IMG/VR virus record: IMGVR_UViG_3300043411_000942
Span: 168,938-232,937 of that record
Direction: 5' to 3' (one strand)
Length of the DNA: 64,000 nucleotides
Shown: positions 1-64,000 of the stretch, piece after piece
Layout: every line of letters begins with the position of its first letter
How positions within the stretch are numbered: position 1 is the stretch's first letter
The notes under the pieces: model-generated
The model's input: only the letters and a program-made list of their open reading frames with translations
Databases searched by the model: none
Told to the model about the DNA's origin: nothing
Program-made: the position numbers and the translations under genes

Positions 1-252
1 TCTTGTACGGATACCGGGTTCCAGAAGATGACCATTACTCAGTGCGGTCCTGCACTGTACCAGAGAAACGATAACTTCCGTAGGCTGGTCCTAACGAAGG
101 CGATTGCTTCCTACAAGAAGCTATCCCCCTTCCGTGAGATGAGCGTGGACGACCTACGAGAGAAGCTTGGGATGTCTTCCGGAGGAGGGGTTGTGTCCCC
201 TGGTTCGGACCTCTCTACAGAAGACTTCACCAACATTCTGAACAACGTCTGA
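1..252 (+). CDS. 3' end of a gene truncated by the window start (possibly ssDNA-binding protein)
   Basis: Frame is open from base 1 to the TGA at 250-252; Gly/Ser/acidic C-terminal tail; lies ahead of recombination genes. Product is a guess. Confidence 0.45.
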   Translation, partial: SCTDTGFQKMTITQCGPALYQRNDNFRRLVLTKAIASYKKLSPFREMSVDDLREKLGMSSGGGVVSPGSDLSTEDFTNILNNV

Positions 253-263
253 CGTTACCCCCT

Positions 264-298
264 AAGGGGAAGGGGCTTTAATGTAGCTCCTTCCCCTT
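264..298 (+). terminator. Stem-loop, probable intrinsic terminator
   Basis: AAGGGGAAGGGGCT-TTAATGT-AGCTCCTTCCCCTT followed by a T-rich tract, just after a stop codon. Confidence 0.6.
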
Positions 299-318
299 TC
301 GCCTTTGTTTGAGGGGTA

Positions 319-960
319 ATGCTGTCTATTGGTTTAGACCCATCGATGTCTGGGTTTGGTTGGTGCGTCCACGACTCAAACGCCCTAGGTAAGTCTAGGG
401 TTCTGGATAAGGGTAGGTTCGCAAGTCCATCCTCTGCGGCATTCATTAGTCGCTATATTGGACTTAGGGCTTGCGTTTGTGACTTGCTGGATGGTTGGCC
501 AGAGGTGACTCATGTTGGTGTAGAGTCTCCTCCGTTTGGGGAGCTGTGGTCAGAGGGTCTGTACGGGCTGTTCTTGTACGTGAATGAGGCTATCTACACG
601 CGTAAGCGGGATGTAGTCTACTTTGATCCTCTCACACTGAAGTACCTAACTAAGGAGGATCCTACCCTACGACAAGGTAAGATGTTCAAGGCAGACATGA
701 TCGCCTTGGCAAAGGCCGACACTGGCATCGTAAAGTGGAGTGCCGATGAGGCGGATGCTTACCACCTAGCTAGATTTGCAGCTAGGTTTTGGAGTTTGAT
801 GGACGGGACAATCACCCAAGACGTCCTGTTACCCACTGAGCAACGAGTGTTTCTACGTGAGCAAACCTTCACCAAAGGCAAGCATAAGGGGGAGACTCAC
901 CAGGACGGGACAATATTTCGTGAGAACGACAGATTCTTTAGATTCTCGGAGCGCAAATGA
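319..960 (+). CDS. ruvC: RuvC-like Holliday junction resolvase
   Basis: N-terminal IGLDPSM..FGW, internal VESP, C-terminal ADEADAY: the RNase H-fold acidic residues of RuvC. Confidence 0.8.
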   Translation: MLSIGLDPSMSGFGWCVHDSNALGKSRVLDKGRFASPSSAAFISRYIGLRACVCDLLDGWPEVTHVGVESPPFGELWSEGLYGLFLYVNEAIYTRKRDVVYFDPLTLKYLTKEDPTLRQGKMFKADMIALAKADTGIVKWSADEADAYHLARFAARFWSLMDGTITQDVLLPTEQRVFLREQTFTKGKHKGETHQDGTIFRENDRFFRFSERK

Positions 961-2207
961 GTAAGATCGCTGCTACTACGGTAAAGTCTCAACCCAAAGA
1001 CAAGTCTTCAGTGACTAGGGCGAATGTTCTAGGGGCTTTAGCCGCTATCAAGAAGATAACTGGGGCAACTCCAGTTGGGTCTACTACGGTTACGTTCCCC
1101 CATATCCCATCCAACATCATCCAGATAGACAACCTTTTGGGGGGCAGTCCACTACCAGACGGTAGTGGACTGACATGTCCAGGCTACGCAAGAGGTCGCA
1201 TTATCGAGGTGTACGGTGCTGAGTCTAGCGGCAAGACTACCCTAGCTTTGGGGGCAATAGGGAATGTGCGTAAGATGGGAGGCACGTCCATGTTCCTGGA
1301 CTTCGAGAACTCCCTGCACCATGGGTACGCTCAGAAAGTCATTGGAGGTCCCTTCAACGATACGGACACAATCTGCTATGCGCCTGACACGCTTGAAGAT
1401 GGCTTCAAGATGCTGTACATCGCAATCAAGGCTGGATTCGACCTGATTGTTGTTGACTCTGTTGCGGCTATGATTCCGAAGAAGGAGCTGGACAAGAAGC
1501 TAGGGGATGTTGCGGCTATTGGCGCCCTCGCACGAGCTATGTCGGAGAATATCTCTAAGCTCGTTCAGTGGCAGAAGAAGGCCCCAAACACAGTGGTTAT
1601 GCTGCTGAATCAGATTCGGTCTACGATTACATCCGGACCTGGGGACAACGAGACTACAGCTGGTGGAAAGGCAGTGAAGTTCTACGCAACTCACCGTCTC
1701 AAGCTCACTCGGATTCGTTCGGACATTATCGAGAGAGTCGATCTAAACACTGGCAAGAAGAAGAAGGTCCCATTCGGAAACGTCACCCTCGTGAAGGTGG
1801 TGAAAAACAAGCTGGACGGTAAGCAGGGACATACGGCTGAAGTCTTCATTCGGTACGGGTACGGGCTAGACGAGTTCATGTCCCTCATTGAGTGCGGCAT
1901 CCCAAGGAAAATTATCCACAAGGATGGTGCTACTTACACCTACAATGGTGAGAAGTTCAAGGGTAAGGATCGACTGCGCAAGTACCTCATTGAGAACCCT
2001 AAAGCTGCTGCGGAGCTTCGCGCAAAGATCCACAAGGCCCTACTCCAGGAGAAACCTGAGGCGGCATCTCAGGAGGAAGACGTAGAGGATGACGACATCC
2101 AGTCTGACTCGACGGCTGGAATCTCTGATGATGACCAAGCGGATAGTGGCATTGACGAGGAAGCGCTAGATGTAGCTATGTCCGCAGAAGAGCTTCCTGA
2201 GGGCTAA
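957..2207 (+). CDS. recA: RecA recombinase with acidic C-terminal tail
   Basis: GRIIEVYGAESSGKTT Walker A, IVVDSVAAM Walker B, LNQIR, GGKAVKFYA, VKVVKNK. Confidence 0.95.
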   Translation: MSKIAATTVKSQPKDKSSVTRANVLGALAAIKKITGATPVGSTTVTFPHIPSNIIQIDNLLGGSPLPDGSGLTCPGYARGRIIEVYGAESSGKTTLALGAIGNVRKMGGTSMFLDFENSLHHGYAQKVIGGPFNDTDTICYAPDTLEDGFKMLYIAIKAGFDLIVVDSVAAMIPKKELDKKLGDVAAIGALARAMSENISKLVQWQKKAPNTVVMLLNQIRSTITSGPGDNETTAGGKAVKFYATHRLKLTRIRSDIIERVDLNTGKKKKVPFGNVTLVKVVKNKLDGKQGHTAEVFIRYGYGLDEFMSLIECGIPRKIIHKDGATYTYNGEKFKGKDRLRKYLIENPKAAAELRAKIHKALLQEKPEAASQEEDVEDDDIQSDSTAGISDDDQADSGIDEEALDVAMSAEELPEG

Positions 2208-3428
2208 ATGCTTGAAGTTGAGGTCAGAGGGTTTCAATCGATAGAGCATGTAAAGCTCCAGATTGATGGATTTACCGCACTAACGGGTAGGTCTAACATA
2301 GGTAAGAGTGCGTTCGTGAGGGCTATGAAAGTGGCCCTCACGAACTCAGGTGGAGTTGCCTTTGTTCGACACGCTATCGATTGCGCAAGAGCGCTAAGAG
2401 GAGCCAAAACCTGTAAGTGTCAATCCTCTGTTCATATCGTAGGTGAAGGCTTCGACTTACTGTGGGAAAAGGGGGATGCCGTCAACCGGTATGTGTTCAA
2501 TGGTAACACGTACGATAAACCGGGAGCTGGTACCCCAGATTTCCTTATGTCTAGTGGGTTTGCGCCTGTGAAGATAGGGGGTAACTCCGTACTGATTCAG
2601 GTGTCGGACCAATTTTACCCCATCTTCATGCTAGATCAGTCTGGCCCAGCAGCAGCAGAAGCTATCTCTGATGTGGCTAGCCTAGGTAGGGTAAATAGTG
2701 CTCTACGACTTGTGGAAAAAGATCGTAGAGAGGCTCTCGCTACTCAAAAGGTGCGGGATAAGGACCTAAAGGAGACCCAGGAGCACCTTACGCAATATGT
2801 CGACTTAGACCTAGGTTTGAGTTGTGTAGATGCTGTAGTTCAACAGCTCGCTACCGTAAGGGGGAAGCTCCGAGACCTAGATGAGGTGGATGGGTTCATC
2901 CTTGCCCTACAGGGCATCTCAGATAGGTTAAGGACCATATGGCGAATCAGCTCAGTGGTAACCCCAGAGTCCGAGTCCATCTCAGGTCCCCACCGTAGGC
3001 TGCTACAGATTCAGGAGTTTAACTCGGAGGTTGAGAAGCGAGAGGGTAGCCTAGCCAAACTCCTTCCCCTTCAGGGGCTACTGAACTCGACTAAGCTGGA
3101 TGTTGACTTGACCCTTGGGCATAAGCAATTACGTCAACTTAGTAACTGGGTACTTCGACTTAAGGACCTCAAGTTGAAGTTTGCTAGTCTTGAGCGAGCT
3201 GGAACGACTTGGCAGGGGGTAGGTGCAGCCGACCTTAACCTCTCTGCCCTTAAGCAGCTCCAGCAATTTCAAGTGAAGTTGGCCAGCCTACAGAAGACTA
3301 TTGCAGACATCGAAGCTCAAGTGTCTAACCTCGATCAAGTGGAGGTCGGGTTGCAGGCTGAGTTGGATGAAATAGGGGCGTGCCCAACCTGCCTACAAGC
3401 TATTCACGGAGAGCACCACCATGCCTAG
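2208..3428 (+). CDS. SbcC/Rad50-like ATPase, N-terminal half (Walker A, Q-loop, coiled coil, Zn hook)
   Basis: VRGFQSI, GRSNIGKS Walker A, DQF Q-loop, long coiled coil ending in CPTC; no Walker B in this ORF. Confidence 0.85.
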   Translation: MLEVEVRGFQSIEHVKLQIDGFTALTGRSNIGKSAFVRAMKVALTNSGGVAFVRHAIDCARALRGAKTCKCQSSVHIVGEGFDLLWEKGDAVNRYVFNGNTYDKPGAGTPDFLMSSGFAPVKIGGNSVLIQVSDQFYPIFMLDQSGPAAAEAISDVASLGRVNSALRLVEKDRREALATQKVRDKDLKETQEHLTQYVDLDLGLSCVDAVVQQLATVRGKLRDLDEVDGFILALQGISDRLRTIWRISSVVTPESESISGPHRRLLQIQEFNSEVEKREGSLAKLLPLQGLLNSTKLDVDLTLGHKQLRQLSNWVLRLKDLKLKFASLERAGTTWQGVGAADLNLSALKQLQQFQVKLASLQKTIADIEAQVSNLDQVEVGLQAELDEIGACPTCLQAIHGEHHHA

Positions 3429-4398
3429 GGTTGCATTTGTATGTAGGACTGACACTCACTTGTCAGATCGAAGCCCCATTTCCTGGAAGGCCGACTACCC
3501 AATGGAGGTGTGGTCTAGCCTAGAGCAGGTAGGAGCCCTGGCTAAGAAGTGGGAAGCTAACGCTGTCCTGGATGCAGGGGATTACTTCCACGTAAAGGCT
3601 GCTACAAAGAATCCGCATCGACTAGTGGAGCGCTCTGCCAGGCTGCATCAAGGGTACTCATGTCCTACGTTCTGTGTGGAGGGTAATCACGACATAGCCT
3701 ACAACAACCTTGATACGCTCGCGGATCAGCCGCTTGGGGTACTGTACGCCACGAAGGTGTTCCAGCACCTGCGGGAGGAAGTCTTCCGAGATGGGAACTT
3801 ACAGGTCCGTGTGGTCGGGGTTCCCTACAGTCCGGTTCGTAAGCTGAGTGAGTTGTTGCAGATCCAAAAAAAGCCTGGAGATACTCACCTTATTGCCGTA
3901 GTTCACACGCTAGCATCGAAGACCCCTCCACCTCAAGTCGAGGACTTCTGGAACGAGCCAGTCTTCTCCTACGAGTCTCTAGTGAGTAGGAATGGGCCAG
4001 ATTGCTGGGTATTTGGGCATTGGCACAAGGATCAGGGTGTCGAAGAGATCTCAGGGGTAAAGTTCGTGAACAATGGTGCCCTATCGAGAGGTGCGCTCGT
4101 TCGAGAGAACCTAACTAGGATCCCTAAAGCCTCCATCATCGAGATCGATAACGGCAAGCTATCTGTCACGTCCTCTCTAATTTCCGTGGCGTCCGCTGAA
4201 GACGTGTTCGACTTGGAGCGAAAAGCTACTCAAGAGCGAGAACGTAAAGATATCGAGCAGTTTGTTCTACAGTTGATGATGAAGGGTGCTATTGACCCTA
4301 CGTCTAGCATCGAGGAGAACATTCGAACGCTTGGTTTTGCAGATGAGGTTCGGGATGCTGCTCTACGCTACTTTGAACTTGTTGACACAGTGGGGTAA
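3421..4398 (+). CDS. SbcD/Mre11-like metallophosphoesterase nuclease
   Basis: TDTHL, AGDYFH, EGNHD, FGHWH phosphoesterase motifs; overlaps the SbcC-N gene. Confidence 0.9.
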   Translation: MPRVAFVCRTDTHLSDRSPISWKADYPMEVWSSLEQVGALAKKWEANAVLDAGDYFHVKAATKNPHRLVERSARLHQGYSCPTFCVEGNHDIAYNNLDTLADQPLGVLYATKVFQHLREEVFRDGNLQVRVVGVPYSPVRKLSELLQIQKKPGDTHLIAVVHTLASKTPPPQVEDFWNEPVFSYESLVSRNGPDCWVFGHWHKDQGVEEISGVKFVNNGALSRGALVRENLTRIPKASIIEIDNGKLSVTSSLISVASAEDVFDLERKATQERERKDIEQFVLQLMMKGAIDPTSSIEENIRTLGFADEVRDAALRYFELVDTVG

Positions 4399-4400
4399 TC

Positions 4401-5366
4401 GTGTACATTTCATACTCTGGTTACAAGTCTAACGAGCAGTGCCCGTTGTCCTACTGGCATCGGTATGTAAACAAGACGGTGCTAACTGCCCCAGATAACG
4501 GTGTGAATGCCCTCTACGGGATAATCATTGGCACGGTTTTCGAGATCTTCTATCGAGATCGAATTTGGAAGCACGTCAACTACGTAGATAAGTTGCAGGA
4601 TCTCGTTGAGCCCGTCTACCTTGAGTCCACAAAACCTCAAAAGGGTAGGATTATTGACTGGGGGGACGAGAGGTCGAACTATGCAAGTAAAGAGGCCTTA
4701 CTAGTCGATGTTCGAGACTCTATCCCACGGGGCATAGACACTATCCGACGAAATAGGCTCGTTGGTAGGTATGCGGAGGCTGAGGTAAAGCTTGACACGA
4801 AGTTTGGGGAGCATCTTATTGGAGGTAGAGCTGACTTCCTAATCCAGAGGGTGGCTCCTGACGGTGACCTCGTGTTGCTTGACGGTAAGGGGTCAAAGCA
4901 CAGAGATAAGTATGTCGATGGGCACGCTAAGAAAGCTGGAAAGCAAGTAGAGGGTGTGCAGCTCAAGTGGTACGCCTTCCTGCATAGAGCTAAGCTAAAT
5001 AAGGTCCCTGACCAGCTAGGCTATGTCTTCTGGAGATTTGAGGGGGACGCTGCTATGGAGTGGATCCCGTTCACCAAGTTCGATCTAGACCAGCTTCAAC
5101 ACGAGGTGTTGTCAACGGTCGACAGGGTGTCCGGGTCAATCCAGAAGCTTGCTAAGGTGAGCGGTAAGGCTCAAGAGCACTCGGAGTTGCTACAGGAGTT
5201 GTTCCCAGCTCAGCCAGGTTGGCACTGTTCGTTGTGTTCGTACCTTCCGGTGTGTGAGGAGGGTAAGAAAAAAGTAGCTTCCATTCAAAATCAACAACGA
5301 AAACCTAGGCCTACCATACCCCAGAGTGGTGTACTAGAGGATGGCCTGTCTTTAGATGAGGAGTGA
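4401..5366 (+). CDS. PD-(D/E)XK exonuclease (RecB/AddB/Cas4-like)
   Basis: SYS..K...QCP at the N-terminus, GRADF, LLDGKG, QLKWY, C-terminal CSLCSYLPVC (four-Cys Fe-S staple pattern). Confidence 0.8.
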   Translation: MYISYSGYKSNEQCPLSYWHRYVNKTVLTAPDNGVNALYGIIIGTVFEIFYRDRIWKHVNYVDKLQDLVEPVYLESTKPQKGRIIDWGDERSNYASKEALLVDVRDSIPRGIDTIRRNRLVGRYAEAEVKLDTKFGEHLIGGRADFLIQRVAPDGDLVLLDGKGSKHRDKYVDGHAKKAGKQVEGVQLKWYAFLHRAKLNKVPDQLGYVFWRFEGDAAMEWIPFTKFDLDQLQHEVLSTVDRVSGSIQKLAKVSGKAQEHSELLQELFPAQPGWHCSLCSYLPVCEEGKKKVASIQNQQRKPRPTIPQSGVLEDGLSLDEE

Positions 5367-5369
5367 GTC

Positions 5370-5648
5370 ATGTTAGCACCCGATGAACTTGAGCGTAAAA
5401 TTGCAGACCTTATCTCCAGGAACCAGCGGGTTCTTAAGCGTAAGACTGAGCTAGGGGGAGAGTTGAAGTCTAAGAAGGAGGAGCTGGCGAATCTCGTTGC
5501 AGAGATCAAAGCAGCTGGGTACAACCCCAAGACTTTGGTGGAGGACCGAGACAAAACGCAGCAGGAGCTAGAGACCCTAATGCTCTCCTTTGAGAAGGGG
5601 CTGGTTGAAGCTGAGACCACAATCGAGGATTACGACAAGAAGAAGTAG
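5370..5648 (+). CDS. Small coiled-coil protein
   Basis: GAGGAG RBS upstream; heptad-rich E/K/L sequence. Confidence 0.7.
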   Translation: MLAPDELERKIADLISRNQRVLKRKTELGGELKSKKEELANLVAEIKAAGYNPKTLVEDRDKTQQELETLMLSFEKGLVEAETTIEDYDKKK

Positions 5649-5652
5649 TCCG

Positions 5653-6849
5653 ATGAAATTTGCAGCAAACATTGCAGACTTATTGGAAGCCGTTAGTCTC
5701 GTTGGCATTGTCACCCCAGCGAAGGACTCTGGCTATCTATTCAAGGTAGTGGGCGAGCGTTGCTACGTCTACTCCAGTGATAGTCTGTGTGTGGCAAGAG
5801 CTGAGTTCGCTGTAAGCTCTGACGCGGATGGGGAGTTTATCTACCCCGTTGCGAACATCGACGCCTTGCGTTTCCTCGGTAAGCATACCGTTAGGTTTGA
5901 GACCGTGGAGGAGGAGGGGAAGTTCATTGTACGCTACCAAGCGTCGAATGGGGCCAAGTCTGAGCGCACCACAAGGAACCCTAAATCCCTATCTACTTGC
6001 GACCAGGAGTTGCAAAAAGCAGAGGAAGCTTACACTGTCTCAGCTAAGGTGCTCCAAAAAGCCCTTGTGCTCAGCAAGCCATTCATGGGTAAGGACGCCC
6101 CACAGGAGAAGTTCAGGTCCATACGGTTGCATACAGACCTGGGTGACGGGTACCTTTGCGCCTCAGATGGGCAGAAGGCATCCTTCTTTTGGTCTGAGGC
6201 CTTTCAGGGTAAGGCCTTCTCCGTTCACCAGCTCCACCTAGACAATCTGATAGGGTTTCTGGCAAAGAGTCCTGGGGAGATTCAGGTCCTCTTTGGGGCC
6301 CAGTTTACCTTTGCTCGAAACACGAAAGGTCAAGTGTTTGGCTGGCCAAAGTACGCAAATGCGGATGGTATTTTCAGCACTTACGCTCTAGATATCGACT
6401 ACTTTGTTCTTGGGGTTGATCGGCAGCAACTGTACGGGACTCTCCAGTATCTGAAGAAAGAGCTGGACTCCAATTACGAGAAGGTGCGGATAGTCTACTC
6501 TCACGAGCAATGTAACCTTGAGTTTGTGATTGCAGATGGGTCCTCTAAGATCAAGAGCCCCCCTACAGCCGTGAGGTTAAAGTCAAAACCGGACGGTGAG
6601 GTTTGGGCTCTACCTGAAAGTTGGTCTTTCGATATCAGCTTAGACCACCTCATGTCCTTGGTTAAAGATAACCTCAGCCCTGAAGTGGAGCTGCGAGTGT
6701 GGTGGTGTCAAGTAGCCGAAGCTCGAAAACCAACTGGGGTGTTTCGCACTATAGATGAGTTTCGATTGGACTCCAATGGAGAGTCAGTCCCTGACTCGGA
6801 AGGTTCCGTGCTATGTCGAGTCATACGATTCATGTCCTCCCGAATGTAG
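5653..6849 (+). CDS. DNA polymerase III beta sliding-clamp-like protein
   Basis: Start moved to ATG 5653 (MKFAANIADLLEAVSLV, clamp-like N-terminus); ASDGQK motif; about 400 aa; a DnaX-like loader lies nearby. Confidence 0.6.
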   Translation: MKFAANIADLLEAVSLVGIVTPAKDSGYLFKVVGERCYVYSSDSLCVARAEFAVSSDADGEFIYPVANIDALRFLGKHTVRFETVEEEGKFIVRYQASNGAKSERTTRNPKSLSTCDQELQKAEEAYTVSAKVLQKALVLSKPFMGKDAPQEKFRSIRLHTDLGDGYLCASDGQKASFFWSEAFQGKAFSVHQLHLDNLIGFLAKSPGEIQVLFGAQFTFARNTKGQVFGWPKYANADGIFSTYALDIDYFVLGVDRQQLYGTLQYLKKELDSNYEKVRIVYSHEQCNLEFVIADGSSKIKSPPTAVRLKSKPDGEVWALPESWSFDISLDHLMSLVKDNLSPEVELRVWWCQVAEARKPTGVFRTIDEFRLDSNGESVPDSEGSVLCRVIRFMSSRM

Positions 6850-7511
6850 ACGATCTAACCTTGCGTGTTCGTGCCCTACAGGACAAGGCGTTACGAGCTA
6901 AGACCATTCGAGACCAGCTGGTCACTACCGCGACTGCCAGAGAACTTGAGATCCTAGAGCTGAAAAAGAAGCAGGACATCCTAGTGAAGGTGTCCGAGCT
7001 GTACCGAACCCTTATGGATCGACTCGTCCTGCATCAGGTGAAGATGACAGAGGACATCGTTACAGAGGGGTTGAAGGCTATCTTTTTCGATCAAGACCTC
7101 AAGTTTAAGGCCGAAGTAACGTCCAAGTACAACAAGATAAGCGTTGAGTTCCTTATCTGTATCGGGGATCCGGACAATGGTGGGTTTGTAGGTGCCCCAT
7201 TGGAGTCCTTTGGGGGTGGTCCTGCTACGGTTGCCAGTCTCATTCTCCGTATCTTGACGCTTTTACGTCTCAAACGACAGAAGTTACTGTTACTAGATGA
7301 GACGCTTGCTGCGATATCGGATGAGTACATAGAGCCGACTGCTCAGTTCCTATCTAAGCTTGCAGGTGCAAGTGGATTGAATCTACTCTTAATTGCACAC
7401 AAAGCTGCTTGGTCGGACTATGCCAATAGCAGCTACCACGGGGATCTTAAGGCTGAGGTTGGCTCTAAGCCGAAACTCCACCTCAAAAAAGTACGAGGCC
7501 CTACGTGTTAA
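6813..7511 (+). CDS. SbcC/Rad50-like ATPase, C-terminal half (signature, Walker B, H-loop)
   Basis: Coiled coil, then ESFGGG signature, LLLLDE Walker B and LIAH H-loop; exact start uncertain. Confidence 0.85.
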   Translation: MSSHTIHVLPNVDDLTLRVRALQDKALRAKTIRDQLVTTATARELEILELKKKQDILVKVSELYRTLMDRLVLHQVKMTEDIVTEGLKAIFFDQDLKFKAEVTSKYNKISVEFLICIGDPDNGGFVGAPLESFGGGPATVASLILRILTLLRLKRQKLLLLDETLAAISDEYIEPTAQFLSKLAGASGLNLLLIAHKAAWSDYANSSYHGDLKAEVGSKPKLHLKKVRGPTC

Positions 7512-8179
7512 AGGTGCAGGTCGAACATAGGTTGAGTGAGTTACTAGCTAGTGCTCGTAATAGCTACATTGCAGAGTTTACCGAGTGCTTACCTCACCAC
7601 TGTGTGCACAACTACAGGCACTCCTTAGATCAACGAAAGCTGATTGGGTCAGAGGCTAACCCTGATTACAATCGGGTTACGTCATCGAAGCGCAGCTTGC
7701 CCGTCCTCCAAACAATTGGGCTGTGCATGTTAGGGTCCGACGATCCTGAGAGTTGGAGTGGGACTATCTGTGAGGAGCCTCTTGACGCCAAGCGTTGTGG
7801 TGACTTCACTTTAGCTCGCTCAGAGAGTGAACTTTTAGGTGAATTCGAGGCGTTGCTTCAGGACGATTCTTGGGTGGAGTTGAATCTCCCTCAGGTTCAT
7901 ACCCTACGTTGGGTCCTCTCACTGGAGGGTGGTGCCGACCCTAGCCCGATCCTCGTAGAGGCGCCACAGGCCACAGTAGAAGCGTCACAGGCCTCAGTTC
8001 TGTTCCCTTGTTGCCACTGTGGGGTACCCCTTGAAAACGAGTGGTCCCCTACCTCCTGCTGTCCCTCCTGCGACAAGACCCCAGAAGCGCTGCCGACTCT
8101 TGTAGAGACGTTGCCCCTCGTACCAGTAAGGGTCACCCTATGGGGTCGAATACTTCAATGGTTTCGGAGCTTTCGCTAG
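7505..8179 (+). CDS. Cys-rich hypothetical protein
   Basis: CVHN, ICEE..AKRC, CCHC and CCPSC clusters; coupled to neighbouring genes. Confidence 0.6.
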   Translation: MLKVQVEHRLSELLASARNSYIAEFTECLPHHCVHNYRHSLDQRKLIGSEANPDYNRVTSSKRSLPVLQTIGLCMLGSDDPESWSGTICEEPLDAKRCGDFTLARSESELLGEFEALLQDDSWVELNLPQVHTLRWVLSLEGGADPSPILVEAPQATVEASQASVLFPCCHCGVPLENEWSPTSCCPSCDKTPEALPTLVETLPLVPVRVTLWGRILQWFRSFR

Positions 8180-8764
8180 ATGCTATCTATCCTATCGCAG
8201 TTACTCGTTCCTGATCGACATCGACCTAAGTCTGCAAAGGTGGGCTTAGCAGTGCCGATGATGATTGAGTTGCCAGGGGTAAGTACAGCCAAACAGGCGC
8301 TTGCTACGAATACGAGGGGGGACTTCGTTCAAACTCGTAGGACGGCAGATGGTACTTTACGTCTAGGGTTGTTCGATTGCCCCTTGGAGGACGAACCCAA
8401 GGTACTAGCTAAGCTTTTCCGAACCCTTCAGAGGGAGGCTAAGTTAGAGGGATGGAAGACGTGCCACCCTGACTTGGTTTCAGCTCTGAGTAAGATGCGG
8501 GAGGTTGGTACGACCCCTAAGTCCGTGGTACTGGCTAGTGATCTAGCGAAAGCTGTCACAAACCATGAGCTAAAGGAGGGGGAGACTTTGACCTTGAGTG
8601 GGTTGAATGTAATCACCACGAACGGATTAGTGGACGGTCAGGCTATGGTGGCAGCTAACCCTACAGCTCTTGGGGTTTATGTGCGCATTGGAGACCAGCT
8701 TGGTATCCAATTGTACGATGTTCAACATAACCTCTACCTTGTTGACCCTAGCTATGTGGGTTGA
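8180..8764 (+). CDS. Hypothetical protein resembling the C-terminal part of the major capsid protein
   Basis: TLSGLNVITTNGLVDGQAMVAANPTALGVYVR aligns by eye with TLWGAQIITSRLVPAGFVYICAEPENFGRFPVR of 38561..39433. Confidence 0.55.
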   Translation: MLSILSQLLVPDRHRPKSAKVGLAVPMMIELPGVSTAKQALATNTRGDFVQTRRTADGTLRLGLFDCPLEDEPKVLAKLFRTLQREAKLEGWKTCHPDLVSALSKMREVGTTPKSVVLASDLAKAVTNHELKEGETLTLSGLNVITTNGLVDGQAMVAANPTALGVYVRIGDQLGIQLYDVQHNLYLVDPSYVG

Positions 8765-9449
8765 TACGTTTACAGCTCACACTCACGAGCTACTCCTTAC
8801 CTCAGAGCCTGTTCTGGAGTTTCTTTGGGGTAGAGGAGTCTCTAACGATCAGATTGAATCGTTCAATCTCGGGTACTTTGATGGAGAGTTACCTCCAGCT
8901 CAGTACTCCAGCGAGTTCCTAGATTGGGCTAAGGGTGGCCTAAAGCTCAGGCAGACCCTCGTTTTCCCTTTGACGAATGCGCTAGGCAGTGTAAGAGGAG
9001 TTCAAGTACGAGCCTTGGACCGTAGCAAGTACTCTGACTTCTTCTTGACTAGCTCTGAGCCGGTACTATTCGGACTGGGGCAGGCAATGCCCCATATTTG
9101 GAAGGACGAGTCTACGATAGTCGTAGAGGGGGTGTTCGATTTATTCCCTGTCCAAAGAGTCAACCCCACGGTTGTATCCACCTTAACTGCAAAAGTCAGT
9201 GAGTCTTTTGCTCGCACGCTAAAACGAGTCGCTCACACCATTTACCCGTTCTACGATTCGGACGCGAAGGGTAGACATGGTGTAGAGGCTATACGCACCA
9301 AGTACGGTAGAGACCTTACTGTACGCCCTATCGAATACCCACTAGGCCTAAAGCTAATTGATGGTACCCCCATCAAAGATCCTGGTAACCTGTGGGAAGC
9401 CTTGGGTGATGAACGTTTCGCTCAATTTTTGACCCAACAACTGGAGTAA
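8754..9449 (+). CDS. DnaG-type primase catalytic/TOPRIM core (no Zn-binding domain)
   Basis: FL.GRG, FNLGY, LVFPL, LFGL, VVEGVFD, YDSDAKG, KDPG; start moved to ATG 8754. Confidence 0.85.
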   Translation: MWVDTFTAHTHELLLTSEPVLEFLWGRGVSNDQIESFNLGYFDGELPPAQYSSEFLDWAKGGLKLRQTLVFPLTNALGSVRGVQVRALDRSKYSDFFLTSSEPVLFGLGQAMPHIWKDESTIVVEGVFDLFPVQRVNPTVVSTLTAKVSESFARTLKRVAHTIYPFYDSDAKGRHGVEAIRTKYGRDLTVRPIEYPLGLKLIDGTPIKDPGNLWEALGDERFAQFLTQQLE

Positions 9450-9452
9450 GTT

Positions 9453-9938
9453 ATGCAAGTGTACGCTGAGGCTGAGGCTGTTCAGGCCATCGCAAACGAC
9501 CTAATCGCCACCTACCATCCAACCCTGGCTACGGCCAAGTTCAGGTTCCTCTTCAAGGAGAAGGCCTCGAAGAAGGGTGGTAAGGTTCAACCTGGGTCAG
9601 TGAAAAAACTCTCTGACCAGATGCTCTTCCTGATTGACGCCAACTTCCTAATGGAGATCCCTCTTGAGACATGGAATGAGATGGATGCCACGAAGCGAGT
9701 AGCTCTCATCGACCACCTACTGGAGCGCTGCGTAGGTGAGGAGGATGAAGATGGCGGTGGGGATATGAAGTGGTCTGTTCGAGAGCCAGACGTAAATGAG
9801 TTTGCTACAATCCTTCGTAGGTATGGGGCTTGGCACGATGACCTTGCCGCCTTTGTGTCTGTTGGGCAATCCATTGACTTGGGGTACCTAACTGAAGTAG
9901 AGTCAAGTACTGAGACCGTGCAAACCACCACAAACTAA
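9453..9938 (+). CDS. Phage metallopeptidase-like protein with degenerate HExxH
   Basis: W..M....RVALIDHLL..C and PDVNEF..ILRRYGAW match the putative phage metallopeptidase family. Confidence 0.65.
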   Translation: MQVYAEAEAVQAIANDLIATYHPTLATAKFRFLFKEKASKKGGKVQPGSVKKLSDQMLFLIDANFLMEIPLETWNEMDATKRVALIDHLLERCVGEEDEDGGGDMKWSVREPDVNEFATILRRYGAWHDDLAAFVSVGQSIDLGYLTEVESSTETVQTTTN

Positions 9939-9961
9939 AGTTTGCTGGGTAAGCTCGCTAA

Positions 9962-9997
9962 GACAGGAGAGGGAAAGACTACTTCCCCTCTCCTGTC
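9962..9997 (+). terminator. Intergenic stem-loop
   Basis: GACAGGAGAGGGAA-AGACTAC-TTCCCCTCTCCTGTC. Confidence 0.5.
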
Positions 9998-10029
9998 GTC
10001 TATGGTAGTAAAGACTTGAGGGGTGAATT

Positions 10030-11481
10030 GTGTGGGATACTCGATATCGTCCACTAGTATTCTCTGATGTGCTGGGCCAGCAAGGCACAGTGCAGGTGCT
10101 TAGAGCTAGGTTAGCCAATGATACAGCTTTGGATACGAGTTACCTCTTCTCCGGGGCTTCTGGTCAGGGGAAAACCACTCTTGGTCGTATCTTAGCTCGG
10201 GCGTTACTTTGCACCCACCTGGACAAGTCTCTCCCAGACCCCTGCAATGCTTGCCCTAATTGCGTAGCTTGCCTCGAAGACACCTCGTCTGCGTTTGTCG
10301 AGAAAGACGCTGCGAACCAGGGCACCACTGAGCACATTCGAAAAATTGTCGAGGACCTACCCTTCGCTGTGTTCGGCGCCAGAAAGAGGGTTTACCTCTT
10401 TGATGAGTGTCATCGCATGAGTCTAGCTGCCCAAGACGGCCTATTGAAGCCTATTGAGGAGAAGCAGCTTGTAAGTATTCTTTGCACTACCGAGCCTGAA
10501 AAGGTTCGACACGCCATTCGTGCTAGGTGTGAAGAGTATGCGATTCGGAGAATCACCAGAGAAGACATCCTAGGTAGGATGGTGTCTATCCTTCAATCGG
10601 AGAAGGTGGACTACGAGGAAGATGCAGTTCTTACCGTGATCGACTTCGCTGGGGGACACGTTCGAGATGTGTTGAATCGTCTAGAGATGCTAGCGCAAGT
10701 TGGGGCAATCACTGTAAGCAGTGCTCGGGCCCATTTGAACTTGTCAGCAGTCACTACCTACTACAAGATCCTACTTAGCTTGGTCTCCAATACGCAAGAA
10801 GCTCTGGATCTACTAGACTCGCTAGGTGATACAAGTACTCCGGACGAGGTTGCTTCAGGTTTGACCGAAGCCGCAATGAACTCCTATCGTTTGGCTATGG
10901 GGATGTGTGCTAACTTTAGGTACGCTGACAAGAATCTTGGCTCACGGGTATTCGAAAGTTATGGTGGTAGTGGGTTAATTGAGTTGGTTAGGGTGCTCAC
11001 CTCCACGAAGTACTCGACACAAAATGGGCTTGTTTGCGACCTAGTGATCCTCGCTGATAAGTTGAGTTCGACCGCTCAAGCGCCTGTCCAGGTTCAGATT
11101 CAGAGTCCAATCCCGGCCCCTCCTCAGGTCCAGGCGGCCCCTCAGGTCACTGTTCCTGTTGCTGCCCCTCAGACCCCTACCCCTGCTCCTCAGGTCACTG
11201 CTCCTACTCCTGCTCCCGCCCCTCAGGTCCAGGCTCCTGTCACCCAGGATAAAGCCCCTACTCTGAGCTTCGTACCTCAACCCCCCTTAGGGGATTTAGG
11301 GTCTAACGACGTTTGCGCATTGACAGAAGTAGATTCTAAGGCAATGCCTACCGAGAAACCTGGAGTGGGTCGGATACGAAAACCACTCATCTTTGAAAAG
11401 CGAGGTGACAACAATGCCCCTATCCCTCCTAGTACATGGAGAAAGCACTTTGAGGCTCTTTGGGGCAGGAGACCTAAGTGA
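10030..11481 (+). CDS. dnaX: DNA polymerase III gamma/tau-like clamp loader
   Basis: RYRP..FSDVLGQ, GASGQGKTT, C..PC.AC.NC Zn motif, DECH, LLKPIEE, GHVRD; Pro/Ala/Gln linker as in tau. Confidence 0.9.
   Translation: MWDTRYRPLVFSDVLGQQGTVQVLRARLANDTALDTSYLFSGASGQGKTTLGRILARALLCTHLDKSLPDPCNACPNCVACLEDTSSAFVEKDAANQGTTEHIRKIVEDLPFAVFGARKRVYLFDECHRMSLAAQDGLLKPIEEKQLVSILCTTEPEKVRHAIRARCEEYAIRRITREDILGRMVSILQSEKVDYEEDAVLTVIDFAGGHVRDVLNRLEMLAQVGAITVSSARAHLNLSAVTTYYKILLSLVSNTQEALDLLDSLGDTSTPDEVASGLTEAAMNSYRLAMGMCANFRYADKNLGSRVFESYGGSGLIELVRVLTSTKYSTQNGLVCDLVILADKLSSTAQAPVQVQIQSPIPAPPQVQAAPQVTVPVAAPQTPTPAPQVTAPTPAPAPQVQAPVTQDKAPTLSFVPQPPLGDLGSNDVCALTEVDSKAMPTEKPGVGRIRKPLIFEKRGDNNAPIPPSTWRKHFEALWGRRPK
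11080..11245 (+). repeat. Low-complexity Pro/Ala/Gln repeats (CCTCAGGTC units) in the DnaX linker
   Basis: Repeated cctcaggtcca/cctcaggtcac units encoding PQVQAAPQVTVP... Confidence 0.7.
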
Positions 11482-13349
11482 CTGCTAGTCCCCTAGATGA
11501 GTGGGTTGTCATCGAGCTAAGTGCTCAAGGGGAAGAGGAGGACCCGGATACTATCCTACAGGCCATACGACGGCTCCTAAAGAGGGAGGTAGAGATTTTC
11601 CTTCCGGTGTCTATACGTACTTCCGGAGACAGTAGGGTCGTTCACAAGCTAATTGACAATTATGTCTTCGTTCGACGAACTCTACCCGATACAGCGTACC
11701 TGAGGTTGGAGGGGACACGGTATATCGACTCAGTCCTCACTAGCAACAAGTCGACTGGCACATCAAGAAAAATTACTGGAGTGCGCAACTCTGACATAGA
11801 GAAGATGCGACGTCAGATCCATGTGGAGTGCGAACAGGGGATCAATGTTGGGGATGAGGTCCAGATTACTGGGGGCGCTTACCGCAATATTGTAGGTAAG
11901 GTGATAGAGGACATCCCAGAAACAGAGTCCGTTCAAGTTCACATTCAGCTAAGGTCAAAGGAGGCGATTGTCACACTCCCTCGATCGTTCCTAAGATTTG
12001 TCGCTAAGGGTCAGCAGCAAGCAAGCTCAGACTTTGCCCCTTTCGCCAACAAATTGACCCGCATTAGGGACTGGATTGAAGGGCTAAGGCCACTTGCTAT
12101 CGTGCCCGGTAAAGTCTCACCTTTACTTGAGTGCTACGTAAGATGGCGGAGGCTAACTCAATGGTGGACCTCCCACCAGAGCCTGAAGTTCGATCCAAAC
12201 CAGCTCCTACGTGGTACCAATCTCTTAGAGACTCAAATCCTATCTAAGTTGGAGGTACTTAGGCAGCAAGTAGCACTTACGCGCAGTCGTCCTTTCTTTG
12301 AGCTTGTGGCTATTAGCAAGGGCTTAGAGCGCGCAGACAACGTGAGGAGTAAGTTGTCCGCTACCTTAGGTAAGGTGCGGCAACTCCAGCGACTGCACCA
12401 AAGATTGGCTGCGATTAACAGTGAAGTTCGATGGCTAGAGGCTAGCCTGTTGGGTAAAGGTAGACATATGGTACAGAATGTAGTCGTAGATGGACTTAAC
12501 TTGGCGTATCGAGTTTACTATGCGTACGCAGCTTCCCGAGGATATATGGCCCCTGCAACTGAGGGTACAGTCCTGGCTCAAACCTTCCTCAAGAGTCTAG
12601 CTAGCCTTAGAAAGAAGTTCGATCGCGCCAATATCTATGTCGTGTGGGATGGCTCTTCTCAGTACCGAAGAGGGTTGTTCTCGGACTACAAGAAGGGTAG
12701 ATCCTCCCCACCATGGAAAGAATCCGAGATGCAAAGTCTCAGAGAGGTTCTGTCCGGACTAAAGGTGCAACAAGTCTGTAACCCTACAGAGGAGGCGGAT
12801 GACGTGATTGCTTGCCTGGTAAGAGGTCCTCTCAAAGGTCAAGCAAACGTCATTGTGTCCACAGACCGAGACTTCCTACAGCTTGTCACCCACTCCGACT
12901 TGTTGCTGGTCCCAAAGCAAGGAGCACGAGCAGAGCTTTTGTACGACCGGGATAAGGTAGTGTCGGAATTTGGCCTGGCCCCAGAGAGACTCAACCAGTA
13001 CAAGGCGTTCTGTGGGGACAAGTCCGACAACCTTCCTGGAGTTCCACGCGTACCGAAGAAGGTATTCGTCGACCTAATCAATACTTTCCACGACGTCGAA
13101 AGTATCTTCGCATCTAGCCTGTCCAACTTGACTGTCAAACAGTGTGCGCAAATGCGAGGTTCCGAGGCTCAGGTGAAGTTGAACCTACACCTGGTCACGC
13201 TACGCTCTGACCTAACCTTTGAATACTTCCCTGAGTTGACGCCAGATGAGACTGAGGGAGTACTGACACGACATGGCGTCTCTACTACCCTAGCAAGCAG
13301 TGTGCGGCGTAAGTCAGGGTTCGAAAAGTTCGGTACCTCTAACCCATAG
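11478..13349 (+). CDS. NusG/Spt5-like (NGN+KOW) domain fused to a 5'-3' (flap) exonuclease
   Basis: N-terminus: WVVIEL, IFLP, LIDNYVFV, VGDEVQITGGAYRNIVGKV. From codon 331: VVVDGLN, VVWDG, YKKGR, EADDVIA, STDRDFLQL, GDKSDNLPGV. Confidence 0.85.
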   Translation: MTASPLDEWVVIELSAQGEEEDPDTILQAIRRLLKREVEIFLPVSIRTSGDSRVVHKLIDNYVFVRRTLPDTAYLRLEGTRYIDSVLTSNKSTGTSRKITGVRNSDIEKMRRQIHVECEQGINVGDEVQITGGAYRNIVGKVIEDIPETESVQVHIQLRSKEAIVTLPRSFLRFVAKGQQQASSDFAPFANKLTRIRDWIEGLRPLAIVPGKVSPLLECYVRWRRLTQWWTSHQSLKFDPNQLLRGTNLLETQILSKLEVLRQQVALTRSRPFFELVAISKGLERADNVRSKLSATLGKVRQLQRLHQRLAAINSEVRWLEASLLGKGRHMVQNVVVDGLNLAYRVYYAYAASRGYMAPATEGTVLAQTFLKSLASLRKKFDRANIYVVWDGSSQYRRGLFSDYKKGRSSPPWKESEMQSLREVLSGLKVQQVCNPTEEADDVIACLVRGPLKGQANVIVSTDRDFLQLVTHSDLLLVPKQGARAELLYDRDKVVSEFGLAPERLNQYKAFCGDKSDNLPGVPRVPKKVFVDLINTFHDVESIFASSLSNLTVKQCAQMRGSEAQVKLNLHLVTLRSDLTFEYFPELTPDETEGVLTRHGVSTTLASSVRRKSGFEKFGTSNP

Positions 13350-13495
13350 CATTCCACGTAGATTGGTGGAGTATCTGGAGATTATAGACGATTAGCTAAT
13401 TTTGGTTGGATCTTTTGGGTGTGTTGTGGCAGAGTTACCTCTAGTAGCTTTGAGTGGGTACCTTTGTGCCTTGCTCGTTACAAGAGGTCTAAACC

Positions 13496-14113
13496 ATGGC
13501 AGACGGATATCTTATCCTTGTAGACCCGACCGAGTTAGCTAATCGATTCTCCACTCAGCCAAAGGAATTTGAGGAGGAAGAAGAGCCCGAAGTAGGCACT
13601 AGTATGACTCTGAGCTATGAGAGTCAGATTCAGCCTCTACTAGACCGGATCCCTAAAAGGGAGGCGGATCTCATGGAGTTGTACTACATGCAAAAGAAAC
13701 GGCAGGCGGACCTTGCCGAGATCTTTGGGGTGACTCAAGCTGCAATCAGCTATAGGTTGAACCGAGGATTGCAGAGAATTAGGTTCCTGTTGTCGATCCC
13801 AACCCTTAGCGAAGATGGGTTACGTCAGGACCTCCCAGAGGTGCCCTTCAAGCCGACTGACGTCAACATCCTTGTGGGTATGTGGCAAACAACCTGCCAG
13901 TCTGAAGTAGCTTCCAAGTTAGGCCTAACTCAAGGTAGAGTTAGGCATCGTTTTTTTGGGGCTGTAGTAGTCCTAGAGAAGAGGGCTGCGGAGGACCCTA
14001 AGTTCGTCCCCTATTCCAAAGTCTTCAGTTCCATTGCGAATAAAAATTTCAACGTGCTCAGGGAGGTGCGTCTACCCCAATGGCAGGGGCGTGGTGGAGA
14101 TGGCTGTTTTTAA
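13496..14113 (+). CDS. Tandem sigma70 region-4-like HTH regulator
   Basis: LDRIPKREADLMELYY...QADLAEIFGVTQAAISYRLNRG plus a second HTH, QSEVASKLGLTQGRVRHR. Confidence 0.7.
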   Translation: MADGYLILVDPTELANRFSTQPKEFEEEEEPEVGTSMTLSYESQIQPLLDRIPKREADLMELYYMQKKRQADLAEIFGVTQAAISYRLNRGLQRIRFLLSIPTLSEDGLRQDLPEVPFKPTDVNILVGMWQTTCQSEVASKLGLTQGRVRHRFFGAVVVLEKRAAEDPKFVPYSKVFSSIANKNFNVLREVRLPQWQGRGGDGCF

Positions 14114-14163
14114 GGTGGTTTCCAGGTACACTAGGCACTACTGGTAAATGTTTTGAATTTGAG

Positions 14164-14192
14164 TTGCCAAGGCTAAGGAAGTCTGGTATGCT
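14164..14192 (+). promoter_or_regulatory. Sigma70-type promoter, leaderless, for the HNH gene
   Basis: TTGCCA-17 nt-TATGCT with a TG extension; ATG 14199 follows 6 nt later with no RBS. Confidence 0.55.
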
Positions 14193-14198
14193 CCACCC

Positions 14199-15299
14199 AT
14201 GAATGTGAAACATGGGTATAGTAAACGACCTGAATATGCCTGTTGGTTGCAACTTAAAGCTAGGTGCTTAGACCAAAACCATCGAATGTACCCAAATTAC
14301 GGGGGGCGTGGTATTACGGTTTACGAGCCTTGGGTTCATGACTTTCAAGCGTTCTTTGATTACGTTGGAGTACGGCCCTCCGCGAAACACTCTTTGGATA
14401 GACTTGATAACAACTCAGGGTACTTACCTGGTAACCTAGCCTGGCGGACTCAACAGGAGCAGTTACGTAATCGTCGTTCCTTTGGGAGTGGGTTGAAGAC
14501 CTCTCCTCGCAACCCAAACAGAACTACTAACTTTAAGCATGGGATGATTCACACCTCAGAGTACGCCTCTTGGTCAACGATGAAAGACCGATGTCTTAAC
14601 CGTAACTCAAGTAATTACCCTCGTTGGGGAGCCCGTGGGATTAAGGTTTACGAGCCTTGGGTTCACGACTTTCAAGCCTTCTACACCTACCTTGGGCCAA
14701 AACCATCCCCGCAACACTCCCTCGATCGGTTCCCCAATCCAGATGGTAACTACGAGCCTGGTAACGTTCGTTGGGCATCCAAGACTGAGCAGAGTCAAAA
14801 CCGACGACCAACGATTACCGGACCTACTCACGGTAATTTTGACCACGGTTACACGGGCACCCCAGAATACAAGACCTGGACGAGCATCAAGACCAGGTGC
14901 TTCAACGAAAAGCACGACCGGTATGTCTCCTACGGTGGAGCTGGCATCACGATGTGTCAGCGATGGAAGAGCAGTTTCCCTGCCTTCTTTGAGGACCTTG
15001 GGTCGAAGCCAACCTCAGAGCATAACATCCTCCGAGAGAGCCAAGAGGGGCATTACTCTTGTGGTGGATGTGTGGAGTGCCTTGAAAATGGCTGGAAGCT
15101 CAATGCGCGTTGGGCTACACGAACCGAAGTTAACCAAAACCGCCGTCCTTCTACGAGGTCCGGTAAGCTCACTTTAGAGAAGGTGCAAGACATCCGTGCT
15201 CGTATCCTTAAAGGTGAGACGCACAAGCAACTCGCTGAAGTGTTTATGGTGGGCGTTACCTTGATTGGAAAGATAGCTAGACATGAAATCTGGCTTTAG
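14199..15299 (+). CDS. HNH-type homing endonuclease with three tandem units
   Basis: Three copies of HG....EY..W...K.RC......Y..(Y/W)G..GI.....W...F..F...G.(R/K)P...H; SLDR..N..Y.PGN..W in the first two; C-terminal HTH. Confidence 0.8.
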   Translation: MNVKHGYSKRPEYACWLQLKARCLDQNHRMYPNYGGRGITVYEPWVHDFQAFFDYVGVRPSAKHSLDRLDNNSGYLPGNLAWRTQQEQLRNRRSFGSGLKTSPRNPNRTTNFKHGMIHTSEYASWSTMKDRCLNRNSSNYPRWGARGIKVYEPWVHDFQAFYTYLGPKPSPQHSLDRFPNPDGNYEPGNVRWASKTEQSQNRRPTITGPTHGNFDHGYTGTPEYKTWTSIKTRCFNEKHDRYVSYGGAGITMCQRWKSSFPAFFEDLGSKPTSEHNILRESQEGHYSCGGCVECLENGWKLNARWATRTEVNQNRRPSTRSGKLTLEKVQDIRARILKGETHKQLAEVFMVGVTLIGKIARHEIWL

Positions 15300-15310
15300 A
15301 GGTAGCATCC

Positions 15311-15436
15311 ATGCCTACAATCTGGCGTATTGTCCACAACGTAGTTGCTCACCCCCTCTTGGAACTTCTACCCACTAGCTGGGGGAGTTCGTTTCATGAT
15401 TGGACCGCCCACAAAGCGTGGGGCAGGGAGGAGTAG
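15311..15436 (+). CDS. Small His/Trp-rich protein (41 aa, not in ORF track)
   Basis: GAGG upstream; MPTIWRIVHNVVAHPLLELLPTSWGSSFHDWTAHKAWGREE fills the gap between two genes. Confidence 0.55.
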   Translation: MPTIWRIVHNVVAHPLLELLPTSWGSSFHDWTAHKAWGREE

Positions 15437-15437
15437 G

Positions 15438-15833
15438 TTAAAGGTACTTCAGCGCCAAGCCGTTGATCAGGATGTGCATCAGGTTGTCCGTGATAATCAT
15501 TAACCACACTGCCATCCAAACAGGCTTTTCTGGGCCGTAACCAGTGGCTTTACACGTCTCCCAGGAAGAGGGCCACCCCGTCCTTGGTGCGATAAAGTTC
15601 TTGATCCAGCAGATATACCTTGCAAGCCGCCAACGGTCGATAACAAAGTGGGTAGTTAGGATGACGGCCAGTGCAGGTATGCTGCGAGTTACGGCTAAGA
15701 ACGGGATAGTGTACGTTACTACATGAGCAAAGGCGGCTAAAGAGCGTTTCGTTTTTTCTGTAGCCATCCAATCGCTTTGAAAAACGTAGTCCCCAATGGC
15801 GTGAGCAATGAGTTGGTCGGTAGAGATGAGCAT
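15438..15833 (-). CDS. DUF3307-like membrane protein
   Basis: AHAIGDYVFQSDWMA.EK, AHV..Y, THFVIDR, D...H motifs; the only convincing minus-strand gene. Confidence 0.75.
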   Translation of the reverse strand: MLISTDQLIAHAIGDYVFQSDWMATEKTKRSLAAFAHVVTYTIPFLAVTRSIPALAVILTTHFVIDRWRLARYICWIKNFIAPRTGWPSSWETCKATGYGPEKPVWMAVWLMIITDNLMHILINGLALKYL

Positions 15834-15929
15834 GTTTGTAGGTACCCTAGCTTCATAGTTGAGTCAAGCTCGTATTGAGGTAGGGGTTGTTGAGGTTCCT
15901 TTTATGCTATTCTTGTTAAGAGGGACCCT

Positions 15930-16835
15930 GTGCCACTTATCTCAAACTTAAGGTACCACGACTACCAGTTTGAATTGCCTGTTTCCAGTGGGAAATGGAA
16001 GTGGGTAACTCGACTTGACGTGTCGCAGTCCAGTCCAGCCTTCTACATTAGGGATGTGATCTCTCCCTACGGGTTGCTGCGAGACTCGATTCCTATCCCT
16101 GGGGAAGTTGTCCAGTCGATGGCTCAGTCCATCCAAGACCTTAAGGACAACTTCAAGCCACACATCCTTGTAGGACCTCCAACCTCCTTGACCTTTTTGG
16201 TCGATGAGGGTCGGGGGACCTCCTTGCCTCAGACTCTCATTCTCACGAATGATGGAGTTTACGGTTCGCTACTTGGGATGAGCTTGACTCCGTCAGCTGC
16301 TTACGTGAGAGTGACTCCAGGTAGTGTGGGTAACCTAGCGTTCAACGCGTCAGGTCAGATCTCTGTGGACGTAAACTCCACCAACCTACTATCAGCGAAC
16401 TCTCCTTATGCTGAGAGCATCACAATTCAGGACTCGACGGCAACAAATAGTCCTCGTAATCTTCCGATTACCATTGTGGTTAGACCCAAAGCTACAATCC
16501 AGGTAACGCCAAGCCTACTCTTCACCTTTACGGTAGCTAAGCCGCTTACTGGGGACTTCCCAGCTATCCCAGCGCAAACCTTTAACGTGGCCAATATCGG
16601 CCTTACCGGGTCGGTACTAGAGTACACGGTCAAGAAACTCTTAGGTCTCTCGGATTGGCTACCGAGCTTCCTACCCTCTTCTGGTACCCTAACTACCGTA
16701 ACCTCTGATACGGTTACGGTAACGGTAGCTCCAGCGAGTACGTTATTGGTTGGTACCTATACCGAGAAGTTGCGTGTTGCTGGGTATAGCTCAAATTCGT
16801 ACGTCGACGTTGAGATCCGTCTTGTGATTGTGTGA
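15930..16835 (+). CDS. Virion protein with Ig/BACON-like beta domains
   Basis: Thr/Ser/Val-rich beta strands, two repeated units (V.P..L.F, N.G..GS.L). Confidence 0.55.
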   Translation: MPLISNLRYHDYQFELPVSSGKWKWVTRLDVSQSSPAFYIRDVISPYGLLRDSIPIPGEVVQSMAQSIQDLKDNFKPHILVGPPTSLTFLVDEGRGTSLPQTLILTNDGVYGSLLGMSLTPSAAYVRVTPGSVGNLAFNASGQISVDVNSTNLLSANSPYAESITIQDSTATNSPRNLPITIVVRPKATIQVTPSLLFTFTVAKPLTGDFPAIPAQTFNVANIGLTGSVLEYTVKKLLGLSDWLPSFLPSSGTLTTVTSDTVTVTVAPASTLLVGTYTEKLRVAGYSSNSYVDVEIRLVIV

Positions 16836-16841
16836 GGGACT

Positions 16842-17111
16842 ATGACTAAGAACTTCGACCTAGGTCAATTTCAGGTGCAAGGTGCTACAGGATTCGATGC
16901 CTTCTTCTCTCGCGAGGGGGCTCAGATCGTCACCCCTACTCACCGTCGAAAAGTAGCCTCTATCCAAGATCTCAAAGAGTTCATACGAGTGGGGGCAGAC
17001 CAGCTGATCCACAAGTCTGAGCGAGACTTGTGGTCAATCAAAAAAGAGGGGGATGGAAGTCTCTCGATTGAGCGCCAGTTTGACGACAACGGACAACCTC
17101 TAAAGTTTTAA
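16842..17111 (+). CDS. Hypothetical protein
   Basis: GAGGG RBS; in an operon with flanking genes. Confidence 0.7.
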   Translation: MTKNFDLGQFQVQGATGFDAFFSREGAQIVTPTHRRKVASIQDLKEFIRVGADQLIHKSERDLWSIKKEGDGSLSIERQFDDNGQPLKF

Positions 17112-17124
17112 GGTACCCACCAAG

Positions 17125-18453
17125 ATGGATGTCCGCAAGAAAGTTCGAGTAATCCTAGCACGGGAGGAAGCTGAAAACCCGCTTCCTCCAGAGGAGACGT
17201 CGTTTGTGGGTAGTGGGAAAAGAGACATTCCCCCTAAGCACAAGTTCGACCCCAAGGCTCTTAAGCCCCTCTCTAGGACCCTACTTTCTGCTAGCGTTGC
17301 GCTTGGGCACTCTGTCACAGCCTTCAAAGAGTTCACTCGAATCAAGTCATCTAGTATCTCTCCAGATGGTAAGCTTGGGGGTCGGGGTTACGTACTAGAG
17401 GTGAAGGACGTACGAGCGAAGTTGCAACAAGCTTGTGAGCTACTGTCTTCCGTGACAGATACGATGTTCGATGAGATCAACGCCCCACATTGGACTCCGA
17501 GCCTTGGGGAGTTGGATGTGAATGAGGCTGAGGATATCACGGAGCTAGTGGAGGAGGCTGGGGAGGTTCTGGAGGACCCCGAGAAAGCTGGAGAGAAGGA
17601 CCTAGACGCCATAGAGAGTAAGAATGATGGGCCTGGAGGGTCATCCAAGAGCACTCTGTGGAAAGATACAGAGAAGGGTAAGGCCTCAGAGGTACCCAAT
17701 GGGGGAGCCAAGGAGCAGGGAACTCAAGCAAGACCGTTCGGTCAAGTGAAGCAAGCCAATAGCTCTCTTCCCGTAGACACTCTTCCTGGCCCTAGGGTAA
17801 ACCACTTGGACCGTGGAGACCAGTTGGGACCAGAAGGGTCCTATAATCGAGATGAGCCCCTCGTTGAGGACGCTTGGGGGATGTCGAGCACCCTAGAGCC
17901 TATCTACGGGGAGAAGTGGGCTACCGGAGATGCCTGGGGAGAGGCTGCCATCCCTGACGGTAACGATGGCGTAGCTACAGACGCAAATGACTTTGGGCTA
18001 GGGTTTGGGGCTAAGGGTCAAGGTTCTGGGGGTTACGGAGTTACAGCTCCAGACGGGCGAGGAGTTTGGGGGCCTTCTAGTGACCTCCCTCAAGACTTGG
18101 GAGCCCCTACAACAGCCCCACAAAACGCTCCTTATCTAAATGAGAGTGGGCGGAACGTTTGGGCGTCAAGTGATGCTTGGGGTGTTGCGAAGCTTCCTAC
18201 GGACAGTCCTGTTGCACGGTCTGATTACTACGATGGGGACAAGGGTGGGAATCAGTTCAACGTTCTAACAGGAGACTCTCAGCTACCTGGACAGGATGTC
18301 TCTTTCAAAGTAGATGTCAATCTACCTAACGTGGGCTACTCTTATGAGCACCAAGACGTCCCATACGCTAAGTACGACTCTAGTACGCACTCTCATCGCC
18401 ACGATCAACAAGACTTGTGGAATGACGAAAACTTTGATAGGGTAGGTAAGTAA
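17125..18453 (+). CDS. Hypothetical virion-associated protein with acidic Gly/Pro-rich C-terminal half
   Basis: 442-aa ORF in the head module. Confidence 0.7.
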   Translation: MDVRKKVRVILAREEAENPLPPEETSFVGSGKRDIPPKHKFDPKALKPLSRTLLSASVALGHSVTAFKEFTRIKSSSISPDGKLGGRGYVLEVKDVRAKLQQACELLSSVTDTMFDEINAPHWTPSLGELDVNEAEDITELVEEAGEVLEDPEKAGEKDLDAIESKNDGPGGSSKSTLWKDTEKGKASEVPNGGAKEQGTQARPFGQVKQANSSLPVDTLPGPRVNHLDRGDQLGPEGSYNRDEPLVEDAWGMSSTLEPIYGEKWATGDAWGEAAIPDGNDGVATDANDFGLGFGAKGQGSGGYGVTAPDGRGVWGPSSDLPQDLGAPTTAPQNAPYLNESGRNVWASSDAWGVAKLPTDSPVARSDYYDGDKGGNQFNVLTGDSQLPGQDVSFKVDVNLPNVGYSYEHQDVPYAKYDSSTHSHRHDQQDLWNDENFDRVGK

Positions 18454-18454
18454 C

Positions 18455-20464
18455 ATGACTGATCTAGGTGACATTTCTGACCTCCTAAAGGAGGGTTCGG
18501 TATCGGACCTTGATTGGCTCGACGTTAACGAAAAAGACTACCGAGCTTTGGACACCCTACCTAAGCAGAATCTCGATATAGCTCCTGACTTAGAGGCTAT
18601 GTGGGCACATGAGGATAAGCCTGCAACAAACTACCTCGTCCCAAATACTGGAGCACCTCGGACCCTAAGTGACTTGAGCGAAGCTCATATCAAGAGTGCG
18701 TCGGTACCTCAAGTTGCCAAGGTGGCTCGATTTGCAATCATGCAGTCGACAAACGCCAATAAGATTGCACATGCCATCACCTCCAGGTTCGATGCAGGTA
18801 CAATTCTAGTAGCCAAAAGCGCCTTAGGTCAAGTCCTACAGGAAAAAGGCTTGCTAGGTGGGTACTACATTGCGGCATCTGACTTTGATGGGTGTAACCA
18901 AGCCGCTCAGAAGGTAGTCGCCTTTACTCGTAAGTTTGCAGGTGGGGCTAGATTCGTACTAGCCAAGGACAAGTGCCAAGGCTGCGTACACAATGCTGGC
19001 GGAGCTTGTGGTGTTTTCCAGAAGCAGTTGGTCACTGAGGTTCCCTACACGGAAGAGCTTGCAGTTGCTGTAGAGAATTCTCAGGCTTCTCAAGGTAAGC
19101 AGGCTTCTCAAGGTGTCGGATCACCTAAGGCTCGTATCCAACGTGCTCTATTGGCGAAGGATGTGAGGGTTGTAGCTGTTGAGACCCCTAAGCCCATCCT
19201 AAATCCAGCTCAGCAACTAAGGGCAGTGAAAGCTACAGGTAAGGTTCACCTACCTGTCGTTGAGAGTCAGAGAGCTAGTCTTGCTGTGGCAGACCAAGTT
19301 TGGGTACCACCTCAACCAAGTGGTAAAGTGGCGTCGACTTCGGCCACGTCTCACCACCTAAGCAAAACAGCTTTCGAGGTAAAAGCCCTTCTACAACGAG
19401 AGATGCTTAGGGGTCGAGGAGAGCAGGATTTGCTATCTGCGTTGAAGCTGTCCTTCAGTGTGGCAGATCTCAAGGCAACGAGATCGGATTGGGAGCCTCT
19501 ATTCAAAGAGGCAGGCTTCTTTGGTACCGTGTACTCCACTCAAACTGCCTTTGACGATTGCCACCAGGGGGCAGACTTTCTTGCGAAGCATAATGCTTCT
19601 GTCAAGTCGATCGTAGCTGGAGGTAAGTGCCAAGGGTGCATATACAACAAGCTAGCTCGTTGTATGCTCTACGGCCGCCCACTCGTAGCTAAGGCAGAGG
19701 ACGCCCTAACTTCTGAGGTGGTTCAGAATGTCATTTGGGAGCACAGGCTCGCGGGTCGGTTGGAGACTGGGGCGGATAAGGTTGTATGGGGAGACACTCC
19801 TAAGCAGGCACTGAAGGAGATCTACCGTCAGGCTTCAACCAAGCCAACGGTTGACACTACTAGGTATGTAGAGCAAGCGTTTAGAGGTAAGGACCACGGT
19901 CACGTAACTGCTGGCCTAACCAAGCGAGAGATCGTCAGAACGGCATCCAAGTACCTAAACGAGGGTTTGTACGGGACCCAGCTAAGAGAGGCTCTTAAGC
20001 GTCAATTTGACCCTAGAGATATCGTAGCTGCGAAGCAGGAACTGAGATCCGTCCTAGCTGAGCAGGGACTACAGGGTATATTCTACGTAGACCCCATGGT
20101 CTATGGGGACTATGCCAAAGGGTGTGATGAGGGTGCTAGGTACCATCGAGCGCGACTTGTCCCCTACGTCAAGTTGGGGTCTGGTTGCGAGAGCTGTGTA
20201 CTTCAGACTCGCGTAGGGCATTGCTCGAAGTACAACAAGCCTCTTGTTGTGGAGCCTCCATACACCGATAAGCAGGCCCAGCAGAGAGAGATCCTGGCAA
20301 CCGGGGAGTCTACAAAGGCAGACCTTGGTAGCCTCATGCACAATAGCCCGTCTATCTTGGCTCAGTTTGAGATGCAGGCAGGAGTAAATGAGCTGACTCT
20401 GAACCCAACTACAAGCAAGTCCACTGTAACCGTGGAGCTTGGTGGAATAGAGTTTGACCTATGA
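18455..20464 (+). CDS. Protein with three Cys4 repeats
   Basis: Three units of E.G..G..Y...C...CxxC...C....LV. Confidence 0.75.
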   Translation: MTDLGDISDLLKEGSVSDLDWLDVNEKDYRALDTLPKQNLDIAPDLEAMWAHEDKPATNYLVPNTGAPRTLSDLSEAHIKSASVPQVAKVARFAIMQSTNANKIAHAITSRFDAGTILVAKSALGQVLQEKGLLGGYYIAASDFDGCNQAAQKVVAFTRKFAGGARFVLAKDKCQGCVHNAGGACGVFQKQLVTEVPYTEELAVAVENSQASQGKQASQGVGSPKARIQRALLAKDVRVVAVETPKPILNPAQQLRAVKATGKVHLPVVESQRASLAVADQVWVPPQPSGKVASTSATSHHLSKTAFEVKALLQREMLRGRGEQDLLSALKLSFSVADLKATRSDWEPLFKEAGFFGTVYSTQTAFDDCHQGADFLAKHNASVKSIVAGGKCQGCIYNKLARCMLYGRPLVAKAEDALTSEVVQNVIWEHRLAGRLETGADKVVWGDTPKQALKEIYRQASTKPTVDTTRYVEQAFRGKDHGHVTAGLTKREIVRTASKYLNEGLYGTQLREALKRQFDPRDIVAAKQELRSVLAEQGLQGIFYVDPMVYGDYAKGCDEGARYHRARLVPYVKLGSGCESCVLQTRVGHCSKYNKPLVVEPPYTDKQAQQREILATGESTKADLGSLMHNSPSILAQFEMQAGVNELTLNPTTSKSTVTVELGGIEFDL

Positions 20465-20859
20465 GCGATGACACGCTCCTTCTCAGGGTAGCTGCTAGAT
20501 TTCTTCGTGCGGATCAGCCCTCAGGGCAACGCAAGAAGGACAAGGCCTTAGTAAAGCCCGTGAACAAGCTAAAGGGTATTGGTAAGTCTACCACGAAAGA
20601 GCATGGTAAGGCTATGCCCGATGGGCATGACGATACCGTATCGCCAAATCGCAAGGACTTGAGACCCGAAGATCTGTTTATCCCAAAGCCTGATCAGGTC
20701 GGAGTGCGAAACTTAGCTGAAACTGGTAAGGACCTCTCGAAGGCTATCAAAAACCAGATACCTAAGGATAGAGGGTACGCTACGGTGCGAAATCTATCCC
20801 AGTACTTGATCGAAACAGCAGGTGGGGGAGGTACTCCCCCCGTGAACGTAAAGAAGTAG
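20461..20859 (+). CDS. Basic hypothetical protein
   Basis: ATGA overlap with the upstream gene; RVAARFL motif at the N-terminus. Confidence 0.7.
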   Translation: MSDDTLLLRVAARFLRADQPSGQRKKDKALVKPVNKLKGIGKSTTKEHGKAMPDGHDDTVSPNRKDLRPEDLFIPKPDQVGVRNLAETGKDLSKAIKNQIPKDRGYATVRNLSQYLIETAGGGGTPPVNVKK

Positions 20860-20867
20860 GAGTTCAA

Positions 20868-21449
20868 ATGAGTAACTCAGGTGATAGGGTAGCTTCGGTA
20901 TTGTCGATCGTACCTGTACATGGGGCTCCAAGGACAGATAAGAACGACCTGAAGGTCAAGCGAAAGCCTGGACGACCTCGCAAGGTTGAGCGAGCAGCTA
21001 CGACAAGTGACCTAGAGTATCACGCTGAATTGGTCACAAAGCGTCAAGAGTTTATCGGTACTGACGAACTCGTCAAAGCCGTTGAGGCAAAAGACGGCCC
21101 ACTCAACATCCTCTACCTCATCAAGAAGGAAGTCGCGAAGGAGGCAGCTAGCCTCCACTTCGAGCGAATTGAGACCGAGAAGCACGGTAGGGATACTGGC
21201 CAAGTTTCGACACGTCGAATTGAAGCCCTGAAGAAGATCGCAGACATTGAGCTTAAGATCAAGGAGCTAGACAACGAGTCTATCAACCTATCTAGCGAAC
21301 GTATGCAGAAGGTCTTCCAGCAATGGGTTGAGGCCCTCAGGGAGATTGCTCAAGAGACTATGCCTCCTGAGATGTTGGACTTGTTCTTCAATCGATTCTC
21401 CACGGCAATGGAAGGTTGGGAAGAGCGGGCAACGGGCGCACTCAAGTGA
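20868..21449 (+). CDS. Candidate terminase small subunit (AT-hook-like motif)
   Basis: AGGAG RBS; KRKPGRPRK; helical; directly upstream of TerL. Confidence 0.5.
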   Translation: MSNSGDRVASVLSIVPVHGAPRTDKNDLKVKRKPGRPRKVERAATTSDLEYHAELVTKRQEFIGTDELVKAVEAKDGPLNILYLIKKEVAKEAASLHFERIETEKHGRDTGQVSTRRIEALKKIADIELKIKELDNESINLSSERMQKVFQQWVEALREIAQETMPPEMLDLFFNRFSTAMEGWEERATGALK

Positions 21450-21452
21450 TCT

Positions 21453-24400
21453 ATGGCTCAAGATAAGAAACAGGTTGGGATTGCCAACCTCATCCGTAGT
21501 GCTGGGCACAGATCAAAGTCAACAGATAAGAACAGCAAAGCGGGGCTTCTCACGACTACGAAGAGTGGTCGTGAGATTCGCATATTCGACATTCTGACCT
21601 ATATTGAAGCCCCTTGGGGCCTCAATATGACGTTGTACCCAGTACAACGGTTCATAGTCAAGCTCTACTACAACCTACCCCTAGATGAGGTCTTACCTGA
21701 GAACGTGAATCGTCAGATTCGGGTCTCAGACATGTTCAACAGTAAGATACTGTACACCTTCACGGAGAAGGAGTACCTCCATTACCTATACAACGAGGGT
21801 CGCTGCAACATCAAAGAGCAGGACCACATGCGGAGGCAACTTACACTTCCGATAGGTCGGCGCGCGGGCAAGTGCAAGTCTCCGAAATCTTTAGTGGTTA
21901 CGTCAAAAGGCCTTTTAGAGCTTTCTGAACTAGGGGATGTTAGTGGGCCTGAGTGGCAACCCCTTACCATCACTGTCGCACAAGCTGGAGGGCGTCAGGC
22001 ACAATCGTCTCACTTCTACAATAACGGGGTAAGTCAAACCCGTAAGATTAAATTACGCTGTGGCATTGAGGACGAAAGCACTCCCAACCATAGAGTAATG
22101 ATACTAAGTAAAGACGGTGTTGTTGATTGGAAGTGCATGGGGGATGTCCAAGTAGGGGACTATGTAGCGGTCAGTAGAGGTACGGATCTTTGGCCAACTG
22201 TCATGTTCCCCGTACCTAAGGCAAACTTGTGGTCTCTCCCAGATGTAGTTGATGAGGACTTTGGGTTATTTCTAGGGTACTTGGTTGGGGACGGAACCTG
22301 GGGGCAAGCTTCGTACTTAGAGCTTACAGGTTTGGAGGCTCAGGTTCGTAGATTCTCTCAGATTGCATCAAAAGTTTTAGGGCACCCTGGTCGTTGCTAC
22401 CCAGCAATAGGATCTGATAATGGTTGGCGTTGGAGGTTTGACGGGGTGGGCGTAGGGGTTAACGGGCCAGCTAGAGAAGTTAGAGGTGTCTTGCATGACC
22501 TTGGATTTAACCTCGACGTAGAACGAGACAAGAAACGAGTCCCTTTCTCCATTAGAAGGTCCCCTAAGTCTGTTGTTTGTGCGTTTCTTCGTGGGCTATT
22601 TGAGACTGATGGGTGTTCGGAAGACTCTGGTCGAATTATTACACTCTCCTCATCTAGCTTTGAACTTGCCCGTGAAGTCCAACTGCTGTTGTTGAACTTA
22701 GGGGTGATTACGCATATTGGGTCGAAGTGGAACGCTAAGTACAAAAAGCACTACGCCATCCTTTCAATAAGGGGGGCGGAGTCTCGGGCAATTTTCTGCG
22801 AGCAGATCGGGTTTGACTCTGACAGAAAACAAGGACCCCTCCTAGAGAAGGTAGCTCAGCAAAAGGTAAGAGCTGACAACAAGTCAGACACCGAAGCTAT
22901 CCCCAACCAATTTGATTGGTTACAATCCCTACTAGGCCTTATCCCTAAGCGGAATGCTTCTGCTGGCAAACCTGGGTGGGGGCGAAGCCTTCTACGCCAA
23001 GAGTTAGGTAATGCTATCAAACCAGGGTCCTCTGAGGACCTTAGTTACCCCAGATTACGTAAGGCTCTTGTTGTAGCGGGGAACTTAGGCGCTGAGGGTC
23101 CAGTTGTAGACCACTTCGAGGAGTTGCTGCGGCTCAATTACTTTTACGACCCAATTGTCTCGATAGAGGAGGGAGAAGCTCAGGTTTACGACTTGACCGT
23201 GCCAGACGGGGAGGCGTTTGTCGCCAATGGTATGGTCAACCATAACACAACTCTCTCAGCAATTTTCGCTAGTTACGAGTTGTACCGTCTCCTTTCTCTG
23301 CATGATCCGCAGGAGTACTACGGACTCCCGAACGGAAACCGCATACAAATCATTAGCGTTGCTACCGACAAGGACCAAGCAGGGCTGTTGTTCAATGACG
23401 TGACCGCGCACATGGCTAAGTGCGAGTTCTTCAAGCCGTACATTGCCAACAACACGCTATCCTACGTTCAGTTGAGAACCCCTAGTGACATAGAAAAATA
23501 CGGACCAACCAACAGGACGACAGACGGCAAGTTTACGTCCTTCAACGGCAAGGCTTCAATCCGCGTAACCTTCAAAGCTAGTATCTCAAAGGGCCTTCGT
23601 GGAGCTGGTAACGTAGTCATCATCCTAGACGAGATGGCTCACTTCCAGGCTAATGGATCTAGCTCTGCGAAGGACATCTACGACGCAATCACTCCCTCCG
23701 CAGCTGCCTTCTCTCAGAAGGACTTGAACACTGGGTTGCCGATCAATGGTTCAGAGACCGAATCTGAGGCTAGGATCATCGGTATCTCCTCCCCCTTGAA
23801 TAAGGCAGGTAAGTTCTACGAGCTGTTTCACCTTGGCATGAGTCGAGGTGAAGGTTCGGAGAACATGCTTGTCATTCAAGCTCCGACTTGGGAGGTGAAC
23901 CCTACCGTACCTACGAGCTACTATAGGGCAAAGTACCATGAGGACCCTACGGTTTTCATGACAGAGCATGGGGCTCTATTCTCTGACCGTGTACGAGGTT
24001 GGATCGAGCGTGAGCAGGATCTTACGTCCTGTATACGCTCAGACCTACGCCCAAGGTCTTACGGGCCGGTCCGCTACCCGCATCAGATGGGTCTTGACGT
24101 GGGTATGGTAGGGGACGGGACGACTGTAGCCATTACTCACTGCGAGGGTCAAAACGTCATTCTAGACTACCACGAGGCGTGGTACGCAGGAGTGTCGTGG
24201 AAGGAATCGAACCCTCACCTCACTGCCCCTCTAGTAGACTACGCCAAGATGCTAGAGACGGTAGAGCGGTTGGACTTTGATGAGATTGCTAATTGGATCG
24301 TCACGTTATCCAAGAAATTCTACCTGACGTCTGGGATCTTCGATAGGTGGAACGGGCTACCCTTAGAGCAAGCGCTGCACAAAAAGGGGCTCAAGCAATT

Positions 24401-24812
24401 CAAGAGTGAGTTCTTCACCCGAGACGACCGAAGTCGAATGTTTCAGGCCATGAAGCTCATGTTGTTCGATCATCGTATTGTCCTGTACGATTGGCCGATA
24501 ACAGCGGATGGGAAGGCTAAGCACAGCCCCCTGATTGAAGAGCTGTTGAGTCTGCAAGCCACTCAGATGGCTAAGAACCAGATCCTAGTGGAGGCCCCCA
24601 AGATCCTTGGGGCGCACGATGACGTTTCAGATGCGTTGGTACGTGCCGTGTGGCTCTCGTTAGAGCAAGTCTCCAACCAAAAGTCTACGGCTCGACCTGA
24701 GGGAAGTAGTAGCCTCGCTCGTGGGTCGTCATTACAAGGGTACCAAGTACGCAGGGCCCGTAACCATGGGGTGTTGCTAGATCGTAACGTGCGAGGGTTA
24801 CGTCGGCGATAA
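21453..24812 (+). CDS. terL: Terminase large subunit containing an intein (about 661 aa after splicing)
   Basis: LYPVQ, GRRAGK/TT Walker A split by the intein, IILDEMAHF Walker B, ISSP, GLDVG and HDDVSDA nuclease motifs. Confidence 0.92.
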   Translation: MAQDKKQVGIANLIRSAGHRSKSTDKNSKAGLLTTTKSGREIRIFDILTYIEAPWGLNMTLYPVQRFIVKLYYNLPLDEVLPENVNRQIRVSDMFNSKILYTFTEKEYLHYLYNEGRCNIKEQDHMRRQLTLPIGRRAGKCKSPKSLVVTSKGLLELSELGDVSGPEWQPLTITVAQAGGRQAQSSHFYNNGVSQTRKIKLRCGIEDESTPNHRVMILSKDGVVDWKCMGDVQVGDYVAVSRGTDLWPTVMFPVPKANLWSLPDVVDEDFGLFLGYLVGDGTWGQASYLELTGLEAQVRRFSQIASKVLGHPGRCYPAIGSDNGWRWRFDGVGVGVNGPAREVRGVLHDLGFNLDVERDKKRVPFSIRRSPKSVVCAFLRGLFETDGCSEDSGRIITLSSSSFELAREVQLLLLNLGVITHIGSKWNAKYKKHYAILSIRGAESRAIFCEQIGFDSDRKQGPLLEKVAQQKVRADNKSDTEAIPNQFDWLQSLLGLIPKRNASAGKPGWGRSLLRQELGNAIKPGSSEDLSYPRLRKALVVAGNLGAEGPVVDHFEELLRLNYFYDPIVSIEEGEAQVYDLTVPDGEAFVANGMVNHNTTLSAIFASYELYRLLSLHDPQEYYGLPNGNRIQIISVATDKDQAGLLFNDVTAHMAKCEFFKPYIANNTLSYVQLRTPSDIEKYGPTNRTTDGKFTSFNGKASIRVTFKASISKGLRGAGNVVIILDEMAHFQANGSSSAKDIYDAITPSAAAFSQKDLNTGLPINGSETESEARIIGISSPLNKAGKFYELFHLGMSRGEGSENMLVIQAPTWEVNPTVPTSYYRAKYHEDPTVFMTEHGALFSDRVRGWIEREQDLTSCIRSDLRPRSYGPVRYPHQMGLDVGMVGDGTTVAITHCEGQNVILDYHEAWYAGVSWKESNPHLTAPLVDYAKMLETVERLDFDEIANWIVTLSKKFYLTSGIFDRWNGLPLEQALHKKGLKQFKSEFFTRDDRSRMFQAMKLMLFDHRIVLYDWPITADGKAKHSPLIEELLSLQATQMAKNQILVEAPKILGAHDDVSDALVRAVWLSLEQVSNQKSTARPEGSSSLARGSSLQGYQVRRARNHGVLLDRNVRGLRRR
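21873..23246 (+). mobile_element. Contiguous intein (458 aa) with LAGLIDADG homing endonuclease
   Basis: Starts CKSPKSLV, block B TPNHRV, LGYLVGDG and FLRGLFETDG motifs, ends VYDLTV...FVANGMVNHN followed by Thr. Confidence 0.95.
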
Positions 24813-24836
24813 TGTCCCTGTACGGAAAGCTATACA

Positions 24837-25874
24837 ATGGATCCAGTAGTTCGGGCAGTTGTAGCCAAGTACAAAGAGAAGCTAATCTCTGAGAAGGGGA
24901 ATACCGTCTACTTGTACAGTGAGCGTCAAGTCGCTTCTCGCAATCGCCAGAAGGCTGAGCGGGTTGAAAAGCTACGCAACCATATCAGTAAGTTGCGAAC
25001 GCAGGTCAAGGAGGACCTCAAGAGTGAGGACCCTAAGAAGAAGCTTACCGCTCTCGCAGTTGCTCTAATCGACCACACCTACGAGCGAGTAGGAAATGAC
25101 GGGTCTGCGGAAAATGGGCACTATGGGGTAACAGGTTGGCAAAAGCAGCATGTTACGTTTGGTAAGGGCTCCGCTACAATCAAGTACATCGGTAAGTCTG
25201 GTGTGAAGCACGAGAAGAAGGTCACGGATGCTTCCATTCTCAAAGCATTGAAGGCTGCGTGGGAGTCAGTAGAGTCTGCAAAGTTGGGTATCTTTGATGC
25301 AGATGGAGCTAAGGTATCCTCTAGGGACGTGAACTCGTATCTTGAGGCATTTAAGGTCACTGCAAAGGACTTGCGTGGATTTCATGCGAATCGTGAGATG
25401 CAGGAACGCCTTAAGGTCTTGCGAGGTAAGGGCGGCAAGCTACCTGAGGACAAGAAGGCTCGGGAGAAGAAACTCAAAGACGAGTTTCAGGAGGCCTTGG
25501 AGGGTACAGCCGAGATTGTAGGGCATGAGTCAGCTACTCTACGAAAACAGTATCTAGTCTCCTCTATCGAAGAGGCCTACCTAAAGGATGGTACTGTCGT
25601 GGAAAAGCTAACGAAGTCTGCAATGGATTGCCAGCCTGATCCGCCTTTGCTTTTCGCGAATAGGATCATACGGCAGCTTGTTGACCACATGGCATCCTCA
25701 GACTTGGTCATTGACGAGGCTGACTTCAACAACCTGCGTTCTGTCTTTCGTAGGTGCCAGGGCAGTTGGGAGAAGGTGTTGAGTGGGGACCCTGTTCACA
25801 CTGAACTATTGAAGACCATCGTAAGTACCTGGACGCAACTACCTGAGCGTAAGCAGGACATGGAGCGTACCTGA
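24837..25874 (+). CDS. DNA topoisomerase IB-like protein
   Basis: ERVGN, YGVT, YIGKSGVKH, TAKDLRGFHAN, GHESATLRKQY: R-K-R-H-Y catalytic set of bacterial/poxviral TopIB. Confidence 0.85.
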   Translation: MDPVVRAVVAKYKEKLISEKGNTVYLYSERQVASRNRQKAERVEKLRNHISKLRTQVKEDLKSEDPKKKLTALAVALIDHTYERVGNDGSAENGHYGVTGWQKQHVTFGKGSATIKYIGKSGVKHEKKVTDASILKALKAAWESVESAKLGIFDADGAKVSSRDVNSYLEAFKVTAKDLRGFHANREMQERLKVLRGKGGKLPEDKKAREKKLKDEFQEALEGTAEIVGHESATLRKQYLVSSIEEAYLKDGTVVEKLTKSAMDCQPDPPLLFANRIIRQLVDHMASSDLVIDEADFNNLRSVFRRCQGSWEKVLSGDPVHTELLKTIVSTWTQLPERKQDMERT

Positions 25875-25875
25875 G

Positions 25876-26394
25876 ATGGATTTGCCTCGCACACGAGACT
25901 GCATTGTTTTGGTTAAGGGGGATAGTTACCCGGTAGCCATTTCAGCTGCATTAGCCACTGGAGGGTGGCAGGGAGGTCAGGGAGTTCAATGGTCAACTCC
26001 TACCCGAGACAACTTCGTGGTAACCTACTCGGATGGTCTCTACGCAGGGTTCCTTCTTTGGGGTAGTGATGAGCTAGGGGACAAACACACGGGTATGTCG
26101 GGCAACCAACCCCACTACAGATTTGCAACTTGTGGTGCTGGAGGGTGGTTGATTACGACTCGTACCTACGAGAAGTACACTTACGCTTCTCGTATTGGAG
26201 GTGGTCCGCTTATTCCAATCGTGTATTCCGCAAGTGATCGACTAGTTTTCAGTCTGCGGGGATGGCTGACGAAGGAAGACGAGTGGACCCTTTCAGGTGA
26301 CCCTCGTGCCCCAAACACATACTACATAGCTTTCGTATCCCAACCCCCTACGGCAGCGACTGAGTATTACTTAGGGGTTCAGGTGAGCATATGA
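25876..26394 (+). CDS. Virion protein, paralog 1 of 3
   Basis: Shares RDC...KGD..VA.S.A...GGW.GGQGV.W and YTYASRIGGGPL with 26391 and 27538. Confidence 0.8.
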   Translation: MDLPRTRDCIVLVKGDSYPVAISAALATGGWQGGQGVQWSTPTRDNFVVTYSDGLYAGFLLWGSDELGDKHTGMSGNQPHYRFATCGAGGWLITTRTYEKYTYASRIGGGPLIPIVYSASDRLVFSLRGWLTKEDEWTLSGDPRAPNTYYIAFVSQPPTAATEYYLGVQVSI

Positions 26395-26921
26395 TTGGCC
26401 CACTGTCCTTTCCACGGGATCGAGACTGCTACACTATATTCAAAGGTGATGCCTACCCAGTAGCTATCTCTCCTGCGATGCGGGCTGGAGGGTGGCAGGG
26501 AGGTCAAGGTGTTAAGTGGGTGGACTCCTCTAGGGATGAGTTCATGGTGACCTACTCAGATGGCCTCTACGGGGGGATTCTTCTCTGGGGGTCAGACGAG
26601 AGTTCAGACCGGTATGCCTCTCTCACTGGAACACAACCTCAATACGGGTTTGGTACCTTTTGTGCGGGTGGTTGGCTCCTTGCCACTAGAACCTTCGAGC
26701 GGTACACTTATGCGTCTCGCATAGGTGGAGGCCCTCTAGTTCCTCTGACCTACATAGTCGGTGAACGTCTTGTACTTTCTCTACGGGGCTGGTTGACCAA
26801 ACAGGACGAGTGGACTCTCACTGCGGACCCTAGAGGAGCAAACGGTTACTACCTAGCTTCAGTTGTCCAAGCACCGTCTGCGGATAACAACTACTACATT
26901 ACGGTTCAGACCTCTATATGA
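26391..26921 (+). CDS. Virion protein, paralog 2 of 3
   Basis: Same conserved blocks as 25876. Confidence 0.8.
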   Translation: MIGPLSFPRDRDCYTIFKGDAYPVAISPAMRAGGWQGGQGVKWVDSSRDEFMVTYSDGLYGGILLWGSDESSDRYASLTGTQPQYGFGTFCAGGWLLATRTFERYTYASRIGGGPLVPLTYIVGERLVLSLRGWLTKQDEWTLTADPRGANGYYLASVVQAPSADNNYYITVQTSI

Positions 26922-27538
26922 TCATGGAGACCCTCAACAAGACATGCAAACGATGCAGCAAAGAGAAGCCTCTTGACTTGTTCGTGAAACATCGAGTGTC
27001 ACGTCACGGTCGTGGGTCTTGGTGTCTGAGCTGCTTCAATACTTACATGAAGCATCGGATCCGAGAGCGTCAGGAAATCATCGATCAGCATAAGTCTAAG
27101 CCTTGTGTTGACTGTCAACTCACGTTTCATCCCGTGAGTATGGATTTCGACCACGTCAGAGGTTCGAAGCTCAAGGAGGTGAGCCGTTTGCTCACCTACA
27201 GTCTTGAGCGGTTCTTAGGCGAAATTGCGAAATGCGAGGTGGTCTGCGCTTGCTGTCATCGCATCCGTACAAGAGCTATAAGCGTGTCTGTCGACCCTAA
27301 GTATCTCGCCTTTCAAGCACGCTTGCTCCCAGTTAAAACCAAACCATGTCTCGATTGCGGGTCGGCATTCCCACCGGAGGCTATGGACTTTGACCATGTG
27401 CGGGACTTGAAGGTTCGGGACATCTCACAAATGTCTTTGGCCCCGTGGGTCAAAGTGGAGAGGGAGATCGCCAAGTGTGATCTGGTTTGTGCTAACTGCC
27501 ACCGTTTGCGCACTCAAGCTCGCAAGGAGGCTGCTTAA
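26918..27538 (+). CDS. HNH endonuclease with duplicated HNH domain
   Basis: N-terminal CxxC..CxxC finger, then two copies of KPCxDC...MDFDHVR...EIAKC..VCA.CHR.RT; inserted between paralogs. Confidence 0.8.
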   Translation: MIMETLNKTCKRCSKEKPLDLFVKHRVSRHGRGSWCLSCFNTYMKHRIRERQEIIDQHKSKPCVDCQLTFHPVSMDFDHVRGSKLKEVSRLLTYSLERFLGEIAKCEVVCACCHRIRTRAISVSVDPKYLAFQARLLPVKTKPCLDCGSAFPPEAMDFDHVRDLKVRDISQMSLAPWVKVEREIAKCDLVCANCHRLRTQARKEAA

Positions 27539-28056
27539 TGCCTGAAATCCTTCGATTCCGAGACTGCATAGTATTCTTCAAGGGGGATTCACAGACTGTC
27601 GCTGTTTCTCCTGCTATGGTTGCGGGAGGTTGGCCAGGAGGCCAAGGAGTTCAATGGGTAGCCTCAACCTCAGATGAGCGAGTAGTTACTTACTCCGAGG
27701 GCCTCTATGGGGGCTTTCTCATTCACGGTTCGGATGAAGTTGGCGATAGGTTTACAGCGATCACCAGGCAGCAGCCTGTGTACAAGTATGCTACAATGTT
27801 CTCAGGAGGCTGTCTAATTTCGACAAGTAGCTACGAGCGGTATACCTACGCGTCTCGCATAGGTGGGGGCCCTCTAGTTCCTCTGACTTACCAAGTGCAA
27901 GACATTCTCTACCTGTCGAAAAGAGGGTTGTGGACCAAAGAGGATGAGCTGACTATAACGGGTAGTCCTCTGGCCCCTGCATTCTTTACTGGGTTCGTGG
28001 CTCAGACCCCCAAAGCTAGCAACCAGCTCTTTTTGGGCATTCAGACATCAATGTAG
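27538..28056 (+). CDS. Virion protein, paralog 3 of 3
   Basis: Same conserved blocks as 25876; AAGGAGG RBS. Confidence 0.8.
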   Translation: MPEILRFRDCIVFFKGDSQTVAVSPAMVAGGWPGGQGVQWVASTSDERVVTYSEGLYGGFLIHGSDEVGDRFTAITRQQPVYKYATMFSGGCLISTSSYERYTYASRIGGGPLVPLTYQVQDILYLSKRGLWTKEDELTITGSPLAPAFFTGFVAQTPKASNQLFLGIQTSM

Positions 28057-28060
28057 GCAA

Positions 28061-28510
28061 ATGAAAACCATAGACAGAATGACAGCTGCTGAGTTGTGCG
28101 TAGAGTCAACTCGACTACGAGGTAGTTTGGTTACCTCCATTGAGCAGTTGCGTGGATTGTACGAGCTTCTCCAACGGAAGGCTAAGTTGGAGCTACGTGA
28201 GGTTGCAACCACTACCAGAAGTAAAACCGCACATGACCCCATGGAGACGGCTAGGGTACATCTTGCGATTGCTTCTGCTGGGCAAAGATTCACGGGTATG
28301 GTGCTGCATGCAACTCGTAGGTTAGGGGCATTCGACCGAACATTGAAACGTGATAAAGTCGCCCAAGATCTACACCCACAAGACCGACCAGCCCCTCAAA
28401 AAGCTAAAGCTGCCCCTAAGAGTGCAGGGAAGGACCCAATCCTTCAACAGGTGTTGTCCTTACCTACTGTAGTTGACGACTTAGATGAGTTGTATGGAGA
28501 TGCTACCTAA
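28061..28510 (+). CDS. Hypothetical protein
   Basis: ORF coupled to the downstream gene by a TAATG overlap. Confidence 0.65.
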   Translation: MKTIDRMTAAELCVESTRLRGSLVTSIEQLRGLYELLQRKAKLELREVATTTRSKTAHDPMETARVHLAIASAGQRFTGMVLHATRRLGAFDRTLKRDKVAQDLHPQDRPAPQKAKAAPKSAGKDPILQQVLSLPTVVDDLDELYGDAT

Positions 28511-30297
28511 TGTCCACGTTCACCAACACTCCTAGCTTTAAGTCCACGACTATAGCCGTTAGTCCGTCTCGTAAGGTATACAGCCCTTACGTATCTCAGA
28601 GCAGTAAGATGTCGAACCTTACCGACAAGGAACGCGCTGCGAGAAAGCTTACGAAGTTAGGTAGTTTCGGGGGAGGTGGAATGAACACCTCGGTATCAAG
28701 TCAATCCCCCTTCTTTAGCGCTCAACTATCGACTGACTTCCTTGAGCTTCCGCAAAACTTACGTGAGAGGCGAGAGCTATTCCGGCACTTCTATGACTCT
28801 GACCCCATTGTAGGTCAGGCCATTGATCTACACACGGATCTTCCCCTCTCCAAGATTCGTCTTGCGAAGCCCACTCCTAGGACCTGTCCAAGTCGATTTA
28901 AGAGTCCAGAGGACTACGCAAACTACATTCTAGCGTTTTTCAATAGGATGGTAAAGCGGGTCAAGCTATTTCAGCGGTTGATTACGGCTACTCACCACTA
29001 CCACCTCGATGGGAATGTCTTCATCTTTGCAGAGGATGGTACCGTAGAGGTTCCAGCTGAGGTGGGGCAGACTACGGTAAAGCAGGCAAGTGCAGTCCTA
29101 GCGGATGACGGCACAACCAAAGAGGTGGTTACCGAAGAATCGGTAGACTATGAGGATAGGGAGGACAGGGAGTTAGCCTACTACCAGCGACACTACAAGG
29201 GTTGGGACAAGATCATCATTCTTCCAATCGATCAGGTTGCGGTTCGATCCATGACATACACGGATAAGGTCAAGTTGAGTCTGATCCCATCCGATAGAGA
29301 TAGGGCCCTTATTACCCAGGCGAGTGCTGGGGATGAGGAGGCTATGGACATGGTGCAGGAGATCCCACCTGAGGTTAGAGATTACATCGAGACTGGCAAA
29401 CTCATCCCCCTGGGTACAGACCCTGACGAAGGTTCGTTTTGCTACCACCTGAAGTCTCGGGCAGGTTCGGGGGAGGAGTTGGGGGCGAGCATCCTAAATC
29501 GTTGCCTACGCGACCTGATGTACAGGGAGAAGCTTCGACAAGCCCAGACTCAAATCGCATCTAGAGCTATGACCCCGAAGCGGCTCGTGTGGGGCGAGAA
29601 CCTTTCTGAGGGGGACACTGAAGACCTTCGAGAGCAAGTAGACCTAGCGCTTGTAGACCCAGACTACTCGATTGTCACCAACTACGAAGTGCATTGGGAG
29701 GAGATAGGGGCGAGAGACCGACTCCTAGACCTATCGGGTGAGTACGAGATTACCGATAAGCACTTGTATGCCGGACTAGGAGTCACAGAAAGTATCCTAA
29801 CTGGCGAAAGCACCTTCTCTGGAGACCGTGTAAAGCTGGAAGTCCTCAACACAAAGTATGTCCTCTTTCGAGAGGTCATTCAAGAGTATGTAGAGGAGAA
29901 CCTATTCAAGCCAGTTGCTAGACGTAAGGGGTTCGTTGAACTTGATGAGTGGGGGGAGGAGGAGGTAGTACTCTTCCCTCGGCTATCCTTTACTCGCCTA
30001 GCTCTACGCGATAGCCAGGACACCTTTGACGCCCTCCTTAATCTGTACCAGAAGGGGAGCTTGTCCATCGATGTCATTCTGGAGCTGTTCAACATTGACC
30101 CAGTAGACACCAAGGAAAAGATTGAGCGTGACATGTTCACGGTCAACGATGCCCTCTTCAATGAGGTTATTCGAGGAATCTACGGTGAGGTTGGTAGGGG
30201 TATTGCAGAGAAGACTGACGTTATGGCAAAGATTGCGGCATACCTCAAGTTGGAAGTAACCCCAGAGGCTCCTGCTGAAGCTGAGGGTAGGTTCTAA
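28510..30297 (+). CDS. Portal protein
   Basis: 595 aa, between TerL and protease/MCP; FY..DPIVGQAIDLH, G.SIL.RCLR, I..GLGV.-type segments typical of portals. Confidence 0.7.
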   Translation: MSTFTNTPSFKSTTIAVSPSRKVYSPYVSQSSKMSNLTDKERAARKLTKLGSFGGGGMNTSVSSQSPFFSAQLSTDFLELPQNLRERRELFRHFYDSDPIVGQAIDLHTDLPLSKIRLAKPTPRTCPSRFKSPEDYANYILAFFNRMVKRVKLFQRLITATHHYHLDGNVFIFAEDGTVEVPAEVGQTTVKQASAVLADDGTTKEVVTEESVDYEDREDRELAYYQRHYKGWDKIIILPIDQVAVRSMTYTDKVKLSLIPSDRDRALITQASAGDEEAMDMVQEIPPEVRDYIETGKLIPLGTDPDEGSFCYHLKSRAGSGEELGASILNRCLRDLMYREKLRQAQTQIASRAMTPKRLVWGENLSEGDTEDLREQVDLALVDPDYSIVTNYEVHWEEIGARDRLLDLSGEYEITDKHLYAGLGVTESILTGESTFSGDRVKLEVLNTKYVLFREVIQEYVEENLFKPVARRKGFVELDEWGEEEVVLFPRLSFTRLALRDSQDTFDALLNLYQKGSLSIDVILELFNIDPVDTKEKIERDMFTVNDALFNEVIRGIYGEVGRGIAEKTDVMAKIAAYLKLEVTPEAPAEAEGRF

Positions 30298-30327
30298 TAC
30301 TTGGTTTGTTACTTAGGTAAGGCGACC

Positions 30328-33300
30328 ATGCGAATCTTTGGCACTAAGACCCATGTAGAGCTGGAGAACGAAGAAGCAGAGCGTCTTGTTCGCCTTACGC
30401 CTAAGGTAAAGCCTCCACGTAGGGATAAGCGTCGGGAGGATATGCGTACGGAACGCGATCCCGACATCGATGGAGACCCCGACATAAAGCGGGACCAAGA
30501 TCGATCCCTTAACTACAAGACTGTAGGTGGTGCGGCGAGAGTGGCGGCTAGGTTCCTCCTGGCAAGAGATGAGTTAGTCTCTGTACGCAACAAGGAGACT
30601 GGTCATGTGGTGAATGTCTCGGAAGAGACACTCAAAGGGGAGGATGCTAGTAAGTACGAGAAGCTAGAGGATGAGGAGTCACAGAAAGATCCTGAGCAAG
30701 AGCTTGCAAGCCAAGGGGAGGCCCTTCGAGACCTAGCGAAGGATAACCCTAAGCTTCAGGCCATGATCAAAGATCTGACCAATCCAAAATCTGACTTGGG
30801 GGGTTTGGCAGAGGGTAACCCCTCACTTCCTGCATCGACTGTACTGAAGAACGTTAAGATCCCGGAGGGGTTGAAGACCCTTGGCGATCTAGTCAAGTCT
30901 TTAAGGGCCCCCAAGGTAAGTCCCAAGGTAAAGTCGAAAGCTCCAAAAGAGAAGGGACCTAAGCCAGCAGAGAAGGCCCCTGAGGGTAAGGATCCCCGTT
31001 GGGATGAATCAGGTGAGAGTGTAGAGCCAGAAAAGGCCTCTACCCCTCCTGAGGCTGGTAAGCCAACAGAGCCCTCAGGGGTTCCAGAGGCACCAACAGC
31101 ACCAGAGGCCCCAGAAACTCCACCAGAGGCACCCTCTGACGGAGCGGAGCCAGATCCCTTCCCAGAACCGAAAAAACCTCAGGCTCCAAAGTTCCCTCCG
31201 ACAGATGCTAGGAGTTACCCCCCTCCAAAACGACCACCTCCAACGAGGCAGGAAGAGTTGGAGGCCATGGATGCTTTGCGGGAGTCAGGGTTGCCTCCAA
31301 GTGTACGGAGCACTCTATCCTTACTGCATCCAGCTGACCTAAAGACCTTACTGGCAAGTTACTCAAAGTTCCAATCCTTGCCGGTTTACGGTAGTTTGAA
31401 GTCTGAGATTCAAAACGCAAGGGGCGGGTACGTCTCTAAGCCAGAGGATGTTCAAACCTTACCTGACGACTTTGGGTCATCGAAGAAGAAGAAGACTGAA
31501 GGGGGGCCTGAGGATTCTGAAGAAGACTCTCAAGCTGAGGCTGTACAGCAGCATCGTATGGCTGTCATGGCAGCCAGCTTAGCTTCCCAGGTTCGAGTTA
31601 CCAAGATGATGACGTCAAGTGGAGTGCCTTCGTACCTGGCAGGTAAATTGGCGTACTTCACTTTGACCACGGCCTCAATGCCACCTGAAAAGCAGATGGA
31701 GGTGGCTAGACAGGCTGCACAGACAGCATTTACGCAAGCGGCTACAGGGTTCTCAGGCCTACCTGAGAAGGATGATAGGTTCGGATCTTTCATCGATAAG
31801 GCAAAGAGGAGACTTCTTGGGGACCAGGAGCGCAAAGACTTCATCTCCGCCATGGACCATCTAGACCCCTACACTCAGATGGCTGCGGTGGCGCATCTAC
31901 AAGGAGAGGATTACCGAGCAGCTTCGGATAAGTTTCTAGGGGACCAGGCAAAGAACCCTATCTCTGGTTACGATCCACCCAAGGTCATCAAAGATAAGCT
32001 GCAAGCTGCAACAAAGATGATTCGAGAGGCTGGGAGAGACTACCCCTTAGCTGCAAGGGTTGCCCTTGTGGACCCTGCTACCGTTTTTCGGGTTAGGGCT
32101 CGTGAGTCCCTTAGCGGCATGCCTCCAGAAAAGAAGGCGGAGCTTACTGAGGCGCTTTTGGAGTCGGATGCGGATGACTACGAGAAGGCCGATGCGGAGT
32201 ACACCAAGCACGACCTACCTAAGTTTGAAAAAGCTTACGCCAAGTACGAGCAAGAGCTGAAGCGGTGGGAGTCCGACAAAGCAGACTTCGAGTCAGACCT
32301 TGACTACAGAGAGTCTGCAAAGCCGTTCGAGAAAGAACCTCCTCAACCTCCACTCAAACCAGAGCCACCCAGGAAACCAATTGGGTATGAGAAGGTCCGC
32401 CCACCAGCTGAGCATGACCAAAAGGCAATCCAACAGGAGTTGGACTCTGCAAGAGCTAAGCACACTCCACATGAAGATACTCATGGGGACTCGGAGCACT
32501 CGGATGATGAGCATGGCGAGCCAAAGCAAAGCTGGAAGGAACGAGCTAAGAGCTTGAGTGCAAAGGCAAAGGCCACCCTCCAAGCCTCACCTAAGGCAGT
32601 GAAGCAATTCATTGAGGATGATAGCTTCCGTCGTAAGACTCTCATGGATGCCCATGCGGTACTACTCAAAGCCCCGGAGAAGATTGCTAAGCGAGCACTT
32701 GACACAGCAAAACACGAGGTGAAAGAGTTCAAAGAAGCTGGACAAGGGATCGCCTCTGTACTGCGTGGGGGCAAAATGACCTCTCACCAGAAAAAGGCAT
32801 TTAAGACCGTAGCTACGCACATGGCAATCAGTGTTGCAGCTGCGGCACTCACAGCTTCCGGCCCACTTGCTATCGCAGGGGCTGTAGGTAAGGGGATGGT
32901 AAAGCATGTGGCTATGAAGGCGGTAGCCAACCTCTTTGGGCACCTCCACATACTAGAGGAGGTGGGTCACATCGGGCATGGGGTGAAGCACCTCATGGAG
33001 CACCTAGCCTCCACTGAGAGTCCAGATCCAGAAGAAGTGCTTAGTAACTTGGTACTTGCTGCCGTGGCAAAAGAAGTGCCTAAGTTGGATCATGACGGAA
33101 TTCAAAGCGCTCTGGAGGGTGAGCAGGAGAGTACAGAGAAAGTTGTCGCTAGTATCTATTCTTCTTATCAGTCTTCAAAATGGCAGATGACTTCATCCAA
33201 TCGCACTGCACTCTACCATGGAGTAGAGCCTAGTCCTCAAACCCCATACTCAGAGTGGCAGCAAGCTCATCAACGAGACTTAGCCCCTGAGGACTCTGCG

Positions 33301-33930
33301 CTTATTTTGAGTGCGGCTAGGTCTTGGTTAAGGTCACCCGTACTTTCCTCTTCGATTGAGGGGATGGTACCAGACACCAGGTTTCGGGCTGCACTTGATC
33401 TTGCAATCCGTGAGGTCAGTGACGGTAGGTACAGTGGAGCTATTACAGCGAACCTGTACAACCAACTCTTGGCTAAGTTAGCTAACTCAACGGATCAACC
33501 GCTGGGTACAATTCGCGAGGCTTCAACCTCAACTAAAGGAACTAGGACCATGATTAAGTTTGCCAAGTCGGATGCCAACACCATTCTAGCTCGTCTTGAC
33601 CGCGTTGCGGCTGCCATCCAAGAAAACCATGCAAAGTGGGGGATGGGCTTCGACGTCGCGAAGGAGCTAGTCAACGACCTCGATAAGACCGCAGACGAGA
33701 TTGAGAAGGCCTCGTTTGGGGAGGAGTCTCTTATGACTCGTCAAGTTGAAGTGCTCAAGCAAGCAAAGGTGCTTCAGCAGGACAAGGACGAGAAGTACAT
33801 GGGTACTTACAATGCCCCATCCGCTGTTCATCAGTCGGATAGGGACGAGAAGTACATGAGCCTCTACGATGATGATCAGACTCAGGCAGTTGTGAGTGGC
33901 AAGTCCTCTGTTGGTCGCCCTCTTACCTGA
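30328..33930 (+). CDS. Large modular head-associated protein with likely in-frame internal starts
   Basis: ATG 30328; Pro/Glu-rich linkers; in-frame ATG 33550 preceded by AAAGGA/AGGA. Confidence 0.7.
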   Translation: MRIFGTKTHVELENEEAERLVRLTPKVKPPRRDKRREDMRTERDPDIDGDPDIKRDQDRSLNYKTVGGAARVAARFLLARDELVSVRNKETGHVVNVSEETLKGEDASKYEKLEDEESQKDPEQELASQGEALRDLAKDNPKLQAMIKDLTNPKSDLGGLAEGNPSLPASTVLKNVKIPEGLKTLGDLVKSLRAPKVSPKVKSKAPKEKGPKPAEKAPEGKDPRWDESGESVEPEKASTPPEAGKPTEPSGVPEAPTAPEAPETPPEAPSDGAEPDPFPEPKKPQAPKFPPTDARSYPPPKRPPPTRQEELEAMDALRESGLPPSVRSTLSLLHPADLKTLLASYSKFQSLPVYGSLKSEIQNARGGYVSKPEDVQTLPDDFGSSKKKKTEGGPEDSEEDSQAEAVQQHRMAVMAASLASQVRVTKMMTSSGVPSYLAGKLAYFTLTTASMPPEKQMEVARQAAQTAFTQAATGFSGLPEKDDRFGSFIDKAKRRLLGDQERKDFISAMDHLDPYTQMAAVAHLQGEDYRAASDKFLGDQAKNPISGYDPPKVIKDKLQAATKMIREAGRDYPLAARVALVDPATVFRVRARESLSGMPPEKKAELTEALLESDADDYEKADAEYTKHDLPKFEKAYAKYEQELKRWESDKADFESDLDYRESAKPFEKEPPQPPLKPEPPRKPIGYEKVRPPAEHDQKAIQQELDSARAKHTPHEDTHGDSEHSDDEHGEPKQSWKERAKSLSAKAKATLQASPKAVKQFIEDDSFRRKTLMDAHAVLLKAPEKIAKRALDTAKHEVKEFKEAGQGIASVLRGGKMTSHQKKAFKTVATHMAISVAAAALTASGPLAIAGAVGKGMVKHVAMKAVANLFGHLHILEEVGHIGHGVKHLMEHLASTESPDPEEVLSNLVLAAVAKEVPKLDHDGIQSALEGEQESTEKVVASIYSSYQSSKWQMTSSNRTALYHGVEPSPQTPYSEWQQAHQRDLAPEDSALILSAARSWLRSPVLSSSIEGMVPDTRFRAALDLAIREVSDGRYSGAITANLYNQLLAKLANSTDQPLGTIREASTSTKGTRTMIKFAKSDANTILARLDRVAAAIQENHAKWGMGFDVAKELVNDLDKTADEIEKASFGEESLMTRQVEVLKQAKVLQQDKDEKYMGTYNAPSAVHQSDRDEKYMSLYDDDQTQAVVSGKSSVGRPLT

Positions 33931-33966
33931 TTCAAGCTCGGTCGCTAGGCCCAAGGTTGTACCAAA

Positions 33967-34815
33967 ATGGCTATTGACTACTGGCAACTCGTCAAAGACT
34001 TCGCCCAAGGGGACGCTGTTCAAAAGATCAATGCTCATAATGGGCAGCTGTCTCCTTACGTAGGTAAGGTTACGGCTGTCTTTCGTGGGACGGGTTGTTT
34101 GGACGTTCAGTGGCCCTTTGGGAACGAGCGAGTCTTTTCGGATGATGTAGTCAAGGTCAACCCTCTCTTTCTACGGTACCTACCTCCTACCCTAGATCAG
34201 AGCTACAACACGGTTGAGATCGAGAAAGCTAGGGAGGAGGATGCAAAGCTTCGCAAGGCTTCTACTCCTCTTTGGCAGCACACCAAGTTTCCACCCATGC
34301 TCTATGTGAAGCTGGCTCAGTACTGGCACAAGGGAGCTAGTGAGGTTGTAGCTTACGATGACCTCTATCGTAGCCATGCTCCCCACATCAATGATGACCT
34401 GCTTAGGTCTGAGGTGTCCAAGTTTTACTTGTTCGCTTCAAACTCAGGAGAGCTTCGTATCCAGCAAGCTGTAAAGCAAGCTCTCCGCAGTAAGCAGGGA
34501 GCTTACTGGGTTGCTCAGAATCGCCAGTACCGAGCTACGGGCGAAGACATCAAGTTAGGCAAGCCCGCTTGCCCTAAGTGTAGTTCAAGGATGCGCCAAG
34601 CTACCTACAAGATGCAGGAGGGGTCTAAGCACAAGATTTTTGCCTGTCCAAAGTGCCTTTACCTCATCGACCCAACCTCTATCCTTGGCCCTAAGGGTGA
34701 GCCTCACTCTTGGTTTGGGGATGTAGCTAAGGTGACGGGGCCCCCAGTGCCAGCTACCCCCAAAGAGGTAGTGACTCTAGCCCCTATCCCAATGTTCAAA
34801 GGGGATGCATTCTAA
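33967..34815 (+). CDS. Hypothetical protein with SH3-like N-terminus and Zn ribbon
   Basis: VGKVTAV....DVQWPFG; CPKC...CPKC. Confidence 0.65.
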   Translation: MAIDYWQLVKDFAQGDAVQKINAHNGQLSPYVGKVTAVFRGTGCLDVQWPFGNERVFSDDVVKVNPLFLRYLPPTLDQSYNTVEIEKAREEDAKLRKASTPLWQHTKFPPMLYVKLAQYWHKGASEVVAYDDLYRSHAPHINDDLLRSEVSKFYLFASNSGELRIQQAVKQALRSKQGAYWVAQNRQYRATGEDIKLGKPACPKCSSRMRQATYKMQEGSKHKIFACPKCLYLIDPTSILGPKGEPHSWFGDVAKVTGPPVPATPKEVVTLAPIPMFKGDAF

Positions 34816-36477
34816 ATGGCCTTCCTAAAGTACGCGAATGCGGCTATCCTACAACCAGCTATCAATCAGGAGAGCTGGAGTGAGATCCGTCAGGCTGCCT
34901 TACTAGGCTCTAGCTTTGAGGACCGTACAGCTGCGCATGTAGTACTACAGAAGTATGACCCCGCACAGTACCTGCTCTCGCACTGCTCCATTGTAGCGTC
35001 CGTGGATACGGAGAACTCTGGCCTCCCTACGGGGGCTCAGATGTTTGATGGAGTCCAAATCGAACGGAAGTTCCCAGACCACTACATCACGGTTGAGACT
35101 CAGAAGTACATCAACAACAACCAGGATGCGTTCGAGAGAAAACTGCTACTAGCGACGTACAAGACGTTCATTGGTGCAGAGAACTACATGGAGCACGTCC
35201 AAATCCCCGAGCTGAGTAAGGGGAAGATCATCGATGCAGCGGCTAGAGACATTGGAGACTCTATCTACATTGACATCCTGGTAGCTACTGACCTGAAGCA
35301 CAAGTCCCTGATAGAGGCGATTAGTAGCCAGAAGCTCAGTACCCTATCGATGGGTTGCCAGGTCACCTACACCCAGTGTACGAAGTGTGGCAACATTGCT
35401 GAGGACGAGCTTCAGATTTGCCGTCACATTAAGTACGAAAAGGGTAACTGGTTTATTGATGCCAGCGGTAAGCGTCGTAAGATCGCAGAGCTATGTGGGC
35501 ACCACTCTGACCCTGGGACGGTAAAGTTCATTGAGGGCTCTTGGGTAGGTACTCCAGCATTCACTGGAGCTGTACTAAGGAATATTCTAGACCCAGCTAA
35601 TGCGATGGCGGGAGTGCTTGGTAAGCGGATTCAAGTTGCCTTCTCTCATCCAGCTAGAACGGCAGACCCAGGCTCCCTTCAGAGAGCGGCTAAGTTAGCC
35701 CCTATTGGGGTTGGGGCAAAAGCGGTCAATGCTGACCATATGGTCTATCAGTACGAGGGTCCCTCTATTGGTAAGCTCCACGCGACTACCCCTTACTCAA
35801 AGGACCTGCAAGCCGCTGCTACTTTGGCTGCAAGACAGCAGACCGTTCAGGGTTTTCGCCCAAGTAATTACGGCGTACAGCTGTTCTCCGCAGAACAGCA
35901 AGGGCAGGAGCCTACCCCTCCTGCTCCTGTAGAGGATGTTGACCCCCTTAAGAAGGTTGAAGACGAACTCTACAACACTCTTAAGAAGAAGGTAGAGCGA
36001 CGGGTCCGAGACGACCTCAATAAGGAAGAGTCGTCCAATGTCCGTAAGGTCCTTGACGAGAACTCTTCCAACGAGTCAATCATCAAGTCGGCTCTTCGAT
36101 ACCCTAAGTGGCAACGAAGGGCAAAGACTATCCTAGCCTCGATTCCAGCCTCAAAAGCAAAAGTGATTTTGGCAGGTTGGATCCTCTATGATCGTGGGGG
36201 ATGGGAAGCTGTCGTAGAGGCTAATCGATTTAAGGGACGAGACTTCCTTGCAGTCGCTCACATTGTTGATCGGTCAACAAGAAAGTCTAACTTGTCCGGA
36301 GGTGGTAGAATCTACTCTACAGTTATCGCTGTAGGGGGTATTCGTAAGTATTCAGATGTAAATACCTATTTGGCGGCTTGTCGTCAAGTGCTCGGTCGGA
36401 CCCTCTTAGAAACGGAAAAGGTCCAACTCATCGAGAAGGGTAACTTGTTTTCACTAGGACTCTCGGACTTTGAATAA
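34816..36477 (+). CDS. Prohead maturation protease
   Basis: N.N.D.F, EH, TLSMGC (candidate Ser nucleophile), C..C...C.H insert, FIE.SWV..PAF; between portal and scaffold/MCP. Confidence 0.7.
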   Translation: MAFLKYANAAILQPAINQESWSEIRQAALLGSSFEDRTAAHVVLQKYDPAQYLLSHCSIVASVDTENSGLPTGAQMFDGVQIERKFPDHYITVETQKYINNNQDAFERKLLLATYKTFIGAENYMEHVQIPELSKGKIIDAAARDIGDSIYIDILVATDLKHKSLIEAISSQKLSTLSMGCQVTYTQCTKCGNIAEDELQICRHIKYEKGNWFIDASGKRRKIAELCGHHSDPGTVKFIEGSWVGTPAFTGAVLRNILDPANAMAGVLGKRIQVAFSHPARTADPGSLQRAAKLAPIGVGAKAVNADHMVYQYEGPSIGKLHATTPYSKDLQAAATLAARQQTVQGFRPSNYGVQLFSAEQQGQEPTPPAPVEDVDPLKKVEDELYNTLKKKVERRVRDDLNKEESSNVRKVLDENSSNESIIKSALRYPKWQRRAKTILASIPASKAKVILAGWILYDRGGWEAVVEANRFKGRDFLAVAHIVDRSTRKSNLSGGGRIYSTVIAVGGIRKYSDVNTYLAACRQVLGRTLLETEKVQLIEKGNLFSLGLSDFE

Positions 36478-36513
36478 GTTCTTATATGAGTCTACTAAGG
36501 AAAGGATCCACCA

Positions 36514-37779
36514 ATGACTCGCGAACGCTCTACTTGGAACCGTAACGAAATTGTCAAGCAAGCGGGTATGGCACGAACTGCTGACCCCTACTTGATGAAT
36601 CAGGATCACGTTAAGCAGCAACCTGCCTCTGATGCTTATGGCATTGGTGGACCTTCTGAATTTGGCGAAGATGTCTCGAAGGGGACATGGGAAGCTGAAT
36701 ATAGCGGGGGCCAAGTCTCTCGTAACGAGATTGGACTACCTGAGATGCGCAAGGACACCTTCAACCACTCTGAGAAGACTGCAAGTGTTGAGTTCCTCAC
36801 AAAGAAGGCAGCTCTTTGCGTTGCAATCTCGCGAAGCATTCTCCCAAAGACCGCTTCTGAGTCGGAGATTGAGGATCAGTCTCTATCGCTCATGCACCTC
36901 CCAGACAGTGAGGTCATGTCGACCTATTCTCGCCTAGCTGCTGAAGGTCAGCAAGACGAAGATGGTGACGATGACGATGCTCAAGGGAAGCAGGCTGGTC
37001 AGCAGGATGATGATCAGGATCAAGCTCAGAGTCAAGCTCAGCAGAAGCAGGCTAAGAGGGCGAACCAGCAGATGCAGGCTCAGGTCCAAGAGCTACAAGC
37101 CCAGCTACAAGCACTACAAGCCCAGCTACAGCAGCAGGGTGGGCAGCAGGCTCAGCAAGGTCAGCAAGCTCAGCAACAGCAAGTTGCTCAGATGTTGCAG
37201 CAAGGTCAGCAAGCTCAGCCTCAGCAGCAAGTTCAGGCTGGACAGCAGGTTCAACAGGGCCAGCAGGCTCAGATGCAGCAGCAAGCTCAGCAGCAGCAAG
37301 TTGCTCAGCTTGTTCAGCAAGCTCAACAGCAGGGTATGGACCCTGTCCAAGCTGCGATGTTTGCAGTACAGCAGATGCAAGGTCAGCAGCAGCCAATGGC
37401 TCAAGACAGCCAGATGATTGATGACATGCTACTCGATACCTCCTCAGCCCCTCCAATGATGATGGGCGAGGGAGACATTGAGATGGATGCCCCCTCCATG
37501 GATATGTCCGATGCTCAGCTAGGCCCAGAGGATGATGTCCTTAAGACCTTGTTTGCAGCTGACCAGGATGACCAGGGGCAGCAGCAACAGGCTCAGCAGC
37601 AGAAGCAAGCCCACGCAGTCCGTACAGCCTCAACGCGTACCGTAGGGACTCGTCCCACTGGTGGCGTCAGTGCAATTGGTGGGAACCCAGGTACAAGCTC
37701 CAATGAAGTTGGTAAGCTTGCTTCCTTGTGGGGCAGCTCGCCTGATGTACGCGAAGTGTTCGGTATGAACAAGAGCTGA
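36514..37779 (+). CDS. Gln-rich scaffold-like protein
   Basis: AAGGA RBS; long poly-Q/A coiled coil and acidic stretches; between protease and capsid genes. Confidence 0.6.
   Translation: MTRERSTWNRNEIVKQAGMARTADPYLMNQDHVKQQPASDAYGIGGPSEFGEDVSKGTWEAEYSGGQVSRNEIGLPEMRKDTFNHSEKTASVEFLTKKAALCVAISRSILPKTASESEIEDQSLSLMHLPDSEVMSTYSRLAAEGQQDEDGDDDDAQGKQAGQQDDDQDQAQSQAQQKQAKRANQQMQAQVQELQAQLQALQAQLQQQGGQQAQQGQQAQQQQVAQMLQQGQQAQPQQQVQAGQQVQQGQQAQMQQQAQQQQVAQLVQQAQQQGMDPVQAAMFAVQQMQGQQQPMAQDSQMIDDMLLDTSSAPPMMMGEGDIEMDAPSMDMSDAQLGPEDDVLKTLFAADQDDQGQQQQAQQQKQAHAVRTASTRTVGTRPTGGVSAIGGNPGTSSNEVGKLASLWGSSPDVREVFGMNKS
36950..37400 (+). repeat. CAG/CAA-rich low-complexity tract
   Basis: Repeated cagcag/gctcag/caaggt units encoding a Q-rich region. 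Confidence 0.75.
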
Positions 37780-37874
37780 AAAGCTAAAAGACCGACTCAG
37801 CCTTAAGTGGCTGCTTAGATGTAGATGCGAATGTAGAAAAACCCTGCTTTTCCCCGCCTAACAAGGAGTTCGAT

Positions 37875-38522
37875 ATGTCGATGCGCGGTCAAAGCTCGGG
37901 TGGATTCAAGGAAACGTCTGGCCGAGTTCAGTTGTTCCATGTGGTTACACGCAATAGCGTTGGAGCCCTTGCAGCAGATGCATTCACCCAGGCTAACCCT
38001 GTTACCTACACGGGCGCTACAGTTAAGTCTACAACCCTAGCCGGTATTACCAAGGTCGGCGTTCTAGGTGGTTCGGTTGCGTTTACGCGACCTCAAGTTG
38101 GTAACAACCTCACGGGAGGGCCTTCTACTACAGCAGGTCCAGCGTTCTTGGCAGGTATCAGGCCTCTTGGTATCTTCATCAACGATGCCGTGGGTAATGC
38201 CTACGAAAACACCCCAGGACCTGCTTCTGGTCGTGGACCCTACGTCCATGGTACAGGTACGGTTATCGGAGTCACTCTCTACGAGACCATGATTCTTCAG
38301 GCACTAGGCCCTGGCGCCCTAGCTGATCCTCTCACATATGCCGCTGGTGACCTTCTCTACGCGTCGGCAAACGGGCTTCTCACGAAGCAGCCAGACGACT
38401 CGTATGAGCAGCTTCAATCGGGCGTGTTGTTCGCAACAATGCCTACCACCACCGTCATGGGCGTCGTTTTGGCGGCTCCTGATGCAACCAACCCATTGCT
38501 CGTGCTGAGCATGCGCGTCTGA
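37875..38522 (+). CDS. Capsid decoration/cement-like protein
   Basis: AAGGAG RBS; directly upstream of MCP; PLGIF..D, Y.AGD.LY....GLLT pattern. Confidence 0.6.
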   Translation: MSMRGQSSGGFKETSGRVQLFHVVTRNSVGALAADAFTQANPVTYTGATVKSTTLAGITKVGVLGGSVAFTRPQVGNNLTGGPSTTAGPAFLAGIRPLGIFINDAVGNAYENTPGPASGRGPYVHGTGTVIGVTLYETMILQALGPGALADPLTYAAGDLLYASANGLLTKQPDDSYEQLQSGVLFATMPTTTVMGVVLAAPDATNPLLVLSMRV

Positions 38523-38560
38523 GCGCAACAGCTCTCTAAGAAAGGATAAAGGCACTAACA

Positions 38561-39433
38561 ATGGTTTCCAACGAAATTAAGCAGCAAATCATCAGCGAGT
38601 ACATCAAGACTGCGGCAGGTCGCGCAAAGCTTGCTGCCTCGATGATTCAACCCCTCCGCTCGCGTCGTGACTACACCGCAGTGGGTCGTAAGACCTTCTT
38701 GGTGGAGCAACTTCCTGACGGCGCACTTCCAATCTACGACAAGGACCCGGACGTTACGGCCTACGTCGTTGGCGAGGAAGGCGAGAACATCCTTGCTATC
38801 CAGAAGCCACGCAGAGTGATCTTCCCTCTGTTCGAGGTTGCCTCGAACCCAGAGATCCCTCTCACCCAGATCAAGGAGCGTCGTTTCGACCTCATTGAGC
38901 GCTCGCAAGACCTTGCGAAGGCTCAGATCCAGGCAGCTGAGGACGAGCGTGTGTTCGCGGTTCTAGACAGCATTGCTGTCTCGGGCTTCGACACTCTAGC
39001 AGGGCAGACGAACCCCGACATCAACGTCGTGGCTCCAATCTCCCCAAGCGTCCTAGCTGACGCGTTCGCTGAGGTAGAGCGTCACGACCTTCGGGTTGCT
39101 CGTATCTACATGAACGCAACCGACTACGCGGACATCCGTAAGTTCGGTCGCGACATCCTGGACATCGAGTCTCAAGCAGTCCTGCTTAAGACTGGTCTTC
39201 AGGCAACCCTCTGGGGCGCCCAGATCATCACAAGCCGCCTGGTTCCAGCCGGTTTCGTGTACATCTGCGCCGAGCCAGAGAACTTCGGACGCTTCCCAGT
39301 ACGTACGGAACTAACCGTTCTCAGTGCGGACGACGCGAAGGCCCGAACCATCGGATTCTCATGTTTTGAAAATATCGGCATAGGTGCCTTCAACCCACGC
39401 GGACTTACACGCTTGGTTGTCACCCGAGTCTGA
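38561..39433 (+). CDS. Major capsid protein (HK97 fold)
   Basis: Position after protease/scaffold, strongly biased codons, AQI..AEDERVF, ADAFAEVE.HDL, LWGAQII.S..VP.G; a strong hairpin follows. Confidence 0.85.
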   Translation: MVSNEIKQQIISEYIKTAAGRAKLAASMIQPLRSRRDYTAVGRKTFLVEQLPDGALPIYDKDPDVTAYVVGEEGENILAIQKPRRVIFPLFEVASNPEIPLTQIKERRFDLIERSQDLAKAQIQAAEDERVFAVLDSIAVSGFDTLAGQTNPDINVVAPISPSVLADAFAEVERHDLRVARIYMNATDYADIRKFGRDILDIESQAVLLKTGLQATLWGAQIITSRLVPAGFVYICAEPENFGRFPVRTELTVLSADDAKARTIGFSCFENIGIGAFNPRGLTRLVVTRV

Positions 39434-39458
39434 TAAACTAGCCTAGAAATAGGCACTT

Positions 39459-39494
39459 CAGAGGACCATCCTGGAAAACCAGGATGGTCCTCTG
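39459..39494 (+). terminator. Perfect 16-bp hairpin after MCP
   Basis: CAGAGGACCATCCTGG-AAAA-CCAGGATGGTCCTCTG. Confidence 0.7.
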
Positions 39495-40362
39495 TCATTT
39501 GGTAAAATGCATCCCTTGCGTAGCGATTCCGACCCTTCTGCTAGACTCTCTAACAGGTACCCTAACGGCAAGTGGGGATCTCGTTGGAAGCGTTTTCTAT
39601 GTTGGGGCTTTGGACTCAACGGCAGCTGGAGGTGCCTCTGTAGCGGTAGACCTACTTATGGGCGAGTTGGGAGCTGTAGACTGTAGCGGATCTGCAACCG
39701 TTGTAGCGGACCCTACCTCTCTCATGGCTTTGGGGTTGACTCTAGAAGCTGCGTCCTACTTGGTGACCCCTTCCTTGTGGAGTTCTCTAGGGGTACCCCT
39801 ACCTTTGGTGTATGGAAGTGATACGAACTTCAGTTCTACCCTGGGTCCAAACCTCATCACCTCTACTGTGCGTAGCCCAGCGTTCTCTACGAGAGGGACC
39901 GGGAAGTTTTCAGCCGAGGGTAAGCTTACGGGTAGGCAGGGGTCTATTGACCTTTGGATTACAACTGGGGCGACAGGATCAGCTAGGTCCTTGATTGTAC
40001 TTACCAACGGGGTAACCAATAACTTCCTAGAGATCCTCCTCGACACAAACAACAGAGTTAGTCTGATTCACCGTTCTGAGGCGACCGCCATTGTAGCTCA
40101 AGCTACTGCGCAGTTTGCAGCGGAGCCAGTTGGAACTAGAATGAATCTAAGGTATGTTTGGGACTCTACTCAGGCAGTTGACGTGTCCACTAGATTCGCG
40201 GTACTGTACAAAAACAACGAGAAGATAGCCACTTGGGCGACTGACCCAACGGCAGCTTGGGATAGTTTCTTCCCCACCCTTATCTACGTAGGAGTTGGAA
40301 GCGTGGCTACGGGCGGAGACTTCAACGGCACCGTAGACAAGGTTCAAGTTGGTACTGCCTGA
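39484..40362 (+). CDS. Virion protein with LamG/ConA-like C-terminal domain (start uncertain)
   Basis: GSIDLWI, NLRYVWD, VLYKNN, IYVG, FNGTVDKV pattern; Ala/Gly/Leu N-terminus resembles 49123 and 50270. Confidence 0.5.
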   Translation: MVLCHLVKCIPCVAIPTLLLDSLTGTLTASGDLVGSVFYVGALDSTAAGGASVAVDLLMGELGAVDCSGSATVVADPTSLMALGLTLEAASYLVTPSLWSSLGVPLPLVYGSDTNFSSTLGPNLITSTVRSPAFSTRGTGKFSAEGKLTGRQGSIDLWITTGATGSARSLIVLTNGVTNNFLEILLDTNNRVSLIHRSEATAIVAQATAQFAAEPVGTRMNLRYVWDSTQAVDVSTRFAVLYKNNEKIATWATDPTAAWDSFFPTLIYVGVGSVATGGDFNGTVDKVQVGTA

Positions 40363-40706
40363 CAGAGGGAGCTTCCTATGCCACCGTTGAATATCTGGAC
40401 AATCGGACCATTTGTGTGGTGGTTGCATGTCACAGACGCTACTTTACGTCTCTGGGGTTTGAAGAAGTGACCAGTGCAGTGGCTGGGCTGCAACAACTAC
40501 TCCTCTGAGCTTGTCTACTATAGGTCCAGCATGGGATCCGTACTCACCTGAGGCCCCGCAGTGAGTAGTTCCCAAGACTTATTTTCACCCAGTCGAACTT
40601 TTCTGGTTGATTTCGCTAGCGCGATAAATGTACTTGGGTTATATAGTAGGAGTACTTAGGCATTGTTGATGCCAAATATCGTAAGATATCGAAAGGACAA
40701 GAGAAA

Positions 40707-41108
40707 ATGACAAAGACAGAGTTGATTTCGGCCCTCGCAGCAGAGATGGAAAGCAGCAACAACAAGTCCACGAAGGCGACCATCCGCGCTTTCCTCAAGG
40801 CACTTGAGGCTGTTTCGTGTAAGTCCCTTAAGAAGGACGGAGCGGTTACAATTCCTGGTCTCGTGAAGCTACTTGTCCTAAAGGTGGGCTCGAAGCCAGA
40901 GCGTAAGGCTCGGAATCCTGCGACTGGCAAGGAGATGATTGTCCCCGCGAAGGGTCCGGGCAAGAAGCTGAAGGCCCGATTTGTTCGTTCGCTGAAGGTC
41001 GGTGTTGGGCAGATTGCGGCTCCACCGAAGAAGGCTTCGACGGCTAAGCCTGCGGCTGCAAAGGCTGCAAAGGCTGCAAAGCCTGCGGTAGCGGCTGTCT
41101 CGAACTGA
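40707..41108 (+). CDS. HU-like DNA-binding protein with Lys/Ala-rich tail
   Basis: MTKTELISALA, VTIPGLVKL, RKARNPATGKEM.VPAK; tail KPAAAKAAKAAKPA. Confidence 0.9.
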   Translation: MTKTELISALAAEMESSNNKSTKATIRAFLKALEAVSCKSLKKDGAVTIPGLVKLLVLKVGSKPERKARNPATGKEMIVPAKGPGKKLKARFVRSLKVGVGQIAAPPKKASTAKPAAAKAAKAAKPAVAAVSN

Positions 41109-41128
41109 AGTCGGTCCGAACTATCCTC

Positions 41129-41170
41129 AAAACCCCTCTCCCTCTAATAGGGGAGAGGGGGTTTTGCTTT
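41129..41170 (+). terminator. Intrinsic terminator after HU
   Basis: AAAACCCCTCTCCCT-CTAAT-AGGGGAGAGGGGGTTTTGCTTT. Confidence 0.75.
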
Positions 41171-41174
41171 CCGA

Positions 41175-41186
41175 TAATCTACTTGT
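41175..41186 (+). promoter_or_regulatory. Candidate phage late-promoter motif TAATCTACTTGT
   Basis: Variants recur in several intergenic spacers; this copy lies directly after a terminator. Confidence 0.4.
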
Positions 41187-41218
41187 CATATACCCCTTAT
41201 AGATGGAGGTTACGGTAA

Positions 41219-42517
41219 ATGGCATTAGATCAAATCAAGTTTCGACCGGGCACGATGATCAAGTTCTTCTCAACCAAGTCGTTTGCGTTGGGTAGTACTG
41301 GGTATAACGTTACGGATGGTATGGAGGTCCTGTTCGATGGGACTACCGTAGAATTTAGCGGCAATCGGTTTACGCTACCTGGACTTCGAGGGGCCATTAG
41401 GGCTCAGTGGTTGGTACTTCCAGAGGAGTACGAGGCCATTATGGAGAGTGGGGGTGTGGACCCAGTTTCCGCGAACGTTCAAGTACGGTCTACGAGTGAC
41501 TTAGGTCAAAACCCTATGCAGCCTGCCCGTAAGGGTATGATTGCGACGGTTGAGTCTGATGAGCGTGTGGTCATGAGTCGAGGGGATCGTGCGGCAAGTG
41601 TGCAGCAAGCGAGGACGGCACAGAATCAAGCAAGGGATCAGGCGAGGCCTTCCGGTGGAATTGCTAGGTCCTTTGTTAGCGGTAAGGGTATCGATGTAGG
41701 TGGTGCCGAGTTTGGAACCCCTGTAGCTCGTACGTTTACTACCCCAGCAAAGCAAACCCCAGAGGTTACTCCCAACTCGGTAGGTCAAGCTATTATGGCG
41801 GCCGACAAGGTGAAGGTGCAACCGGGGCAGGGGATGTCTGAGAGTGAGATGCTTTCTCGTATGTCGGACGATGACAGAGAGGCCTATCTATCGGAGAAGG
41901 AAGCTCGAAAAGCAGATGTCCTTAGTCGTACAGTAGGGTATGAGCGAGAAGAGAGGTCCACCTCTAATCTCGCGAGTAACAACCAGTTGGGTACTCAGGT
42001 TAAGCAGGCCAGTGCCCCGCGTACGGTAGGGAAGGTGTCTGGGCACAAGGTGAGCAACACAGAGGGCTTTACGACTACGCTGTCTACAGGCAGAGGAGTA
42101 GAGATTGCAGACCTATCCGGAATGGATGATGCCCCAGCTCGTCAGGACACGGTCTCTTCTGAGGGTATGACGTTTAGAAATACGAACGGCCCAAGGAAGG
42201 CATTCAAGCCGGTTGTAAGCAGTGACTCGGCAGAGGCCTCTACCGATGCAGATTACATTGTACCCGTAAGACACGAAGAGCCTCAGTCTCGTATCGACAA
42301 GGATGGGACTGCGGACACTCGAAAGTTGATCGCCAAGTCAATCTGCAAAGAGTTCCCTGACGACTACGATTTCAGTGCTCACTGGAAACGTCGGCTAGCT
42401 ACCATTCGACTGAACTATGAGGGCAACTTCGAGGTCATTCGAGCAATCTTCGCAGCCGAGAGTGACGACTTCAAGAAGCTCCTTTTGGAGGAGTTCCCAG
42501 AGGCGTTTACTTCTTAG
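41219..42517 (+). CDS. Hypothetical protein
   Basis: GGAGG RBS; 432 aa. Confidence 0.75.
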   Translation: MALDQIKFRPGTMIKFFSTKSFALGSTGYNVTDGMEVLFDGTTVEFSGNRFTLPGLRGAIRAQWLVLPEEYEAIMESGGVDPVSANVQVRSTSDLGQNPMQPARKGMIATVESDERVVMSRGDRAASVQQARTAQNQARDQARPSGGIARSFVSGKGIDVGGAEFGTPVARTFTTPAKQTPEVTPNSVGQAIMAADKVKVQPGQGMSESEMLSRMSDDDREAYLSEKEARKADVLSRTVGYEREERSTSNLASNNQLGTQVKQASAPRTVGKVSGHKVSNTEGFTTTLSTGRGVEIADLSGMDDAPARQDTVSSEGMTFRNTNGPRKAFKPVVSSDSAEASTDADYIVPVRHEEPQSRIDKDGTADTRKLIAKSICKEFPDDYDFSAHWKRRLATIRLNYEGNFEVIRAIFAAESDDFKKLLLEEFPEAFTS

Positions 42518-42530
42518 TTCGTGAGCTTGA

Positions 42531-42567
42531 GAAGGGTGGGTAGCCTACGTGAGGTTACTCACCCTTC
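42531..42567 (+). terminator. Intergenic stem-loop
   Basis: GAAGGGTGGGTAGCCT-ACGTG-AGGTTACTCACCCTTC. Confidence 0.55.
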
Positions 42568-42599
42568 ATGCGTAATTCATTTGTACCTATGTGTAATCG

Positions 42600-44366
42600 A
42601 TGACTCGAAGTGCAAGCACTCACAAAGAAGCTGGGATCATCGTTTACCTTCAGGAGGAGTTGACCGACGCAAGAATGCGTTGCGACCAACTGAAGAAGTT
42701 CGTTGATCGGGCTGTACGTCACATATCCGACTCCCCTCAGAAAGATCACTTCTATGAGGTGGCAGGGGATCTCATCTACGGGATTCCGGATGCTCTGTTC
42801 CGGCTAGATAAGGCTCTTGACGCTACGGCTCTTGCTGCGGCTAGGCTGGACTATGAAGAGCTGAAGCAGAGCCTTAAGCCAGAGAAGGTAGAGCTACTGG
42901 AAGAAGTTCTTAAGGGCGTTAGGGTGAGACACCTTGACCGACGCGCCCCATCTGCCATTAAACCGAGTCCAGAAGGCCTAGCCTTCCCCCAGGAGAAAAC
43001 TGCTATGTTCAAGGCTGCGTCCAAAAATCGTGTTGCTGAGGCTCTTTACCGTATCGCTTCTGGAGTGGAGGCGGCAAGCCTATCTCCAGTGGACGCTACC
43101 ATGAGGCTACATCGAGTCCTCATGGCTCTAGCTCAGACTCCAAGTCGAGCTGTTCAAGCCATGGGTCCTATCCAGGCAGACTCTCGTGAGAAGGTCATGG
43201 AGGGGTTCAAGGGAGCCAACCCAGACCTCACGGATGAGCAGCTTGAGGAGATCGCTGACCAGTGGGAGGCGAACAAGGACGTCGTAAAGGATAAGCAAGC
43301 TGCTGGTGAAGAAGGCAAGGCCTTCAAAGAGTTGCTAATGGGGCATAAGGCGTTAGCTCGTGCGCGCTTCTTACTTGAAGACGCGGAATATAGCGAATCG
43401 CTAGACGATATGATGGTTGATCTCGATAAAGCCCAAATGTTGGTTGCTAAGTGTCTAGATCGACTCAAGAGTGGTAAGACAGCTCACTCTAACAAGTCAG
43501 CTGCTGGTCTCAGGTCAGCAGCAATATCTGAGCAGGGGCTAGTCTGGGACGCAGAAGACTTAGTTGCATCCTCGGATATTCAAATCCGTAAGTTGCAAAT
43601 CTTTACCCGTGAGTGCAAAGGGAGGGCAGATCTTGCTACCCCTTTGAAGTACGTTATGAAGTGGCTGGTGGATGCAGACGCCTCACTCAGAGGCATTGAA
43701 CATACACTCAAGAGTGGTAAGAAGACAGCCCGCTACGAAGAAGCTGGTCTCAGGTCAGCAGCAATATCTGAGCAGGGGCTAGTCTGGGACGCAGAAGACT
43801 TAGTTGCATCCTCGGATATTCAAATCCGTAAGTTGCAAATCTTTACCCGTGAGTGCAAAGGGAGGGCAGATCTTGCTACCCCTTTGAAGTACGTTATGAA
43901 GTGGCTGGTGGATGCAGACGCCTCACTCAGAGGCATTGAACATACACTCAAGAGTGGTAAGAAGACAGCCCGCTACGAAGAAGGTAAGTCCGCAGACCCC
44001 ACTCAGAACATGTCTGAGGAAGACGCTGCGGAGTGGAAGAAGCAGACTGAAGAGAACAAGGACAACTTCAAGTCCGCTGCTGGTAAGGCCTTCCGTTACC
44101 CGGAAGGTCAGATGACGGAAGAGGACTGGGTCGACAGATACGCTGAGTCGGTGGAGGAGTACCGTGCTAGATGGACCGACCTCTTTGATCGTCGGAAGTT
44201 CAACAGCCTGGAGGGGTTTGGGGCACAGCAAAAGTACGAAGACGACCTGAAGCTCAAGGCCCAGAAACCCCGCTTCAGAGCTTGGAAGAAGGGTAAGGAG
44301 ACGTACCAGGACATCTCCAAGGCGACGTTCGAGTGGGCGAAGAAGCGAGGCATCAAGTCCGAGTAA
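42600..44366 (+). CDS. Modular hypothetical protein with internal 80-aa duplication
   Basis: 588 aa; segments bounded by K[TQS]A; internal AGGAG...ATG at 43005. Confidence 0.75.
   Translation: MTRSASTHKEAGIIVYLQEELTDARMRCDQLKKFVDRAVRHISDSPQKDHFYEVAGDLIYGIPDALFRLDKALDATALAAARLDYEELKQSLKPEKVELLEEVLKGVRVRHLDRRAPSAIKPSPEGLAFPQEKTAMFKAASKNRVAEALYRIASGVEAASLSPVDATMRLHRVLMALAQTPSRAVQAMGPIQADSREKVMEGFKGANPDLTDEQLEEIADQWEANKDVVKDKQAAGEEGKAFKELLMGHKALARARFLLEDAEYSESLDDMMVDLDKAQMLVAKCLDRLKSGKTAHSNKSAAGLRSAAISEQGLVWDAEDLVASSDIQIRKLQIFTRECKGRADLATPLKYVMKWLVDADASLRGIEHTLKSGKKTARYEEAGLRSAAISEQGLVWDAEDLVASSDIQIRKLQIFTRECKGRADLATPLKYVMKWLVDADASLRGIEHTLKSGKKTARYEEGKSADPTQNMSEEDAAEWKKQTEENKDNFKSAAGKAFRYPEGQMTEEDWVDRYAESVEEYRARWTDLFDRRKFNSLEGFGAQQKYEDDLKLKAQKPRFRAWKKGKETYQDISKATFEWAKKRGIKSE
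43503..43982 (+). repeat. Exact 240-bp tandem duplication
   Basis: 43503-43742 is identical to 43743-43982 and keeps the reading frame. Confidence 0.95.
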
Positions 44367-44374
44367 GTCCATCG

Positions 44375-45163
44375 ATGAGCCTTTTTGCCGAGTCCAAACT
44401 CCCTGAGGGAGACCCAGCGGGTAGAGGGGTGTCTTTGGATCCTGGGATCCCAGGCACCTCCACCTTTGCTAAACCCTCAGGGGAGCCTCCCAGAGGTCAG
44501 GGGGTTGAGGACTCGTCCATCTATCGAGTGGATGATGTAGACAGTCTACTGAAAAGCCAGACGACTCCAGACTCCACTGACCTTCAAAATCTACGGCCTT
44601 CGTATGCGACACCAGGTCCCGTAGATAGCCCTAAAACAAGGTACCCGAATCGAGATGGCATCCCAAACGCTCACAATGCGGGTTTGGTGTCGTCCGTAGT
44701 CCAACTCTGGTTACTTAAGTCAGCACGGGAGGTTCAAGTCGACCTTACTCTTCCCAGTAGGGTAGCTGCGACCATCGCTGAGATTGAGACGGGGTTGAAC
44801 CCTAAGACTCAGATGAAAGCCAAGTCTTGCTCCTCTACTTTGAAGAGAGCTGACATAGCTAATTTGAGATGGATTTTTTCGGTGGATTGTGGGAATGGTC
44901 CTAGACTTGTTAGGCTGAAGGCTGTACGAAGCGGTAAGGTTGTAGCTCTTACGAAGATGGGTCTATTCTTCTCTTGTTCCTGTCCAGGATGGCAGTGGTT
45001 AGGCCCAGAGTACCATGCAAAAGGGGAGAGCTACATTGACGGTAAGCCGAGAGGTACAGCGTCCCCCCCAAACATCAAAGATCCTACCCGCGTGAATAGA
45101 GTCTGTAAGCATGTAGCGGCAGTTCTCTCCCAAGTGCGAGCTTGGCAGATACCAAACAAATGA
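44375..45163 (+). CDS. SWIM zinc-finger protein
   Basis: FSCSCPGWQW...RVCKHVAAVL (CxC...CxH); start moved to ATG 44375. Confidence 0.7.
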   Translation: MSLFAESKLPEGDPAGRGVSLDPGIPGTSTFAKPSGEPPRGQGVEDSSIYRVDDVDSLLKSQTTPDSTDLQNLRPSYATPGPVDSPKTRYPNRDGIPNAHNAGLVSSVVQLWLLKSAREVQVDLTLPSRVAATIAEIETGLNPKTQMKAKSCSSTLKRADIANLRWIFSVDCGNGPRLVRLKAVRSGKVVALTKMGLFFSCSCPGWQWLGPEYHAKGESYIDGKPRGTASPPNIKDPTRVNRVCKHVAAVLSQVRAWQIPNK

Positions 45164-45177
45164 GATGAGGTTAGACC

Positions 45178-45588
45178 GTGCCAACGTATTCAATTGAGTG
45201 TCATGAGTGTGGGACCGTACGGGAGCAAAGACTTTCCTACTCAGAGTACGACTCTGTACGAGGGGGGAGTAAGAGCCTTACCTGTGACAAGTGTGAACTA
45301 CCGGTTCACATTGGATTCCATCCTGGAGCCATAGGCTTCATTCTGAAGGAGGGGGAGTCCGGTGGTTGGGCGAGTAAGTCCATTCGGGAGAATGCTTACC
45401 GTACCAAGCGTAGAGCTGTTATGGCTCAGAAGGAAGCTGACCACGTTTTCAAGAACTCTCTTCAGGCAAACTACGATGGAGCTGAAACTGGCTCTTGGAG
45501 AGAGGCTCAAGAGTTGGCTCGAAAAGAAAAAGGTGACGTTGCTGCTGCCACCTATAACCCTCTTGTACAGAAGGAACAGATGACATGA
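45178..45588 (+). CDS. FmdB-like zinc-ribbon protein
   Basis: MPTYSIECHECG...CDKC...F.LK...GGW. Confidence 0.7.
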   Translation: MPTYSIECHECGTVREQRLSYSEYDSVRGGSKSLTCDKCELPVHIGFHPGAIGFILKEGESGGWASKSIRENAYRTKRRAVMAQKEADHVFKNSLQANYDGAETGSWREAQELARKEKGDVAAATYNPLVQKEQMT

Positions 45589-46604
45589 GTGCTCCACGAT
45601 TGTTTTCTGTTCTCAGGCGTAAGGCAGGTCTAATCGACCTAATTACCCCTATTCTACCTCCGTCAAGTCTGGTTGAGCAGTATCGGATTAAGACCGATAT
45701 CAACCCAGCAGGGGCCTTCGTGACTAGGGTAGTTACAGCCCCTAGAACGGGGATGGTAGATCCTGACGTAGCTGGAGGGCAGCATGTGATTCAACCGGGC
45801 GAGAACGTTCGGATGATCTTCAAGCCTTCCAACTTTGCGTTGTCGGACAATGCCGTCTGGGTAAAGTTGGTCTACCTAGATAGTGCAGGGTTGGAGTTGT
45901 CTACCCCCGCCCCTAGTGCGCCAACTTTGATTCTCCCTCCTGTTGGAGGCCCTGAGATGGCCGGGTTTACGGTCTCTGTACCCAACCGAGCAAGCCTTGC
46001 TACAGCTCTTCGTCTCGACCTACCTAGAGCGATGGAGAATGTCAGGCTCCTGAACCTGGACACGGGAGTGGCTATCTGGGTAGCGTTCAATGAGGGCGGA
46101 CCTGAGGTAAAGATCCCATTCGGAAAAGAGCTTGTAGGGTTCCAGGGTACGGTATCCTCGCTATTTGTCAGAGGGGCTGGAGCAGCCGATGTTGCCGCTG
46201 TAGGGTCGTTGACTCTTGCTGCAAATGTGGTTGCAACGAACACGGTCACCATTGGCAGTAAGGTCTACACTTTTGTAAGCCCTATGGTGAACGTCGATGG
46301 GAACGTACTCATTGGAGCTACGGCTTCGGATTCCATTGACAACTTGATTGCAGCGATCAATCTAACCCCGTCTGGAGCTGGTACTCTCTACGCAGCAGCA
46401 ACAACATTGAATACCTCGGTTGTAGCCGCTGTAGCCCCTGGGGATGTAATGGGCGTCACTGCTTTGGTGGCAGGAGTAGCGGGTAACTCCATTGCAACTA
46501 CAGCTACAGGTGGTATCGCAACCTGGGGGGCGGCTACACTTGCGAGTGGAGCTGGAACCCCTGTAGACCTATCAGTAACATTTACTTCGGCCTTCCCACG
46601 ATGA
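45585..46604 (+). CDS. Virion structural protein
   Basis: Ala/Gly/Thr-rich C-terminal part (TVTIG..YTF, NL.AAIN, G.AGNSIAT) of the kind seen in sheath/fibre proteins. Confidence 0.55.
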   Translation: MSAPRLFSVLRRKAGLIDLITPILPPSSLVEQYRIKTDINPAGAFVTRVVTAPRTGMVDPDVAGGQHVIQPGENVRMIFKPSNFALSDNAVWVKLVYLDSAGLELSTPAPSAPTLILPPVGGPEMAGFTVSVPNRASLATALRLDLPRAMENVRLLNLDTGVAIWVAFNEGGPEVKIPFGKELVGFQGTVSSLFVRGAGAADVAAVGSLTLAANVVATNTVTIGSKVYTFVSPMVNVDGNVLIGATASDSIDNLIAAINLTPSGAGTLYAAATTLNTSVVAAVAPGDVMGVTALVAGVAGNSIATTATGGIATWGAATLASGAGTPVDLSVTFTSAFPR

Positions 46605-46677
46605 AGGTAGTCGTCCTTCGTACGTTTTCTTTTTATGAAACGGGTTGTGTAACCCTTCCCCGTTTAGGAGTGACCAA

Positions 46678-47307
46678 ATGCTGAGGCTTACCCACACTCA
46701 AGTTGCACAAGGTGCCCACTATATTCCGGACATTGATGACGGCCTACCCCGTAAGACTGCGGGTCGTGGGATTGGGGCCCCAAAGAGATTTGACCGTGAT
46801 GGCAGCTCGCCAGGTGGCGCTGATCGTAGCGTCAAGCCAGGGGCTAACTTCGACAAGCAAAAGTGCTATGTCCCTAGGGTCAAGGCCGGGGAAGTAACCA
46901 TTGCTGGGTACATTGACATCGCTGAGAGCGATGCAGTGTTGCTCTCTCAGGCGAGGGGTACAATCAACGGACTCCGTGTGGCTAACCACATCACCGTGAC
47001 TTCCTTCCTAGCTACAGACCTTGCGGCCCCTGTCCTCACGCTAGCAGATAAGGACACCCCAGGAGCTGGAGATCTTCGTATCACTGGAACTGGGCTAACC
47101 TCACTAGCTCCGGACATCACGACGGTCATCCTTACAGGTACCGCAGCCATTACGCTCACCCAGTCTCAAATCACTACCGGAGGTGGCTCGATCAGTGCTA
47201 CCCAGATCAACATTCCGGCAGCGTTGATTCCTGGTGTTGCTCTGACCACAACCTCTGCTCAGATTCGTGCAGACGGTCAGTTGTCGGCTGTCGTAGCTCT
47301 AACATAA
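46678..47307 (+). CDS. Virion protein with C-terminal Ig-like domain shared with 47701
   Basis: AGGAG RBS before ATG 46678; ADKDTPGAGDLRI.GTGL...LSA.VALT shared. Confidence 0.7.
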   Translation: MLRLTHTQVAQGAHYIPDIDDGLPRKTAGRGIGAPKRFDRDGSSPGGADRSVKPGANFDKQKCYVPRVKAGEVTIAGYIDIAESDAVLLSQARGTINGLRVANHITVTSFLATDLAAPVLTLADKDTPGAGDLRITGTGLTSLAPDITTVILTGTAAITLTQSQITTGGGSISATQINIPAALIPGVALTTTSAQIRADGQLSAVVALT

Positions 47308-47313
47308 AAAGCT

Positions 47314-47676
47314 ATGAAAGCCCCTGCACTTCTCAGTCTAATCGACCAAGAAGCTGGGGCTTTCCAGCGGATCGACAACAAGTGGCGACCTCAAAACCTC
47401 TTGTTTGAATTACAGATGAAGACGTTGATGGACGATATGACTCGTAGGTTCAACTTGGTGGTTCAAGCTGAAAGTGAGTTTCAAGGTTTGGTTAGGGCTG
47501 CATTCTTTGTCAAGTCCATTCGGCAGTTGAACCTCATCCTCAAAAGAGCTAACTTCGTTCGTCGAATTAACGACCTAGCCTTTATCCAAGCTGTGTCAGA
47601 TTTCTACTCAGTGTACGGAGAAGTGCTTAGGTATCTCAAGATTGATCAGGCAAGAGGCCAATTACAGCCCATATAG
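47314..47676 (+). CDS. Hypothetical protein
   Basis: 120-aa ORF filling the gap between two paralogs. Confidence 0.55.
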   Translation: MKAPALLSLIDQEAGAFQRIDNKWRPQNLLFELQMKTLMDDMTRRFNLVVQAESEFQGLVRAAFFVKSIRQLNLILKRANFVRRINDLAFIQAVSDFYSVYGEVLRYLKIDQARGQLQPI

Positions 47677-47700
47677 GGTCAAAGATTAGAGGAGTTCCAA

Positions 47701-48450
47701 ATGCGTGTTGCTGTTATCCGAGGGGATCTTTCAAAGGGTCTATACATTGCGGACGTAGACACTAGAGGTCAGTTCGCAGGTAAGAGTAATGCTCGCTCTG
47801 TTGGGCGCCCAAGTGTAGCGGACATTACGGCGTACCTAGCTGCTCAAGGACTGGCTGCAAGTGCTGCCACTTTGATTACGGCTACGGTTCCCGTGGGAGG
47901 TCCAGTTAACGTATCTTCTGCTACGATTACTGGCGTAGCTGGGCTTGGAGGAGCTTCTGCTGCTCAAGTCCTAGCTCTACAGGATTTGCTAGCGCCTTAC
48001 TTCGTTGAGACAGATGCCGTAAAGAAGAGCTTCCTGTACGGAAACCTTGCGGGCTTTAGGTCGGCTTCGTTTAATCCTGACCCTCGACGCGAGCCAGCTC
48101 TCTCTTCGAGTGCTGCGATTTCTTGTGTGCAGGACGACGGGTCTACTGCATTTAACCCACTCCCTCCGGTAGTTACAACTGCGGACAAGGACACTCCAGG
48201 AGCTGGAGACCTTCGTATTTCAGGTACGGGTCTTCTTCCTTACGGTCTCTACTCGTACACCGTAATTCTAGAGGGCGTGCTCACAAAGAAGTTGACTCAG
48301 GCGCAAATCCTTGCTGGGGGCGGCTCTATCAATGCAGGTGGGACTCAAATCGACATCCCAGCAGCGTTGGTCCCAGGGGCAACTCTGACGACCACTACGG
48401 CTAGGGTCCAAGTGAACGACATGCTGTCCGCAGCTGTCGCCCTTACCTGA
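47701..48450 (+). CDS. Virion protein, paralog of 46678
   Basis: GAGGAG RBS; shared C-terminal domain. Confidence 0.75.
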   Translation: MRVAVIRGDLSKGLYIADVDTRGQFAGKSNARSVGRPSVADITAYLAAQGLAASAATLITATVPVGGPVNVSSATITGVAGLGGASAAQVLALQDLLAPYFVETDAVKKSFLYGNLAGFRSASFNPDPRREPALSSSAAISCVQDDGSTAFNPLPPVVTTADKDTPGAGDLRISGTGLLPYGLYSYTVILEGVLTKKLTQAQILAGGGSINAGGTQIDIPAALVPGATLTTTTARVQVNDMLSAAVALT

Positions 48451-48458
48451 GAGAGAGA

Positions 48459-48740
48459 ATGGACCCTCTAATTTGGAAAACTGCGGATGCTCAGAAAGTG
48501 GTCGCTGACCAGTGGCGAGACGCTTTACGTAAGTTACAGGTTAGACTACTAGCTGCGGAGGCTGAAGCAAAGTCCCTTTCGGATATGATGCGAGGCTCTT
48601 TGGACATGGGGGACGTTCTCTCGAAGAGGGTGTTACCCCCAAATGCCGTAAAGCAGGTATCTGATATCTGGAAGCAGACTTCGGACTTGAGTAATCAGGT
48701 CCAAGAAATTTCAAAAAAGCTAATAGCTGTACGGGGTTAG
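48459..48740 (+). CDS. Small coiled-coil protein
   Basis: Starts MDPLIWKTADAQ, like MNWKTSADATQ of 62288. Confidence 0.6.
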   Translation: MDPLIWKTADAQKVVADQWRDALRKLQVRLLAAEAEAKSLSDMMRGSLDMGDVLSKRVLPPNAVKQVSDIWKQTSDLSNQVQEISKKLIAVRG

Positions 48741-48776
48741 GGTCATTCCCCTAACCCCTTCTAGATGTAGAAACCG

Positions 48777-49049
48777 ATGGATAGAGAGGTGGAGCAAATG
48801 TCAAATACATTGAAAGAACGAGCGCCGTTTAGGACCCCAGACCTGTACTTTGCAGCTTACTTGCAGACAGCAGGCGTTACGATGCTGAAGTCTGAACGGG
48901 AGAACTCTCGGGTGTTCTTTGTGTTCAGTACCGAGGTTGCAGACATTGAAGAGCTGAAAACAGGTTGGTTCAACAGCACTGCAAAGATTCCAGCAATGAC
49001 GTTTGCGAACAATATCAAGTCGTTGAAGTCTGTATGTCACATGACCTAG
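48777..49049 (+). CDS. DUF5659-like protein
   Basis: FRTPDLYFAAYL...RVFFVF; alternative start at 48798. Confidence 0.6.
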   Translation: MDREVEQMSNTLKERAPFRTPDLYFAAYLQTAGVTMLKSERENSRVFFVFSTEVADIEELKTGWFNSTAKIPAMTFANNIKSLKSVCHMT

Positions 49050-49066
49050 ACTACCCCGTTCCCACC

Positions 49067-49078
49067 TAATCTACTGAT
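49067..49078 (+). promoter_or_regulatory. Candidate phage late-promoter motif TAATCTACTGAT
   Basis: Intergenic copy of the recurring motif. Confidence 0.4.
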
Positions 49079-49122
49079 AACCTAGTATGTGTGGTGGGAG
49101 TGACCCTTAGGAGAGCACGAAC

Positions 49123-49719
49123 ATGGCTGATCATGCGGTTGACGCAACTTTAGCGGGAGATTCCACTCAGGTGGCGGATGCGGTCATGCTATATGCTGGA
49201 GGGGCAGTAGCTGTAACTGGAGCGGCTGACCTTGTAGCTCCTAACCTACTCTGGGAACTAGGTACAACGCCTCTAGTAGGCGATGCCTCCGTGGCATCGG
49301 ACTTCATTCTTTCTCTTGCAATTGACTCCTCCTTCGGGGGTGGGGCAGACGTCACGGCCCCAAATCTACTTGCATGTATGGATGCCACCCTTACGGGTGG
49401 GGCTGACCTGACTGCCTCCTTCACAATTCTTTTGAGTGCTGCTCTACTCGCAGACGGCTCAGGTTTGACTGTTGGAGACCTACTCACTATCTATGGAGTT
49501 AGTGCGGCATTGGAAGGTGTCGCAGACTTCCCTCAGGTCGAGCTAACTCTGATGGCACACCCTGGGACAGTGGCTACTAAGCCCATTGCAAACTCGGGAG
49601 CCACTCTTCAACAATTCATTGATGCGACTGGCTCTAGTAAGGCTTCTCAGAAAACTCAGCCCGTTAGCCACCCTGTGGTCGACCCAAACCCACCCAAGAA
49701 ACCTTTTGCACCACGTTAA
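49123..49719 (+). CDS. Ala/Gly/Asp-rich repeat virion protein
   Basis: M.DHAVDA.L.GD N-terminus shared with 50270; repeated L.G.AD units. Confidence 0.7.
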   Translation: MADHAVDATLAGDSTQVADAVMLYAGGAVAVTGAADLVAPNLLWELGTTPLVGDASVASDFILSLAIDSSFGGGADVTAPNLLACMDATLTGGADLTASFTILLSAALLADGSGLTVGDLLTIYGVSAALEGVADFPQVELTLMAHPGTVATKPIANSGATLQQFIDATGSSKASQKTQPVSHPVVDPNPPKKPFAPR

Positions 49720-49732
49720 GTAGGAGAAAACA

Positions 49733-50131
49733 ATGACTGCTAAGACTGACTATTTGGAGCTTCGTGTTCTTGACCGTGTTCTAAAGAACAACGCTCAATT
49801 CGTGTACTCTTTCCCAGCAACTGTGTATGCTTCGCTACACACTGCTGACCCAACAGATACTGGCTCTCTAGCAGCGGAAGCTGCTGGTGGCTCGTATGCC
49901 CGCGTTGCAATCAGCTGGGGTACCATCGCTTCGGGTTCGGTCGCGAACTCGTCCGCGATCACCTTCCCAGTTGCAACGGGAGCCTGGGGTACGATCACCC
50001 ACGTTGGTATCTGCGATGCGTTGACCACGGGTAACATGCTCTACAAGGGAGCCCTTGGTACCTCTAAGGTCGTTGGTAACGGCGACCAGGTCAGTTTCGC
50101 AATCGGAGCGCTAACTGTCTCTGAGGGGTGA
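49733..50131 (+). CDS. Phage tail/fibre-associated protein
   Basis: VYASLHTADP, SYARV, ITFP.A...WGTITH.GI.DA.T.GN.LY pattern common in phage virion proteins. Confidence 0.7.
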   Translation: MTAKTDYLELRVLDRVLKNNAQFVYSFPATVYASLHTADPTDTGSLAAEAAGGSYARVAISWGTIASGSVANSSAITFPVATGAWGTITHVGICDALTTGNMLYKGALGTSKVVGNGDQVSFAIGALTVSEG

Positions 50132-50149
50132 TTCTACCCTTTGGTTAGC

Positions 50150-50201
50150 ACCAAAAGCAGGAAACCATTCTGGGAAACCGGGATGGTTTTTTGCTTTTGG
50201 T
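50150..50201 (+). terminator. Long hairpin/terminator
   Basis: ACCAAAAGCAGGAAACCATTCTGG-GAAA-CCGGGATGGTTTTTTGCTTTTGGT. Confidence 0.7.
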
Positions 50202-50269
50202 ACCACCCATTAAACGTCTTATTCTTTCTGGTAGATGTCGGGTTGTTCGAGCTACTTCGGAGGTAACTA

Positions 50270-51355
50270 GTGGTTGATCATGCTGTCGATGCGAGCCTTC
50301 TTGGGGATGCTTCGGTAACCTCTGAGGCAGTTGCCATTTACGCCCTAGCCTCCTCCCCTACAGGGGATGCTACTCTTGGGGTAGTAGACCCTACTATTCA
50401 ATGGGCACTTGGGTCATCTCTTGCAGGAGATGCTACTCTTGGAGTAGTAGACCCTACCGTACAGTGGGCGCTTAATGCCTCCTTAGATGGAAGTGCTGAC
50501 GTTCTGATCATTCAGAATTTCCATGCAGTAGATGCTACACTTAGCGGGGATGCCGCACTAACAGCTAGCCTTACTGCTCAATGGGCGTTGGGTACATTGT
50601 CCCTCGATGCCGGAGCCACCCTTGGTGTAGTGGACCCTACAATCCAATGGGCGGTCGCAGCGACCCTTCTTGCAGATGGCACACTAGGGGTTGTAGACCC
50701 TACCCTACAAGGCGCCTTGGCCGCTACTCTATCGGGAGACGCCACCGTAACCTCTGATCTTGCCGGACAGTATCCGCTTGTCGTAACGTTCGCTGGGTCT
50801 GGGGACTTTGTTGCGACAATCCTACAGAACCCACTATTCGCAAGCCTAGATGCGTCTGCGGACCTGACAGCAGTACCTACCATGGTACTCTCCCCTTCGG
50901 CAATCCTGATTGGAGATGCATCGGTCACCTCCGCCCTGAACGTTTTCGTGGGTCCGGTTACAGCTCTGCGCTACGGGGTCCCAAGTAGGCGAGCTGAGGC
51001 GTCCAAGGTAGTCTTCGATCAACTAGACTTGTTCCTTGCAGACGGTAAGACTAGGGCCCAAGATGTTCCTGTCTCAGCTCTCTACCTCAGAGTCTACGTC
51101 AATGGTACACAGGCTGACTGGCCCTTGGTGTCAGGGGCTGGAGTCACGGATGTGCAGATCGCTGCGGGTAAGGTCTACTGGACGGAGTTCTCTACCGGGT
51201 TCTACAGTGTTCGATTCTTCCCCAACCAGATCGGTATCTGGCGGGTAATCCTGACCTACCCAATCTACGACCAAGCTGTATCGCTAAGCTATGATGTGGT
51301 ACCTCAAGTTGGGTTCCCAGGTGGTCTAGGTCTAAGGTCTTCTTTCATAGGTTGA
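50270..51355 (+). CDS. Repeat-rich virion protein
   Basis: Four TLGVVDPT(I/V/L)Q(W/G)A units; paralog of 49123. Confidence 0.75.
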   Translation: MVDHAVDASLLGDASVTSEAVAIYALASSPTGDATLGVVDPTIQWALGSSLAGDATLGVVDPTVQWALNASLDGSADVLIIQNFHAVDATLSGDAALTASLTAQWALGTLSLDAGATLGVVDPTIQWAVAATLLADGTLGVVDPTLQGALAATLSGDATVTSDLAGQYPLVVTFAGSGDFVATILQNPLFASLDASADLTAVPTMVLSPSAILIGDASVTSALNVFVGPVTALRYGVPSRRAEASKVVFDQLDLFLADGKTRAQDVPVSALYLRVYVNGTQADWPLVSGAGVTDVQIAAGKVYWTEFSTGFYSVRFFPNQIGIWRVILTYPIYDQAVSLSYDVVPQVGFPGGLGLRSSFIG

Positions 51356-51361
51356 GGGGAA

Positions 51362-51553
51362 ATGTCACATCAACTATTACAGGTCATTGATTGCGAGCAA
51401 ACAAGGGAAATTCGGTATGTGGATAACACCTTGATACCTAGCAGTCATATCAACAACTTCTTAAAGGTGATCAGCCCATCCGGTAAGGAGTACACTCTTC
51501 AGTGCTCAGAGGACCTCCTTGAGGAGTTGTTCCCAAGCCCAGTAGAGACTTGA
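51362..51553 (+). CDS. Small hypothetical protein
   Basis: GAGGGG RBS; 63 aa. Confidence 0.5.
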   Translation: MSHQLLQVIDCEQTREIRYVDNTLIPSSHINNFLKVISPSGKEYTLQCSEDLLEELFPSPVET

Positions 51554-51586
51554 TGCTCACCCTAGCCAACAAGGAATGGTAACTCT

Positions 51587-52066
51587 ATGGCCTTCCCAGG
51601 AGTGTTCAAACGAGGCTATATCTTCCAAAGAGGAGATCTACCTCTCTTCATTACGGACTCTAGTGGGAATGCGACCAACCCTTACAAGGTGACGTTCACT
51701 CTCTACTACCGTGCAGGTAATAGTCCGTGTGAGCTTCAGGTTGGACCTATAGACCGAACCCCCGTTCAAGCTAAGATTGGGGAGTACTATGTCTCTGGGG
51801 TTGCTGGGGAGTGCGGTCAGCCGGGCCAGTGGTACGTAGAGTGGAAGTACCAGGAGTCTTTCGGGTCTCAGTGGGTGTCCGATAAGATGGGGTTCAGTGT
51901 GTTTGAGACGACCCAATTCGCACCAGTAACCTACACAAGTTACCCTTGCGGCTGTGGAAACTCTTCGGGATGTGGATGCACGATTGCCAACCCCCGTGGA
52001 GGGTGTCAGTGGGGCTGTCGAAACTCTTGTCTCCAAGTGTCCTCTTGCGGAAAGTATGGGTGGTGA
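51587..52066 (+). CDS. Virion protein with Cys/Gly-rich tail; paralog of the 52070 N-extein
   Basis: RG....R.DL.LF.T..SG...N, RTP.....GEYY and W..QE..G are shared with 52070. Confidence 0.7.
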   Translation: MAFPGVFKRGYIFQRGDLPLFITDSSGNATNPYKVTFTLYYRAGNSPCELQVGPIDRTPVQAKIGEYYVSGVAGECGQPGQWYVEWKYQESFGSQWVSDKMGFSVFETTQFAPVTYTSYPCGCGNSSGCGCTIANPRGGCQWGCRNSCLQVSSCGKYGW

Positions 52067-52069
52067 GTC

Positions 52070-52549
52070 ATGGGCGTAGGTCTTCTTAGGGGTCAGCAGT
52101 TGGGTAGGGAGGACTTGAACCTTTTCCTGACCAATGCTTCCGGACACCCCGTCAATGCAGCAGAGATAAGCTACGCTATCTACGACTTCACTACTGGACT
52201 AGAGGTCTTGGTTGGGAGCAATCAGCGAACCCCTCTAAATCCAACAGTAGGGGAGTACTACGCGAGTATCATTATCCCTTTGGATGCGAACTTGGGTGAG
52301 TACCGTATACGTTGGGCAATCCAAGAGCTAATTGGTGGCCCACTCCAGACCGTAGTTCAAGAGTTTAGCGTTCAAGACCGAGATATGGTCATGCCAACGT
52401 GCTTCACTCCTACTCAAACAGACCTGATTCGCAGATTGCGAATGGTTCTCAGAGACCAGTGTGTCGGAGGTGAGGAGCTTGTTGAGTTAGATGTGGATGG
52501 TGAACTTATGCTTGTTAGATTGGACGAGCTTTGGGGGGCTATTCAGTGA
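52070..52549 (+). CDS. N-terminal part of a fractured virion (neck/head-completion-like) gene: 130-aa N-extein + IntN
   Basis: Ends LRDQ|CVGGEELVELDVDGELMLVRLDELWGAIQ*, an intein block A-like segment. Confidence 0.85.
   Translation: MGVGLLRGQQLGREDLNLFLTNASGHPVNAAEISYAIYDFTTGLEVLVGSNQRTPLNPTVGEYYASIIIPLDANLGEYRIRWAIQELIGGPLQTVVQEFSVQDRDMVMPTCFTPTQTDLIRRLRMVLRDQCVGGEELVELDVDGELMLVRLDELWGAIQ
52460..52546 (+). mobile_element. Split intein N-fragment (29 aa)
   Basis: Cys1 with C-h-x-G-E-x-x-V pattern and v.l.EL(W) motif; 8 acidic residues versus 1 basic. Confidence 0.8.
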
Positions 52550-53433
52550 CGGTTCTCCTCCAATTATTGGCAAAGCATGGTATCAGTTTAGATGCCTTCG
52601 TAAAGAAAGGTCGTCCCCCACTGGGAGTTAGGGAGAAGAGGGCTTTAATTGTCACGGAGCTACACCTATCTGGGTACTCTTGGGCCGAGATGTGTCAAAT
52701 CACTGGATTAGGTAATGCTGCTATTCAGAACCTATCTAGAGCAAAGGGGTGCGCTGCGGTAGTTAGAAAACGCAAGGAACTAGGTAGGAATGTTGGGTTG
52801 TCTTGGGCTGGTAATACAAGACCAGGTCAGTTAGAGAAGCAGTGGGCTAGAGGGGATTTCGACCGGCTTAGGGGCCGTATTAGACCAAAAGAAGAGAGAG
52901 CAGCTTTAGTTCGTGGTTGGACTCCAGAGAAACGAGCAGCAGCGTCAGTACGAAGTTTGAAGTTATGGCAAAGTCCAAAAGTTAGGGGTCACCTATTAGG
53001 TTTTCACCGTGACCCACTTGAGCGTAGTAGACGATCGAAGTTGCAAGTTGTGCGCATGCTCCAAACTCCTACAACCTACCTAAGGGGTAAGTTTGATTGG
53101 GTACCTACCCCAAAAGGGATAAGCTCCAAAGCAAGAGTTCGGTCGTCCTATGAAGCTGCGGCAATATCTGTACTTGAGGCTGATGTAACGGTAGCTAAGT
53201 ACAGCTATGAGTTAGTCTTTATGGTTGAAGGTGGTAGGTGGATAATACCCGACTTCCTTGTAGAGTACTCAACTGGAATTACAACTCTAGTTGAGGTAAA
53301 AGCGTCTTGGGTTTTGAGTCTGCCGAGTGATCACAAGGTTAAGCAAAGACTTGAGTTATCCCGTCGACTAGCTGAGCAGAACAACTGGCACTTCGAGATT
53401 TGGACAGAAAAGGAGCTGCGTAATGCTCTCTGA
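52546..53433 (+). CDS. Free-standing TnsA-like PD-(D/E)XK endonuclease between the intein halves
   Basis: Start moved to GTG 52546 (GTGA overlap); N-terminal HTH, basic linker, RSSYE, PDFLVEY, LVEVKA, W.FEIWTEKEL. Confidence 0.8.
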   Translation: MTVLLQLLAKHGISLDAFVKKGRPPLGVREKRALIVTELHLSGYSWAEMCQITGLGNAAIQNLSRAKGCAAVVRKRKELGRNVGLSWAGNTRPGQLEKQWARGDFDRLRGRIRPKEERAALVRGWTPEKRAAASVRSLKLWQSPKVRGHLLGFHRDPLERSRRSKLQVVRMLQTPTTYLRGKFDWVPTPKGISSKARVRSSYEAAAISVLEADVTVAKYSYELVFMVEGGRWIIPDFLVEYSTGITTLVEVKASWVLSLPSDHKVKQRLELSRRLAEQNNWHFEIWTEKELRNAL

Positions 53434-53818
53434 TATACAACGAAGTAGGGTAAGGGCGGCCTTTACTGTAGGAAAGCTCAAGGTCAGATCCGTATCCCCT
53501 AGCGGGAGTATGGAATGGAAACGGGTTGTTGATGTGCAACGAGCTGAAGTCCCATGGGAGACTATCTACGAAGTAAGCTCAGACTTAGGATCAATGGTTT
53601 TGACTAGTGGTCACCGAGTTTTCACTTCTCCTGTAACCAAGACGGAAACTTCGAAACTTTGCCATGGGGTAAGATTACTGTCCGTGGTAGGCAGTTTAGT
53701 TAGTTCCTCAACCGTGGTAAGTGTGCAACAGATTGCTAGCCGACAGTTCATGTACGACTTAACAGCTGAAGATTGGCATAACTTTGTGCTATTTAGGTCT
53801 AAGAGTGTCATTAGCAAC
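53423..53818 (+). mobile_element. Split intein C-fragment (132 aa, no endonuclease domain)
   Basis: Has blocks B, F and G but no block A; terminal Asn followed by Ser. Confidence 0.85.
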
Positions 53819-54319
53819 TCCCCTGACAAGTTTTACAAGTTCCGGCCTCCAGCTCATGAGGAAACGGTCAACCAATTCAGTCGGGTGTTTGGTTATATCT
53901 GGGAGGACGCAGAGTTGCTAGAGTATCTTGAGAGGTCTCTAGACATGATCATTGCGTCCCCTCCTAGGACCCCATTCAATGGCATTGACCAGATGACTCA
54001 GATCCGACCAGAGTGGAGGACGCTCCTCATCACGGGTGGGATGTTCTGGGCACTTCAAGCCCTGCAAATTAACTGGACGGCAGATGAGTTCTCGTACTCG
54101 ATCGGCGGGATCTCCCTAGACTTAGACAAGTCAAGTAAGTATGACACCCTGAAACAAGGTGCAAGCGACCAGTTCGATAAGCAACTTGAGAAGGCCAAAG
54201 CGACCGTCAAGTTCATCAAGGGGCTACAGCAGCCTAAGTACGGGATGGGCGTGCGCAGCGCCTTCGGCCCGTTCCAAAGTAGGGGCGCTATATCTCCGCG
54301 AAAATTCATGGGAATTTAG
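53423..54319 (+). CDS. C-terminal part of the fractured gene: 132-aa IntC + 166-aa C-extein
   Basis: AGGAG RBS; block B LTSGHRVF, block F MYDLTAEDWHNFVL, block G VISN|S; extein SPDKFYKFRPP...DEFSYSIGGISLDLDKSSKY. Confidence 0.88.
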   Translation: MLSDIQRSRVRAAFTVGKLKVRSVSPSGSMEWKRVVDVQRAEVPWETIYEVSSDLGSMVLTSGHRVFTSPVTKTETSKLCHGVRLLSVVGSLVSSSTVVSVQQIASRQFMYDLTAEDWHNFVLFRSKSVISNSPDKFYKFRPPAHEETVNQFSRVFGYIWEDAELLEYLERSLDMIIASPPRTPFNGIDQMTQIRPEWRTLLITGGMFWALQALQINWTADEFSYSIGGISLDLDKSSKYDTLKQGASDQFDKQLEKAKATVKFIKGLQQPKYGMGVRSAFGPFQSRGAISPRKFMGI

Positions 54320-54337
54320 TTTTTCACCGTATCGAGG

Positions 54338-54366
54338 TTGACTTTTCCGTTGTGCCGATCCATACT
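54338..54366 (+). promoter_or_regulatory. Sigma70-type promoter, leaderless, for the downstream endonuclease
   Basis: TTGACT-17 nt-CATACT; ATG 54374 follows 7 nt later. Confidence 0.6.
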
Positions 54367-54373
54367 TAGGTCA

Positions 54374-55762
54374 ATGCCAAATAAGGGTCGTTGTGCCTGT
54401 CCTGCGTGTGGGAAGAACCTAGCCCCAAAGAGTATTCACGCTCACACTCTTGAGTGCGTTGATTGGAAGACAAAGTACGGTGACCCGTACCCGTACTTCA
54501 AGTTCAATGGTACCCCACACCAATACTCTGACGTAGCTCAGGAGGGCATTGACTATGTTCGATGTCGAGTGTGTCTTGAGTATGGGTGGGACTTTCGGTT
54601 CAAGCGCATGATGGATCACCTTAAAGGGGTCCACGGTCTTAGTGAGGCTCAGTATCTGCTGAGGTTCCCTGCGGCTCTAGTAAGGTTGCAGTCTACCCTA
54701 AGTAAGAGGCAGGGAACGGTACAGGGTAGGTTTGGAGTTAGTAACGTTTTTCAAGCTGACGTAGTTAAAGCTAAGTCCAAAGCTTCTTTGCTTGAGCGTC
54801 ATGGGGTAACCAGTCCGATTCAAGCTAGTTCGGTACGAGCAAAGATCGATGCTACGAATCTTGCTCGTTACGGGGTGACTAACCCTTTTGCCTCCTCAGA
54901 GGTGAAACAACGCATTCGAGCCACCAACCTAGAGCGATTCGGCGTCGAGAACCCTAACCAAGCTCCTGAAATTATACAACAACGTATAGCTACTAACCAG
55001 GAGCGGTACGGTGCAGATCACTATCTTGAGACTCCCGAGTTCAAAGAGAAGTTCAAGGCAACTTCTTTGGAGAGGTACGGCACTGTGCATCCTATGCAGT
55101 CCCCAGAGGGTAGGTTACCTTGTGAGACTAGTATGCTTGCTAGTCTTGGTGTTACCTACCCATTTCGATCTGATGCTGTACAAAGTAAGGCCTACGCAAC
55201 ATCCGTTGCGAACCATGGGGGGCAGCACCATCTCTCAGACCCAGCAATCATTGAGGCACGGAAGCAGCACCTAATGGAGCTTTACGGAGTTGACAACATC
55301 TCTAAGGTACCAGCGGTTAAAGAGAGGATCATCGCCAAGATTAAGGAGCGGTTTCGAGACGGAGCTATCCCACGAATTACGACTCCAGAGAGGGTATTTA
55401 GAGACCTTGTACCTGAGCGTGTGGTGTATTCTGGGGACTTTGAGTACTGGGTAACGTGGGCAAATGGGAGACGTAAGAATCCTGACTTTGTGGTACTAAC
55501 CGAGGAGCAGTACGCAGCGTATAGGGCTGGGGTCCCTTTGGGAGACCTACGGACCTACCTTGTGGTTGAGGTCAATGGTGTTTGGTGGCATACTAAGCAC
55601 AAGAACATGACGCGCGAGGCTAGGGAGAAAGAGTTTGTAGACGGCTACGCTTCAGTTGGTGTGAGTTGTTTGGTTGTTTGGGAGGACGATCTAGAAACCA
55701 AACCAGAGTCTATTCAGCAGCAGGTCAGCGCGTTTCTTGTGCAACCGAAGGTTAGAGGTTAA
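54374..55762 (+). CDS. Homing-endonuclease-like protein: Zn fingers, (Y/F)GV.NP repeats, Vsr/DUF559-like nuclease
   Basis: CxxC..H...C and CxxC...H...H fingers; repeats such as TNLERFGVENP; C-terminal NPDF, VEVNGVWWH, LVVWEDDL. Confidence 0.8.
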   Translation: MPNKGRCACPACGKNLAPKSIHAHTLECVDWKTKYGDPYPYFKFNGTPHQYSDVAQEGIDYVRCRVCLEYGWDFRFKRMMDHLKGVHGLSEAQYLLRFPAALVRLQSTLSKRQGTVQGRFGVSNVFQADVVKAKSKASLLERHGVTSPIQASSVRAKIDATNLARYGVTNPFASSEVKQRIRATNLERFGVENPNQAPEIIQQRIATNQERYGADHYLETPEFKEKFKATSLERYGTVHPMQSPEGRLPCETSMLASLGVTYPFRSDAVQSKAYATSVANHGGQHHLSDPAIIEARKQHLMELYGVDNISKVPAVKERIIAKIKERFRDGAIPRITTPERVFRDLVPERVVYSGDFEYWVTWANGRRKNPDFVVLTEEQYAAYRAGVPLGDLRTYLVVEVNGVWWHTKHKNMTREAREKEFVDGYASVGVSCLVVWEDDLETKPESIQQQVSAFLVQPKVRG

Positions 55763-55763
55763 T

Positions 55764-56030
55764 ATGACTCTCAAATCCAGATCAAACAACGTCGACATTA
55801 CACCAGCGGAAGCCTTTGAGAAGCAGGTCTCTGGGATCGCCAACACTCTCGCAGAGATCGACTGCGGCGCGATCCACGGCGGCAACTGGCGCTTGCCGTG
55901 TCAAATCTGCATCGGTCGAGAGCGGGACCTTGGGAAGCAACTCCTGAGCGCAATCCAGGACGAGTCGGTTCGGAGGATGGTGCAGCGAGGACACGATGCA
56001 CGCGATGGGAACAAAAAGCGAGGCCCATGA
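55764..56030 (+). CDS. Small hypothetical protein
   Basis: GAGG RBS before ATG 55764. Confidence 0.5.
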   Translation: MTLKSRSNNVDITPAEAFEKQVSGIANTLAEIDCGAIHGGNWRLPCQICIGRERDLGKQLLSAIQDESVRRMVQRGHDARDGNKKRGP

Positions 56031-56054
56031 CGCTGCTTGGTGTATACCCTGTCA

Positions 56055-56524
56055 ATGCAACTGACTTGGGCTACCTACTGGCACCTGAACGAGCTTCAAC
56101 GCGAGGAAGTCTCTTTCCATGTGAAGGGTAAGCATGTCCATGACCTTGGAGCTGGAAACGGTAACCTCATCTTCGGCAAATTTGCCGTAGGGCTAAGGTT
56201 GTGATATACTTGGGGAAGAACACAGATGGTTCCGCATGTGGCCAACCGGAGTTCTTTGACGACCAGCTCTATCGAGAGCTTCTTGCCTACCATAGCGATC
56301 GATTCAACACGCTTGTAGTCGTGGGTGGTGTAAGAGATCTCAAACGTACCCCGATGGGGGAGGAGCTAGCTGGGCTCAACCTTAACTCAGGTCCAGTAAT
56401 GTACTACGACCAAGTGGAGAGAGGAAGAGAAGTGCCTGTAACTCATCGGAGCAATTACGATTTTCTTCCTACGCTCCACGTAGATCAAGTCAAGTGGGAG
56501 GGCGAGTGTGAGGGGGAGCAATGA
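56055..56524 (+). pseudogene. Possibly disrupted SAM-methyltransferase-like gene
   Basis: 56055..56204 encodes VHDLGAGNG (motif I-like); a plausible continuation LRQICRRAKVVIYLGKNTDG lies in another frame (56201..56524). Confidence 0.35.
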
Positions 56525-56853
56525 GGCGAGACATTTCAGCTGACTCGAAAGCCACCCACTACTGCAAGTATTGCGGGTTAACAATGCAACCCGACGACGT
56601 GATCGAGTGCCCGGTGTGCGACGGTGACTTGTGTGATCCAAAAAAGCGCGAACCTGAGGCGGCAACTACCACCTACCAGAGCAGGTACGAGGGTGTTCAA
56701 CGAGCAATTCAAACCCCAGAGGATGCACTCAAGAAGGCTCAGGAGTGCGTCCCAAGTCTAAAGGGTGCCAGCGTAACTAACCTTGCGGATGTGCAAGCTG
56801 CCCTTGTCACCTTAGCTCGTAAGGTGCTAGAGTTAGAGTACGAGTGGAGCTAA
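56521..56853 (+). CDS. Zinc-ribbon hypothetical protein
   Basis: CKYC...CPVC; GGGGGAG RBS. Confidence 0.6.
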   Translation: MRRDISADSKATHYCKYCGLTMQPDDVIECPVCDGDLCDPKKREPEAATTTYQSRYEGVQRAIQTPEDALKKAQECVPSLKGASVTNLADVQAALVTLARKVLELEYEWS

Positions 56854-56854
56854 G

Positions 56855-57043
56855 ATGCCAACCTACGAATACATTTGTACGTCTTGTGAGAAGGAGTGGG
56901 AGCAATTCCAGTCTATTACTGAGCCTCCCACACAGGAGTGCTTACACTGTCAAGCACCTACTGCGAAGAGGGTGATTAGTAAGGGCACTGGGTTCCAGCT
57001 CATGGGTAAGGGTTGGGCAGCTGACAACTACTCAAAGGATTGA
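56855..57043 (+). CDS. FmdB-family zinc-ribbon protein
   Basis: MPTYEYICTSC...FQSI....CLHC...KRVIS...F.L.GKGW. Confidence 0.85.
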   Translation: MPTYEYICTSCEKEWEQFQSITEPPTQECLHCQAPTAKRVISKGTGFQLMGKGWAADNYSKD

Positions 57044-57250
57044 GTGATGGAGCAATCTACGCTAATGTGCCCCCAGCATCCCGAGGAAGGACTCCTCAGG
57101 GAAGAGTACGGACCTGATGGTCGAACAGGGTTTTGCCTTAAGTGCTTACAGCATTACAAGCTCTGCAACGCTGTCCAGTACATGAGTAAATGCAATGACC
57201 TCCTAGGGCACCCTGGGAAGCATGTTGATAGTCGGGGGTCCAGATGGTAA
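57044..57250 (+). CDS. Small Cys/His-rich protein
   Basis: CPQH, CLKC, C....GHPGKH. Confidence 0.55.
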   Translation: MMEQSTLMCPQHPEEGLLREEYGPDGRTGFCLKCLQHYKLCNAVQYMSKCNDLLGHPGKHVDSRGSRW

Positions 57251-57726
57251 AGCATGACGATCTTCAGGTAATCGAGTTCTACAGCCCCAGCAATGCCTAT
57301 GGGGCCTTTTCCAACTTCTCTAAGCACGCAGTGAGTCTTGACGGGAAGACTTGGCCTACGTCGGAGCATTACTTTCAGGCGATGAAGTTTGAGGGCACTC
57401 CAGTCGAAAGTATTGTGCGTAAGGCCTATAGCGCTGGGGAAGCTGCTAGAATTGGCCGTGACCGAAGTAACCCACTCCGTAAAGACTGGGAGGCAGTCAA
57501 GCATGATGTAATGCGTAGAGTTATTTACGCAAAATTCACACAGCATAATGACCTTCGTAAGCTACTACTCTCCACTGGGGACAAAAAGCTTGTTGAGCAC
57601 ACTGAAAAGGATAGCTACTGGGGAGACGGAGGGGATGGGTCTGGGGGGAACATGCTGGGGTTAATCTTGATGGAGACCCGAACTCGCATTAGAATTATGG
57701 CCAACGCACACACACTTGAAGAGTGA
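57244..57726 (+). CDS. NADAR (YbiA-like) family protein
   Basis: FSNF, WPTSEHYFQAMKF, DWE.VK..VM, AKFTQH..L...LLSTG, D.YWG, G.NMLG.ILM. Confidence 0.92.
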   Translation: MVKHDDLQVIEFYSPSNAYGAFSNFSKHAVSLDGKTWPTSEHYFQAMKFEGTPVESIVRKAYSAGEAARIGRDRSNPLRKDWEAVKHDVMRRVIYAKFTQHNDLRKLLLSTGDKKLVEHTEKDSYWGDGGDGSGGNMLGLILMETRTRIRIMANAHTLEE

Positions 57727-57735
57727 GGTGTCTGC

Positions 57736-58068
57736 ATGATGTGCGGAATCGCTAGGTTAGTGTTCAAAGTCATCCCTAAGTCCCCTTATCTTATCCTAGA
57801 GGCTCGGTCCAAGTCTGGTGGAGGTCCTTGGTCCGTGCAGTTACGTTTATGGTCTATGCCTGACGAAACAGGGACGTGTATGGCGAACTATTCGTTCCTT
57901 TCGAATAAGGCTAATGGCCATCTTGGTGATTCGTTTAGGCTTACCCTTGGTAGGGGTAAAGGTGGCGACAGCTCAATCATTCAAGCCCCAACTTTTGACA
58001 CGGATACAGAAGTTATAGAGCTAGACTTCCTTGAGTCTGGAGTTCCACCAAGGAGACTTTTGCACTAG
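57736..58068 (+). CDS. Hypothetical protein
   Basis: GAGG RBS; 110 aa. Confidence 0.5.
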   Translation: MMCGIARLVFKVIPKSPYLILEARSKSGGGPWSVQLRLWSMPDETGTCMANYSFLSNKANGHLGDSFRLTLGRGKGGDSSIIQAPTFDTDTEVIELDFLESGVPPRRLLH

Positions 58069-58122
58069 ACTTTGGACTTCGCTTGGGGTATGTGTGATGG
58101 TAACTTTTCACTAGGAGATGAG

Positions 58123-58461
58123 ATGACTACAGAAGCTACAGTAACTGAAGAAGTTCCGACCCAGAAGAAGGTCCTGACGATTGAGGACCCCATTGACGAG
58201 GAGACCTTGGAGCGATTCAAGACCCTCCAGGGGGTTCGGATGCAGTGTGCGGAGCGACTTTTGGATCTAGAGCAGGAGAAGGTTCGTACCCTCCGTATGG
58301 CAGCTGGAATTGACCAGGACCGCCAGAAGGTGTTTGAGGCTCAGTTGGTAGCTCGCGGGCTTCCACCGAACTTCCCCGTCGAGATCGACGCTACCACTGG
58401 AAAGATTACTCCCGTGATCACTGGGGACGGGCAAGTTGAGGCTGTTGACCAGCCTTCCTGA
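58123..58461 (+). CDS. Hypothetical coiled-coil protein
   Basis: AGGAG RBS before ATG 58123. Confidence 0.7.
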   Translation: MTTEATVTEEVPTQKKVLTIEDPIDEETLERFKTLQGVRMQCAERLLDLEQEKVRTLRMAAGIDQDRQKVFEAQLVARGLPPNFPVEIDATTGKITPVITGDGQVEAVDQPS

Positions 58462-58476
58462 ATTCTGAAGTGAGAC

Positions 58477-58516
58477 GTAGAGGGGGAGTGAGCTAACGGC
58501 TTACTCCCCTTTCTAC
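58477..58516 (+). terminator. Stem-loop terminator
   Basis: GTAGAGGGGGAGTGAGC-TAACG-GCTTACTCCCCTTTCTAC. Confidence 0.6.
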
Positions 58517-58534
58517 TTATGTCCTGTACCAAGT

Positions 58535-59887
58535 ATGGTAGGGCAAAGAGACCGAACCCCTCAGCTACTGGAGATGACAAAGCTCCCGTGGCCAGCACCC
58601 CCACTAAACATCTTCATGTTAGATGGTACGAGAGGAGCTATAGACCTCCGGTGGGATGACCCCGCTATCTTGTCATTGAACAGTGGGTTTCAGCTTCTTG
58701 GGGTGAATGTCTACCGGTCGTTCGACTCTGAGTTTGGACCTTACCATCGGATATCCGACCTACCCATTGGGGCAACCTTTTGGAGAGACCAGACAGACAA
58801 CGAGTTGATTGTAGAGGAGGATGTATCCTCAAGCTTCATCCTATTTGGCGCCTCTCGCTCTGCAAGTGGGTCTGATGCTCCTAGATATGTATTCAAGACC
58901 CTACACTACCCCATCGTTAAATCGGGAAGTGACAGAGGGCAACCTACGAACACTCCTGGGGATGTTCGAGTTTTCGTGGATGGGGTGGAGGCAAGAGTCC
59001 TTCGTGTGAGTGGGGCTACGGGCGAGGTTGAGCTTGACGCCAACATCTACACAGAGGTTGGCCGTCAGAAGACCATAGCTCCTATTCTGCCCACCACGAC
59101 AAGCAGGGTGACGTGTACGTACCTTTACCCAAGGTCTGTACTCAAGACAGACCTGAGTCAGCGTATCTTCTACCGCGTTACCACGGTAGGTATTCCTGTA
59201 AGTTGTAACCCGGCACTCGCTACGGCTCAAGACCTCGTGGAGACCCCACTAGAGCATGCTGCGGCTACGAATACGTTTGAGATAGAGAAGCTTGACTATA
59301 TCTGGAGGGAAGCCATCCGCCGAAATCGGTGGATCCTTCAGCAGGGGGGAGAGAGAGCCAGCGTCTTCCTTCGTAAGAATGTGGGCGTCCCTTGCACATG
59401 TGTGTCCCCTCACCACAAGCAGCCTATCTCCGACTGTTACCTGTGCTACGGGGTTGGAGTTGTTGGGGGCTATGAGGGGCCCTATCCAATCCTGATTGCC
59501 CCAGATGATGCTGAGGTGGCTATTCGGCAAAAAGAGACAGGTCGTGTCCAAGAGCACACCTATGAGGTATGGACAGGCCCCACCCCTCTTCTTAGTCATC
59601 GTGACTTCATCATGAAGGTCAATGGGGACAGGTACTCGATCGGCCCCGTACGGATGCCCTCTAACCGTGGTAACATCCTACAGCAACACTTCTCTATCTC
59701 ATCCTTCGATGACAAGGACATTCGATACAAGGTGCCAGTAGGTAACCCTGTAAAGTACGCTGCTACTCAGTTTGTCCCATCTGGCCCAGAGCATGCAGCA
59801 AGTCAAGAGATTACGAACAACCCCAATGTTGGGGATGAGCGTGAGCTTAAGGGGCGGACTTTGGCTTGGAAGAACCAGAACACGTAA
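58535..59887 (+). CDS. Neck/head-closure-like virion protein with FN3-like N-terminus
   Basis: P.PP.N, LRWD.P, GVNVYRS; C-terminal GE....F.RK..G..C.C......C..C.G.G..GGY. Confidence 0.55.
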   Translation: MVGQRDRTPQLLEMTKLPWPAPPLNIFMLDGTRGAIDLRWDDPAILSLNSGFQLLGVNVYRSFDSEFGPYHRISDLPIGATFWRDQTDNELIVEEDVSSSFILFGASRSASGSDAPRYVFKTLHYPIVKSGSDRGQPTNTPGDVRVFVDGVEARVLRVSGATGEVELDANIYTEVGRQKTIAPILPTTTSRVTCTYLYPRSVLKTDLSQRIFYRVTTVGIPVSCNPALATAQDLVETPLEHAAATNTFEIEKLDYIWREAIRRNRWILQQGGERASVFLRKNVGVPCTCVSPHHKQPISDCYLCYGVGVVGGYEGPYPILIAPDDAEVAIRQKETGRVQEHTYEVWTGPTPLLSHRDFIMKVNGDRYSIGPVRMPSNRGNILQQHFSISSFDDKDIRYKVPVGNPVKYAATQFVPSGPEHAASQEITNNPNVGDERELKGRTLAWKNQNT

Positions 59888-59896
59888 ACTACTTAT
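59885..59896 (+). promoter_or_regulatory. Candidate phage late-promoter motif TAAACTACTTAT
   Basis: Copy of the recurring motif, 15 nt before ATG 59912. Confidence 0.4.
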
Positions 59897-59911
59897 CCGT
59901 TGGAGCTGAGT

Positions 59912-60490
59912 ATGGCAAGCAAGTTAACCGCCTTCAAGAACGCAGTCCTCGCCCGCAATGTAGTGGCTCGTGTGTTGGAGGCTACTGAGTTTAAGTCCCC
60001 AGAAGCTCTCAAGAAGTACCTCCATGACCATCCAGATGCTGATAAGTCCAATCACTCTGTGAAGAAGCAGGATAAGGAGGATAGTGGTAAGGAGGACAAG
60101 AAGAAGAGCAAGGCTCACCTTAAAGAGGTTCATGACTCCCTTCGCACTAGTGGTGCAATTGACAAGTTGAAGAAAACTTTTCGAGAGACAGGTGGGGATT
60201 TCGAGCTACAAGAGTCCAGCATTGCTGGAGGTAAGGGTGGCCATCTGGGGTTGGTATCAGGTAAAACCAAAGAGAAGGTTGACCTGGACTACACCCTATC
60301 TGATGGCGAGATCGAGATAACCATGAAGTACTCTGGCAAAGACGGGAAGCCCTACACTCAGAAGCTAAAGAAGCCCTACAAGAACGATGGGGATCTAGCC
60401 TCCCACGTATCGGATGCCGCAGAGGACCTTATGGCTAAGATCCCGGAAGAGAAAGTGGAGAGTAAGGGAGAGAAGGATCGGGATTACTAG
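59912..60490 (+). CDS. Charged hypothetical protein
   Basis: ATG 59912; ARNVVARVLEA N-terminal motif. Confidence 0.65.
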   Translation: MASKLTAFKNAVLARNVVARVLEATEFKSPEALKKYLHDHPDADKSNHSVKKQDKEDSGKEDKKKSKAHLKEVHDSLRTSGAIDKLKKTFRETGGDFELQESSIAGGKGGHLGLVSGKTKEKVDLDYTLSDGEIEITMKYSGKDGKPYTQKLKKPYKNDGDLASHVSDAAEDLMAKIPEEKVESKGEKDRDY

Positions 60491-60511
60491 GGACTAAGCT
60501 GAGGTACCCTC

Positions 60512-61009
60512 TTGTCCAACCTAGCTAAAGTATACGGGAAGCCATTAGTCAAAGGGGTAGCTGCGACTCCTGAGCGGGCACTCAAGTTACTTAAGCAGGA
60601 CATCCTACAGAGGGTCCGAGCCAAGCTACTTCAGTCTACATTCTCGGACAGGGCCAAGAAGGCGTTCTCCAGGTCCTTGTCAGTCAAAATAGGCAGCTCT
60701 TCGCTTACCATCCGGTCCAGCCACCCAGCATTTATCCTCTTGTTGAGAGGTCAACGTAAAGGTCAGATGACCTGGCTCGTGAAGGCTAGGGCTCCTATTC
60801 CTATCATTACGGACACTGGAGAGCTTATTTTCCGTACAGCCTCTGCAAGGTCTATGTTGAATGGTAAGTGGATTCACCCAGGGAGGGGCCCATTCGACTT
60901 TGTGGAGAAAGCTAAAGCAGAAGCCAAGGCTAGGATTCGCAAGGGAATTATGGAAGAGATACGTAGGACTGTAGCTCAGTCCGCCAGACAGAATGGAAGA
61001 ACTAGATGA
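60512..61009 (+). CDS. Basic virion morphogenesis/tail-completion-like protein
   Basis: Arg/Lys-rich; W.HPG....FVEKA motif. Confidence 0.5.
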   Translation: MSNLAKVYGKPLVKGVAATPERALKLLKQDILQRVRAKLLQSTFSDRAKKAFSRSLSVKIGSSSLTIRSSHPAFILLLRGQRKGQMTWLVKARAPIPIITDTGELIFRTASARSMLNGKWIHPGRGPFDFVEKAKAEAKARIRKGIMEEIRRTVAQSARQNGRTR

Positions 61010-61647
61010 ACTTAGGCGATATCGTAGTGTGTGGTGTGACCGAAGACATCCTCTTGGATGACATCAAGTTTATGGTGCCCAAAGGAGAAGCTGTCACAGT
61101 GCCAGCGGACCTTGTTGTCAGGTCGACAGACTTGTACCGGCAACTATCCGTAGGGGCTATATTCCAGTTGAATAAGAACAGCCGTGGGCTCCGACCGAAC
61201 TCCCCACCAAAAGAAGAGCCCCTGGAGAGCCCTTCGCTACAGCCTGTAGTTATGGCAGCTCAGGTAGAGATTGAGGCCCTGAAGTCTGAGAATGCTCGAC
61301 TTGCAGAGGAGAACAACATCCTTCAAGAGAGGGTTTCCGTACTCACCCGAGAGGCTTCTCTACTTAAGGATTCCTTAGGTATTGGGGAGAGGTTAGACCA
61401 GATGATGGTCATGTTGAAGAACGGGGTTGCACAAGGGCCCTCCGTACTTCGCACCTCGAACCTTAACGGCGACTCATTTCCATCCTCGGAAGAGGCTCCA
61501 GTATTCATCCCATCCCAAATCAAAATGGATGATGTTGACACCTCTAGGTTGAGTACCCCTGAATCCACAGAAACTACCTCAGGAGCTGGGGTGTCTAGGG
61601 CTGCAAACGCACTACGTAAGTTGAAGGTAGAGAAGGATAAGTCATGA
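61006..61647 (+). CDS. Hypothetical coiled-coil protein
   Basis: ATGA-coupled ORF. Confidence 0.65.
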   Translation: MNLGDIVVCGVTEDILLDDIKFMVPKGEAVTVPADLVVRSTDLYRQLSVGAIFQLNKNSRGLRPNSPPKEEPLESPSLQPVVMAAQVEIEALKSENARLAEENNILQERVSVLTREASLLKDSLGIGERLDQMMVMLKNGVAQGPSVLRTSNLNGDSFPSSEEAPVFIPSQIKMDDVDTSRLSTPESTETTSGAGVSRAANALRKLKVEKDKS

Positions 61648-62291
61648 CTATTAGAGACCGCATCGCCAAGTTAGTTCAGGTCACGGCAGCAGCTGCTATC
61701 CTTTGGAAGTACGTAGACGAAGACGGCAAGGACTTCTACCTAGCAGAGAAGAAGACTGGCACCGTTCGTAGTCCTTACTCCGGGAAGAGCTTTACTGCGA
61801 AGCCTGAGAGGTCCTCTCTTGGGGATGTAAGCAAGGAGCAAAAGGAAGACGGGTCGAAGACCAAGGGCTCACTCTTCAAGTACACGGATGACGAGGGCAA
61901 CGACTTCTATCTCCCAGAGAAGAAGACCAGCACCCTAAAGAGCCCCTACTCCGGAAAGAGCGTCACCCCTAAGGCGGAGAAGTCTACGTTGAGTGACGTA
62001 GGCAAGGACCTGAAAGAGAAGATTGCAAGCTCACCCATGCAGTGGGAGCTTGCCTCGGACATCCTCGCTAAGAAGGAAGCTCACCCTGCGTTGAAGGTCC
62101 TCCAGGTCCAATACGCGAAGATTCTGGAGGGGTTGGAGGAGGCCGCTCAACGATCAGCTCGAATGAAGAAGGTGGGCGTAGGGGCTACGGAAGACCCAAC
62201 TTTTATCATGGCTCATGTGGTCCCAGAGATTCGTAAGCTTGGGGAGAAGTGTCTGCTTGTTGCTAAGCAGCTAGAGGAGAAGCTCGATTGA
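61644..62291 (+). CDS. Hypothetical protein with internal duplicated domain
   Basis: Two copies of KY.D..G.DFYL.EKKT.T..SPYSGKS.T.K.E.S.L.DV.K. Confidence 0.7.
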   Translation: MTIRDRIAKLVQVTAAAAILWKYVDEDGKDFYLAEKKTGTVRSPYSGKSFTAKPERSSLGDVSKEQKEDGSKTKGSLFKYTDDEGNDFYLPEKKTSTLKSPYSGKSVTPKAEKSTLSDVGKDLKEKIASSPMQWELASDILAKKEAHPALKVLQVQYAKILEGLEEAAQRSARMKKVGVGATEDPTFIMAHVVPEIRKLGEKCLLVAKQLEEKLD

Positions 62292-62968
62292 ACTGGAAAA
62301 CCTCAGCTGACGCTACGCAGGCGATCTGGCAAGACCCATCCTCTTACGACCCCTATACGCAGGGGCCTCCATACCTCCCAGAGAGCCCTTCACGACGTAC
62401 AGCGTCTCAGAAGGTTAGCTCTGAGTTTGGGTTGCCAGAGGCACTAGCGGCCCTTCGCGCCCTAGCTATGGTCCACCAAACGCACCATTGGCTTACTTCA
62501 GGGCCAGCCTTCTACGCAGACCACCTTCTCTTTGAGCGCCTCTACACGGATACGGTTGGTGAGATTGACAGCATCGCTGAGCGAGCTGTGGGAACTGGGG
62601 CTGCCTCTAGTTCCATCCACCCCGTGGTTCAAGCACAGCAAGTTCTGAATGTGCTTGGGACCTGGAACCTCCAAGAAGACCCTAAGTCCTATATCGCTAC
62701 CAGCCTTGTTGCGGAACGATGGGTTCTTGCTCAGTTGAAGCAAGTCGTAGCGACGATGAAGGCCACAGGCGCGCTCTCGCGTGGTACCGATAATCTACTT
62801 GCAAGTATTGAAGATAAGCACGAAGAGCACGTTTACCTTCTTTCTCAACGTAGTAAGGTGGGGCGTTGGAAAGTCCAAAGTACTGAGGCTCGTCGGGCTG
62901 AACTCGAAGTACGTGGTTGGAAGTATGTTGAAAACCCAAAACCTGCGAAGTTTGTGGTAAGGCTTTAG
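62288..62968 (+). CDS. Dps/ferritin-like protein
   Basis: HQTHHW...GP.FYADHLLFERLY.....EID.IAER and EDKHEEH.YLL, a Dps-like iron-binding pattern. Confidence 0.8.
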   Translation: MNWKTSADATQAIWQDPSSYDPYTQGPPYLPESPSRRTASQKVSSEFGLPEALAALRALAMVHQTHHWLTSGPAFYADHLLFERLYTDTVGEIDSIAERAVGTGAASSSIHPVVQAQQVLNVLGTWNLQEDPKSYIATSLVAERWVLAQLKQVVATMKATGALSRGTDNLLASIEDKHEEHVYLLSQRSKVGRWKVQSTEARRAELEVRGWKYVENPKPAKFVVRL

Positions 62969-62994
62969 AGGTAGGGTTAGGAGATTGAAATCAG

Positions 62995-64000
62995 ATGTCA
63001 AACGAAAAAGAGTACGGAGTTGGCGTGGATTTGGGCACAATGAATATTTTGTCCGCTCGGCAGGTTGATGGGAAAGTCACAACCAAACGAGTAAGGGACG
63101 CGTTCATTGACTTGGACGGAGAGGCTAAAAAAGCCCTCAAGATGACGAAGGTGGAGTACATCGAGAGAGACGGTCAGTTGATTGTCATTGGAGACTCAGC
63201 CCTGAACATGGCCAACCTCTTTAAGCGAGAGGTACGTCGACCCCTAGCGAAAGGCGTTGTTGCGGCTGGGGAGTTCTTGGCTCAGGAAGTCTTGTCTTTG
63301 ATGATCTTCCAAGTCTTACAGGAGCCATTGGTCGACGGAGAGCACTGCTTCTACAGTATTCCTGCGGCACCTATTGACATTCCAGACCAGGACGTCACTT
63401 ACCACCGTGAGGTCTTCCGCAAGATCATAGCTGAGTTTGGGTACACCCCCCACCCGATGAACGAAGCTATGGCTATCATCTATAGCCAGTGTGCAGAAGA
63501 GCAGTTCTCGGGGCTATCGGTCAGCTTTGGCTCGGGTATGTGTAACGTGGCACTCGCCTATCAGACCATGATGGGTATGGAGTTCTCTATGGCTAGGGGT
63601 GGGGATTGGATTGATCTCCACGCGTCTAAAGCCACTGGAATGACAGCTTCCCGTATTTGCGCAATCAAAGAAAAAGGAGGTTTCAATCTTGCTAACCCAC
63701 CGAAGAACAGTCGTGAGGCTGAAGCGATATCTCTCTACATTCGTAGCCTCATCAGCTACAGCCTGGAGAAGATCGCACACCAATTCCGTAGGGACGCAGG
63801 CAAGATGGAACTCTCGGACCCAATCCCATTCGTAGTGTCAGGTGGGACCACGAAGGCGGAGGGCTTCATGGATATCTTCAAAGAGGAGTTTGAAGCCATG
63901 AAGAAGAAGGGTTTCCCAATCCAAATCTCCGAGGTTCGACAGGCGAAGGACCCTATGACGGCAGTAGCAGAAGGCCTTCTTGTCCTAGCGATGCAAGAGT
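62995..64000 (+). CDS. Actin-like (MreB/MamK/FtsA-type ASKHA) ATPase, runs off the window end; not in ORF track
   Basis: Hand translation: MSNEKEYGVGVDLGTMN, SIPA, NEAMA, SFGSGMCN, RGGDWID, IKE, VVSGGTT, AVAEGL; AGGAG upstream. Confidence 0.88.
   Translation, partial: MSNEKEYGVGVDLGTMNILSARQVDGKVTTKRVRDAFIDLDGEAKKALKMTKVEYIERDGQLIVIGDSALNMANLFKREVRRPLAKGVVAAGEFLAQEVLSLMIFQVLQEPLVDGEHCFYSIPAAPIDIPDQDVTYHREVFRKIIAEFGYTPHPMNEAMAIIYSQCAEEQFSGLSVSFGSGMCNVALAYQTMMGMEFSMARGGDWIDLHASKATGMTASRICAIKEKGGFNLANPPKNSREAEAISLYIRSLISYSLEKIAHQFRRDAGKMELSDPIPFVVSGGTTKAEGFMDIFKEEFEAMKKKGFPIQISEVRQAKDPMTAVAEGLLVLAMQE

What the first reader, a model, noticed from the sequence alone, without database searches (positions are those of the whole stretch)
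16842..62968. Pervasive [KR]-[TQSV]-A motif in virion-module proteins: candidate prohead-protease processing code
Seen: KVAS (16842); KQAN (17125); KSAS, KQAS, KVAS, RQAS, RTAS (18455); KSAM (24837); KTAH (28061); RTAL, KQAK (30328); RQAA, RTAA (34816); KQAG, RTAD, KTAS twice, KQAK, KQAH, RTAS (36514); KQAS (41219); KTAM, KQAA, KTAH, KSAA, KTAR (42600); KSAR (44375); KTAD (48459); RTAS (62288). They often sit at domain boundaries and by eye look sparser in the replication genes. Known: T4 gp21 and phiKZ gp175 proteases cut many head proteins at short motifs ending in Glu. Inference: this phage uses a different, Ala-ending motif to process scaffold and internal proteins, so several long ORFs may be polyproteins.
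Basis: partly seen in the sequence, partly recalled or inferred. Interest (0 to 1): 0.68.

Follow-up and report, generated by a model that had tools for sequence, protein, structure and literature searches.

The report
Megaphage head protease cleavage motif
A short Lys/Arg-x-Ala(-Ser/Ala) signature is over-represented in the head-assembly proteins of this roughly 0.5-Mb phage and its relatives, flanking the capsid protease and dotting the scaffold, so it is most likely that protease's cutting signal, which could be tested directly in cultivable phage G.

Summary
In 16.8-48.8 kb, [KR]-[TQSV]-A occurs 67 times against about 31 expected (z 6.4-7). Replication genes and connector/tail genes sit at or below expectation. 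Only this residue order is enriched, codons vary, and Ala or Ser follows the Ala 2.6-2.7 times more often than expected.

"Pervasive" overstates it. Across the 233-kb record, three proteins carry most of the excess: 36514 (scaffold-like), 42600 and 18455. The other notable sites flank the protease core and sit at residue 16 of the major head protein.

The motif, fixed from the window, replicates in distant relatives. In Tunturi_5 the post-protease protein is the most enriched of 357. In phage G only the head-module bin is enriched. Across 22 head proteins from six lineages the count is 110 against 31 (z 14.7). In 84 homologous proteases the hits cluster just before and just after the catalytic core, which has the T4 gp21/herpesvirus assemblin fold (Z 9.4-9.6). 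Seven of eight scaffold-like proteins have a site 16-49 residues from the C-terminus.

Best reading: this is a prohead-protease recognition motif, probably cut Ala↓Ser/Ala. No cleavage data exist, and the polyprotein idea is unsupported. Confidence 0.6.

The parts
34816..36477 (+). Head maturation (prohead) protease, 553 aa. The catalytic core is aa ~46-260. A long C-terminal extension ends in a confidently folded helical domain (aa ~430-550).
   Evidence: phrog_18299 head maturation protease E 9e-11. AF2 core pLDDT >90. VIA-align Z 9.6 to VZV protease and 9.4 to T4 gp21. No Pfam hit.
34924..34935 (+). Protease N-flank site R-T-A-A (aa 37-40), just upstream of the catalytic core. A second nearby site, R-Q-A-A, is at aa 25-28 (34888-34899).
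   Evidence: Same alignment column carries KTA-A in Tunturi_5 and phage G and TQA-S in LR745208. 68 hits in a 15-column window in 84 family members. Lies outside the confident core.
35656..35667 (+). Protease C-flank site R-T-A-D (aa 281-284), immediately after the catalytic core. Candidate self-release site.
   Evidence: A site follows the core in all four compared phages. Family hot spot across 80 sequences: K/R 74, V/A 68, Ala 75, S/D 69. Region has pLDDT <50.
36085..36096 (+). Protease site K-S-A-L (aa 424-427), within the conserved 'LIKSAL' just before the C-terminal helical domain.
   Evidence: Motif retained in 68% of clade homologues; identity 0.80 against 0.42 in the flanks. Domain boundary from the model.
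36514..37779 (+). Scaffold-like protein, 421 aa, between protease and major head protein. Sites at aa 15, 21, 88, 112, 159, 178, 364 and 370. Central Q-rich stretch almost free of Lys/Arg. Conserved C-terminal tail.
   Evidence: 8 sites vs 1.2 expected, p 4e-5. All 52 clade homologues carry at least 3 sites, mean 7.2 vs 1.6. No PHROG or Pfam hit; the scaffold role is inferred from position and composition.
36775..36786 (+). Scaffold site K-T-A-S (aa 88-91), followed in relatives by an acidic insert of variable length.
   Evidence: Motif in 90% of 51 homologues. It is rebuilt as RQAS or KQAS where the flanks differ.
37621..37632 (+). Scaffold site R-T-A-S (aa 370-373), 49 residues from the C-terminus and upstream of the conserved tail. 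Candidate maturation (release) site. A neighbouring K-Q-A-H is at aa 364.
   Evidence: Motif in 96% of homologues; KKAS in LR745208. Seven of eight lineages have a site 16-49 aa from the scaffold C-terminus.
38561..39433 (+). Major head protein, 290 aa, with site K-T-A-A at aa 16-19 (38606-38617). Candidate 18-residue N-terminal propeptide.
   Evidence: phrog_2522 E 1e-51. KTA-AGR in the window and LR745208, KSA-AGR in Tunturi_5. KSAA or KTAG at residue 19 in L132 and L130. Phage G has RVA-L shifted by 6 residues.
42600..44366 (+). Unknown 588-aa protein with 12 sites, placed in linkers between repeated helical units. Candidate internal head protein.
   Evidence: 12 vs 2.5 expected, p 1e-5, the top protein in the 233-kb record. 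Exact 240-bp x2 tandem repeat at 43503-43983. Clade homologues average 5.0 vs 2.1.
18455..20464 (+). Unknown 669-aa protein with 10 sites lying between three Cys-rich (C-x-x-C...C) modules. Candidate internal head protein.
   Evidence: 10 vs 2.5 expected, p 3e-4; sequence layout. Only homologue found is in LR745208.
30301..33930 (+). Large 1209-aa protein between portal and protease with 7 sites. It sits where Tunturi_5 has its motif-rich 'DNA ejection protein' gp328.
   Evidence: 7 sites; family ratio 1.4, so only weakly enriched. The syntenic pre-protease proteins in L131-L133 and Tunturi_5 are enriched.
28510..30297 (+). Portal protein (context). Two sites: one conserved inside the core, one not conserved.
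   Evidence: phrog_16240 E 7e-24; conservation.
21453..24812 (+). Large terminase, 1119 aa (context, marking the start of the head module).
   Evidence: phrog_17415 E 9e-29 over aa 558-841.

Best explanation
The window is the head-morphogenesis end of a roughly 0.5-Mb phage of the phage G / Tunturi_5 lineage. Its prohead protease (34816-36477) has the assemblin / T4 gp21 fold and recognises a short linear motif, [K/R]-[T>V,Q,S...]-A-[S/A/D/G].

Proposed mechanism (inferred, not shown): inside the assembled prohead the protease
(i) frees its own catalytic core by cutting the sites that bracket it (aa 37 and 281, possibly 424);
(ii) cuts the scaffold-like protein 36514 at several N-terminal sites and at the conserved RTA-S 49 residues from its C-terminus, detaching it from a conserved C-terminal tail that presumably holds it to the shell;
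(iii) trims about 18 residues from the major head protein;
(iv) processes large internal proteins (42600, 18455, perhaps 30301) at linker sites.

The scissile bond is most likely Ala↓(Ser/Ala), with K/R at P3 and Thr/Val/Gln at P2. This has the same three-position geometry as the A-X-E↓(S) motif of SPN3US gp245, but with P1 Ala as in herpesvirus assemblin.

Shown here: the enrichment, its order-specificity, its localisation, its conservation, its replication in other lineages, and the protease fold. Inferred: that the protease is the reader of the motif, which bond is cut, and which individual sites are used.
For: Enrichment and specificity in the window:
- 67 vs 31, z 6.4-7.0; other permutations and single-position variants are flat.
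- 51 vs 17.9 (z 8.1) in ten head proteins, while A.E, [LI].E and [SAG].E are not enriched.
- The +1 residue is Ala 2.6x or Ser 2.7x (p 2e-6, 3e-5); no other flank position is informative.
- In the whole 233-kb record only head-module proteins are significant; connector/tail genes are below expectation.

Independent replication with the motif fixed in advance:
- Tunturi_5 gp332 (post-protease) is the top of 357 proteins (10 vs 1.5, p 4e-6).
- In phage G only the 0-20 kb head bin of 25 bins is enriched (27 vs 10.1, p 8e-6).
- Four further metagenomic lineages show it in the pre- and post-protease proteins.
- Pooled, 22 proteins give 110 vs 30.9 (z 14.7) and 46 vs 5.7 with A/S at +1 (z 17.3).
- These syntenic proteins share no BLAST-detectable similarity with the window's.

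Link to the protease:
- Sites bracket the catalytic core in the window, LR745208, Tunturi_5 and phage G.
- In 84 family members there are 68 and 58 hits in two 15-column windows, against almost none in the ~195-residue core.
- C-flank consensus across 80 sequences: K/R 74, V/A 68, Ala 75, S/D 69.
- The flanks are low-confidence, probably flexible, in the AF2 model.

Fold: Z 9.6 VZV protease, 9.4 T4 gp21; the top 37 rows are all assemblins or gp21.

Conserved islands: scaffold sites 88, 159 and 370, protease 424, major head protein 16.

Scaffold layout: seven of eight lineages have a site 16-49 aa from the C-terminus, before a conserved tail.

Precedent: SPN3US gp245 self-cleaves, cuts major capsid protein, portal and ejection proteins at a three-residue motif with Ser preferred at P1', and has multiple motif copies in propeptides (PMC10052503).
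Against: - No experimental terminus or peptide from any member of the lineage could be obtained. The phage G structure/proteomics paper is not held and no supplements are held.
- Many window sites are not conserved in clade homologues: 41219, 33967, 28510-191, and most of 42600. Only a subset can be functional.
- Some conserved occurrences are probably structural: RRVAELCGH inside the protease core, RQA in the portal core, RVA at aa 178 of the major head protein.
- The motif was chosen post hoc in the window. The replication set was chosen by synteny after I had seen some of the counts.
- Homologues are phylogenetically related, so counts across them are not independent.
- The middle position is broader than TQSV in other lineages.
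- In mycobacteriophage Cali, which has the same protease family, the flanking sites are absent and enrichment is modest.
- Catalytic residues were not mapped in 3D.
- The complex prediction gave no verdict.
Confidence: 0.6

Rival explanations
1. The motif is a non-proteolytic short linear motif. For example, it could be a docking or capsid-targeting peptide through which scaffold, protease and internal proteins bind the inner shell, the portal or each other, with no cleavage at the motif.
For: Localisation to head-interior proteins and conservation fit a binding motif equally well. Some conserved instances are followed by further conserved residues (K-x-A-D-P-Y-x-M-N-Q in the scaffold N-terminus), as in an interaction surface. 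A separate R-V-A-x-R-F string recurs in three head-region proteins.
Against: A docking motif does not explain why sites bracket the protease's catalytic core on both sides in flexible segments across 84 homologues. It also does not explain one site near the N-terminus of the major head protein, or the small-residue preference exactly at +1 with no other flank preference, which is typical of a scissile-bond neighbourhood. Multiple copies per scaffold match known protease substrates.
Confidence: 0.17
2. The protease does read the motif, but the cut is after the basic residue (K/R at P1, as I recall for HK97 gp5 Lys103/Ser104). Thr/Val/Gln-Ala-Ser would then occupy the primed side.
For: K/R is present in 93% of C-flank sites. 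HK97-type proteases share this fold (own knowledge). Sequence statistics cannot place the scissile bond.
Against: Ala and the residue after it are the positions kept when the basic residue is lost or shifted: TQA-S in the LR745208 protease, and GPKAI / GANAA variants at scaffold site 112. Informative positions end right after the small +1 residue, matching the P3-P2-P1-P1' pattern documented for SPN3US and the Ala/Ser junction of assemblins (own knowledge).
Confidence: 0.12
3. There is no function. The excess is a by-product of composition, helical or low-complexity sequence, internal repeats and post hoc motif choice.
For: The motif was picked by eye. 42600 contains an exact duplication that double-counts sites. 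Scaffold-like proteins are A/K/Q-rich. Many sites are not conserved.
Against: Local 30-residue shuffles give the same z. Mirror and permuted motifs are flat. The motif replicates in phage G (30% GC) and Tunturi_5 with the motif fixed beforehand, and only in head modules. Conserved islands sit in hypervariable sequence. The two hot spots around the protease core are precisely positioned.
Confidence: 0.05
4. The motif marks sites for another enzyme: a host protease, or a modification of the Lys/Arg or of the Ser that follows.
For: Nothing specific. The basic residue plus Ser/Thr context is compatible with many enzymes.
Against: Hosts of the lineage range from Bacillota (phage G) to Acidobacteriota (Tunturi_5), so a shared host enzyme is unlikely. 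No candidate modifying enzyme lies in the head module. The Ala, not the Lys or Ser, is the most conserved position.
Confidence: 0.04

Closest known systems
SPN3US gp245 / phiKZ gp175 prohead proteases and their A-X-E (S/A/G-X-E) motif
   Same: A giant-phage prohead protease with a three-residue P3-P2-P1 motif, permissive P2 and Ser favoured at P1'. It self-cleaves. Substrates include major capsid protein, portal and abundant internal proteins, with several motif copies per propeptide (PMC10052503). The layout inferred here is the same.
   Different: P1 there is Glu and P3 is Ala. Here the invariant residue is Ala and the upstream determinant is Lys/Arg, and Glu-ending motifs are not enriched. 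There is no detectable sequence relationship between the proteases. Cleavage is experimentally shown there and only inferred here.
Herpesvirus assemblin with its release (R) and maturation (M) sites
   Same: Same protease fold (Z 7-9.6 to VZV, PRV, HSV, HCMV, KSHV and EBV proteases). Cleavage at an Ala/Ser junction, one site just after the protease domain and one about 25 residues from the scaffold C-terminus that frees the scaffold from the capsid protein (established knowledge, not tested here). The window has a site right after the core (aa 281) and a 96%-conserved RTA-S 49 residues from the scaffold C-terminus.
   Different: Assemblin prefers an aliphatic residue at P3 ((V/L/I)-X-A/S), whereas here P3 is basic. 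Protease and scaffold are separate genes in the window, not a nested or fused pair, although mycobacteriophage Cali gp93 looks like a fusion. The protease here carries a Cys/His knuckle insert. Only about 10% sequence identity.
T4 gp21 prohead protease
   Same: Structural match Z 9.4, 132 residues at 2.7 A. Processes scaffold core, internal proteins and major capsid protein at a short motif and trims itself (own knowledge).
   Different: T4 cuts after Glu in (L/I)-x-E (own knowledge); [LI].E is not enriched here. No Pfam or sequence-level match.
HK97 gp4 protease
   Same: Same fold superfamily. Gene sits between portal and major capsid protein. His...Ser spacing of about 50 residues (H127/S178 here; HK97 values from memory).
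   Different: HK97's scaffold is the N-terminal delta domain of the capsid protein, cut after Lys103 (own knowledge). Here there is a separate scaffold-like protein and only a short propeptide on the major head protein. No Pfam S78 hit.

Membership tests
Assemblin-fold prohead protease (T4 gp21 / herpesvirus protease superfamily) | Characteristic beta-barrel protease fold | tested here: met
   AF2 core pLDDT >90. VIA-align Z 9.6 (VZV, 113 aa, 2.5 A), 9.4 (T4 gp21, 132 aa, 2.7 A), 9.1 (PRV). The top 37 rows are all this family; the next unrelated fold is at Z 6 or below. Foldseek E-values alone were weak (2.7e-3).
Assemblin-fold prohead protease (T4 gp21 / herpesvirus protease superfamily) | Conserved catalytic His and Ser (plus a third residue) in the right order | tested here: inconclusive
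   H127 is invariant, and S178 (in L-S-M-G-C) and H204 are nearly invariant across 63 sequences, with spacings of 51 and 26 residues. All are kept in phage G and Tunturi_5. Their spatial proximity in the model was not measured.
Assemblin-fold prohead protease (T4 gp21 / herpesvirus protease superfamily) | Gene located in the head module between portal and major capsid protein | tested here: met
   Portal 28510, protease 34816, scaffold-like 36514, major head protein 38561. Same order in Tunturi_5, phage G and L130-L133.
Assemblin-fold prohead protease (T4 gp21 / herpesvirus protease superfamily) | Match to a curated sequence model (Pfam S78/U35, S77/U9, S21) | tested here: not met
   No Pfam hit at E 0.01. 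None of the 120 listed homologues has a protease Pfam label. No PDB sequence hit. Only phrog_18299 'head maturation protease' at E 9e-11. So it is a member at fold level, in a sequence family not yet curated.
Prohead-protease substrate motif (as for T4, phiKZ, SPN3US) | Motif enriched in prohead-interior proteins and not in other phage proteins | tested here: met
   window and whole record; six other lineages.
Prohead-protease substrate motif (as for T4, phiKZ, SPN3US) | Motif present at self-processing positions of the protease | tested here: met
   Sites bracket the core in four phages and in 84 homologues. This shows sequence presence only; cleavage is not shown.
Prohead-protease substrate motif (as for T4, phiKZ, SPN3US) | Mature virion protein termini begin immediately after the motif | not testable with these tools
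   No proteomic or N-terminal data could be reached.
Glu-ending T4 / phiKZ-type cleavage motif | Excess of (L/I)-x-E or (S/A/G)-x-E in head proteins | tested here: not met
   A.E z -2.9, [LI].E z 1.3, [SAG].E z -1.7 in ten head proteins.
   Profiles of protease aa 285-415 and 415-553 find no separate gene in Tunturi_5, phage G, L130-L133 or Cali. 18455, 30301, 36514 and 42600 have no orthologues to compare. The repeats of 42600 are bounded by sites, which is suggestive only.
Herpesvirus-like R-site / M-site scaffold release | One site directly after the protease domain and one near the scaffold C-terminus upstream of a conserved tail | tested here: met
   C-flank hot spot. Last site is 16-49 aa from the C-terminus in seven of eight scaffold-like proteins, before an L-x-x-L-F/W-type tail. 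The function of the tail was not tested.
Herpesvirus-like R-site / M-site scaffold release | Protease fused in frame to the scaffold | tested here: not met
   Separate ORFs in the window (34816-36477 and 36514-37779). A fusion-like 1286-aa protein exists in mycobacteriophage Cali.

The most novel reading that the evidence does not exclude
A large, globally distributed clade of phages of roughly 0.3-0.5 Mb, including phage G, Tunturi_5 and at least 580 IMG/VR contigs, matures its capsids with an assemblin-fold protease that has herpesvirus-like Ala↓Ser specificity and a herpesvirus-like pair of sites: a release site after the protease core and a maturation site just upstream of the scaffold's C-terminal capsid-binding tail. 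That would make it the closest known phage counterpart of herpesvirus scaffold release, and would give a sequence rule for finding scaffolds and packaged internal proteins in uncultured large phages, whose sequences are otherwise unrecognisable.
Probability: 0.35. Interest if true: 0.72.

Novelty: new variant of a known kind. Interest (0 to 1): 0.55.

Why it matters
Prohead proteases with short recognition motifs are well known. The experimentally defined giant-phage examples all end in Glu, and nothing is documented for the phage G lineage, which builds some of the largest known capsids (T=52 is reported for phage G).

If the motif is the protease's code:
- It gives a testable map of which proteins are trimmed, degraded or packaged in these heads.
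- It offers a way to recognise scaffolds and internal proteins that evolve too fast for homology search. Motif density survived where sequence similarity did not.
- It provides a possible specificity-level link between phage and herpesvirus maturation proteases.
- It flags mis-annotations. The protease is 'hypothetical' in hundreds of actinophage records, and the protease-bearing Cali gp93 is labelled tape measure.

Phage G and Tunturi_5 are cultivable, so the prediction can be checked with existing methods.

Tried and rejected
- Megablast of 30.3-44.4 kb against phage records: no match.
- Pfam on ten head proteins: nothing useful.
- Profile searches of PDB sequences with both protease alignments: only spurious zinc-finger hits.
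- First AF2 run of the full-length protease with a shallow alignment: poor (pLDDT 51). It was replaced by the core model built on a deeper alignment.
- Foldseek alone: only weak E-values. VIA-align was needed.
- Complex prediction of the protease core with scaffold aa 345-400: no verdict, so not evidence either way.
- Literature: no cleavage motif for phage G or Tunturi_5 was found. The phage G capsid/proteomics paper, the HK97 protease-domain paper and the prohead/herpes protease homology paper are not held. No supplements are held for the 2025 phage G paper. One search was spoiled because 'assemblin' matched 'assembling'.
- DNA-level motif: rejected because codons are diverse.
- Glu-ending motifs: rejected.
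- Composition or helix-bias artefact: rejected by permutation and local-shuffle controls.
- N-terminal bias of sites, checked by hand from the list: about 13 of 67 sites fall in the first 40 residues, roughly the share of residues there, so no bias.
- Split-gene support for polyproteins: none.
No sequence was re-sent in altered form.
- The large representative-protein search, the sequencing-run tools and read laying were not used. Genetic code 11 was used throughout.

Full report
WHAT THE WINDOW IS. The window is the last 64 kb of a 232,937-bp IMG/VR viral record estimated at 49% complete, so the phage is roughly 0.5 Mb. Almost all genes are on the + strand. PHROG profiles identify the following:
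- 1-15 kb: recombination and replication genes, namely a RuvC-like resolvase, a UvsX-like recombinase, exonucleases, a clamp loader and an HNH endonuclease.
- 21453-24812: a long large terminase.
- 28510-30297: portal.
- 34816-36477: a 553-aa head maturation protease.
- 38561-39433: major head protein.
- About 52.5-53.4 kb: a head-closure (connector) protein. 62288-62968 is a DNA-binding protein.
The major head protein is 83% identical to that of the uncultured 485-kb phage LR745208, 47% to Tunturiibacter phage Tunturi_5 (309 kb), 37% to Bacillus phage G (498 kb) and about 29% to cluster C mycobacteriophages. At least 580 IMG/VR contigs carry a major head protein 92-100% identical, while their scaffold-like and protease proteins have diverged to about 50%.

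CHECK OF THE OBSERVATION.
- In proteins of 16.8-48.8 kb, [KR]-[TQSV]-A occurs 67 times. Per-protein shuffles expect 31.0 (z 6.6) and shuffles within 30-residue windows expect 30.1 (z 7.0).
- The replication block has 10 against 11.3, and the 48.8-64 kb block 6 against 11.2.
- An unbiased tripeptide scan puts KQA (13 vs 3.1) and KTA (12 vs 3.7) among the most enriched abundant tripeptides.
- Of the six orders of the three residue classes only K/R-x-A is enriched; the others run from z -0.4 to 2.1.
- Replacing the Ala with G, S, L, E or V, or the base with an acid, or the middle class with its complement, removes the signal.
- Adding Ser at +1 gives 14 against 2.2 (z 7.8).
- Codons at the sites are diverse (53 distinct 9-mers among 67), so the signal is at protein level.

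WHERE THE SIGNAL SITS. A scan of all 407 ORFs of the 233-kb record shows the excess is concentrated, not pervasive. The top three proteins are 42600 (12 vs 2.5, p 1e-5), 36514 (8 vs 1.2, p 4e-5) and 18455 (10 vs 2.5, p 3e-4). The other 170 kb has a ratio near 1, and window 51-61 kb (connector and tail) has 3 against 7.6. Two of the sites in 42600 are copies made by an exact 240-bp tandem duplication at 43503-43983. This is a property of the head-interior proteins, not of the virion module as a whole.

CONSERVATION. I aligned the clade homologues of thirteen head-module proteins. Many sites are not conserved: those in 41219 and 33967, portal site 191, and most of 42600. A subset are conserved islands.
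- In the scaffold-like protein 36514, KTA-[S/A] at residue 88 is kept in 90% of 51 homologues. It is followed by an acidic insert of variable length, and it is rebuilt as RQAS or KQAS where the flanks differ.
- KQA-G at residue 159 lies in hypervariable Q/D/E-rich sequence (identity 0.61 against 0.16 in the flanks).
- RTA-S at residue 370 is kept in 96% and is KKAS in LR745208.
- The protease's 'LIKSAL' at residue 424 is kept in 68%, against 0.42 flank identity.
- All 52 members of the 36514 family carry at least three sites (mean 7.2 against 1.6 expected).

INDEPENDENT REPLICATION. With the motif fixed from the window, I scanned complete genomes of two cultured, distant relatives.
- In Tunturi_5 the most enriched of 357 proteins is gp332, the protein immediately after the head maturation protease (10 vs 1.5, p 4e-6). 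The protease and the 'DNA ejection protein' gp328 also rank high, and the head-module bin has 34 against 14.9.
- In phage G (30% GC) only one of 25 bins of 20 kb is enriched: 0-20 kb, which holds terminase, portal, protease gp19 and gp21 (27 vs 10.1, p 8e-6).
- Four further metagenomic lineages, reached through distant protease homologues, show the same pattern. The protein after the protease and the large protein before it are enriched (for example L132: 10 vs 1.5 and 11 vs 2.7). Sheath, decoration and tail-fibre genes are mostly at or below expectation.
- Pooling 22 protease-adjacent proteins of these six lineages gives 110 against 30.9 (z 14.7). The other five residue orders run from z -1.7 to 2.9. 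With Ala or Ser at +1 the count is 46 against 5.7 (z 17.3).
- The window's motif-rich proteins have no BLAST-detectable orthologues in Tunturi_5 or phage G, so motif density has outlived sequence similarity.
- One caveat: I chose the pooled set by synteny after having seen some of the counts, and the lineages are related.

SHAPE OF THE MOTIF. Over 109 sites from three phages, the only informative flanking position is the residue after the Ala: Ala 2.6x (p 2e-6) and Ser 2.7x (p 3e-5). Bulky hydrophobics and Pro are depleted there. The middle position prefers Thr (about 5x), then Val and Gln. It tolerates many residues and disfavours Gly, Pro, Asp and His.

LINK TO THE PROTEASE. A four-way alignment of the proteases places a site in one column just upstream of the catalytic core: window RTA-A, Tunturi_5 KTA-A, phage G KTA-A, LR745208 TQA-S. 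One or two sites follow within about 10-30 residues after the core in all four. A search with the catalytic core alone found 133 metagenomic homologues, mostly about 290 aa and none with a Pfam label. In an alignment of 84 of them:
- motif hits concentrate in two 15-column windows, 68 before the core (consensus AKTA-SVD) and 58 after it (consensus FAKVA-SR);
- the ~195-residue core has almost none, apart from one structural RRVAELCGH;
- at the C-flank hot spot, of 80 sequences, 74 have K/R, 68 have V/A, 75 have Ala and 69 have S/D at successive positions.
With this deeper alignment AF2 gives a confident core (pLDDT >90 for aa ~46-260) and low-confidence flanks that contain the sites. Structural alignment gives Z 9.6 to VZV protease, 9.4 to T4 gp21 and 9.1 to pseudorabies protease. 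The top 37 rows are all herpesvirus assemblins or gp21. H127 is invariant and S178 and H204 are nearly invariant, with an assemblin-like order and spacing. I could not measure their proximity in the model.

OTHER SUBSTRATE-LIKE FEATURES.
- The major head protein carries KTA-AGR at residues 16-21 (window and LR745208) and KSA-AGR in Tunturi_5. L130 and L132 have a site at residue 19. Phage G has RVA-L shifted by six residues.
- The scaffold-like proteins of eight lineages share a layout: a cluster of sites in the first ~200 residues, a central spacer nearly free of Lys/Arg, and, in seven of the eight, a last site 16-49 residues from the C-terminus, directly before a conserved hydrophobic-acidic tail.
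- In 42600 the sites lie in the linkers between repeated helical units. In 18455 they lie between three Cys-rich modules.

HOW IT MOST LIKELY WORKS. The economical explanation is that [K/R]-[T/V/Q/S...]-A-[S/A/D/G] is the recognition motif of this lineage's prohead protease. The protease would free its own core, dismantle the scaffold, detach the scaffold from a C-terminal tail, trim a short propeptide from the major head protein, and process internal proteins.

This follows the documented behaviour of SPN3US gp245. That protease cuts after A-X-E at P3-P2-P1 with Ser preferred at P1', cuts itself, and has several motif copies in substrate propeptides (PMC10052503).

I place the scissile bond after the Ala for two reasons. 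The Ala and the small residue after it are what survive when the basic residue is lost or shifted. The informative positions also stop right there.

From established knowledge, not tested here: herpesvirus assemblins cut Ala/Ser junctions at a release site after the protease domain and at a maturation site near the scaffold C-terminus. The layout found here resembles that, with a basic residue at P3 where assemblin has an aliphatic one. Glu-ending motifs of the T4/phiKZ type are not enriched.

WHAT IS NOT SHOWN. No cleavage has been observed. The phage G proteomics papers either are not held or have no peptide-level data held. The complex prediction gave no verdict. The polyprotein suggestion has no support: no segment beyond a site is separately encoded in relatives.

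The motif also has limits. In mycobacteriophage Cali the same protease domain forms the N-terminus of the 1286-aa gp93, just upstream of the major head protein. There the flanking sites are absent and enrichment is modest (gp83 10 vs 2.7; gp92 8 vs 2.9), often with Gly after the Ala.

RIVALS. A non-proteolytic docking motif explains the localisation and conservation, but not the bracketing of the protease core or the +1 small-residue rule. A cut after the basic residue cannot be excluded from sequence. Pure bias is largely excluded by the permutation, local-shuffle and replication controls. A host enzyme is unlikely given hosts in different phyla.

VERDICT. The interpretation as a protease code is the best-supported reading (confidence about 0.6), with Ala↓Ser/Ala as the probable bond (about 0.4). 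The polyprotein extension is unsupported. In kind, this is a new variant of a known mechanism. I found no description of it in the searchable literature, but one relevant phage G paper could not be read.

PROCEDURAL NOTES. All translations used genetic code 11. The reads tools and the large representative-protein search were not used. No step needed referral.

Noticed in passing
window 43503-43983 (inside gene 42600-44366): Exact 240-bp tandem duplication (2.0 copies, 100% identical) encoding an 80-aa repeat. It is either a very recent duplication or an assembly artefact. Homologues in the clade range from 240 to 1033 aa, which suggests the number of repeats varies.
   Followed up: partly
window 21453-24812: The large terminase is 1119 aa. 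Terminase homology covers only about aa 558-1069. The N-terminal half hits a helicase PHROG and phrog_9666, the same family that also hits the UvsX-like recombinase at 957-2207. This could be a fusion or an unrecognised inserted element.
   Followed up: no
window 34816-36477, aa 181-227: The protease core carries invariant C188, C191 and C202 and nearly invariant H204, C181 and C227, a zinc-knuckle-like insert. It is conserved in LR745208, Tunturi_5, phage G, Cali and 60+ metagenomic homologues. I do not know of this in other prohead proteases. H204 could instead be the third catalytic residue.
   Followed up: partly
window 36085-36477 (protease aa ~430-553): In this clade the protease has a ~290-aa C-terminal extension ending in a confidently predicted helical domain (pLDDT 80-88). 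The ~290-aa proteases of Tunturi_5-like phages lack it, and no separately encoded homologue was found there.
   Followed up: partly
window 18455 aa 89; 20461 aa 9; 30301 aa 80: An R/K-V-A-(A)-R-F-(L/A) string occurs in only three proteins of the 233-kb record, all in the head region. It is conserved in the 30301 family as an amphipathic R-[VI]-x-x-R-F segment. It could be a shared targeting or docking peptide.
   Followed up: partly
L134 15352-19212 (mycobacteriophage Cali gp93): The 1286-aa protein annotated 'tape measure' has this protease domain at its N-terminus and sits directly upstream of the major head protein. It looks like a protease-scaffold fusion that has been mis-annotated. The protease is 'hypothetical' in about 240 actinophage and jumbo-phage records.
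   Followed up: partly
window 1-15900 and 48800-64000: Outside the head block the Lys form of the motif (K-[TQSV]-A) is under-represented (3 observed vs 11.0 expected, z -2.4). This may be chance, or avoidance of the motif in non-substrates.
   Followed up: no
window 18455-20464: The protein has three similar Cys-rich modules (C-Q-G-C...C, C-Q-G-C...C and C-E-S-C...C around aa 173-185, 391-403 and 578-590), which suggest repeated metal-binding domains. Its only detectable homologue is in LR745208.
   Followed up: no
window 14199-15299, 26918-27538, 54338-55762; L131 10874-12757; L130 and L132 GIY-YIG genes: Homing-type endonuclease genes (HNH, GIY-YIG, DUF723) are scattered through the head modules of this lineage. 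One sits between protease and scaffold in L131, and one lies among the connector genes of the window.
   Followed up: no
window 36514-37779, aa ~180-300: The scaffold-like protein has a ~120-residue stretch made almost entirely of Gln, Ala, Val, Gly and Met with no Lys or Arg. Relatives replace it with equally long acidic or Ala/Glu-rich spacers, so what is conserved is a spacer free of basic residues, and so of sites, not its sequence.
   Followed up: partly

What the first reader, a model, noticed from the sequence alone, without database searches (positions are those of the whole stretch)
52070..54319. Fractured virion gene rejoined by an atypically split intein (29-aa IntN / 132-aa IntC) with an endonuclease gene between the halves
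Seen: ORF 52070..52549 ends LRDQ|CVGGEELVELDVDGELMLVRLDELWGAIQ* (intein block A only). ORF 53423..54319 opens with 132 aa carrying blocks B (TSGH), F (YDLT..HNF) and G (ISN|S) but no block A. The three ORFs are translationally coupled (GTGA overlap; AGGAG RBS inside the endonuclease 3' end). IntN is strongly acidic and the IntC N-terminus is basic, as expected for associating fragments. Known: most natural split inteins (DnaE, gp41-1) have a long IntN and short IntC; short-IntN atypical ones (e.g. AceL-TerL) are rare, and fractured genes with an intervening endonuclease are known mainly from replication and packaging enzymes. Inference: trans-splicing gives a 296-aa protein (junction LRDQ-SPDKFY) that looks structural, with Cys1/Ser+1 and a non-canonical penultimate Ser. 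This may be a new atypical split intein in a new class of host protein, and a 29-aa IntN is short enough to synthesise for protein labelling.
Basis: partly seen in the sequence, partly recalled or inferred. Interest (0 to 1): 0.93.

Follow-up and report, generated by a model that had tools for sequence, protein, structure and literature searches.

The report
Atypically split intein in phage gene
A conserved gene of a very large phage is cut in two by a mobile 1.36-kb cassette: a 29-residue intein start, a homing endonuclease gene and a 132-residue intein remainder. All the sequence evidence says the two protein halves are stitched back together after translation, which would make this a rare short-N-fragment natural split intein.

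Summary
Window 52070-54319 holds three same-strand, overlapping ORFs: N-extein (130 aa) + IntN (29 aa), a PD-(D/E)xK endonuclease, and IntC (132 aa) + C-extein (166 aa).

- **Hint domain:** a profile of IntC homologues hits only inteins in the PDB (E 4e-12). The IntC model (pLDDT 95) matches only intein/Hint folds (TM about 0.7). IntC aligns from about residue 30 of the fold, so it lacks the part that IntN would supply.
- **Empty site:** a 90-100% identical phage (L007) has the same gene uninterrupted, 296 aa. It lacks exactly window 52460-53818. 65 more loci also carry the gene without an intein.
- **Contiguous forms:** natural one-piece mini-inteins exist at the same site.
- **Other split loci:** nine more keep every catalytic residue, with dN/dS 0.06-0.11. 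The middle gene is PD-(D/E)xK, HNH, a remnant or degenerate.
- **Independent assembly:** a 91% identical contig from another sample shows the same order.

Literature: one terminase fractured gene with this unusual split was noted in 2009, and AceL/GOS TerL split at the same position. This is therefore a new member of a known kind, in a new host protein. The host protein's "virion" role is only weakly supported. Splicing is inferred, not shown. Related loci hold two further insertion sites with Ser1 split inteins.

The parts
52070..52459 (+). N-extein (130 aa) of the host gene; predicted beta-sandwich domain plus a helix, ending ...LRDQ
   Evidence: 99% identical to L007:4611-5000. Aligns to residues 6-114 of the intein-free Tunturi_5 gp319.
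52460..52549 (+). IntN: 29 codons (52460-52546, Cys1, block A/N1 only, net charge -7) plus TGA stop at 52547-52549
   Evidence: Conserved in 10 split loci as C[VL]G..E.[VI]E.D..G...[VI]...[DE]L[WYF]. Continuous with IntC-like sequence in the natural contiguous inteins P0035 and P0047.
52546..53433 (+). Free-standing homing endonuclease gene (295 aa from GTG 52546; alternative TTG 52531); PD-(D/E)xK nuclease of the TnsA-like type with an N-terminal helix-rich region
   Evidence: Pfam Tn7_TnsA-like_N, E 5.4e-8, 33.7 bits, above the cut-off. E203, P235-D236, E250 and K252 are invariant in 7 homologues. pN is far below pS.
53410..53415 (+). Shine-Dalgarno-like AAGGAG inside the 3' end of the endonuclease gene, 7 nt before the IntC start codon
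   Evidence: Direct reading.
53423..53818 (+). IntC: 132 aa with block B (T61..H64), block F (D112) and block G ending S131-N132; an extra N-terminal helix at residues 4-15
   Evidence: Profile hits only inteins (3.7e-12). AF2 pLDDT 95.5. Foldseek top 50 are all intein/Hint structures, with TM about 0.7 for most.
53819..54319 (+). C-extein (166 aa, Ser+1, SPDKFY...) plus stop; predicted helical domain
   Evidence: 98% identical to L007:5001-5498.
52460..53818 (+). The mobile cassette as a whole (1359 nt: IntN + endonuclease + IntC), absent precisely from the otherwise 90-100% identical phage L007
   Evidence: The L007 junction reads CAG|AAC (Q|N); the window reads CAG[cassette]TCC (Q...S). Substitutions cluster next to the junction (13 within 53 nt, P = 5e-4).
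54338..55762 (+). Context: a second, free-standing homing endonuclease gene (DUF7487 / phrog_3339) just downstream of the host gene
   Evidence: Also present in intein-free L007 (93%) and many relatives.
51587..52066 (+). Context: upstream paralogue of the N-extein domain (31% identity) with a Cys/Gly-rich C-terminal tail

Best explanation
Window 52460-53818 is a mobile intein cassette. It sits in a conserved 296-aa gene of a jumbo phage (contig IMGVR_UViG_3300043411_000942).

The intein is a class-1 Hint domain whose coding sequence is broken after its first about 29 residues (strands beta1-2 and helix alpha1, the 'S2' atypical position). The break is made by a free-standing PD-(D/E)xK homing endonuclease gene.

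Three overlapping ORFs, probably on one transcript, give:
1. N-extein + IntN (159 aa);
2. the endonuclease;
3. IntC + C-extein (298 aa).

Inferred steps:
- The acidic IntN docks into the nearly complete, basic IntC.
- Cys1, T61/H64, D112, N132 and Ser+1 carry out trans-splicing.
- This releases the 296-aa host protein with junction LRDQ-SPDKFY.
- The endonuclease cuts intein-free alleles, such as that of L007, during co-infection. Repair then copies the whole cassette in, with co-conversion of the flanks and the Asn-to-Ser change at +1.

Shown: the anatomy, Hint identity, exact presence/absence polymorphism, natural contiguous counterparts and purifying selection.

Inferred: splicing, endonuclease activity and target, and co-transcription.
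For: - ORFs, overlaps and SD.
- IntC profile against the PDB hits inteins only (KlbA 3.7e-12, Pho RadA 3.8e-12, DnaE and others). IntC 20-132 aligns to Npu DnaE 31/32-139/140, so only the first about 30 Hint residues are missing.
- IntC AF2 model has pLDDT 95.5. Foldseek top 50 are all intein/Hint, with TM about 0.7 for most.
- T61, H64, D112 and N132 are invariant in 13 IntC sequences. Cys1 is kept in all 10 IntN sequences.
- Natural contiguous mini-inteins at the same site carry IntN-like and IntC-like parts in one chain.
- L007 is the empty site (flanks 90-100% nt identical, insert exactly 1359 nt, product 296 aa).
- 66 loci have the uninterrupted gene, and Tunturi_5 gp319 bridges the junction.
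- For the closest pair, dN/dS is 0.06 for IntN and 0.11 for IntC, against 0.06-0.10 for the exteins. pN is far below pS for the endonuclease.
- The endonuclease matches Pfam TnsA-like and keeps invariant E..PD..ExK.
- Turnover of the middle gene (HNH in L008, deletion remnant in L009, degenerate in L014).
- Genomes about 98-99% identical (L015, L073) differ in which site is occupied.
- An independent assembly agrees.
- No promoter- or terminator-like site lies inside the cassette or host gene; the one promoter-like match is at 54338-54366, downstream of the host gene.
Against: - No experiment exists. Splicing, IntN-IntC association and endonuclease cleavage are all inferred.
- Pfam Intein_splicing scores on the window's own IntC are below the curated cut-off (18.3 against 35.8 bits).
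- The penultimate residue is Ser, not the usual His, which might slow Asn cyclisation. However, it is conserved in 9 of 10 split loci and in the contiguous forms.
- IntN was not aligned to block A by any profile tool. Its assignment rests on motif pattern, length complementarity and the natural contiguous forms.
- The start codon of the endonuclease (GTG 52546 or TTG 52531) is not settled.
Confidence: 0.85

Rival explanations
1. The intein halves no longer splice. They serve only as non-covalent association domains, so the host protein works as a two-chain complex.
For: - The penultimate Ser replaces His.
- Split phage proteins that assemble without splicing are documented, for example the fragmented Aeh1 NrdA (PMC3045599, listed).
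Against: - Every catalytic position (Cys1, T..H, D, terminal Asn, Ser/Cys+1) is invariant across split loci that share only 28-58% identity.
- dN/dS is 0.06-0.11.
- The contiguous forms with the same VISN|S ending must splice in cis to yield a host protein at all.
Confidence: 0.07
2. The host gene is simply inactivated by a selfish insertion. The two ORFs are decaying pseudogene halves that this phage tolerates.
For: The host protein's function is unknown, and its neighbours have no family matches.
Against: - Both extein halves stay 98-99% identical in protein to the intact L007 gene, although about 9% of nucleotides differ, mostly at synonymous sites.
- There are no frameshifts or stops in either half.
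- The gene is conserved in more than 66 related phages.
- Ten diverged split loci all keep intact halves.
Confidence: 0.03
3. It is an assembly or sequencing artefact. In reality the intein is contiguous with a nested endonuclease domain.
For: The window comes from a metagenome assembly, and reads could not be inspected.
Against: - The three ORFs are in different frames, each with its own start codon and SD.
- The same stops and starts recur in 10 loci from different samples.
- They also recur in a 91% identical Logan contig.
- The endonuclease sits at the S2 position, not at the canonical nested-domain site.
- In L008 it is replaced by an HNH gene, and in L009 it is reduced to a remnant.
Confidence: 0.02

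Closest known systems
AceL TerL and GOS TerL atypically split inteins (Thiel et al. 2014; Bachmann & Mootz 2015, as summarised in PMC13014065 and PMC11766414)
   Same: - Natural split with a short IntN (25 and 37 aa) and a long IntC (104 and 115 aa).
- Split after the first helix (S2 position).
- Phage gene found in metagenomes.
- IntN is short enough for peptide synthesis.
   Different: - The host is the terminase large subunit there; here it is a 296-aa protein of unknown, possibly virion, function.
- The nucleophile pairs are Cys1/Cys+1 and Ser1/Cys+1 there, against Cys1/Ser+1 here.
- The penultimate residue is Ser here.
- IntC here has an extra N-terminal helix.
- Sequence relatedness to the TerL inteins could not be tested, because no TerL intein sequence was at hand.
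Fractured genes of Dassa et al. 2009 (PMC2677866)
   Same: - The same three-ORF, same-strand layout: extein-IntN, free-standing endonuclease, IntC-extein.
- Mainly found in phage.
- One locus without the endonuclease (gp41-7) parallels L009.
- Their single 'Terminase' locus had a 122-aa IntC lacking only motif N1, as here.
   Different: - All but one of their loci split at the canonical site (IntN 88-105 aa).
- Their hosts are DNA synthesis/repair enzymes and terminase.
- Their endonucleases are GIY-YIG or Vsr-like, and are preceded by a 27-51 nt non-coding spacer.
- Here the endonuclease is TnsA-like PD-(D/E)xK (HNH in L008), and the ORFs overlap (GTGA; 11-nt overlap).
VidaL and PolB16 OarG atypically split inteins (PMC13014065, PMC10189870)
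   Same: Natural short-IntN split inteins (16 and 15 aa). VidaL appears among the fold matches of IntC (6vgv).
   Different: - They split at S1 (after beta2), not S2.
- Sequence similarity is only marginal (VidaL E 0.25 against the IntC profile).
- The hosts differ.
PD-(D/E)xK nucleases of the TnsA/Vsr fold used as homing endonucleases
   Same: Pfam TnsA-like N-terminal nuclease domain and an invariant E..PD..ExK motif. It is a free-standing gene inside a mobile element.
   Different: - There is no sequence match to any solved structure.
- Membership of the Vsr-like 'EDxHD' family of Dassa 2009 / I-Bth0305I was not shown.
- The site-b cassettes in relatives do carry a DUF559/Vsr-like gene.

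Membership tests
Class 1 intein (Hint splicing domain) | Nucleophile at position 1 (Cys/Ser) at the N-terminal splice junction, within a block A pattern | tested here: met
   Cys at 52460-52462 directly after LRDQ. Cys1 is present in all 10 split loci and in the contiguous forms.
Class 1 intein (Hint splicing domain) | Block B T-x-x-H | tested here: met
   T61-S-G-H64 in IntC. T61 and H64 are invariant in 13 sequences.
Class 1 intein (Hint splicing domain) | Blocks F and G with C-terminal Asn, followed by a Cys/Ser/Thr +1 residue | tested here: met
   MYDLTAEDWHNF ... VISN|S. D112 and N132 are invariant. The +1 residue is Ser (Cys in L002). The penultimate residue is Ser rather than His, which is a known tolerated deviation, not a defining feature.
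Class 1 intein (Hint splicing domain) | Hint fold | tested here: met
   The IntC profile hits only inteins in the PDB (3.7e-12). The AF2 model has pLDDT 95.5, and the Foldseek top 50 are all intein/Hint, with TM about 0.7 for most. Pfam PF14890 on the window's piece alone is below the cut-off, but above it for the homologous contiguous site-b intein of L015 (54.2 bits).
Class 1 intein (Hint splicing domain) | Protein splicing activity | not testable with these tools
   Needs expression and MS. Indirect support comes from dN/dS of 0.06-0.11 on both halves.
Naturally split intein in a fractured gene (Dassa et al. 2009) | Extein-IntN ORF, free-standing endonuclease ORF and IntC-extein ORF on one strand, with uninterrupted homologues of the host gene elsewhere | tested here: met
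   66 uninterrupted loci, including L007 at 98-99%.
Atypically split intein (short IntN) | IntN of about 15-37 aa carrying only motif N1; IntC carrying all other motifs | tested here: met
   IntN is 29 aa and IntC is 132 aa, with blocks B, F and G. IntC aligns to Hint positions from about 30 onward. The length range is taken from PMC13014065.
Atypically split intein, S2 subtype (AceL/GOS TerL-like) | Split directly after helix alpha1 | tested here: inconclusive
   IntN ends with ...LDELWGAIQ, which fits the beta1-beta2-alpha1 pattern. No structure of the IntN-IntC complex could be predicted, because the tools take no joined sequence.
AceL/GOS TerL intein family | Insertion in the terminase large subunit, and sequence homology to those inteins | tested here: not met
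   The host is not a terminase. Sequence homology to the TerL inteins was not tested. This is not filed as a member.
PD-(D/E)xK (TnsA-like) homing endonuclease | Nuclease core with catalytic E...PD...(D/E)xK | tested here: met
   Pfam PF08722, 33.7 bits against a cut-off of 26.5. E203, P235-D236, E250 and K252 are invariant. Site-specific cleavage is not testable here.
Phage head-tail connector protein (phrog_17327) | Significant profile match or fold match to a known connector/adaptor | tested here: inconclusive
   phrog_17327 gives E 3.6e-3 for the window and a best of 1e-4 in 14 of 49 homologues. Foldseek PDB best hits are a phage baseplate and a portal-adaptor, with E 5e-4 to 4e-3 and TM about 0.2. 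BFVD hits are mostly unnamed phage proteins and BppU-N-like domains.

The most novel reading that the evidence does not exclude
This host gene may be an unreported intein hot spot with three insertion sites:
- site a: RD[NQ]|[SC]PD;
- site a2: DRNY|[ST]F;
- site b: DEF|SYS.

[quoted passage not shown] Site a2 was seen only from protein sequences, as a contiguous form and as proteins that begin with IntC. Some of these states sit in genomes about 98-99% identical to each other.

If so, the 'atypical' S2 split arises through insertion of a free-standing endonuclease gene into the alpha1 loop of a mini-intein, and can be reverted by its deletion. The site-a2 and site-b members (Ser1 with Ser/Thr+1, site-b IntN 31-43 aa) would then be new natural atypically split inteins with cysteine-less splice junctions. 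The 2026 literature read here knows only one natural example of that kind (PolB16).
Probability: 0.5. Interest if true: 0.78.

Novelty: new member of a known kind. Interest (0 to 1): 0.66.

Why it matters
- **A rare tool class.** Natural split inteins with a synthesisable IntN are rare. AceL TerL, GOS TerL, VidaL and PolB16 are the ones named in the 2023-2026 papers read here. They are sought after for semisynthetic protein labelling, because naturally split pairs usually behave better than engineered ones.
- **A ready panel of variants.** This locus adds a Cys1/Ser+1 pair of 29 + 132 residues. It comes with nine further natural split variants and several natural one-piece forms for comparison.
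- **Serine-based relatives.** Related phages carry Ser1-type relatives with Ser or Thr at +1 at two other sites of the same gene.
- **Evolution of split inteins.** The set of alleles (empty, contiguous, split with either of two endonuclease types, split with an endonuclease remnant) makes a long-standing question directly testable: how are split inteins born and lost? Here that can be asked at a non-canonical split position and in a host protein that is not a DNA-metabolism enzyme.

Tried and rejected
- **blastn against phages.** Searching the locus against GenBank phages gave no match. Only protein-level searches found relatives.
- **Pfam and PHROGs on the window's own pieces.** These gave nothing for the N fragment and a sub-threshold Intein_splicing hit for IntC.
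- **Single-sequence PDB search with IntC.** This gave only marginal hits (E 0.3). A 13-sequence profile was needed.
- **Profile of whole contiguous-intein proteins (A6).** This was less sensitive than the IntC-only profile and did not align IntN to block A.
- **Endonuclease against PDB sequences.** No hit.
- **Host-protein function.** The AF2 model is moderate (pLDDT 76). Fold hits are weak or go to unnamed proteins, and neighbouring genes are uninformative. The 'virion' label was therefore not adopted as fact.
- **PHROG label for the endonuclease.** 'Head closure' (phrog_218) was rejected as a family-label artefact, given the nuclease motif.
- They were repeated without those rows.
- **Papers not held.** PMC7275667 and PMC4661395 were unavailable.
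- **Tandem Repeats Finder on 50200-51400.** It found no DNA repeat behind the protein-level repeats.
- **dS estimates.** Synonymous sites were saturated for most pairs, so only the L008-L009 pair and a few other pair/part comparisons gave a usable dN/dS.
Full report
**1. What is in the sequence**

The window holds three same-strand ORFs at the stated coordinates.
- ORF 52070..52549 encodes 130 residues ending LRDQ. A 29-residue tail follows, beginning with Cys, and then TGA at 52547-52549.
- The second ORF runs to 53433. A GTG at 52546-52548 overlaps the TGA (GTGA). An in-frame TTG at 52531 is a possible alternative start.
- ORF 53423..54319 begins with 132 residues carrying TSGH (T61, H64), MYDLTAEDWHNF and VISN. 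SPDKFY and 160 more residues follow.
- AAGGAG at 53410-53415 lies 7 nt before ATG 53423. The endonuclease stop overlaps the third ORF by 11 nt.
- IntN has net charge -7. The first 25 residues of IntC have +5.
- No promoter-like or terminator-like site lies inside the cassette or the host gene. The only promoter-like match (54338-54366) is at the start of the downstream endonuclease gene.

**2. Is it an intein?**

The pieces were searched apart.
- Alone, IntC gives only a sub-threshold Pfam Intein_splicing hit and marginal PDB hits.
- A profile of 13 IntC homologues (A4) matches only inteins in the PDB. These include M. jannaschii KlbA (3.7e-12), P. horikoshii RadA (3.8e-12), the TFIIB, CDC21, DnaX, DnaE and NrdJ-1 inteins, and Aes123 PolB1.
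- IntC residues 20-132 align to residues 31/32-139/140 of the Npu DnaE intein. IntC therefore lacks about the first 30 Hint residues, close to the size of IntN.
- T61, H64, D112 and N132 are invariant.
- The AlphaFold model of IntC has pLDDT 95.5 and pTM 0.86. Its 50 best Foldseek matches in the PDB are all intein or Hint structures, most at TM about 0.7.

**3. Relatives and the empty site**

A scan of IMG/VR returned 80 loci. The window itself is IMGVR_UViG_3300043411_000942 (233 kb). Relatives are contigs of up to 619 kb, that is, jumbo phages. Mapping the five parts onto all loci gave the following.
- 66 loci carry the host gene uninterrupted, with 56 distinct proteins.
- One of them is L007, whose exteins are 99% and 98% identical to the window's. 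Its flanks are 90-100% identical at the nucleotide level.
- L007 lacks exactly window 52460-53818 (1359 nt). It encodes a 296-aa protein with the junction LRDQ-N-PDKFY.
- The +1 codon is AAC (Asn) in L007 and TCC (Ser) in the window.
- Substitutions cluster beside the junction: 13 within 53 nt, P = 5e-4. This fits co-conversion or adaptation of the target site.
- The cultured Tunturiibacter phage Tunturi_5 has a contiguous 283-aa homologue (gp319) that matches both exteins across the junction.

**4. Other split loci**

Ten loci share the split arrangement at the same site. They are the window's own contig (L004), the GenBank record LR745208.1 (L002), and L005, L006, L008, L009, L014, L015, L032 and L053.
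- IntN is 29-39 aa, always starts with Cys, and has net charge -5 to -8.
- IntC is 116-132 aa and ends SN|S in nine loci and HN|C in L002.
- The middle gene varies. It is a PD-(D/E)xK endonuclease in most loci. In L008 it is an HNH endonuclease (Pfam 1.6e-9).
- In L009 a 119-nt remnant still encodes the first about 20 and last about 10 residues of the PD-(D/E)xK protein.
- In L014 it is a frameshifted remnant fused to the IntC frame.
- For the closest pair (L008 and L009), dN/dS is 0.06 for IntN and 0.11 for IntC, against 0.06-0.10 for the exteins. In all pairs pN is far below pS, including for the endonuclease.
- A Logan contig from another sample (SRR31616091) is collinear with window 52705-55107 at 91% identity. 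This excludes misassembly.

**5. Natural contiguous forms**

A search of 5.8 billion proteins with the IntC region found 53 proteins, all in the same host family and none with an informative name.
- Several are one-chain proteins: N-extein, then an IntN-like segment, a short linker, an IntC-like segment and the C-extein. Examples are P0035, P0047, P0019, P0027 and P0029, plus P0059, P0063 and P0198 from the exhaustive search.
- In P0035 the sequence runs from ...MDELWEAC through seven linker residues into ...NLRRAF..., and it ends VISN|SPDRNY.
- These proteins show, without any joining by me, that IntN and IntC are the two parts of one mini-intein. They also show that the break lies after the first helix, the S2 position of the nomenclature quoted in PMC13014065.

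**6. The endonuclease**

- Pfam assigns the C-terminal part to Tn7_TnsA-like_N (33.7 bits, cut-off 26.5).
- In seven homologues E203, P235-D236, E250 and K252 are invariant. This is the classical E..PD..ExK constellation.
- It has no sequence match in the PDB.
- The PHROG label 'head closure' is taken to be a family-label artefact.

**7. The host protein**

- The model of the intein-free L007 protein (pLDDT 76) has an N-terminal beta-sandwich (1-102), a helix (114-127), a low-confidence linker (131-154) and a helical C-terminal domain.
- The intein sits at the start of the linker. In sequence, however, the site is highly conserved: R128, D129, P132, Y136, P140 and P141 are invariant.
- Fold matches are weak. 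They include a lactococcal phage baseplate and a siphophage portal-adaptor complex, at TM about 0.2.
- BFVD matches go to unnamed phage proteins, to phage G gp165 and gp160, and to BppU-N-like domains.
- phrog_17327 ('head-tail connector') is matched only at E 1e-3 to 1e-4.
- In Tunturi_5 and phage G the gene's neighbours are DNA-metabolism genes.

A virion role is plausible but not shown.

**8. Comparison with what is known**

- Dassa et al. 2009 (PMC2677866) defined fractured genes in DNA-metabolism enzymes and terminase. They noted one terminase locus 'fractured at an unusual point', with a 122-residue IntC lacking only N1.
- The 2025-2026 literature lists AceL TerL (25 aa) and GOS TerL (37 aa), both split at S2. 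It also lists VidaL (16 aa) and PolB16 (15 aa), both split at S1. These are the natural atypically split inteins it names.
- Searches of the held library for this family, or for split inteins in jumbo phages, found only a PolB case.

The locus is therefore a new member of a known kind. It has the same layout and the same split position. It differs in host protein, in the Cys1/Ser+1 pair with a penultimate Ser, in having overlapping rather than spaced ORFs, and in its endonuclease family. Whether it belongs to the same intein lineage as the TerL inteins was not tested.

**9. Beyond the finding**

Relatives show two more insertion sites in the same gene.
- **Site b** lies after DEF, before SYSIGG. 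Its inteins have Ser1/Ser+1 and end AHN.
  - They are contiguous in L015 and L078. Pfam Intein_splicing scores 54.2 bits, E 1.9e-14, for L015.
  - They are split at the same S2 position in L014, L032, L072, L073, L080 and L083, with IntN of 31-43 aa.
  - The intervening gene is DUF559/Vsr-like, shown by Pfam for L032, and L014 has none.
- **Site a2** lies six residues downstream of site a (NPDRNY|S...AHN|[TS]F). It was seen only from protein sequences, as contiguous proteins and as proteins that begin with IntC.
- L015 and L073 are about 98-99% identical genomes outside the host gene. L015 has the site-a cassette plus a contiguous site-b intein. L073 has an empty site a and a split site-b intein with an endonuclease.

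This points to very recent gain and loss.

**10. Verdict**

- Shown: the anatomy, the Hint identity, the exact presence/absence polymorphism, natural one-piece counterparts, selection on all parts, and independent assemblies.
- Inferred: trans-splicing, endonuclease-driven homing, co-transcription and the structural role of the host protein.

The finding is valuable to protein engineers and to students of intein evolution. It extends a known category rather than opening a new one.

Noticed in passing
L014:5658-6290, L032:5646-7054, L072:5277-6733, L073:5379-5474, L080:5277-5375, L083:549-650; contiguous in L015:5646-6122 and L078:5277-5849: There is a second intein insertion site in the same host gene, at C-extein residue 92 (DEF|SYSIGG). 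Its inteins have Ser1/Ser+1 and end AHN. They occur both as contiguous mini-inteins and as S2-split pairs with IntN of 31-43 aa. The intervening gene is DUF559/Vsr-like by Pfam in L032; in L072, L073, L080 and L083 only a gap of about 1 kb was seen. These are candidate natural atypically split inteins with cysteine-less splice junctions.
   Followed up: partly
Proteins P0131, P0163 (contiguous); P0078, P0081, P0095, P0106, P0116 (start with IntC): There is a third insertion site six residues downstream of the window's site (NPDRNY|S...AHN|[TS]FRPP). It again occurs in one-chain proteins and in proteins that begin with IntC. DNA context was not examined.
   Followed up: partly
L008:4175-5011; L009:4882-5000; L014:4458-5000: The gene between the intein halves turns over. 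L008 has an HNH endonuclease. L009 has a 119-nt remnant that keeps the first and last residues of the PD-(D/E)xK protein. L014 has a frameshifted remnant fused to the IntC frame.
   Followed up: yes
L015 versus L073 (whole loci): Two genomes about 98-99% identical outside the host gene differ in intein occupancy. L015 has the site-a cassette plus a contiguous site-b intein. L073 has an empty site a and a split site-b intein with an endonuclease. The central part of the gene does not align by megablast.
   Followed up: partly
window 54338-55762: A free-standing DUF7487 / phrog_3339 homing endonuclease gene lies directly downstream of the host gene. It is also present in intein-free L007 (93%) and in many relatives at the same position, sometimes duplicated (L009, L064).
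   Followed up: partly
window 48470-56200 versus L007: Nucleotide identity to L007 is mostly 93-100% from 48470 to 52069. It drops to about 87-94% from the start of the host gene through most of the downstream endonuclease gene, then disappears after about 56200. This pattern suggests recombination tracts bounded by nuclease genes.
   Followed up: no
window 51587-52066: The upstream 159-aa ORF is a paralogue of the N-extein beta-sandwich domain (31% identity). It has a Cys/Gly-rich C-terminal tail (about 10 Cys in 40 residues). The pairing of paralogue and host gene is conserved in most relatives.
   Followed up: partly
window 50270-51355: This 361-aa ORF has a degenerate protein-level repeat (roughly GDATLGVVDPT[IV]QWAL, at least four copies), followed by a non-repetitive C-terminal part. 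No DNA tandem repeat is detected. It could be a fibre-like protein.
   Followed up: partly
window 57244-57726: This ORF has a strong NADAR domain match (Pfam 2.2e-39; phrog_1017).
   Followed up: no
L002:1006-2130: In LR745208.1 a further ORF just upstream of the N fragment has a ...LPDF...IEDTK... ending. It looks like another PD-(D/E)xK endonuclease of the same general type.
   Followed up: no

Follow-up and report, generated by a model that had tools for sequence, protein, structure and literature searches.

Anatomy of the interrupted gene

The window, that is the whole stretch of 64,000 nucleotides analysed here, carries a gene which is broken into two open reading frames (ORFs) by an intein in two parts, N-terminal (IntN) and C-terminal (IntC), with the gene of a nuclease lying between them. 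The features of the locus are the following:

51587..52066, + strand: upstream paralogue of the N-extein domain, 159 aa; outside the mobile unit and given as context only
52070..52459, + strand: N-extein, first 130 aa of a virion protein of ~296 aa, ending in LRDQ
52460..52549, + strand: IntN, 29 aa (CVGGEELVELDVDGELMLVRLDELWGAIQ), with block A only and then a TGA stop; residues coded by 52460-52546
52460..53818, + strand: whole mobile cassette, 1359 bp, made up of IntN, nuclease gene and IntC; the stretch missing from L003
52546..53433, + strand: free-standing gene of a TnsA-like PD-(D/E)XK nuclease, 295 aa, putative homing endonuclease
52546..53094, + strand: N-terminal half of the nuclease, predicted HTH and long basic helical region, presumed DNA-recognition module
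53095..53418, + strand: catalytic core of the nuclease, residues 184-291, aligning with TnsA residues 40-167
53423..53818, + strand: IntC of 132 aa; block B (TSGH), blocks F and G, terminal Asn
53819..54319, + strand: C-extein, 166 aa and stop, beginning with SPDK (Ser at +1)
54338..55762, + strand: neighbouring homing-endonuclease-like gene, 474 aa, with DUF7487 repeats and a Vsr-like C-terminus; independent of the cassette

The product of the upstream paralogue is ~31% identical to the N-extein (tblastn), and such an upstream copy is present in many relatives. The two exteins are contiguous in 42 intein-less loci, while here the gene is broken after LRDQ, behind codon 130. Concerning its function, an intact homologue of the host protein gives a weak match to PHROG 17327, a head-tail connector (8.9e-4), and a head-protein gene (phrog_240) is located upstream; the host is a conserved virion gene of a huge phage, and we annotate it tentatively as neck/adaptor-like.

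The nuclease ORF (52546-53433) begins with GTG, an alternative TTG start at 52531 giving a product of 300 aa. The GTG overlaps the TGA of the upstream ORF (GTGA, 52546-52549), and the last 11 nt of the nuclease ORF overlap the ATG (53423) of the IntC ORF, which is preceded by AAGGAG. A scan for promoters and terminators found none inside the cassette, and the three overlapping or abutting ORFs are probably co-transcribed and translationally coupled.

The sequence-only reading had placed the nuclease ORF exactly at the split point of a mini-intein lacking an endonuclease domain of its own, and both statements hold. The upstream ORF ends with LRDQ/CVGGEE...AIQ and a stop, and IntC comes first in the downstream ORF. 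Cys1 and block A are found on the N-ORF, while block B (LTSGHRVF), blocks F/G, the terminal Asn (...VISN/SPDK) and the +1 nucleophile are found on the C-ORF. LAGLIDADG, HNH and GIY-YIG domains were absent from the intein pieces, as well as from the nuclease, in Pfam searches with E up to 1. The intein belongs to class 1 and is broken directly behind block A, which is the atypical S1 split site; the break point aligns with a loop of contiguous relatives. The IntC profile matches solved inteins (2jmz, 1.3e-6). Additionally, IntN was predicted to dock onto IntC with an ipSAE of 0.84 (best control 0.02), a mark that in calibration was reached by 51/78 solved complexes and by 2/108 mismatched pairs. 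Agreement between docking runs was at least 74%, partner pLDDT was at least 73, and the predicted interface comprises residues 129-158 of the N-ORF. By trans-splicing, the two parts would give a host protein of 296 aa. The locus shows three of the features by which fractured genes are recognised, namely a gene uninterrupted in relatives, two ORFs with complementary intein motifs and an endonuclease ORF between the halves.

Family, fold and active site of the nuclease

The nuclease matches Pfam PF08722 (Tn7_TnsA-like_N) with 33.7 bits against a cut-off of 26.5, and PHROG 218, 'head closure' of the gp4 type (2.3e-9); all 33 family members also match PF08722. Since a sequence-only search of the PDB gave TnsA only at E 0.24, a fold search was needed. 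Single-sequence AF2 prediction yielded a pLDDT of 35, and the alignment-based model (pLDDT 88.9) was taken instead. Its top Foldseek matches were the TnsA structures 1t0f/1f1z (E 6e-6, probability 1.0), and structure comparison also matched the core with residues 40-167 of TnsA P13988. The fold previously proposed for this protein, shared by Tn7 TnsA and gp4-like nucleases, is borne out by the PF08722 and PHROG 218 matches together with the structural match to TnsA.

The domain order proposed earlier (HTH, basic linker, C-terminal nuclease domain) is recovered in the AF2 model, where residues 28-63 form an HTH, 70-178 a helical region and 184-291 an alpha/beta core; similarity to an HTH repeat was seen for residues 40-68. 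All of the motifs that had been pointed out are present, with the catalytic codons at the positions in brackets: RSSYE with E203 (53152-53154), PDFLVEY with D236 (53251-53253), VEVKA with E250 (53293-53295) and K252 (53299-53301), and FEIWTEKEL. Across 33 homologues of 25-93% identity, residues S200, S201, E203, D236, E250, V251 and K252 never vary. Nor does R199 vary in the core alignment of 32 sequences, and in the alignment of the 33 homologues it is at least 90% conserved; H40, G43, W46, W100, G103 and F105 of the N-terminal half are each invariant or at least 90% conserved across the family. The dN/dS ratio against a 92%-identical copy is 0.17. NUMOD3 was undetected by Pfam in the subfamily of this nuclease.

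Occupied, empty and decayed alleles

All comparators are metagenome assemblies. Among GenBank phages, blastn gave no match to the region and a protein search found LR745208.1, whose protein was left out of the alignment rows. In a 97-99% identical phage (L003), the same gene is uninterrupted and lacks exactly positions 52460-53818 (1359 bp), with flanks that are 97.4% identical to the window upstream and 90.6% downstream. No match to PF08722 or phrog_218 was found in the genome of this phage (G001; 379,936 bp, terminal repeats), and in a genome of 529 kb rated 100% complete the sole nuclease copy is the one embedded in the intein. The +1 residue is Asn in 42/42 intein-less alleles and Ser or Cys in all 6 occupied loci tabulated; an empty allele therefore cannot arise by simple deletion.

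The nuclease is missing at 35 of the 49 relatives' loci. When occupancy was mapped on the host-gene tree (49 alleles), at least 11 changes were required, no fewer than 6 of these falling on branches with good support, compared with a mean of 12.3 for shuffled labels; occupancy thus shows no more clustering than random labels do. Cassette and host trees disagree on the placement of L047 (L047+L061 at 97 against L047+L062 at 99). Cassette copies are deeply diverged (38-56% identity), and host and cassette divergences correlate with a Spearman coefficient of 0.42, which indicates that a large part of the inheritance has been vertical or among close kin. Presence and absence among close relatives, with a distribution at odds with the host phylogeny, is one of the marks of homing endonucleases and is seen here.

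Close homologues of the nuclease lie between IntN and IntC at this site in all contexts examined (L001, L044, L047-49, L054-64, L068 and L073); in the P0002 contig the same position is judged by gene layout. A nuclease occupying this position in the absence of the intein, which would have told against the sequence-only reading, was seen at none of the ~20 loci examined, and the co-occurrence that this reading had asked about is strict in that no genome with an empty site was found to carry the nuclease. The occupied allele is present in independent metagenomes. Reads of four runs gave no cassette-skipping contig, and both alleles were not seen in one sample. A contig from an RNA library spans the region from the N-ORF to IntC, and may represent DNA carry-over.

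Local divergence was studied in a second near-identical pair, L044 and L046 (98-99% identical), in which it is limited to short tracts at the insertion sites. Specifically, 12/50 positions differ in the last 50 bp before the site, the tract abutting the extein junction, ~20% divergence extends over the 355 bp between two intein sites, and divergence is also seen for ~300 bp past the second split point. Both this pair and that of the window and L003 differ at the first site by the whole cassette and not by the nuclease gene alone. The earlier proposal that the whole cassette is mobile gains support from the 1359-bp presence/absence difference, the scattered occupancy and these conversion tracts. 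A divergence step between the window and L003 near 52058 was considered as a further tract and rejected; it is not relied on because ~10% divergence goes on over kilobases on the downstream side and mosaicism marks these genomes as a whole.

Decayed nucleases were found in L048, L064 and L068. A search with IntC also led to five contiguous mini-inteins at the same site, free of the nuclease and scattered among the split ones on the intein tree, which overturned the statement that the intein never occurs without the nuclease. These sequences indicate that the intein can persist on its own. The proposal that a free-standing nuclease invaded the intein just after block A stands in part: nuclease-free contiguous mini-inteins do exist at the site, but they are scattered among split ones, which makes repeated nuclease loss with re-fusion as likely as repeated invasion. 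A second site in the gene holds a cysteine-less intein series with Ser1/Ser+1. There, L044 is contiguous and L046 is split by a Vsr-like gene, with a clean 955-bp insert difference and identity of ~92% in the first ~300 bp and ~99% over 4 kb downstream. The two paralogous inteins of one gene share their break point and harbor two different nuclease families.

Proposed homing of the cassette, alternatives and known systems

We consider it likely that the locus is a fractured gene, in which an S1-split intein is accompanied by a TnsA-like homing endonuclease that mobilises the whole cassette. The observations behind this reading are the anatomy, the fold with its conserved active site, the precise polymorphism of presence and absence, the scattered occupancy, conversion tracts that are local, and the stages of decay. 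On the first product, the 29-aa IntN would dock onto the 132-aa IntC of the third, and trans-splicing would rebuild the 296-aa host protein with Ser replacing the native Asn at the junction. During mixed infection the nuclease would cut the uninterrupted allele (LRDQ/NPDK) of related phages, and repair from the occupied allele would copy the 1359-bp cassette together with short flanking tracts that include the +1 codon. After its spread, the nuclease would decay and might disappear; what then remains would be a mini-intein in one piece or just the two intein halves. We infer that it is this nuclease that makes the break, and likewise its cut position and the splicing. Tn7 TnsA cuts one strand only. 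Because of this, and since T4 gp4 is reported to degrade DNA without specificity (PMC7824862), it is an assumption that the protein described here makes double-strand cuts at a specific site.

It is rather unlikely, in our judgment, that the break is made by another enzyme, such as the adjacent DUF7487/Vsr-like one ('collaborative homing'), or by general phage recombination, with the TnsA-like protein doing other work, for example non-specific DNA processing or the exclusion of competing phages. The gene in question begins 19 nt downstream of the host gene and its product matches PF24308 (2.8e-41) and PHROG 3339 'homing endonuclease' (2e-31); it is commoner beside occupied alleles (8/13 vs 7/35 by our count), which speaks for its involvement, as do the general mosaicism of the genomes and the reported non-specificity of gp4 relatives (PMC7824862). 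Yet it also adjoins the empty allele in L003, and an enzyme encoded there that targeted the empty site would cut the genome it comes from. Moreover, the cassette occurs in L044, L047, L049, L064 and L068, from which the DUF7487 gene is absent, and in the X4 contig, from which it is largely missing, while the TnsA-like gene was never found apart from the intein. The nuclease might otherwise home only into contiguous inteins, its target being intein DNA at the S1 loop, and would then not mobilise the intein into empty genes. The interspersion of contiguous and split inteins on the intein tree and the clean 955-bp insert at the second site fit this idea, but the whole-cassette difference in both near-identical pairs at the first site and a conversion tract abutting the extein junction make it very unlikely. 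In addition, a mini-intein devoid of any nuclease is not known to have a route into empty alleles.

The sequence-only reading had offered as an alternative a domesticated head-completion nuclease of the T4 gp4 type, needed for packaging and merely residing inside the intein. With the PHROG 218 'head closure' match (2.3e-9) and the position of the gene in a module of virion genes on its side, this is nonetheless highly improbable and was rejected: no TnsA/gp4-like gene exists in the closest relative, 97-99% identical with a terminally repeated 380-kb genome, the 529-kb complete genome has only the intein-embedded copy, the gene is absent at 35/49 relatives' loci, decayed copies are tolerated, and the protein carries a DNA-binding extension of 180 aa which the 150-aa gp4 lacks (PMC1189080). 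Finally, it is hardly credible that the insertion is ancient and was passed on vertically, being lost many times independently, and that the nuclease is an inert relic. The correlated divergences of cassette and host and the deep divergence of cassette copies would suit such a history, but the active site is invariant with a dN/dS of 0.17, empty alleles have Asn at +1 and hence are no deletion products, occupancy clusters no more than shuffled labels would, and the conversion tracts are local.

Beyond this locus, the nuclease profile matched 4201 clusters at E<=1e-3, 1344 of them at E<=1e-10, and NUMOD3 modules were found in second-tier relatives. One relative (L065) interrupts a major-head-protein gene and is flanked by sub-threshold group I intron matches, in what is probably a group I intron, while L066, P0088 and P0133 are free-standing relatives with NUMOD3 or zinc-ribbon DNA-binding modules. 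Whether TnsA/gp4-like PD-(D/E)XK nucleases form a large family of phage homing endonucleases, in split inteins, in a probable group I intron and free-standing, with the present locus representing all stages of the homing cycle in two inteins with two nuclease families, seems to us evenly balanced. We found no published description of such a family, nor one linking a TnsA-type nuclease to this homing role.

If the homing role is true, one more nuclease family joins the short list of those with a known role in the homing of inteins or introns, and the natural empty, occupied and decayed alleles, all being available, make the cleavage claim directly testable. Endonuclease genes appear to have settled at the S1 break point repeatedly and not just once, which bears on the origin and the reversion of split inteins. 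The locus also supplies dozens of natural atypically split inteins with an IntN of 29-31 aa, including the cysteine-less Ser1/Ser+1 series; few natural examples are known and they are wanted for protein semisynthesis (PMC10189870, PMC11923092). Annotation of TnsA-like phage genes as 'head closure/head completion' can be wrong.

Concerning known systems, Tn7 TnsA (1f1z, 1t0f) has the same catalytic-domain fold and the same E...D...(Q/E)xK site. It differs in its C-terminal domain, which is absent here, the protein ending with the nuclease core and having its HTH/helical extension at the N-terminus. The flanking genes are the intein halves, and among the adjacent ORFs none is TnsB- or TnsC-like. 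T4 gp4 is a core packaging gene product of ~150 aa without an extra domain (PMC1189080, PMC7824862), and gp4-type proteins (PHROG 218) provide a homologous core in large phages, whereas the protein described here has 295 aa, is dispensable and is strictly tied to the intein. Vsr-like/EDxHD nucleases (I-Bth0305I, PMC3239194) and the PD-(D/E)XK enzyme I-Ssp6803I are likewise restriction-enzyme-fold nucleases turned homing endonucleases. Like the relatives reported here, such enzymes are met with in three contexts, namely fractured genes, group I introns and as free-standing genes. The present nuclease, with its putative homing role, belongs to another branch by its Pfam assignment, which is TnsA-like and not Vsr or DUF559.

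Both the split site (S1) and the gene arrangement are of kinds already known (PMC2677866). Atypical S1 inteins include the terminase intein (PMC2677866) and PolB16 OarG (PMC10189870), and have been reviewed (PMC11923092). Their IntN is short, with 15-30 aa and no block other than A, the break falls in the loop ahead of block N2/B, and the remaining motifs are on a long IntC; the 29 + 132 aa found here are likened to them by split layout. Unlike them, one gene here holds two paralogous inteins with the same break point and two nuclease families. Fractured genes, in which a free-standing homing endonuclease gene lies between the halves of a split intein, were described by Dassa et al. (2009, PMC2677866), and share with our locus a phage gene in two ORFs, a nuclease ORF between the intein halves, overlapping reading frames and an origin in environmental phage DNA. 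Their nucleases are GIY-YIG or Vsr-like and their hosts are DNA-metabolism enzymes and terminase, while here the nuclease is TnsA-like (PF08722) and the host a virion neck/adaptor-like protein; unlike in those genes, the alleles seen here comprise empty and occupied as well as decayed and re-fused ones.

Organization of the three-ORF locus

The source of the window is a huge phage: the window forms the final 64 kb of a 232,937-bp IMG/VR virus record with an estimated completeness of about half. Among its relatives are LR745208.1, an uncultured phage of 485 kb, and numerous IMG/VR contigs between 200 and 530 kb long. Three ORFs are tightly packed on the plus strand across the host gene and the cassette, and a fourth gene follows:

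52070-52549, +, N-ORF: 130 aa of the host protein to LRDQ, then the 29-aa N-terminal intein piece (IntN, CVGGEE...AIQ) and a stop
52531, +, alternative nuclease start (TTG)
52546-53433, +, nuclease ORF: 295 aa, GTG start overlapping the preceding TGA
53423-54319, +, C-ORF: ATG after AAGGAG; 132-aa C-terminal intein piece (IntC), then 166 aa of the host protein from SPDK
54338-55762, +, free-standing homing-endonuclease-like gene directly after the host gene: DUF7487 repeats and a Vsr-like C-terminus

No promoter- or terminator-like sites were found by scanning the three-ORF stretch. A single 2.6-kb wastewater metatranscriptome contig (~93% identical) runs from 51139 to 53739, through the N-ORF and the nuclease gene into the start of IntC; it is compatible with co-transcription, though it may stem from DNA carry-over. 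Just upstream of the host gene, 51587-52066 is a paralogue (~31% identity) of the N-extein domain at 52070-52459, and this tandem pair is retained in many relatives. Further upstream, two Ala/Gly/Asp-rich ORFs (49123-49719 and 50270-51355) with many 'GDATLGVVDPT(I/V)QWA'-like repeats matched no family and probably encode repeat-bearing virion proteins.

The sequence-only reading had described a TnsA-like PD-(D/E)XK nuclease with an HTH at 52546-53433, and what it observed there proved right in every detail. The protein matches Pfam Tn7_TnsA-like_N (33.7 bits vs the curated cut-off of 26.5), as do 33/33 of its aligned relatives, and PHROGs assigns it to the gp4-type 'head closure' family. In the alignment-based AF2 model (pLDDT 88.9) residues 28-63 form an HTH, 70-178 an extended helical stretch and 184-291 an alpha/beta core; the structures it resembles most are TnsA crystal structures (E 6e-6, probability 1.0), and among Swiss-Prot models it matches TnsA residues 40-167. 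Residues S200, S201, E203, D236, E250, V251 and K252 are invariant in relatives down to 25% identity. Compared with a 92%-identical copy in locus L073, the nuclease has a dN/dS of 0.17, vs 0.007-0.066 for the compared flanking host-gene segments.

A profile built from 13 IntC pieces matches solved inteins, namely 2jmz (1.3e-6) and the RadA and CDC21 inteins; IntC carries block B as LTSGHRVF and ends in VISN. Alignment with contiguous relatives places the break in the loop after the first ~30 residues, the known atypical S1 split position (PMC11923092). The predicted complex of the N- and C-products of the host gene reached an ipSAE of 0.84 vs 0.02 for the best control, the ipSAE mark being reached by 51/78 solved complexes and 2/108 mismatched pairs. 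Runs agreed on at least 74% of contacts with partner pLDDT of at least 73, and the modelled interface sets N-product residues 129-158 against IntC residues 1-65 and 107-133. This supports IntN/IntC docking as a prediction, which bears on docking and does not extend to splicing. The uninterrupted host homologue (~296 aa) weakly matches a head-tail connector PHROG (8.9e-4), its language-model neighbours include neck and adaptor proteins, and the host gene follows shortly after a head-protein gene; the host protein is tentatively regarded as neck/adaptor-like.

Presence, absence and decay of the cassette

For comparison, 48 viral loci encoding the host protein were fetched. In locus L003, whose 379,936-bp source record carries terminal repeats and which is 97-99% identical around the gene, the host gene is uninterrupted and the DNA absent is exactly 52460-53818 (1359 bp); neither PF08722 nor phrog_218 had a match anywhere in that genome. 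Over 40001-64000, the window and this genome (G001:C1:212000-238500) form a mosaic in which identity switches between 99-100% and 88-93% from block to block and several indels occur, with a sharp identity step near 52058, ~400 bp upstream of the cassette. Of 49 distinct alleles 14 are occupied, and independent wastewater metagenomes also contain the occupied allele. Occupancy on the host-protein tree takes a minimum of 11 changes (6 or more on well-supported branches), no fewer than for shuffled labels (mean 12.3), and the cassette tree is in partial conflict with the host tree. The +1 residue is Asn in 42/42 empty alleles and Ser or Cys in every tabulated occupied locus; simple deletion therefore cannot have produced the empty alleles, and the cassette must carry the +1 codon along when it moves.

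The loci L044 and L046 (98-99% identical) make up another near-identical pair that differs by the cassette. Going towards the site from upstream, they differ at 0-2 positions per 50 bp over 950 bp and at 12 in the final 50 bp; divergence is ~20% across the 355 bp between site 1 and a second intein site, and falls to zero within ~300 bp past the latter's split point. Such a pattern marks short conversion tracts with the insertion points at their centre. The second site (ADEF|SYSIGG), where this pair shows a clean 955-bp insert difference, holds a paralogous intein with Ser1 and Ser+1 and no cysteine at the splice junctions. This intein is unbroken in L044 (5277-5750), L048 and L056; in L047 (5283-6661) and L081 a DUF559/Vsr-like nuclease splits it at the structural position used at site 1, and in L079 (3530-3569) it is split with nothing between the halves; L045, L046 (5358-6313), L049 and L058 carry a similar-sized insert of unannotated contents. 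In relatives with this second intein site the host gene falls into three pieces. Thus the S1 loop has been used repeatedly, by two nuclease families.

The sequence-only reading had proposed checking whether nuclease and intein co-occur: in all ~20 loci with readable context (38-93% identity) close homologues of the nuclease lie between IntN and IntC, at the same codon, and a 529-kb genome with a completeness rating of 100% has no copy other than the intein-embedded one. Three copies are decayed, one reduced to a 92-aa core ORF (L064), one with an internal deletion and frameshift (L068) and one broken into two ORFs (L048). An IntC search gave 53 clusters; in 48 the protein begins at IntC residue 1, which shows a split intein, and in five a single ORF joins N-extein, IntN, IntC and C-extein without nuclease. 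The linkers of these five vary in length and sequence, and on the intein tree the five are interspersed with split ones, forcing at least three changes (contiguous P0216 pairs with split P0220, support 99). Since empty, occupied, decaying and nuclease-free alleles are seen, every stage of a homing cycle is present.

Neighbouring elements and alternative readings

The gene at 54338-55762 is a separate element and polymorphic in the relatives. An 87-kb wastewater contig that is otherwise nearly identical departs from the window at 54343 and rejoins it near the end of this ORF. Its enzyme cannot target the empty site, because the gene stands beside an empty allele in L003, and several occupied loci, as well as contig X4, lack the gene. 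Some relatives carry, just upstream of the host gene, a 374-382 aa ORF (L001:2316-3440, L079:1108-2256) in which HTH motifs are joined by a C-terminal PDF...ExK-like motif (YLPDFWV...IEDTKG); Pfam returned a weak HTH match only, and the ORF may be a further nuclease-type insert.

Phage gp4 is a TnsA-like head-completion nuclease (PMC1189080, PMC7824862), and a domesticated enzyme of this kind had been offered as an alternative; that reading fails on the dispensability of the gene, its extra 180-aa presumed DNA-binding half and its tolerated decay. Each nuclease/intein event may equally be an invasion or a loss with re-fusion. That the nuclease homes by itself into contiguous inteins is a possible but unlikely reading, which leaves the whole-cassette polymorphisms at site 1 unexplained. 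The locus is read, with good support, as a real feature: a gene fractured at the S1 split with a putative TnsA-like homing endonuclease, for which specific cleavage and trans-splicing are the predicted biochemical steps.

The wider nuclease family and known fractured genes

When 1.84 billion cluster representatives were searched with a profile, 4201 proteins matched at E<=1e-3, of which 1344 reached E<=1e-10. Second-tier members join PF08722 to NUMOD3 modules, and a relative in L066 bears zinc-ribbon modules common to HNH endonucleases. At L065:1735-4303 a distant TnsA-like nuclease ORF (2710-3660) separates the two halves of a major-head-protein gene (phrog_138 positions 5-228 and 229-399). 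The ORF has sub-threshold group I intron matches on both sides (E 3e-4 and 1.7e-5) and is probably an intron-borne member of the same superfamily.

In the open-access literature we found no paper linking a TnsA-like nuclease to inteins or homing, which does not in itself prove novelty. S1-split inteins have been reviewed (PMC11923092, PMC10189870), and fractured genes are described with GIY-YIG or Vsr-like nucleases, including one terminase intein broken after motif N1 (PMC2677866), and with an HNH nuclease in a jumbo-phage PolB (PMC6892783). The contexts of the TnsA-like family here parallel what PMC2677866 argued for Vsr-like nucleases; the fractured-gene arrangement is known, and a TnsA-like nuclease as the putative homing endonuclease at an S1 split would be its new element.
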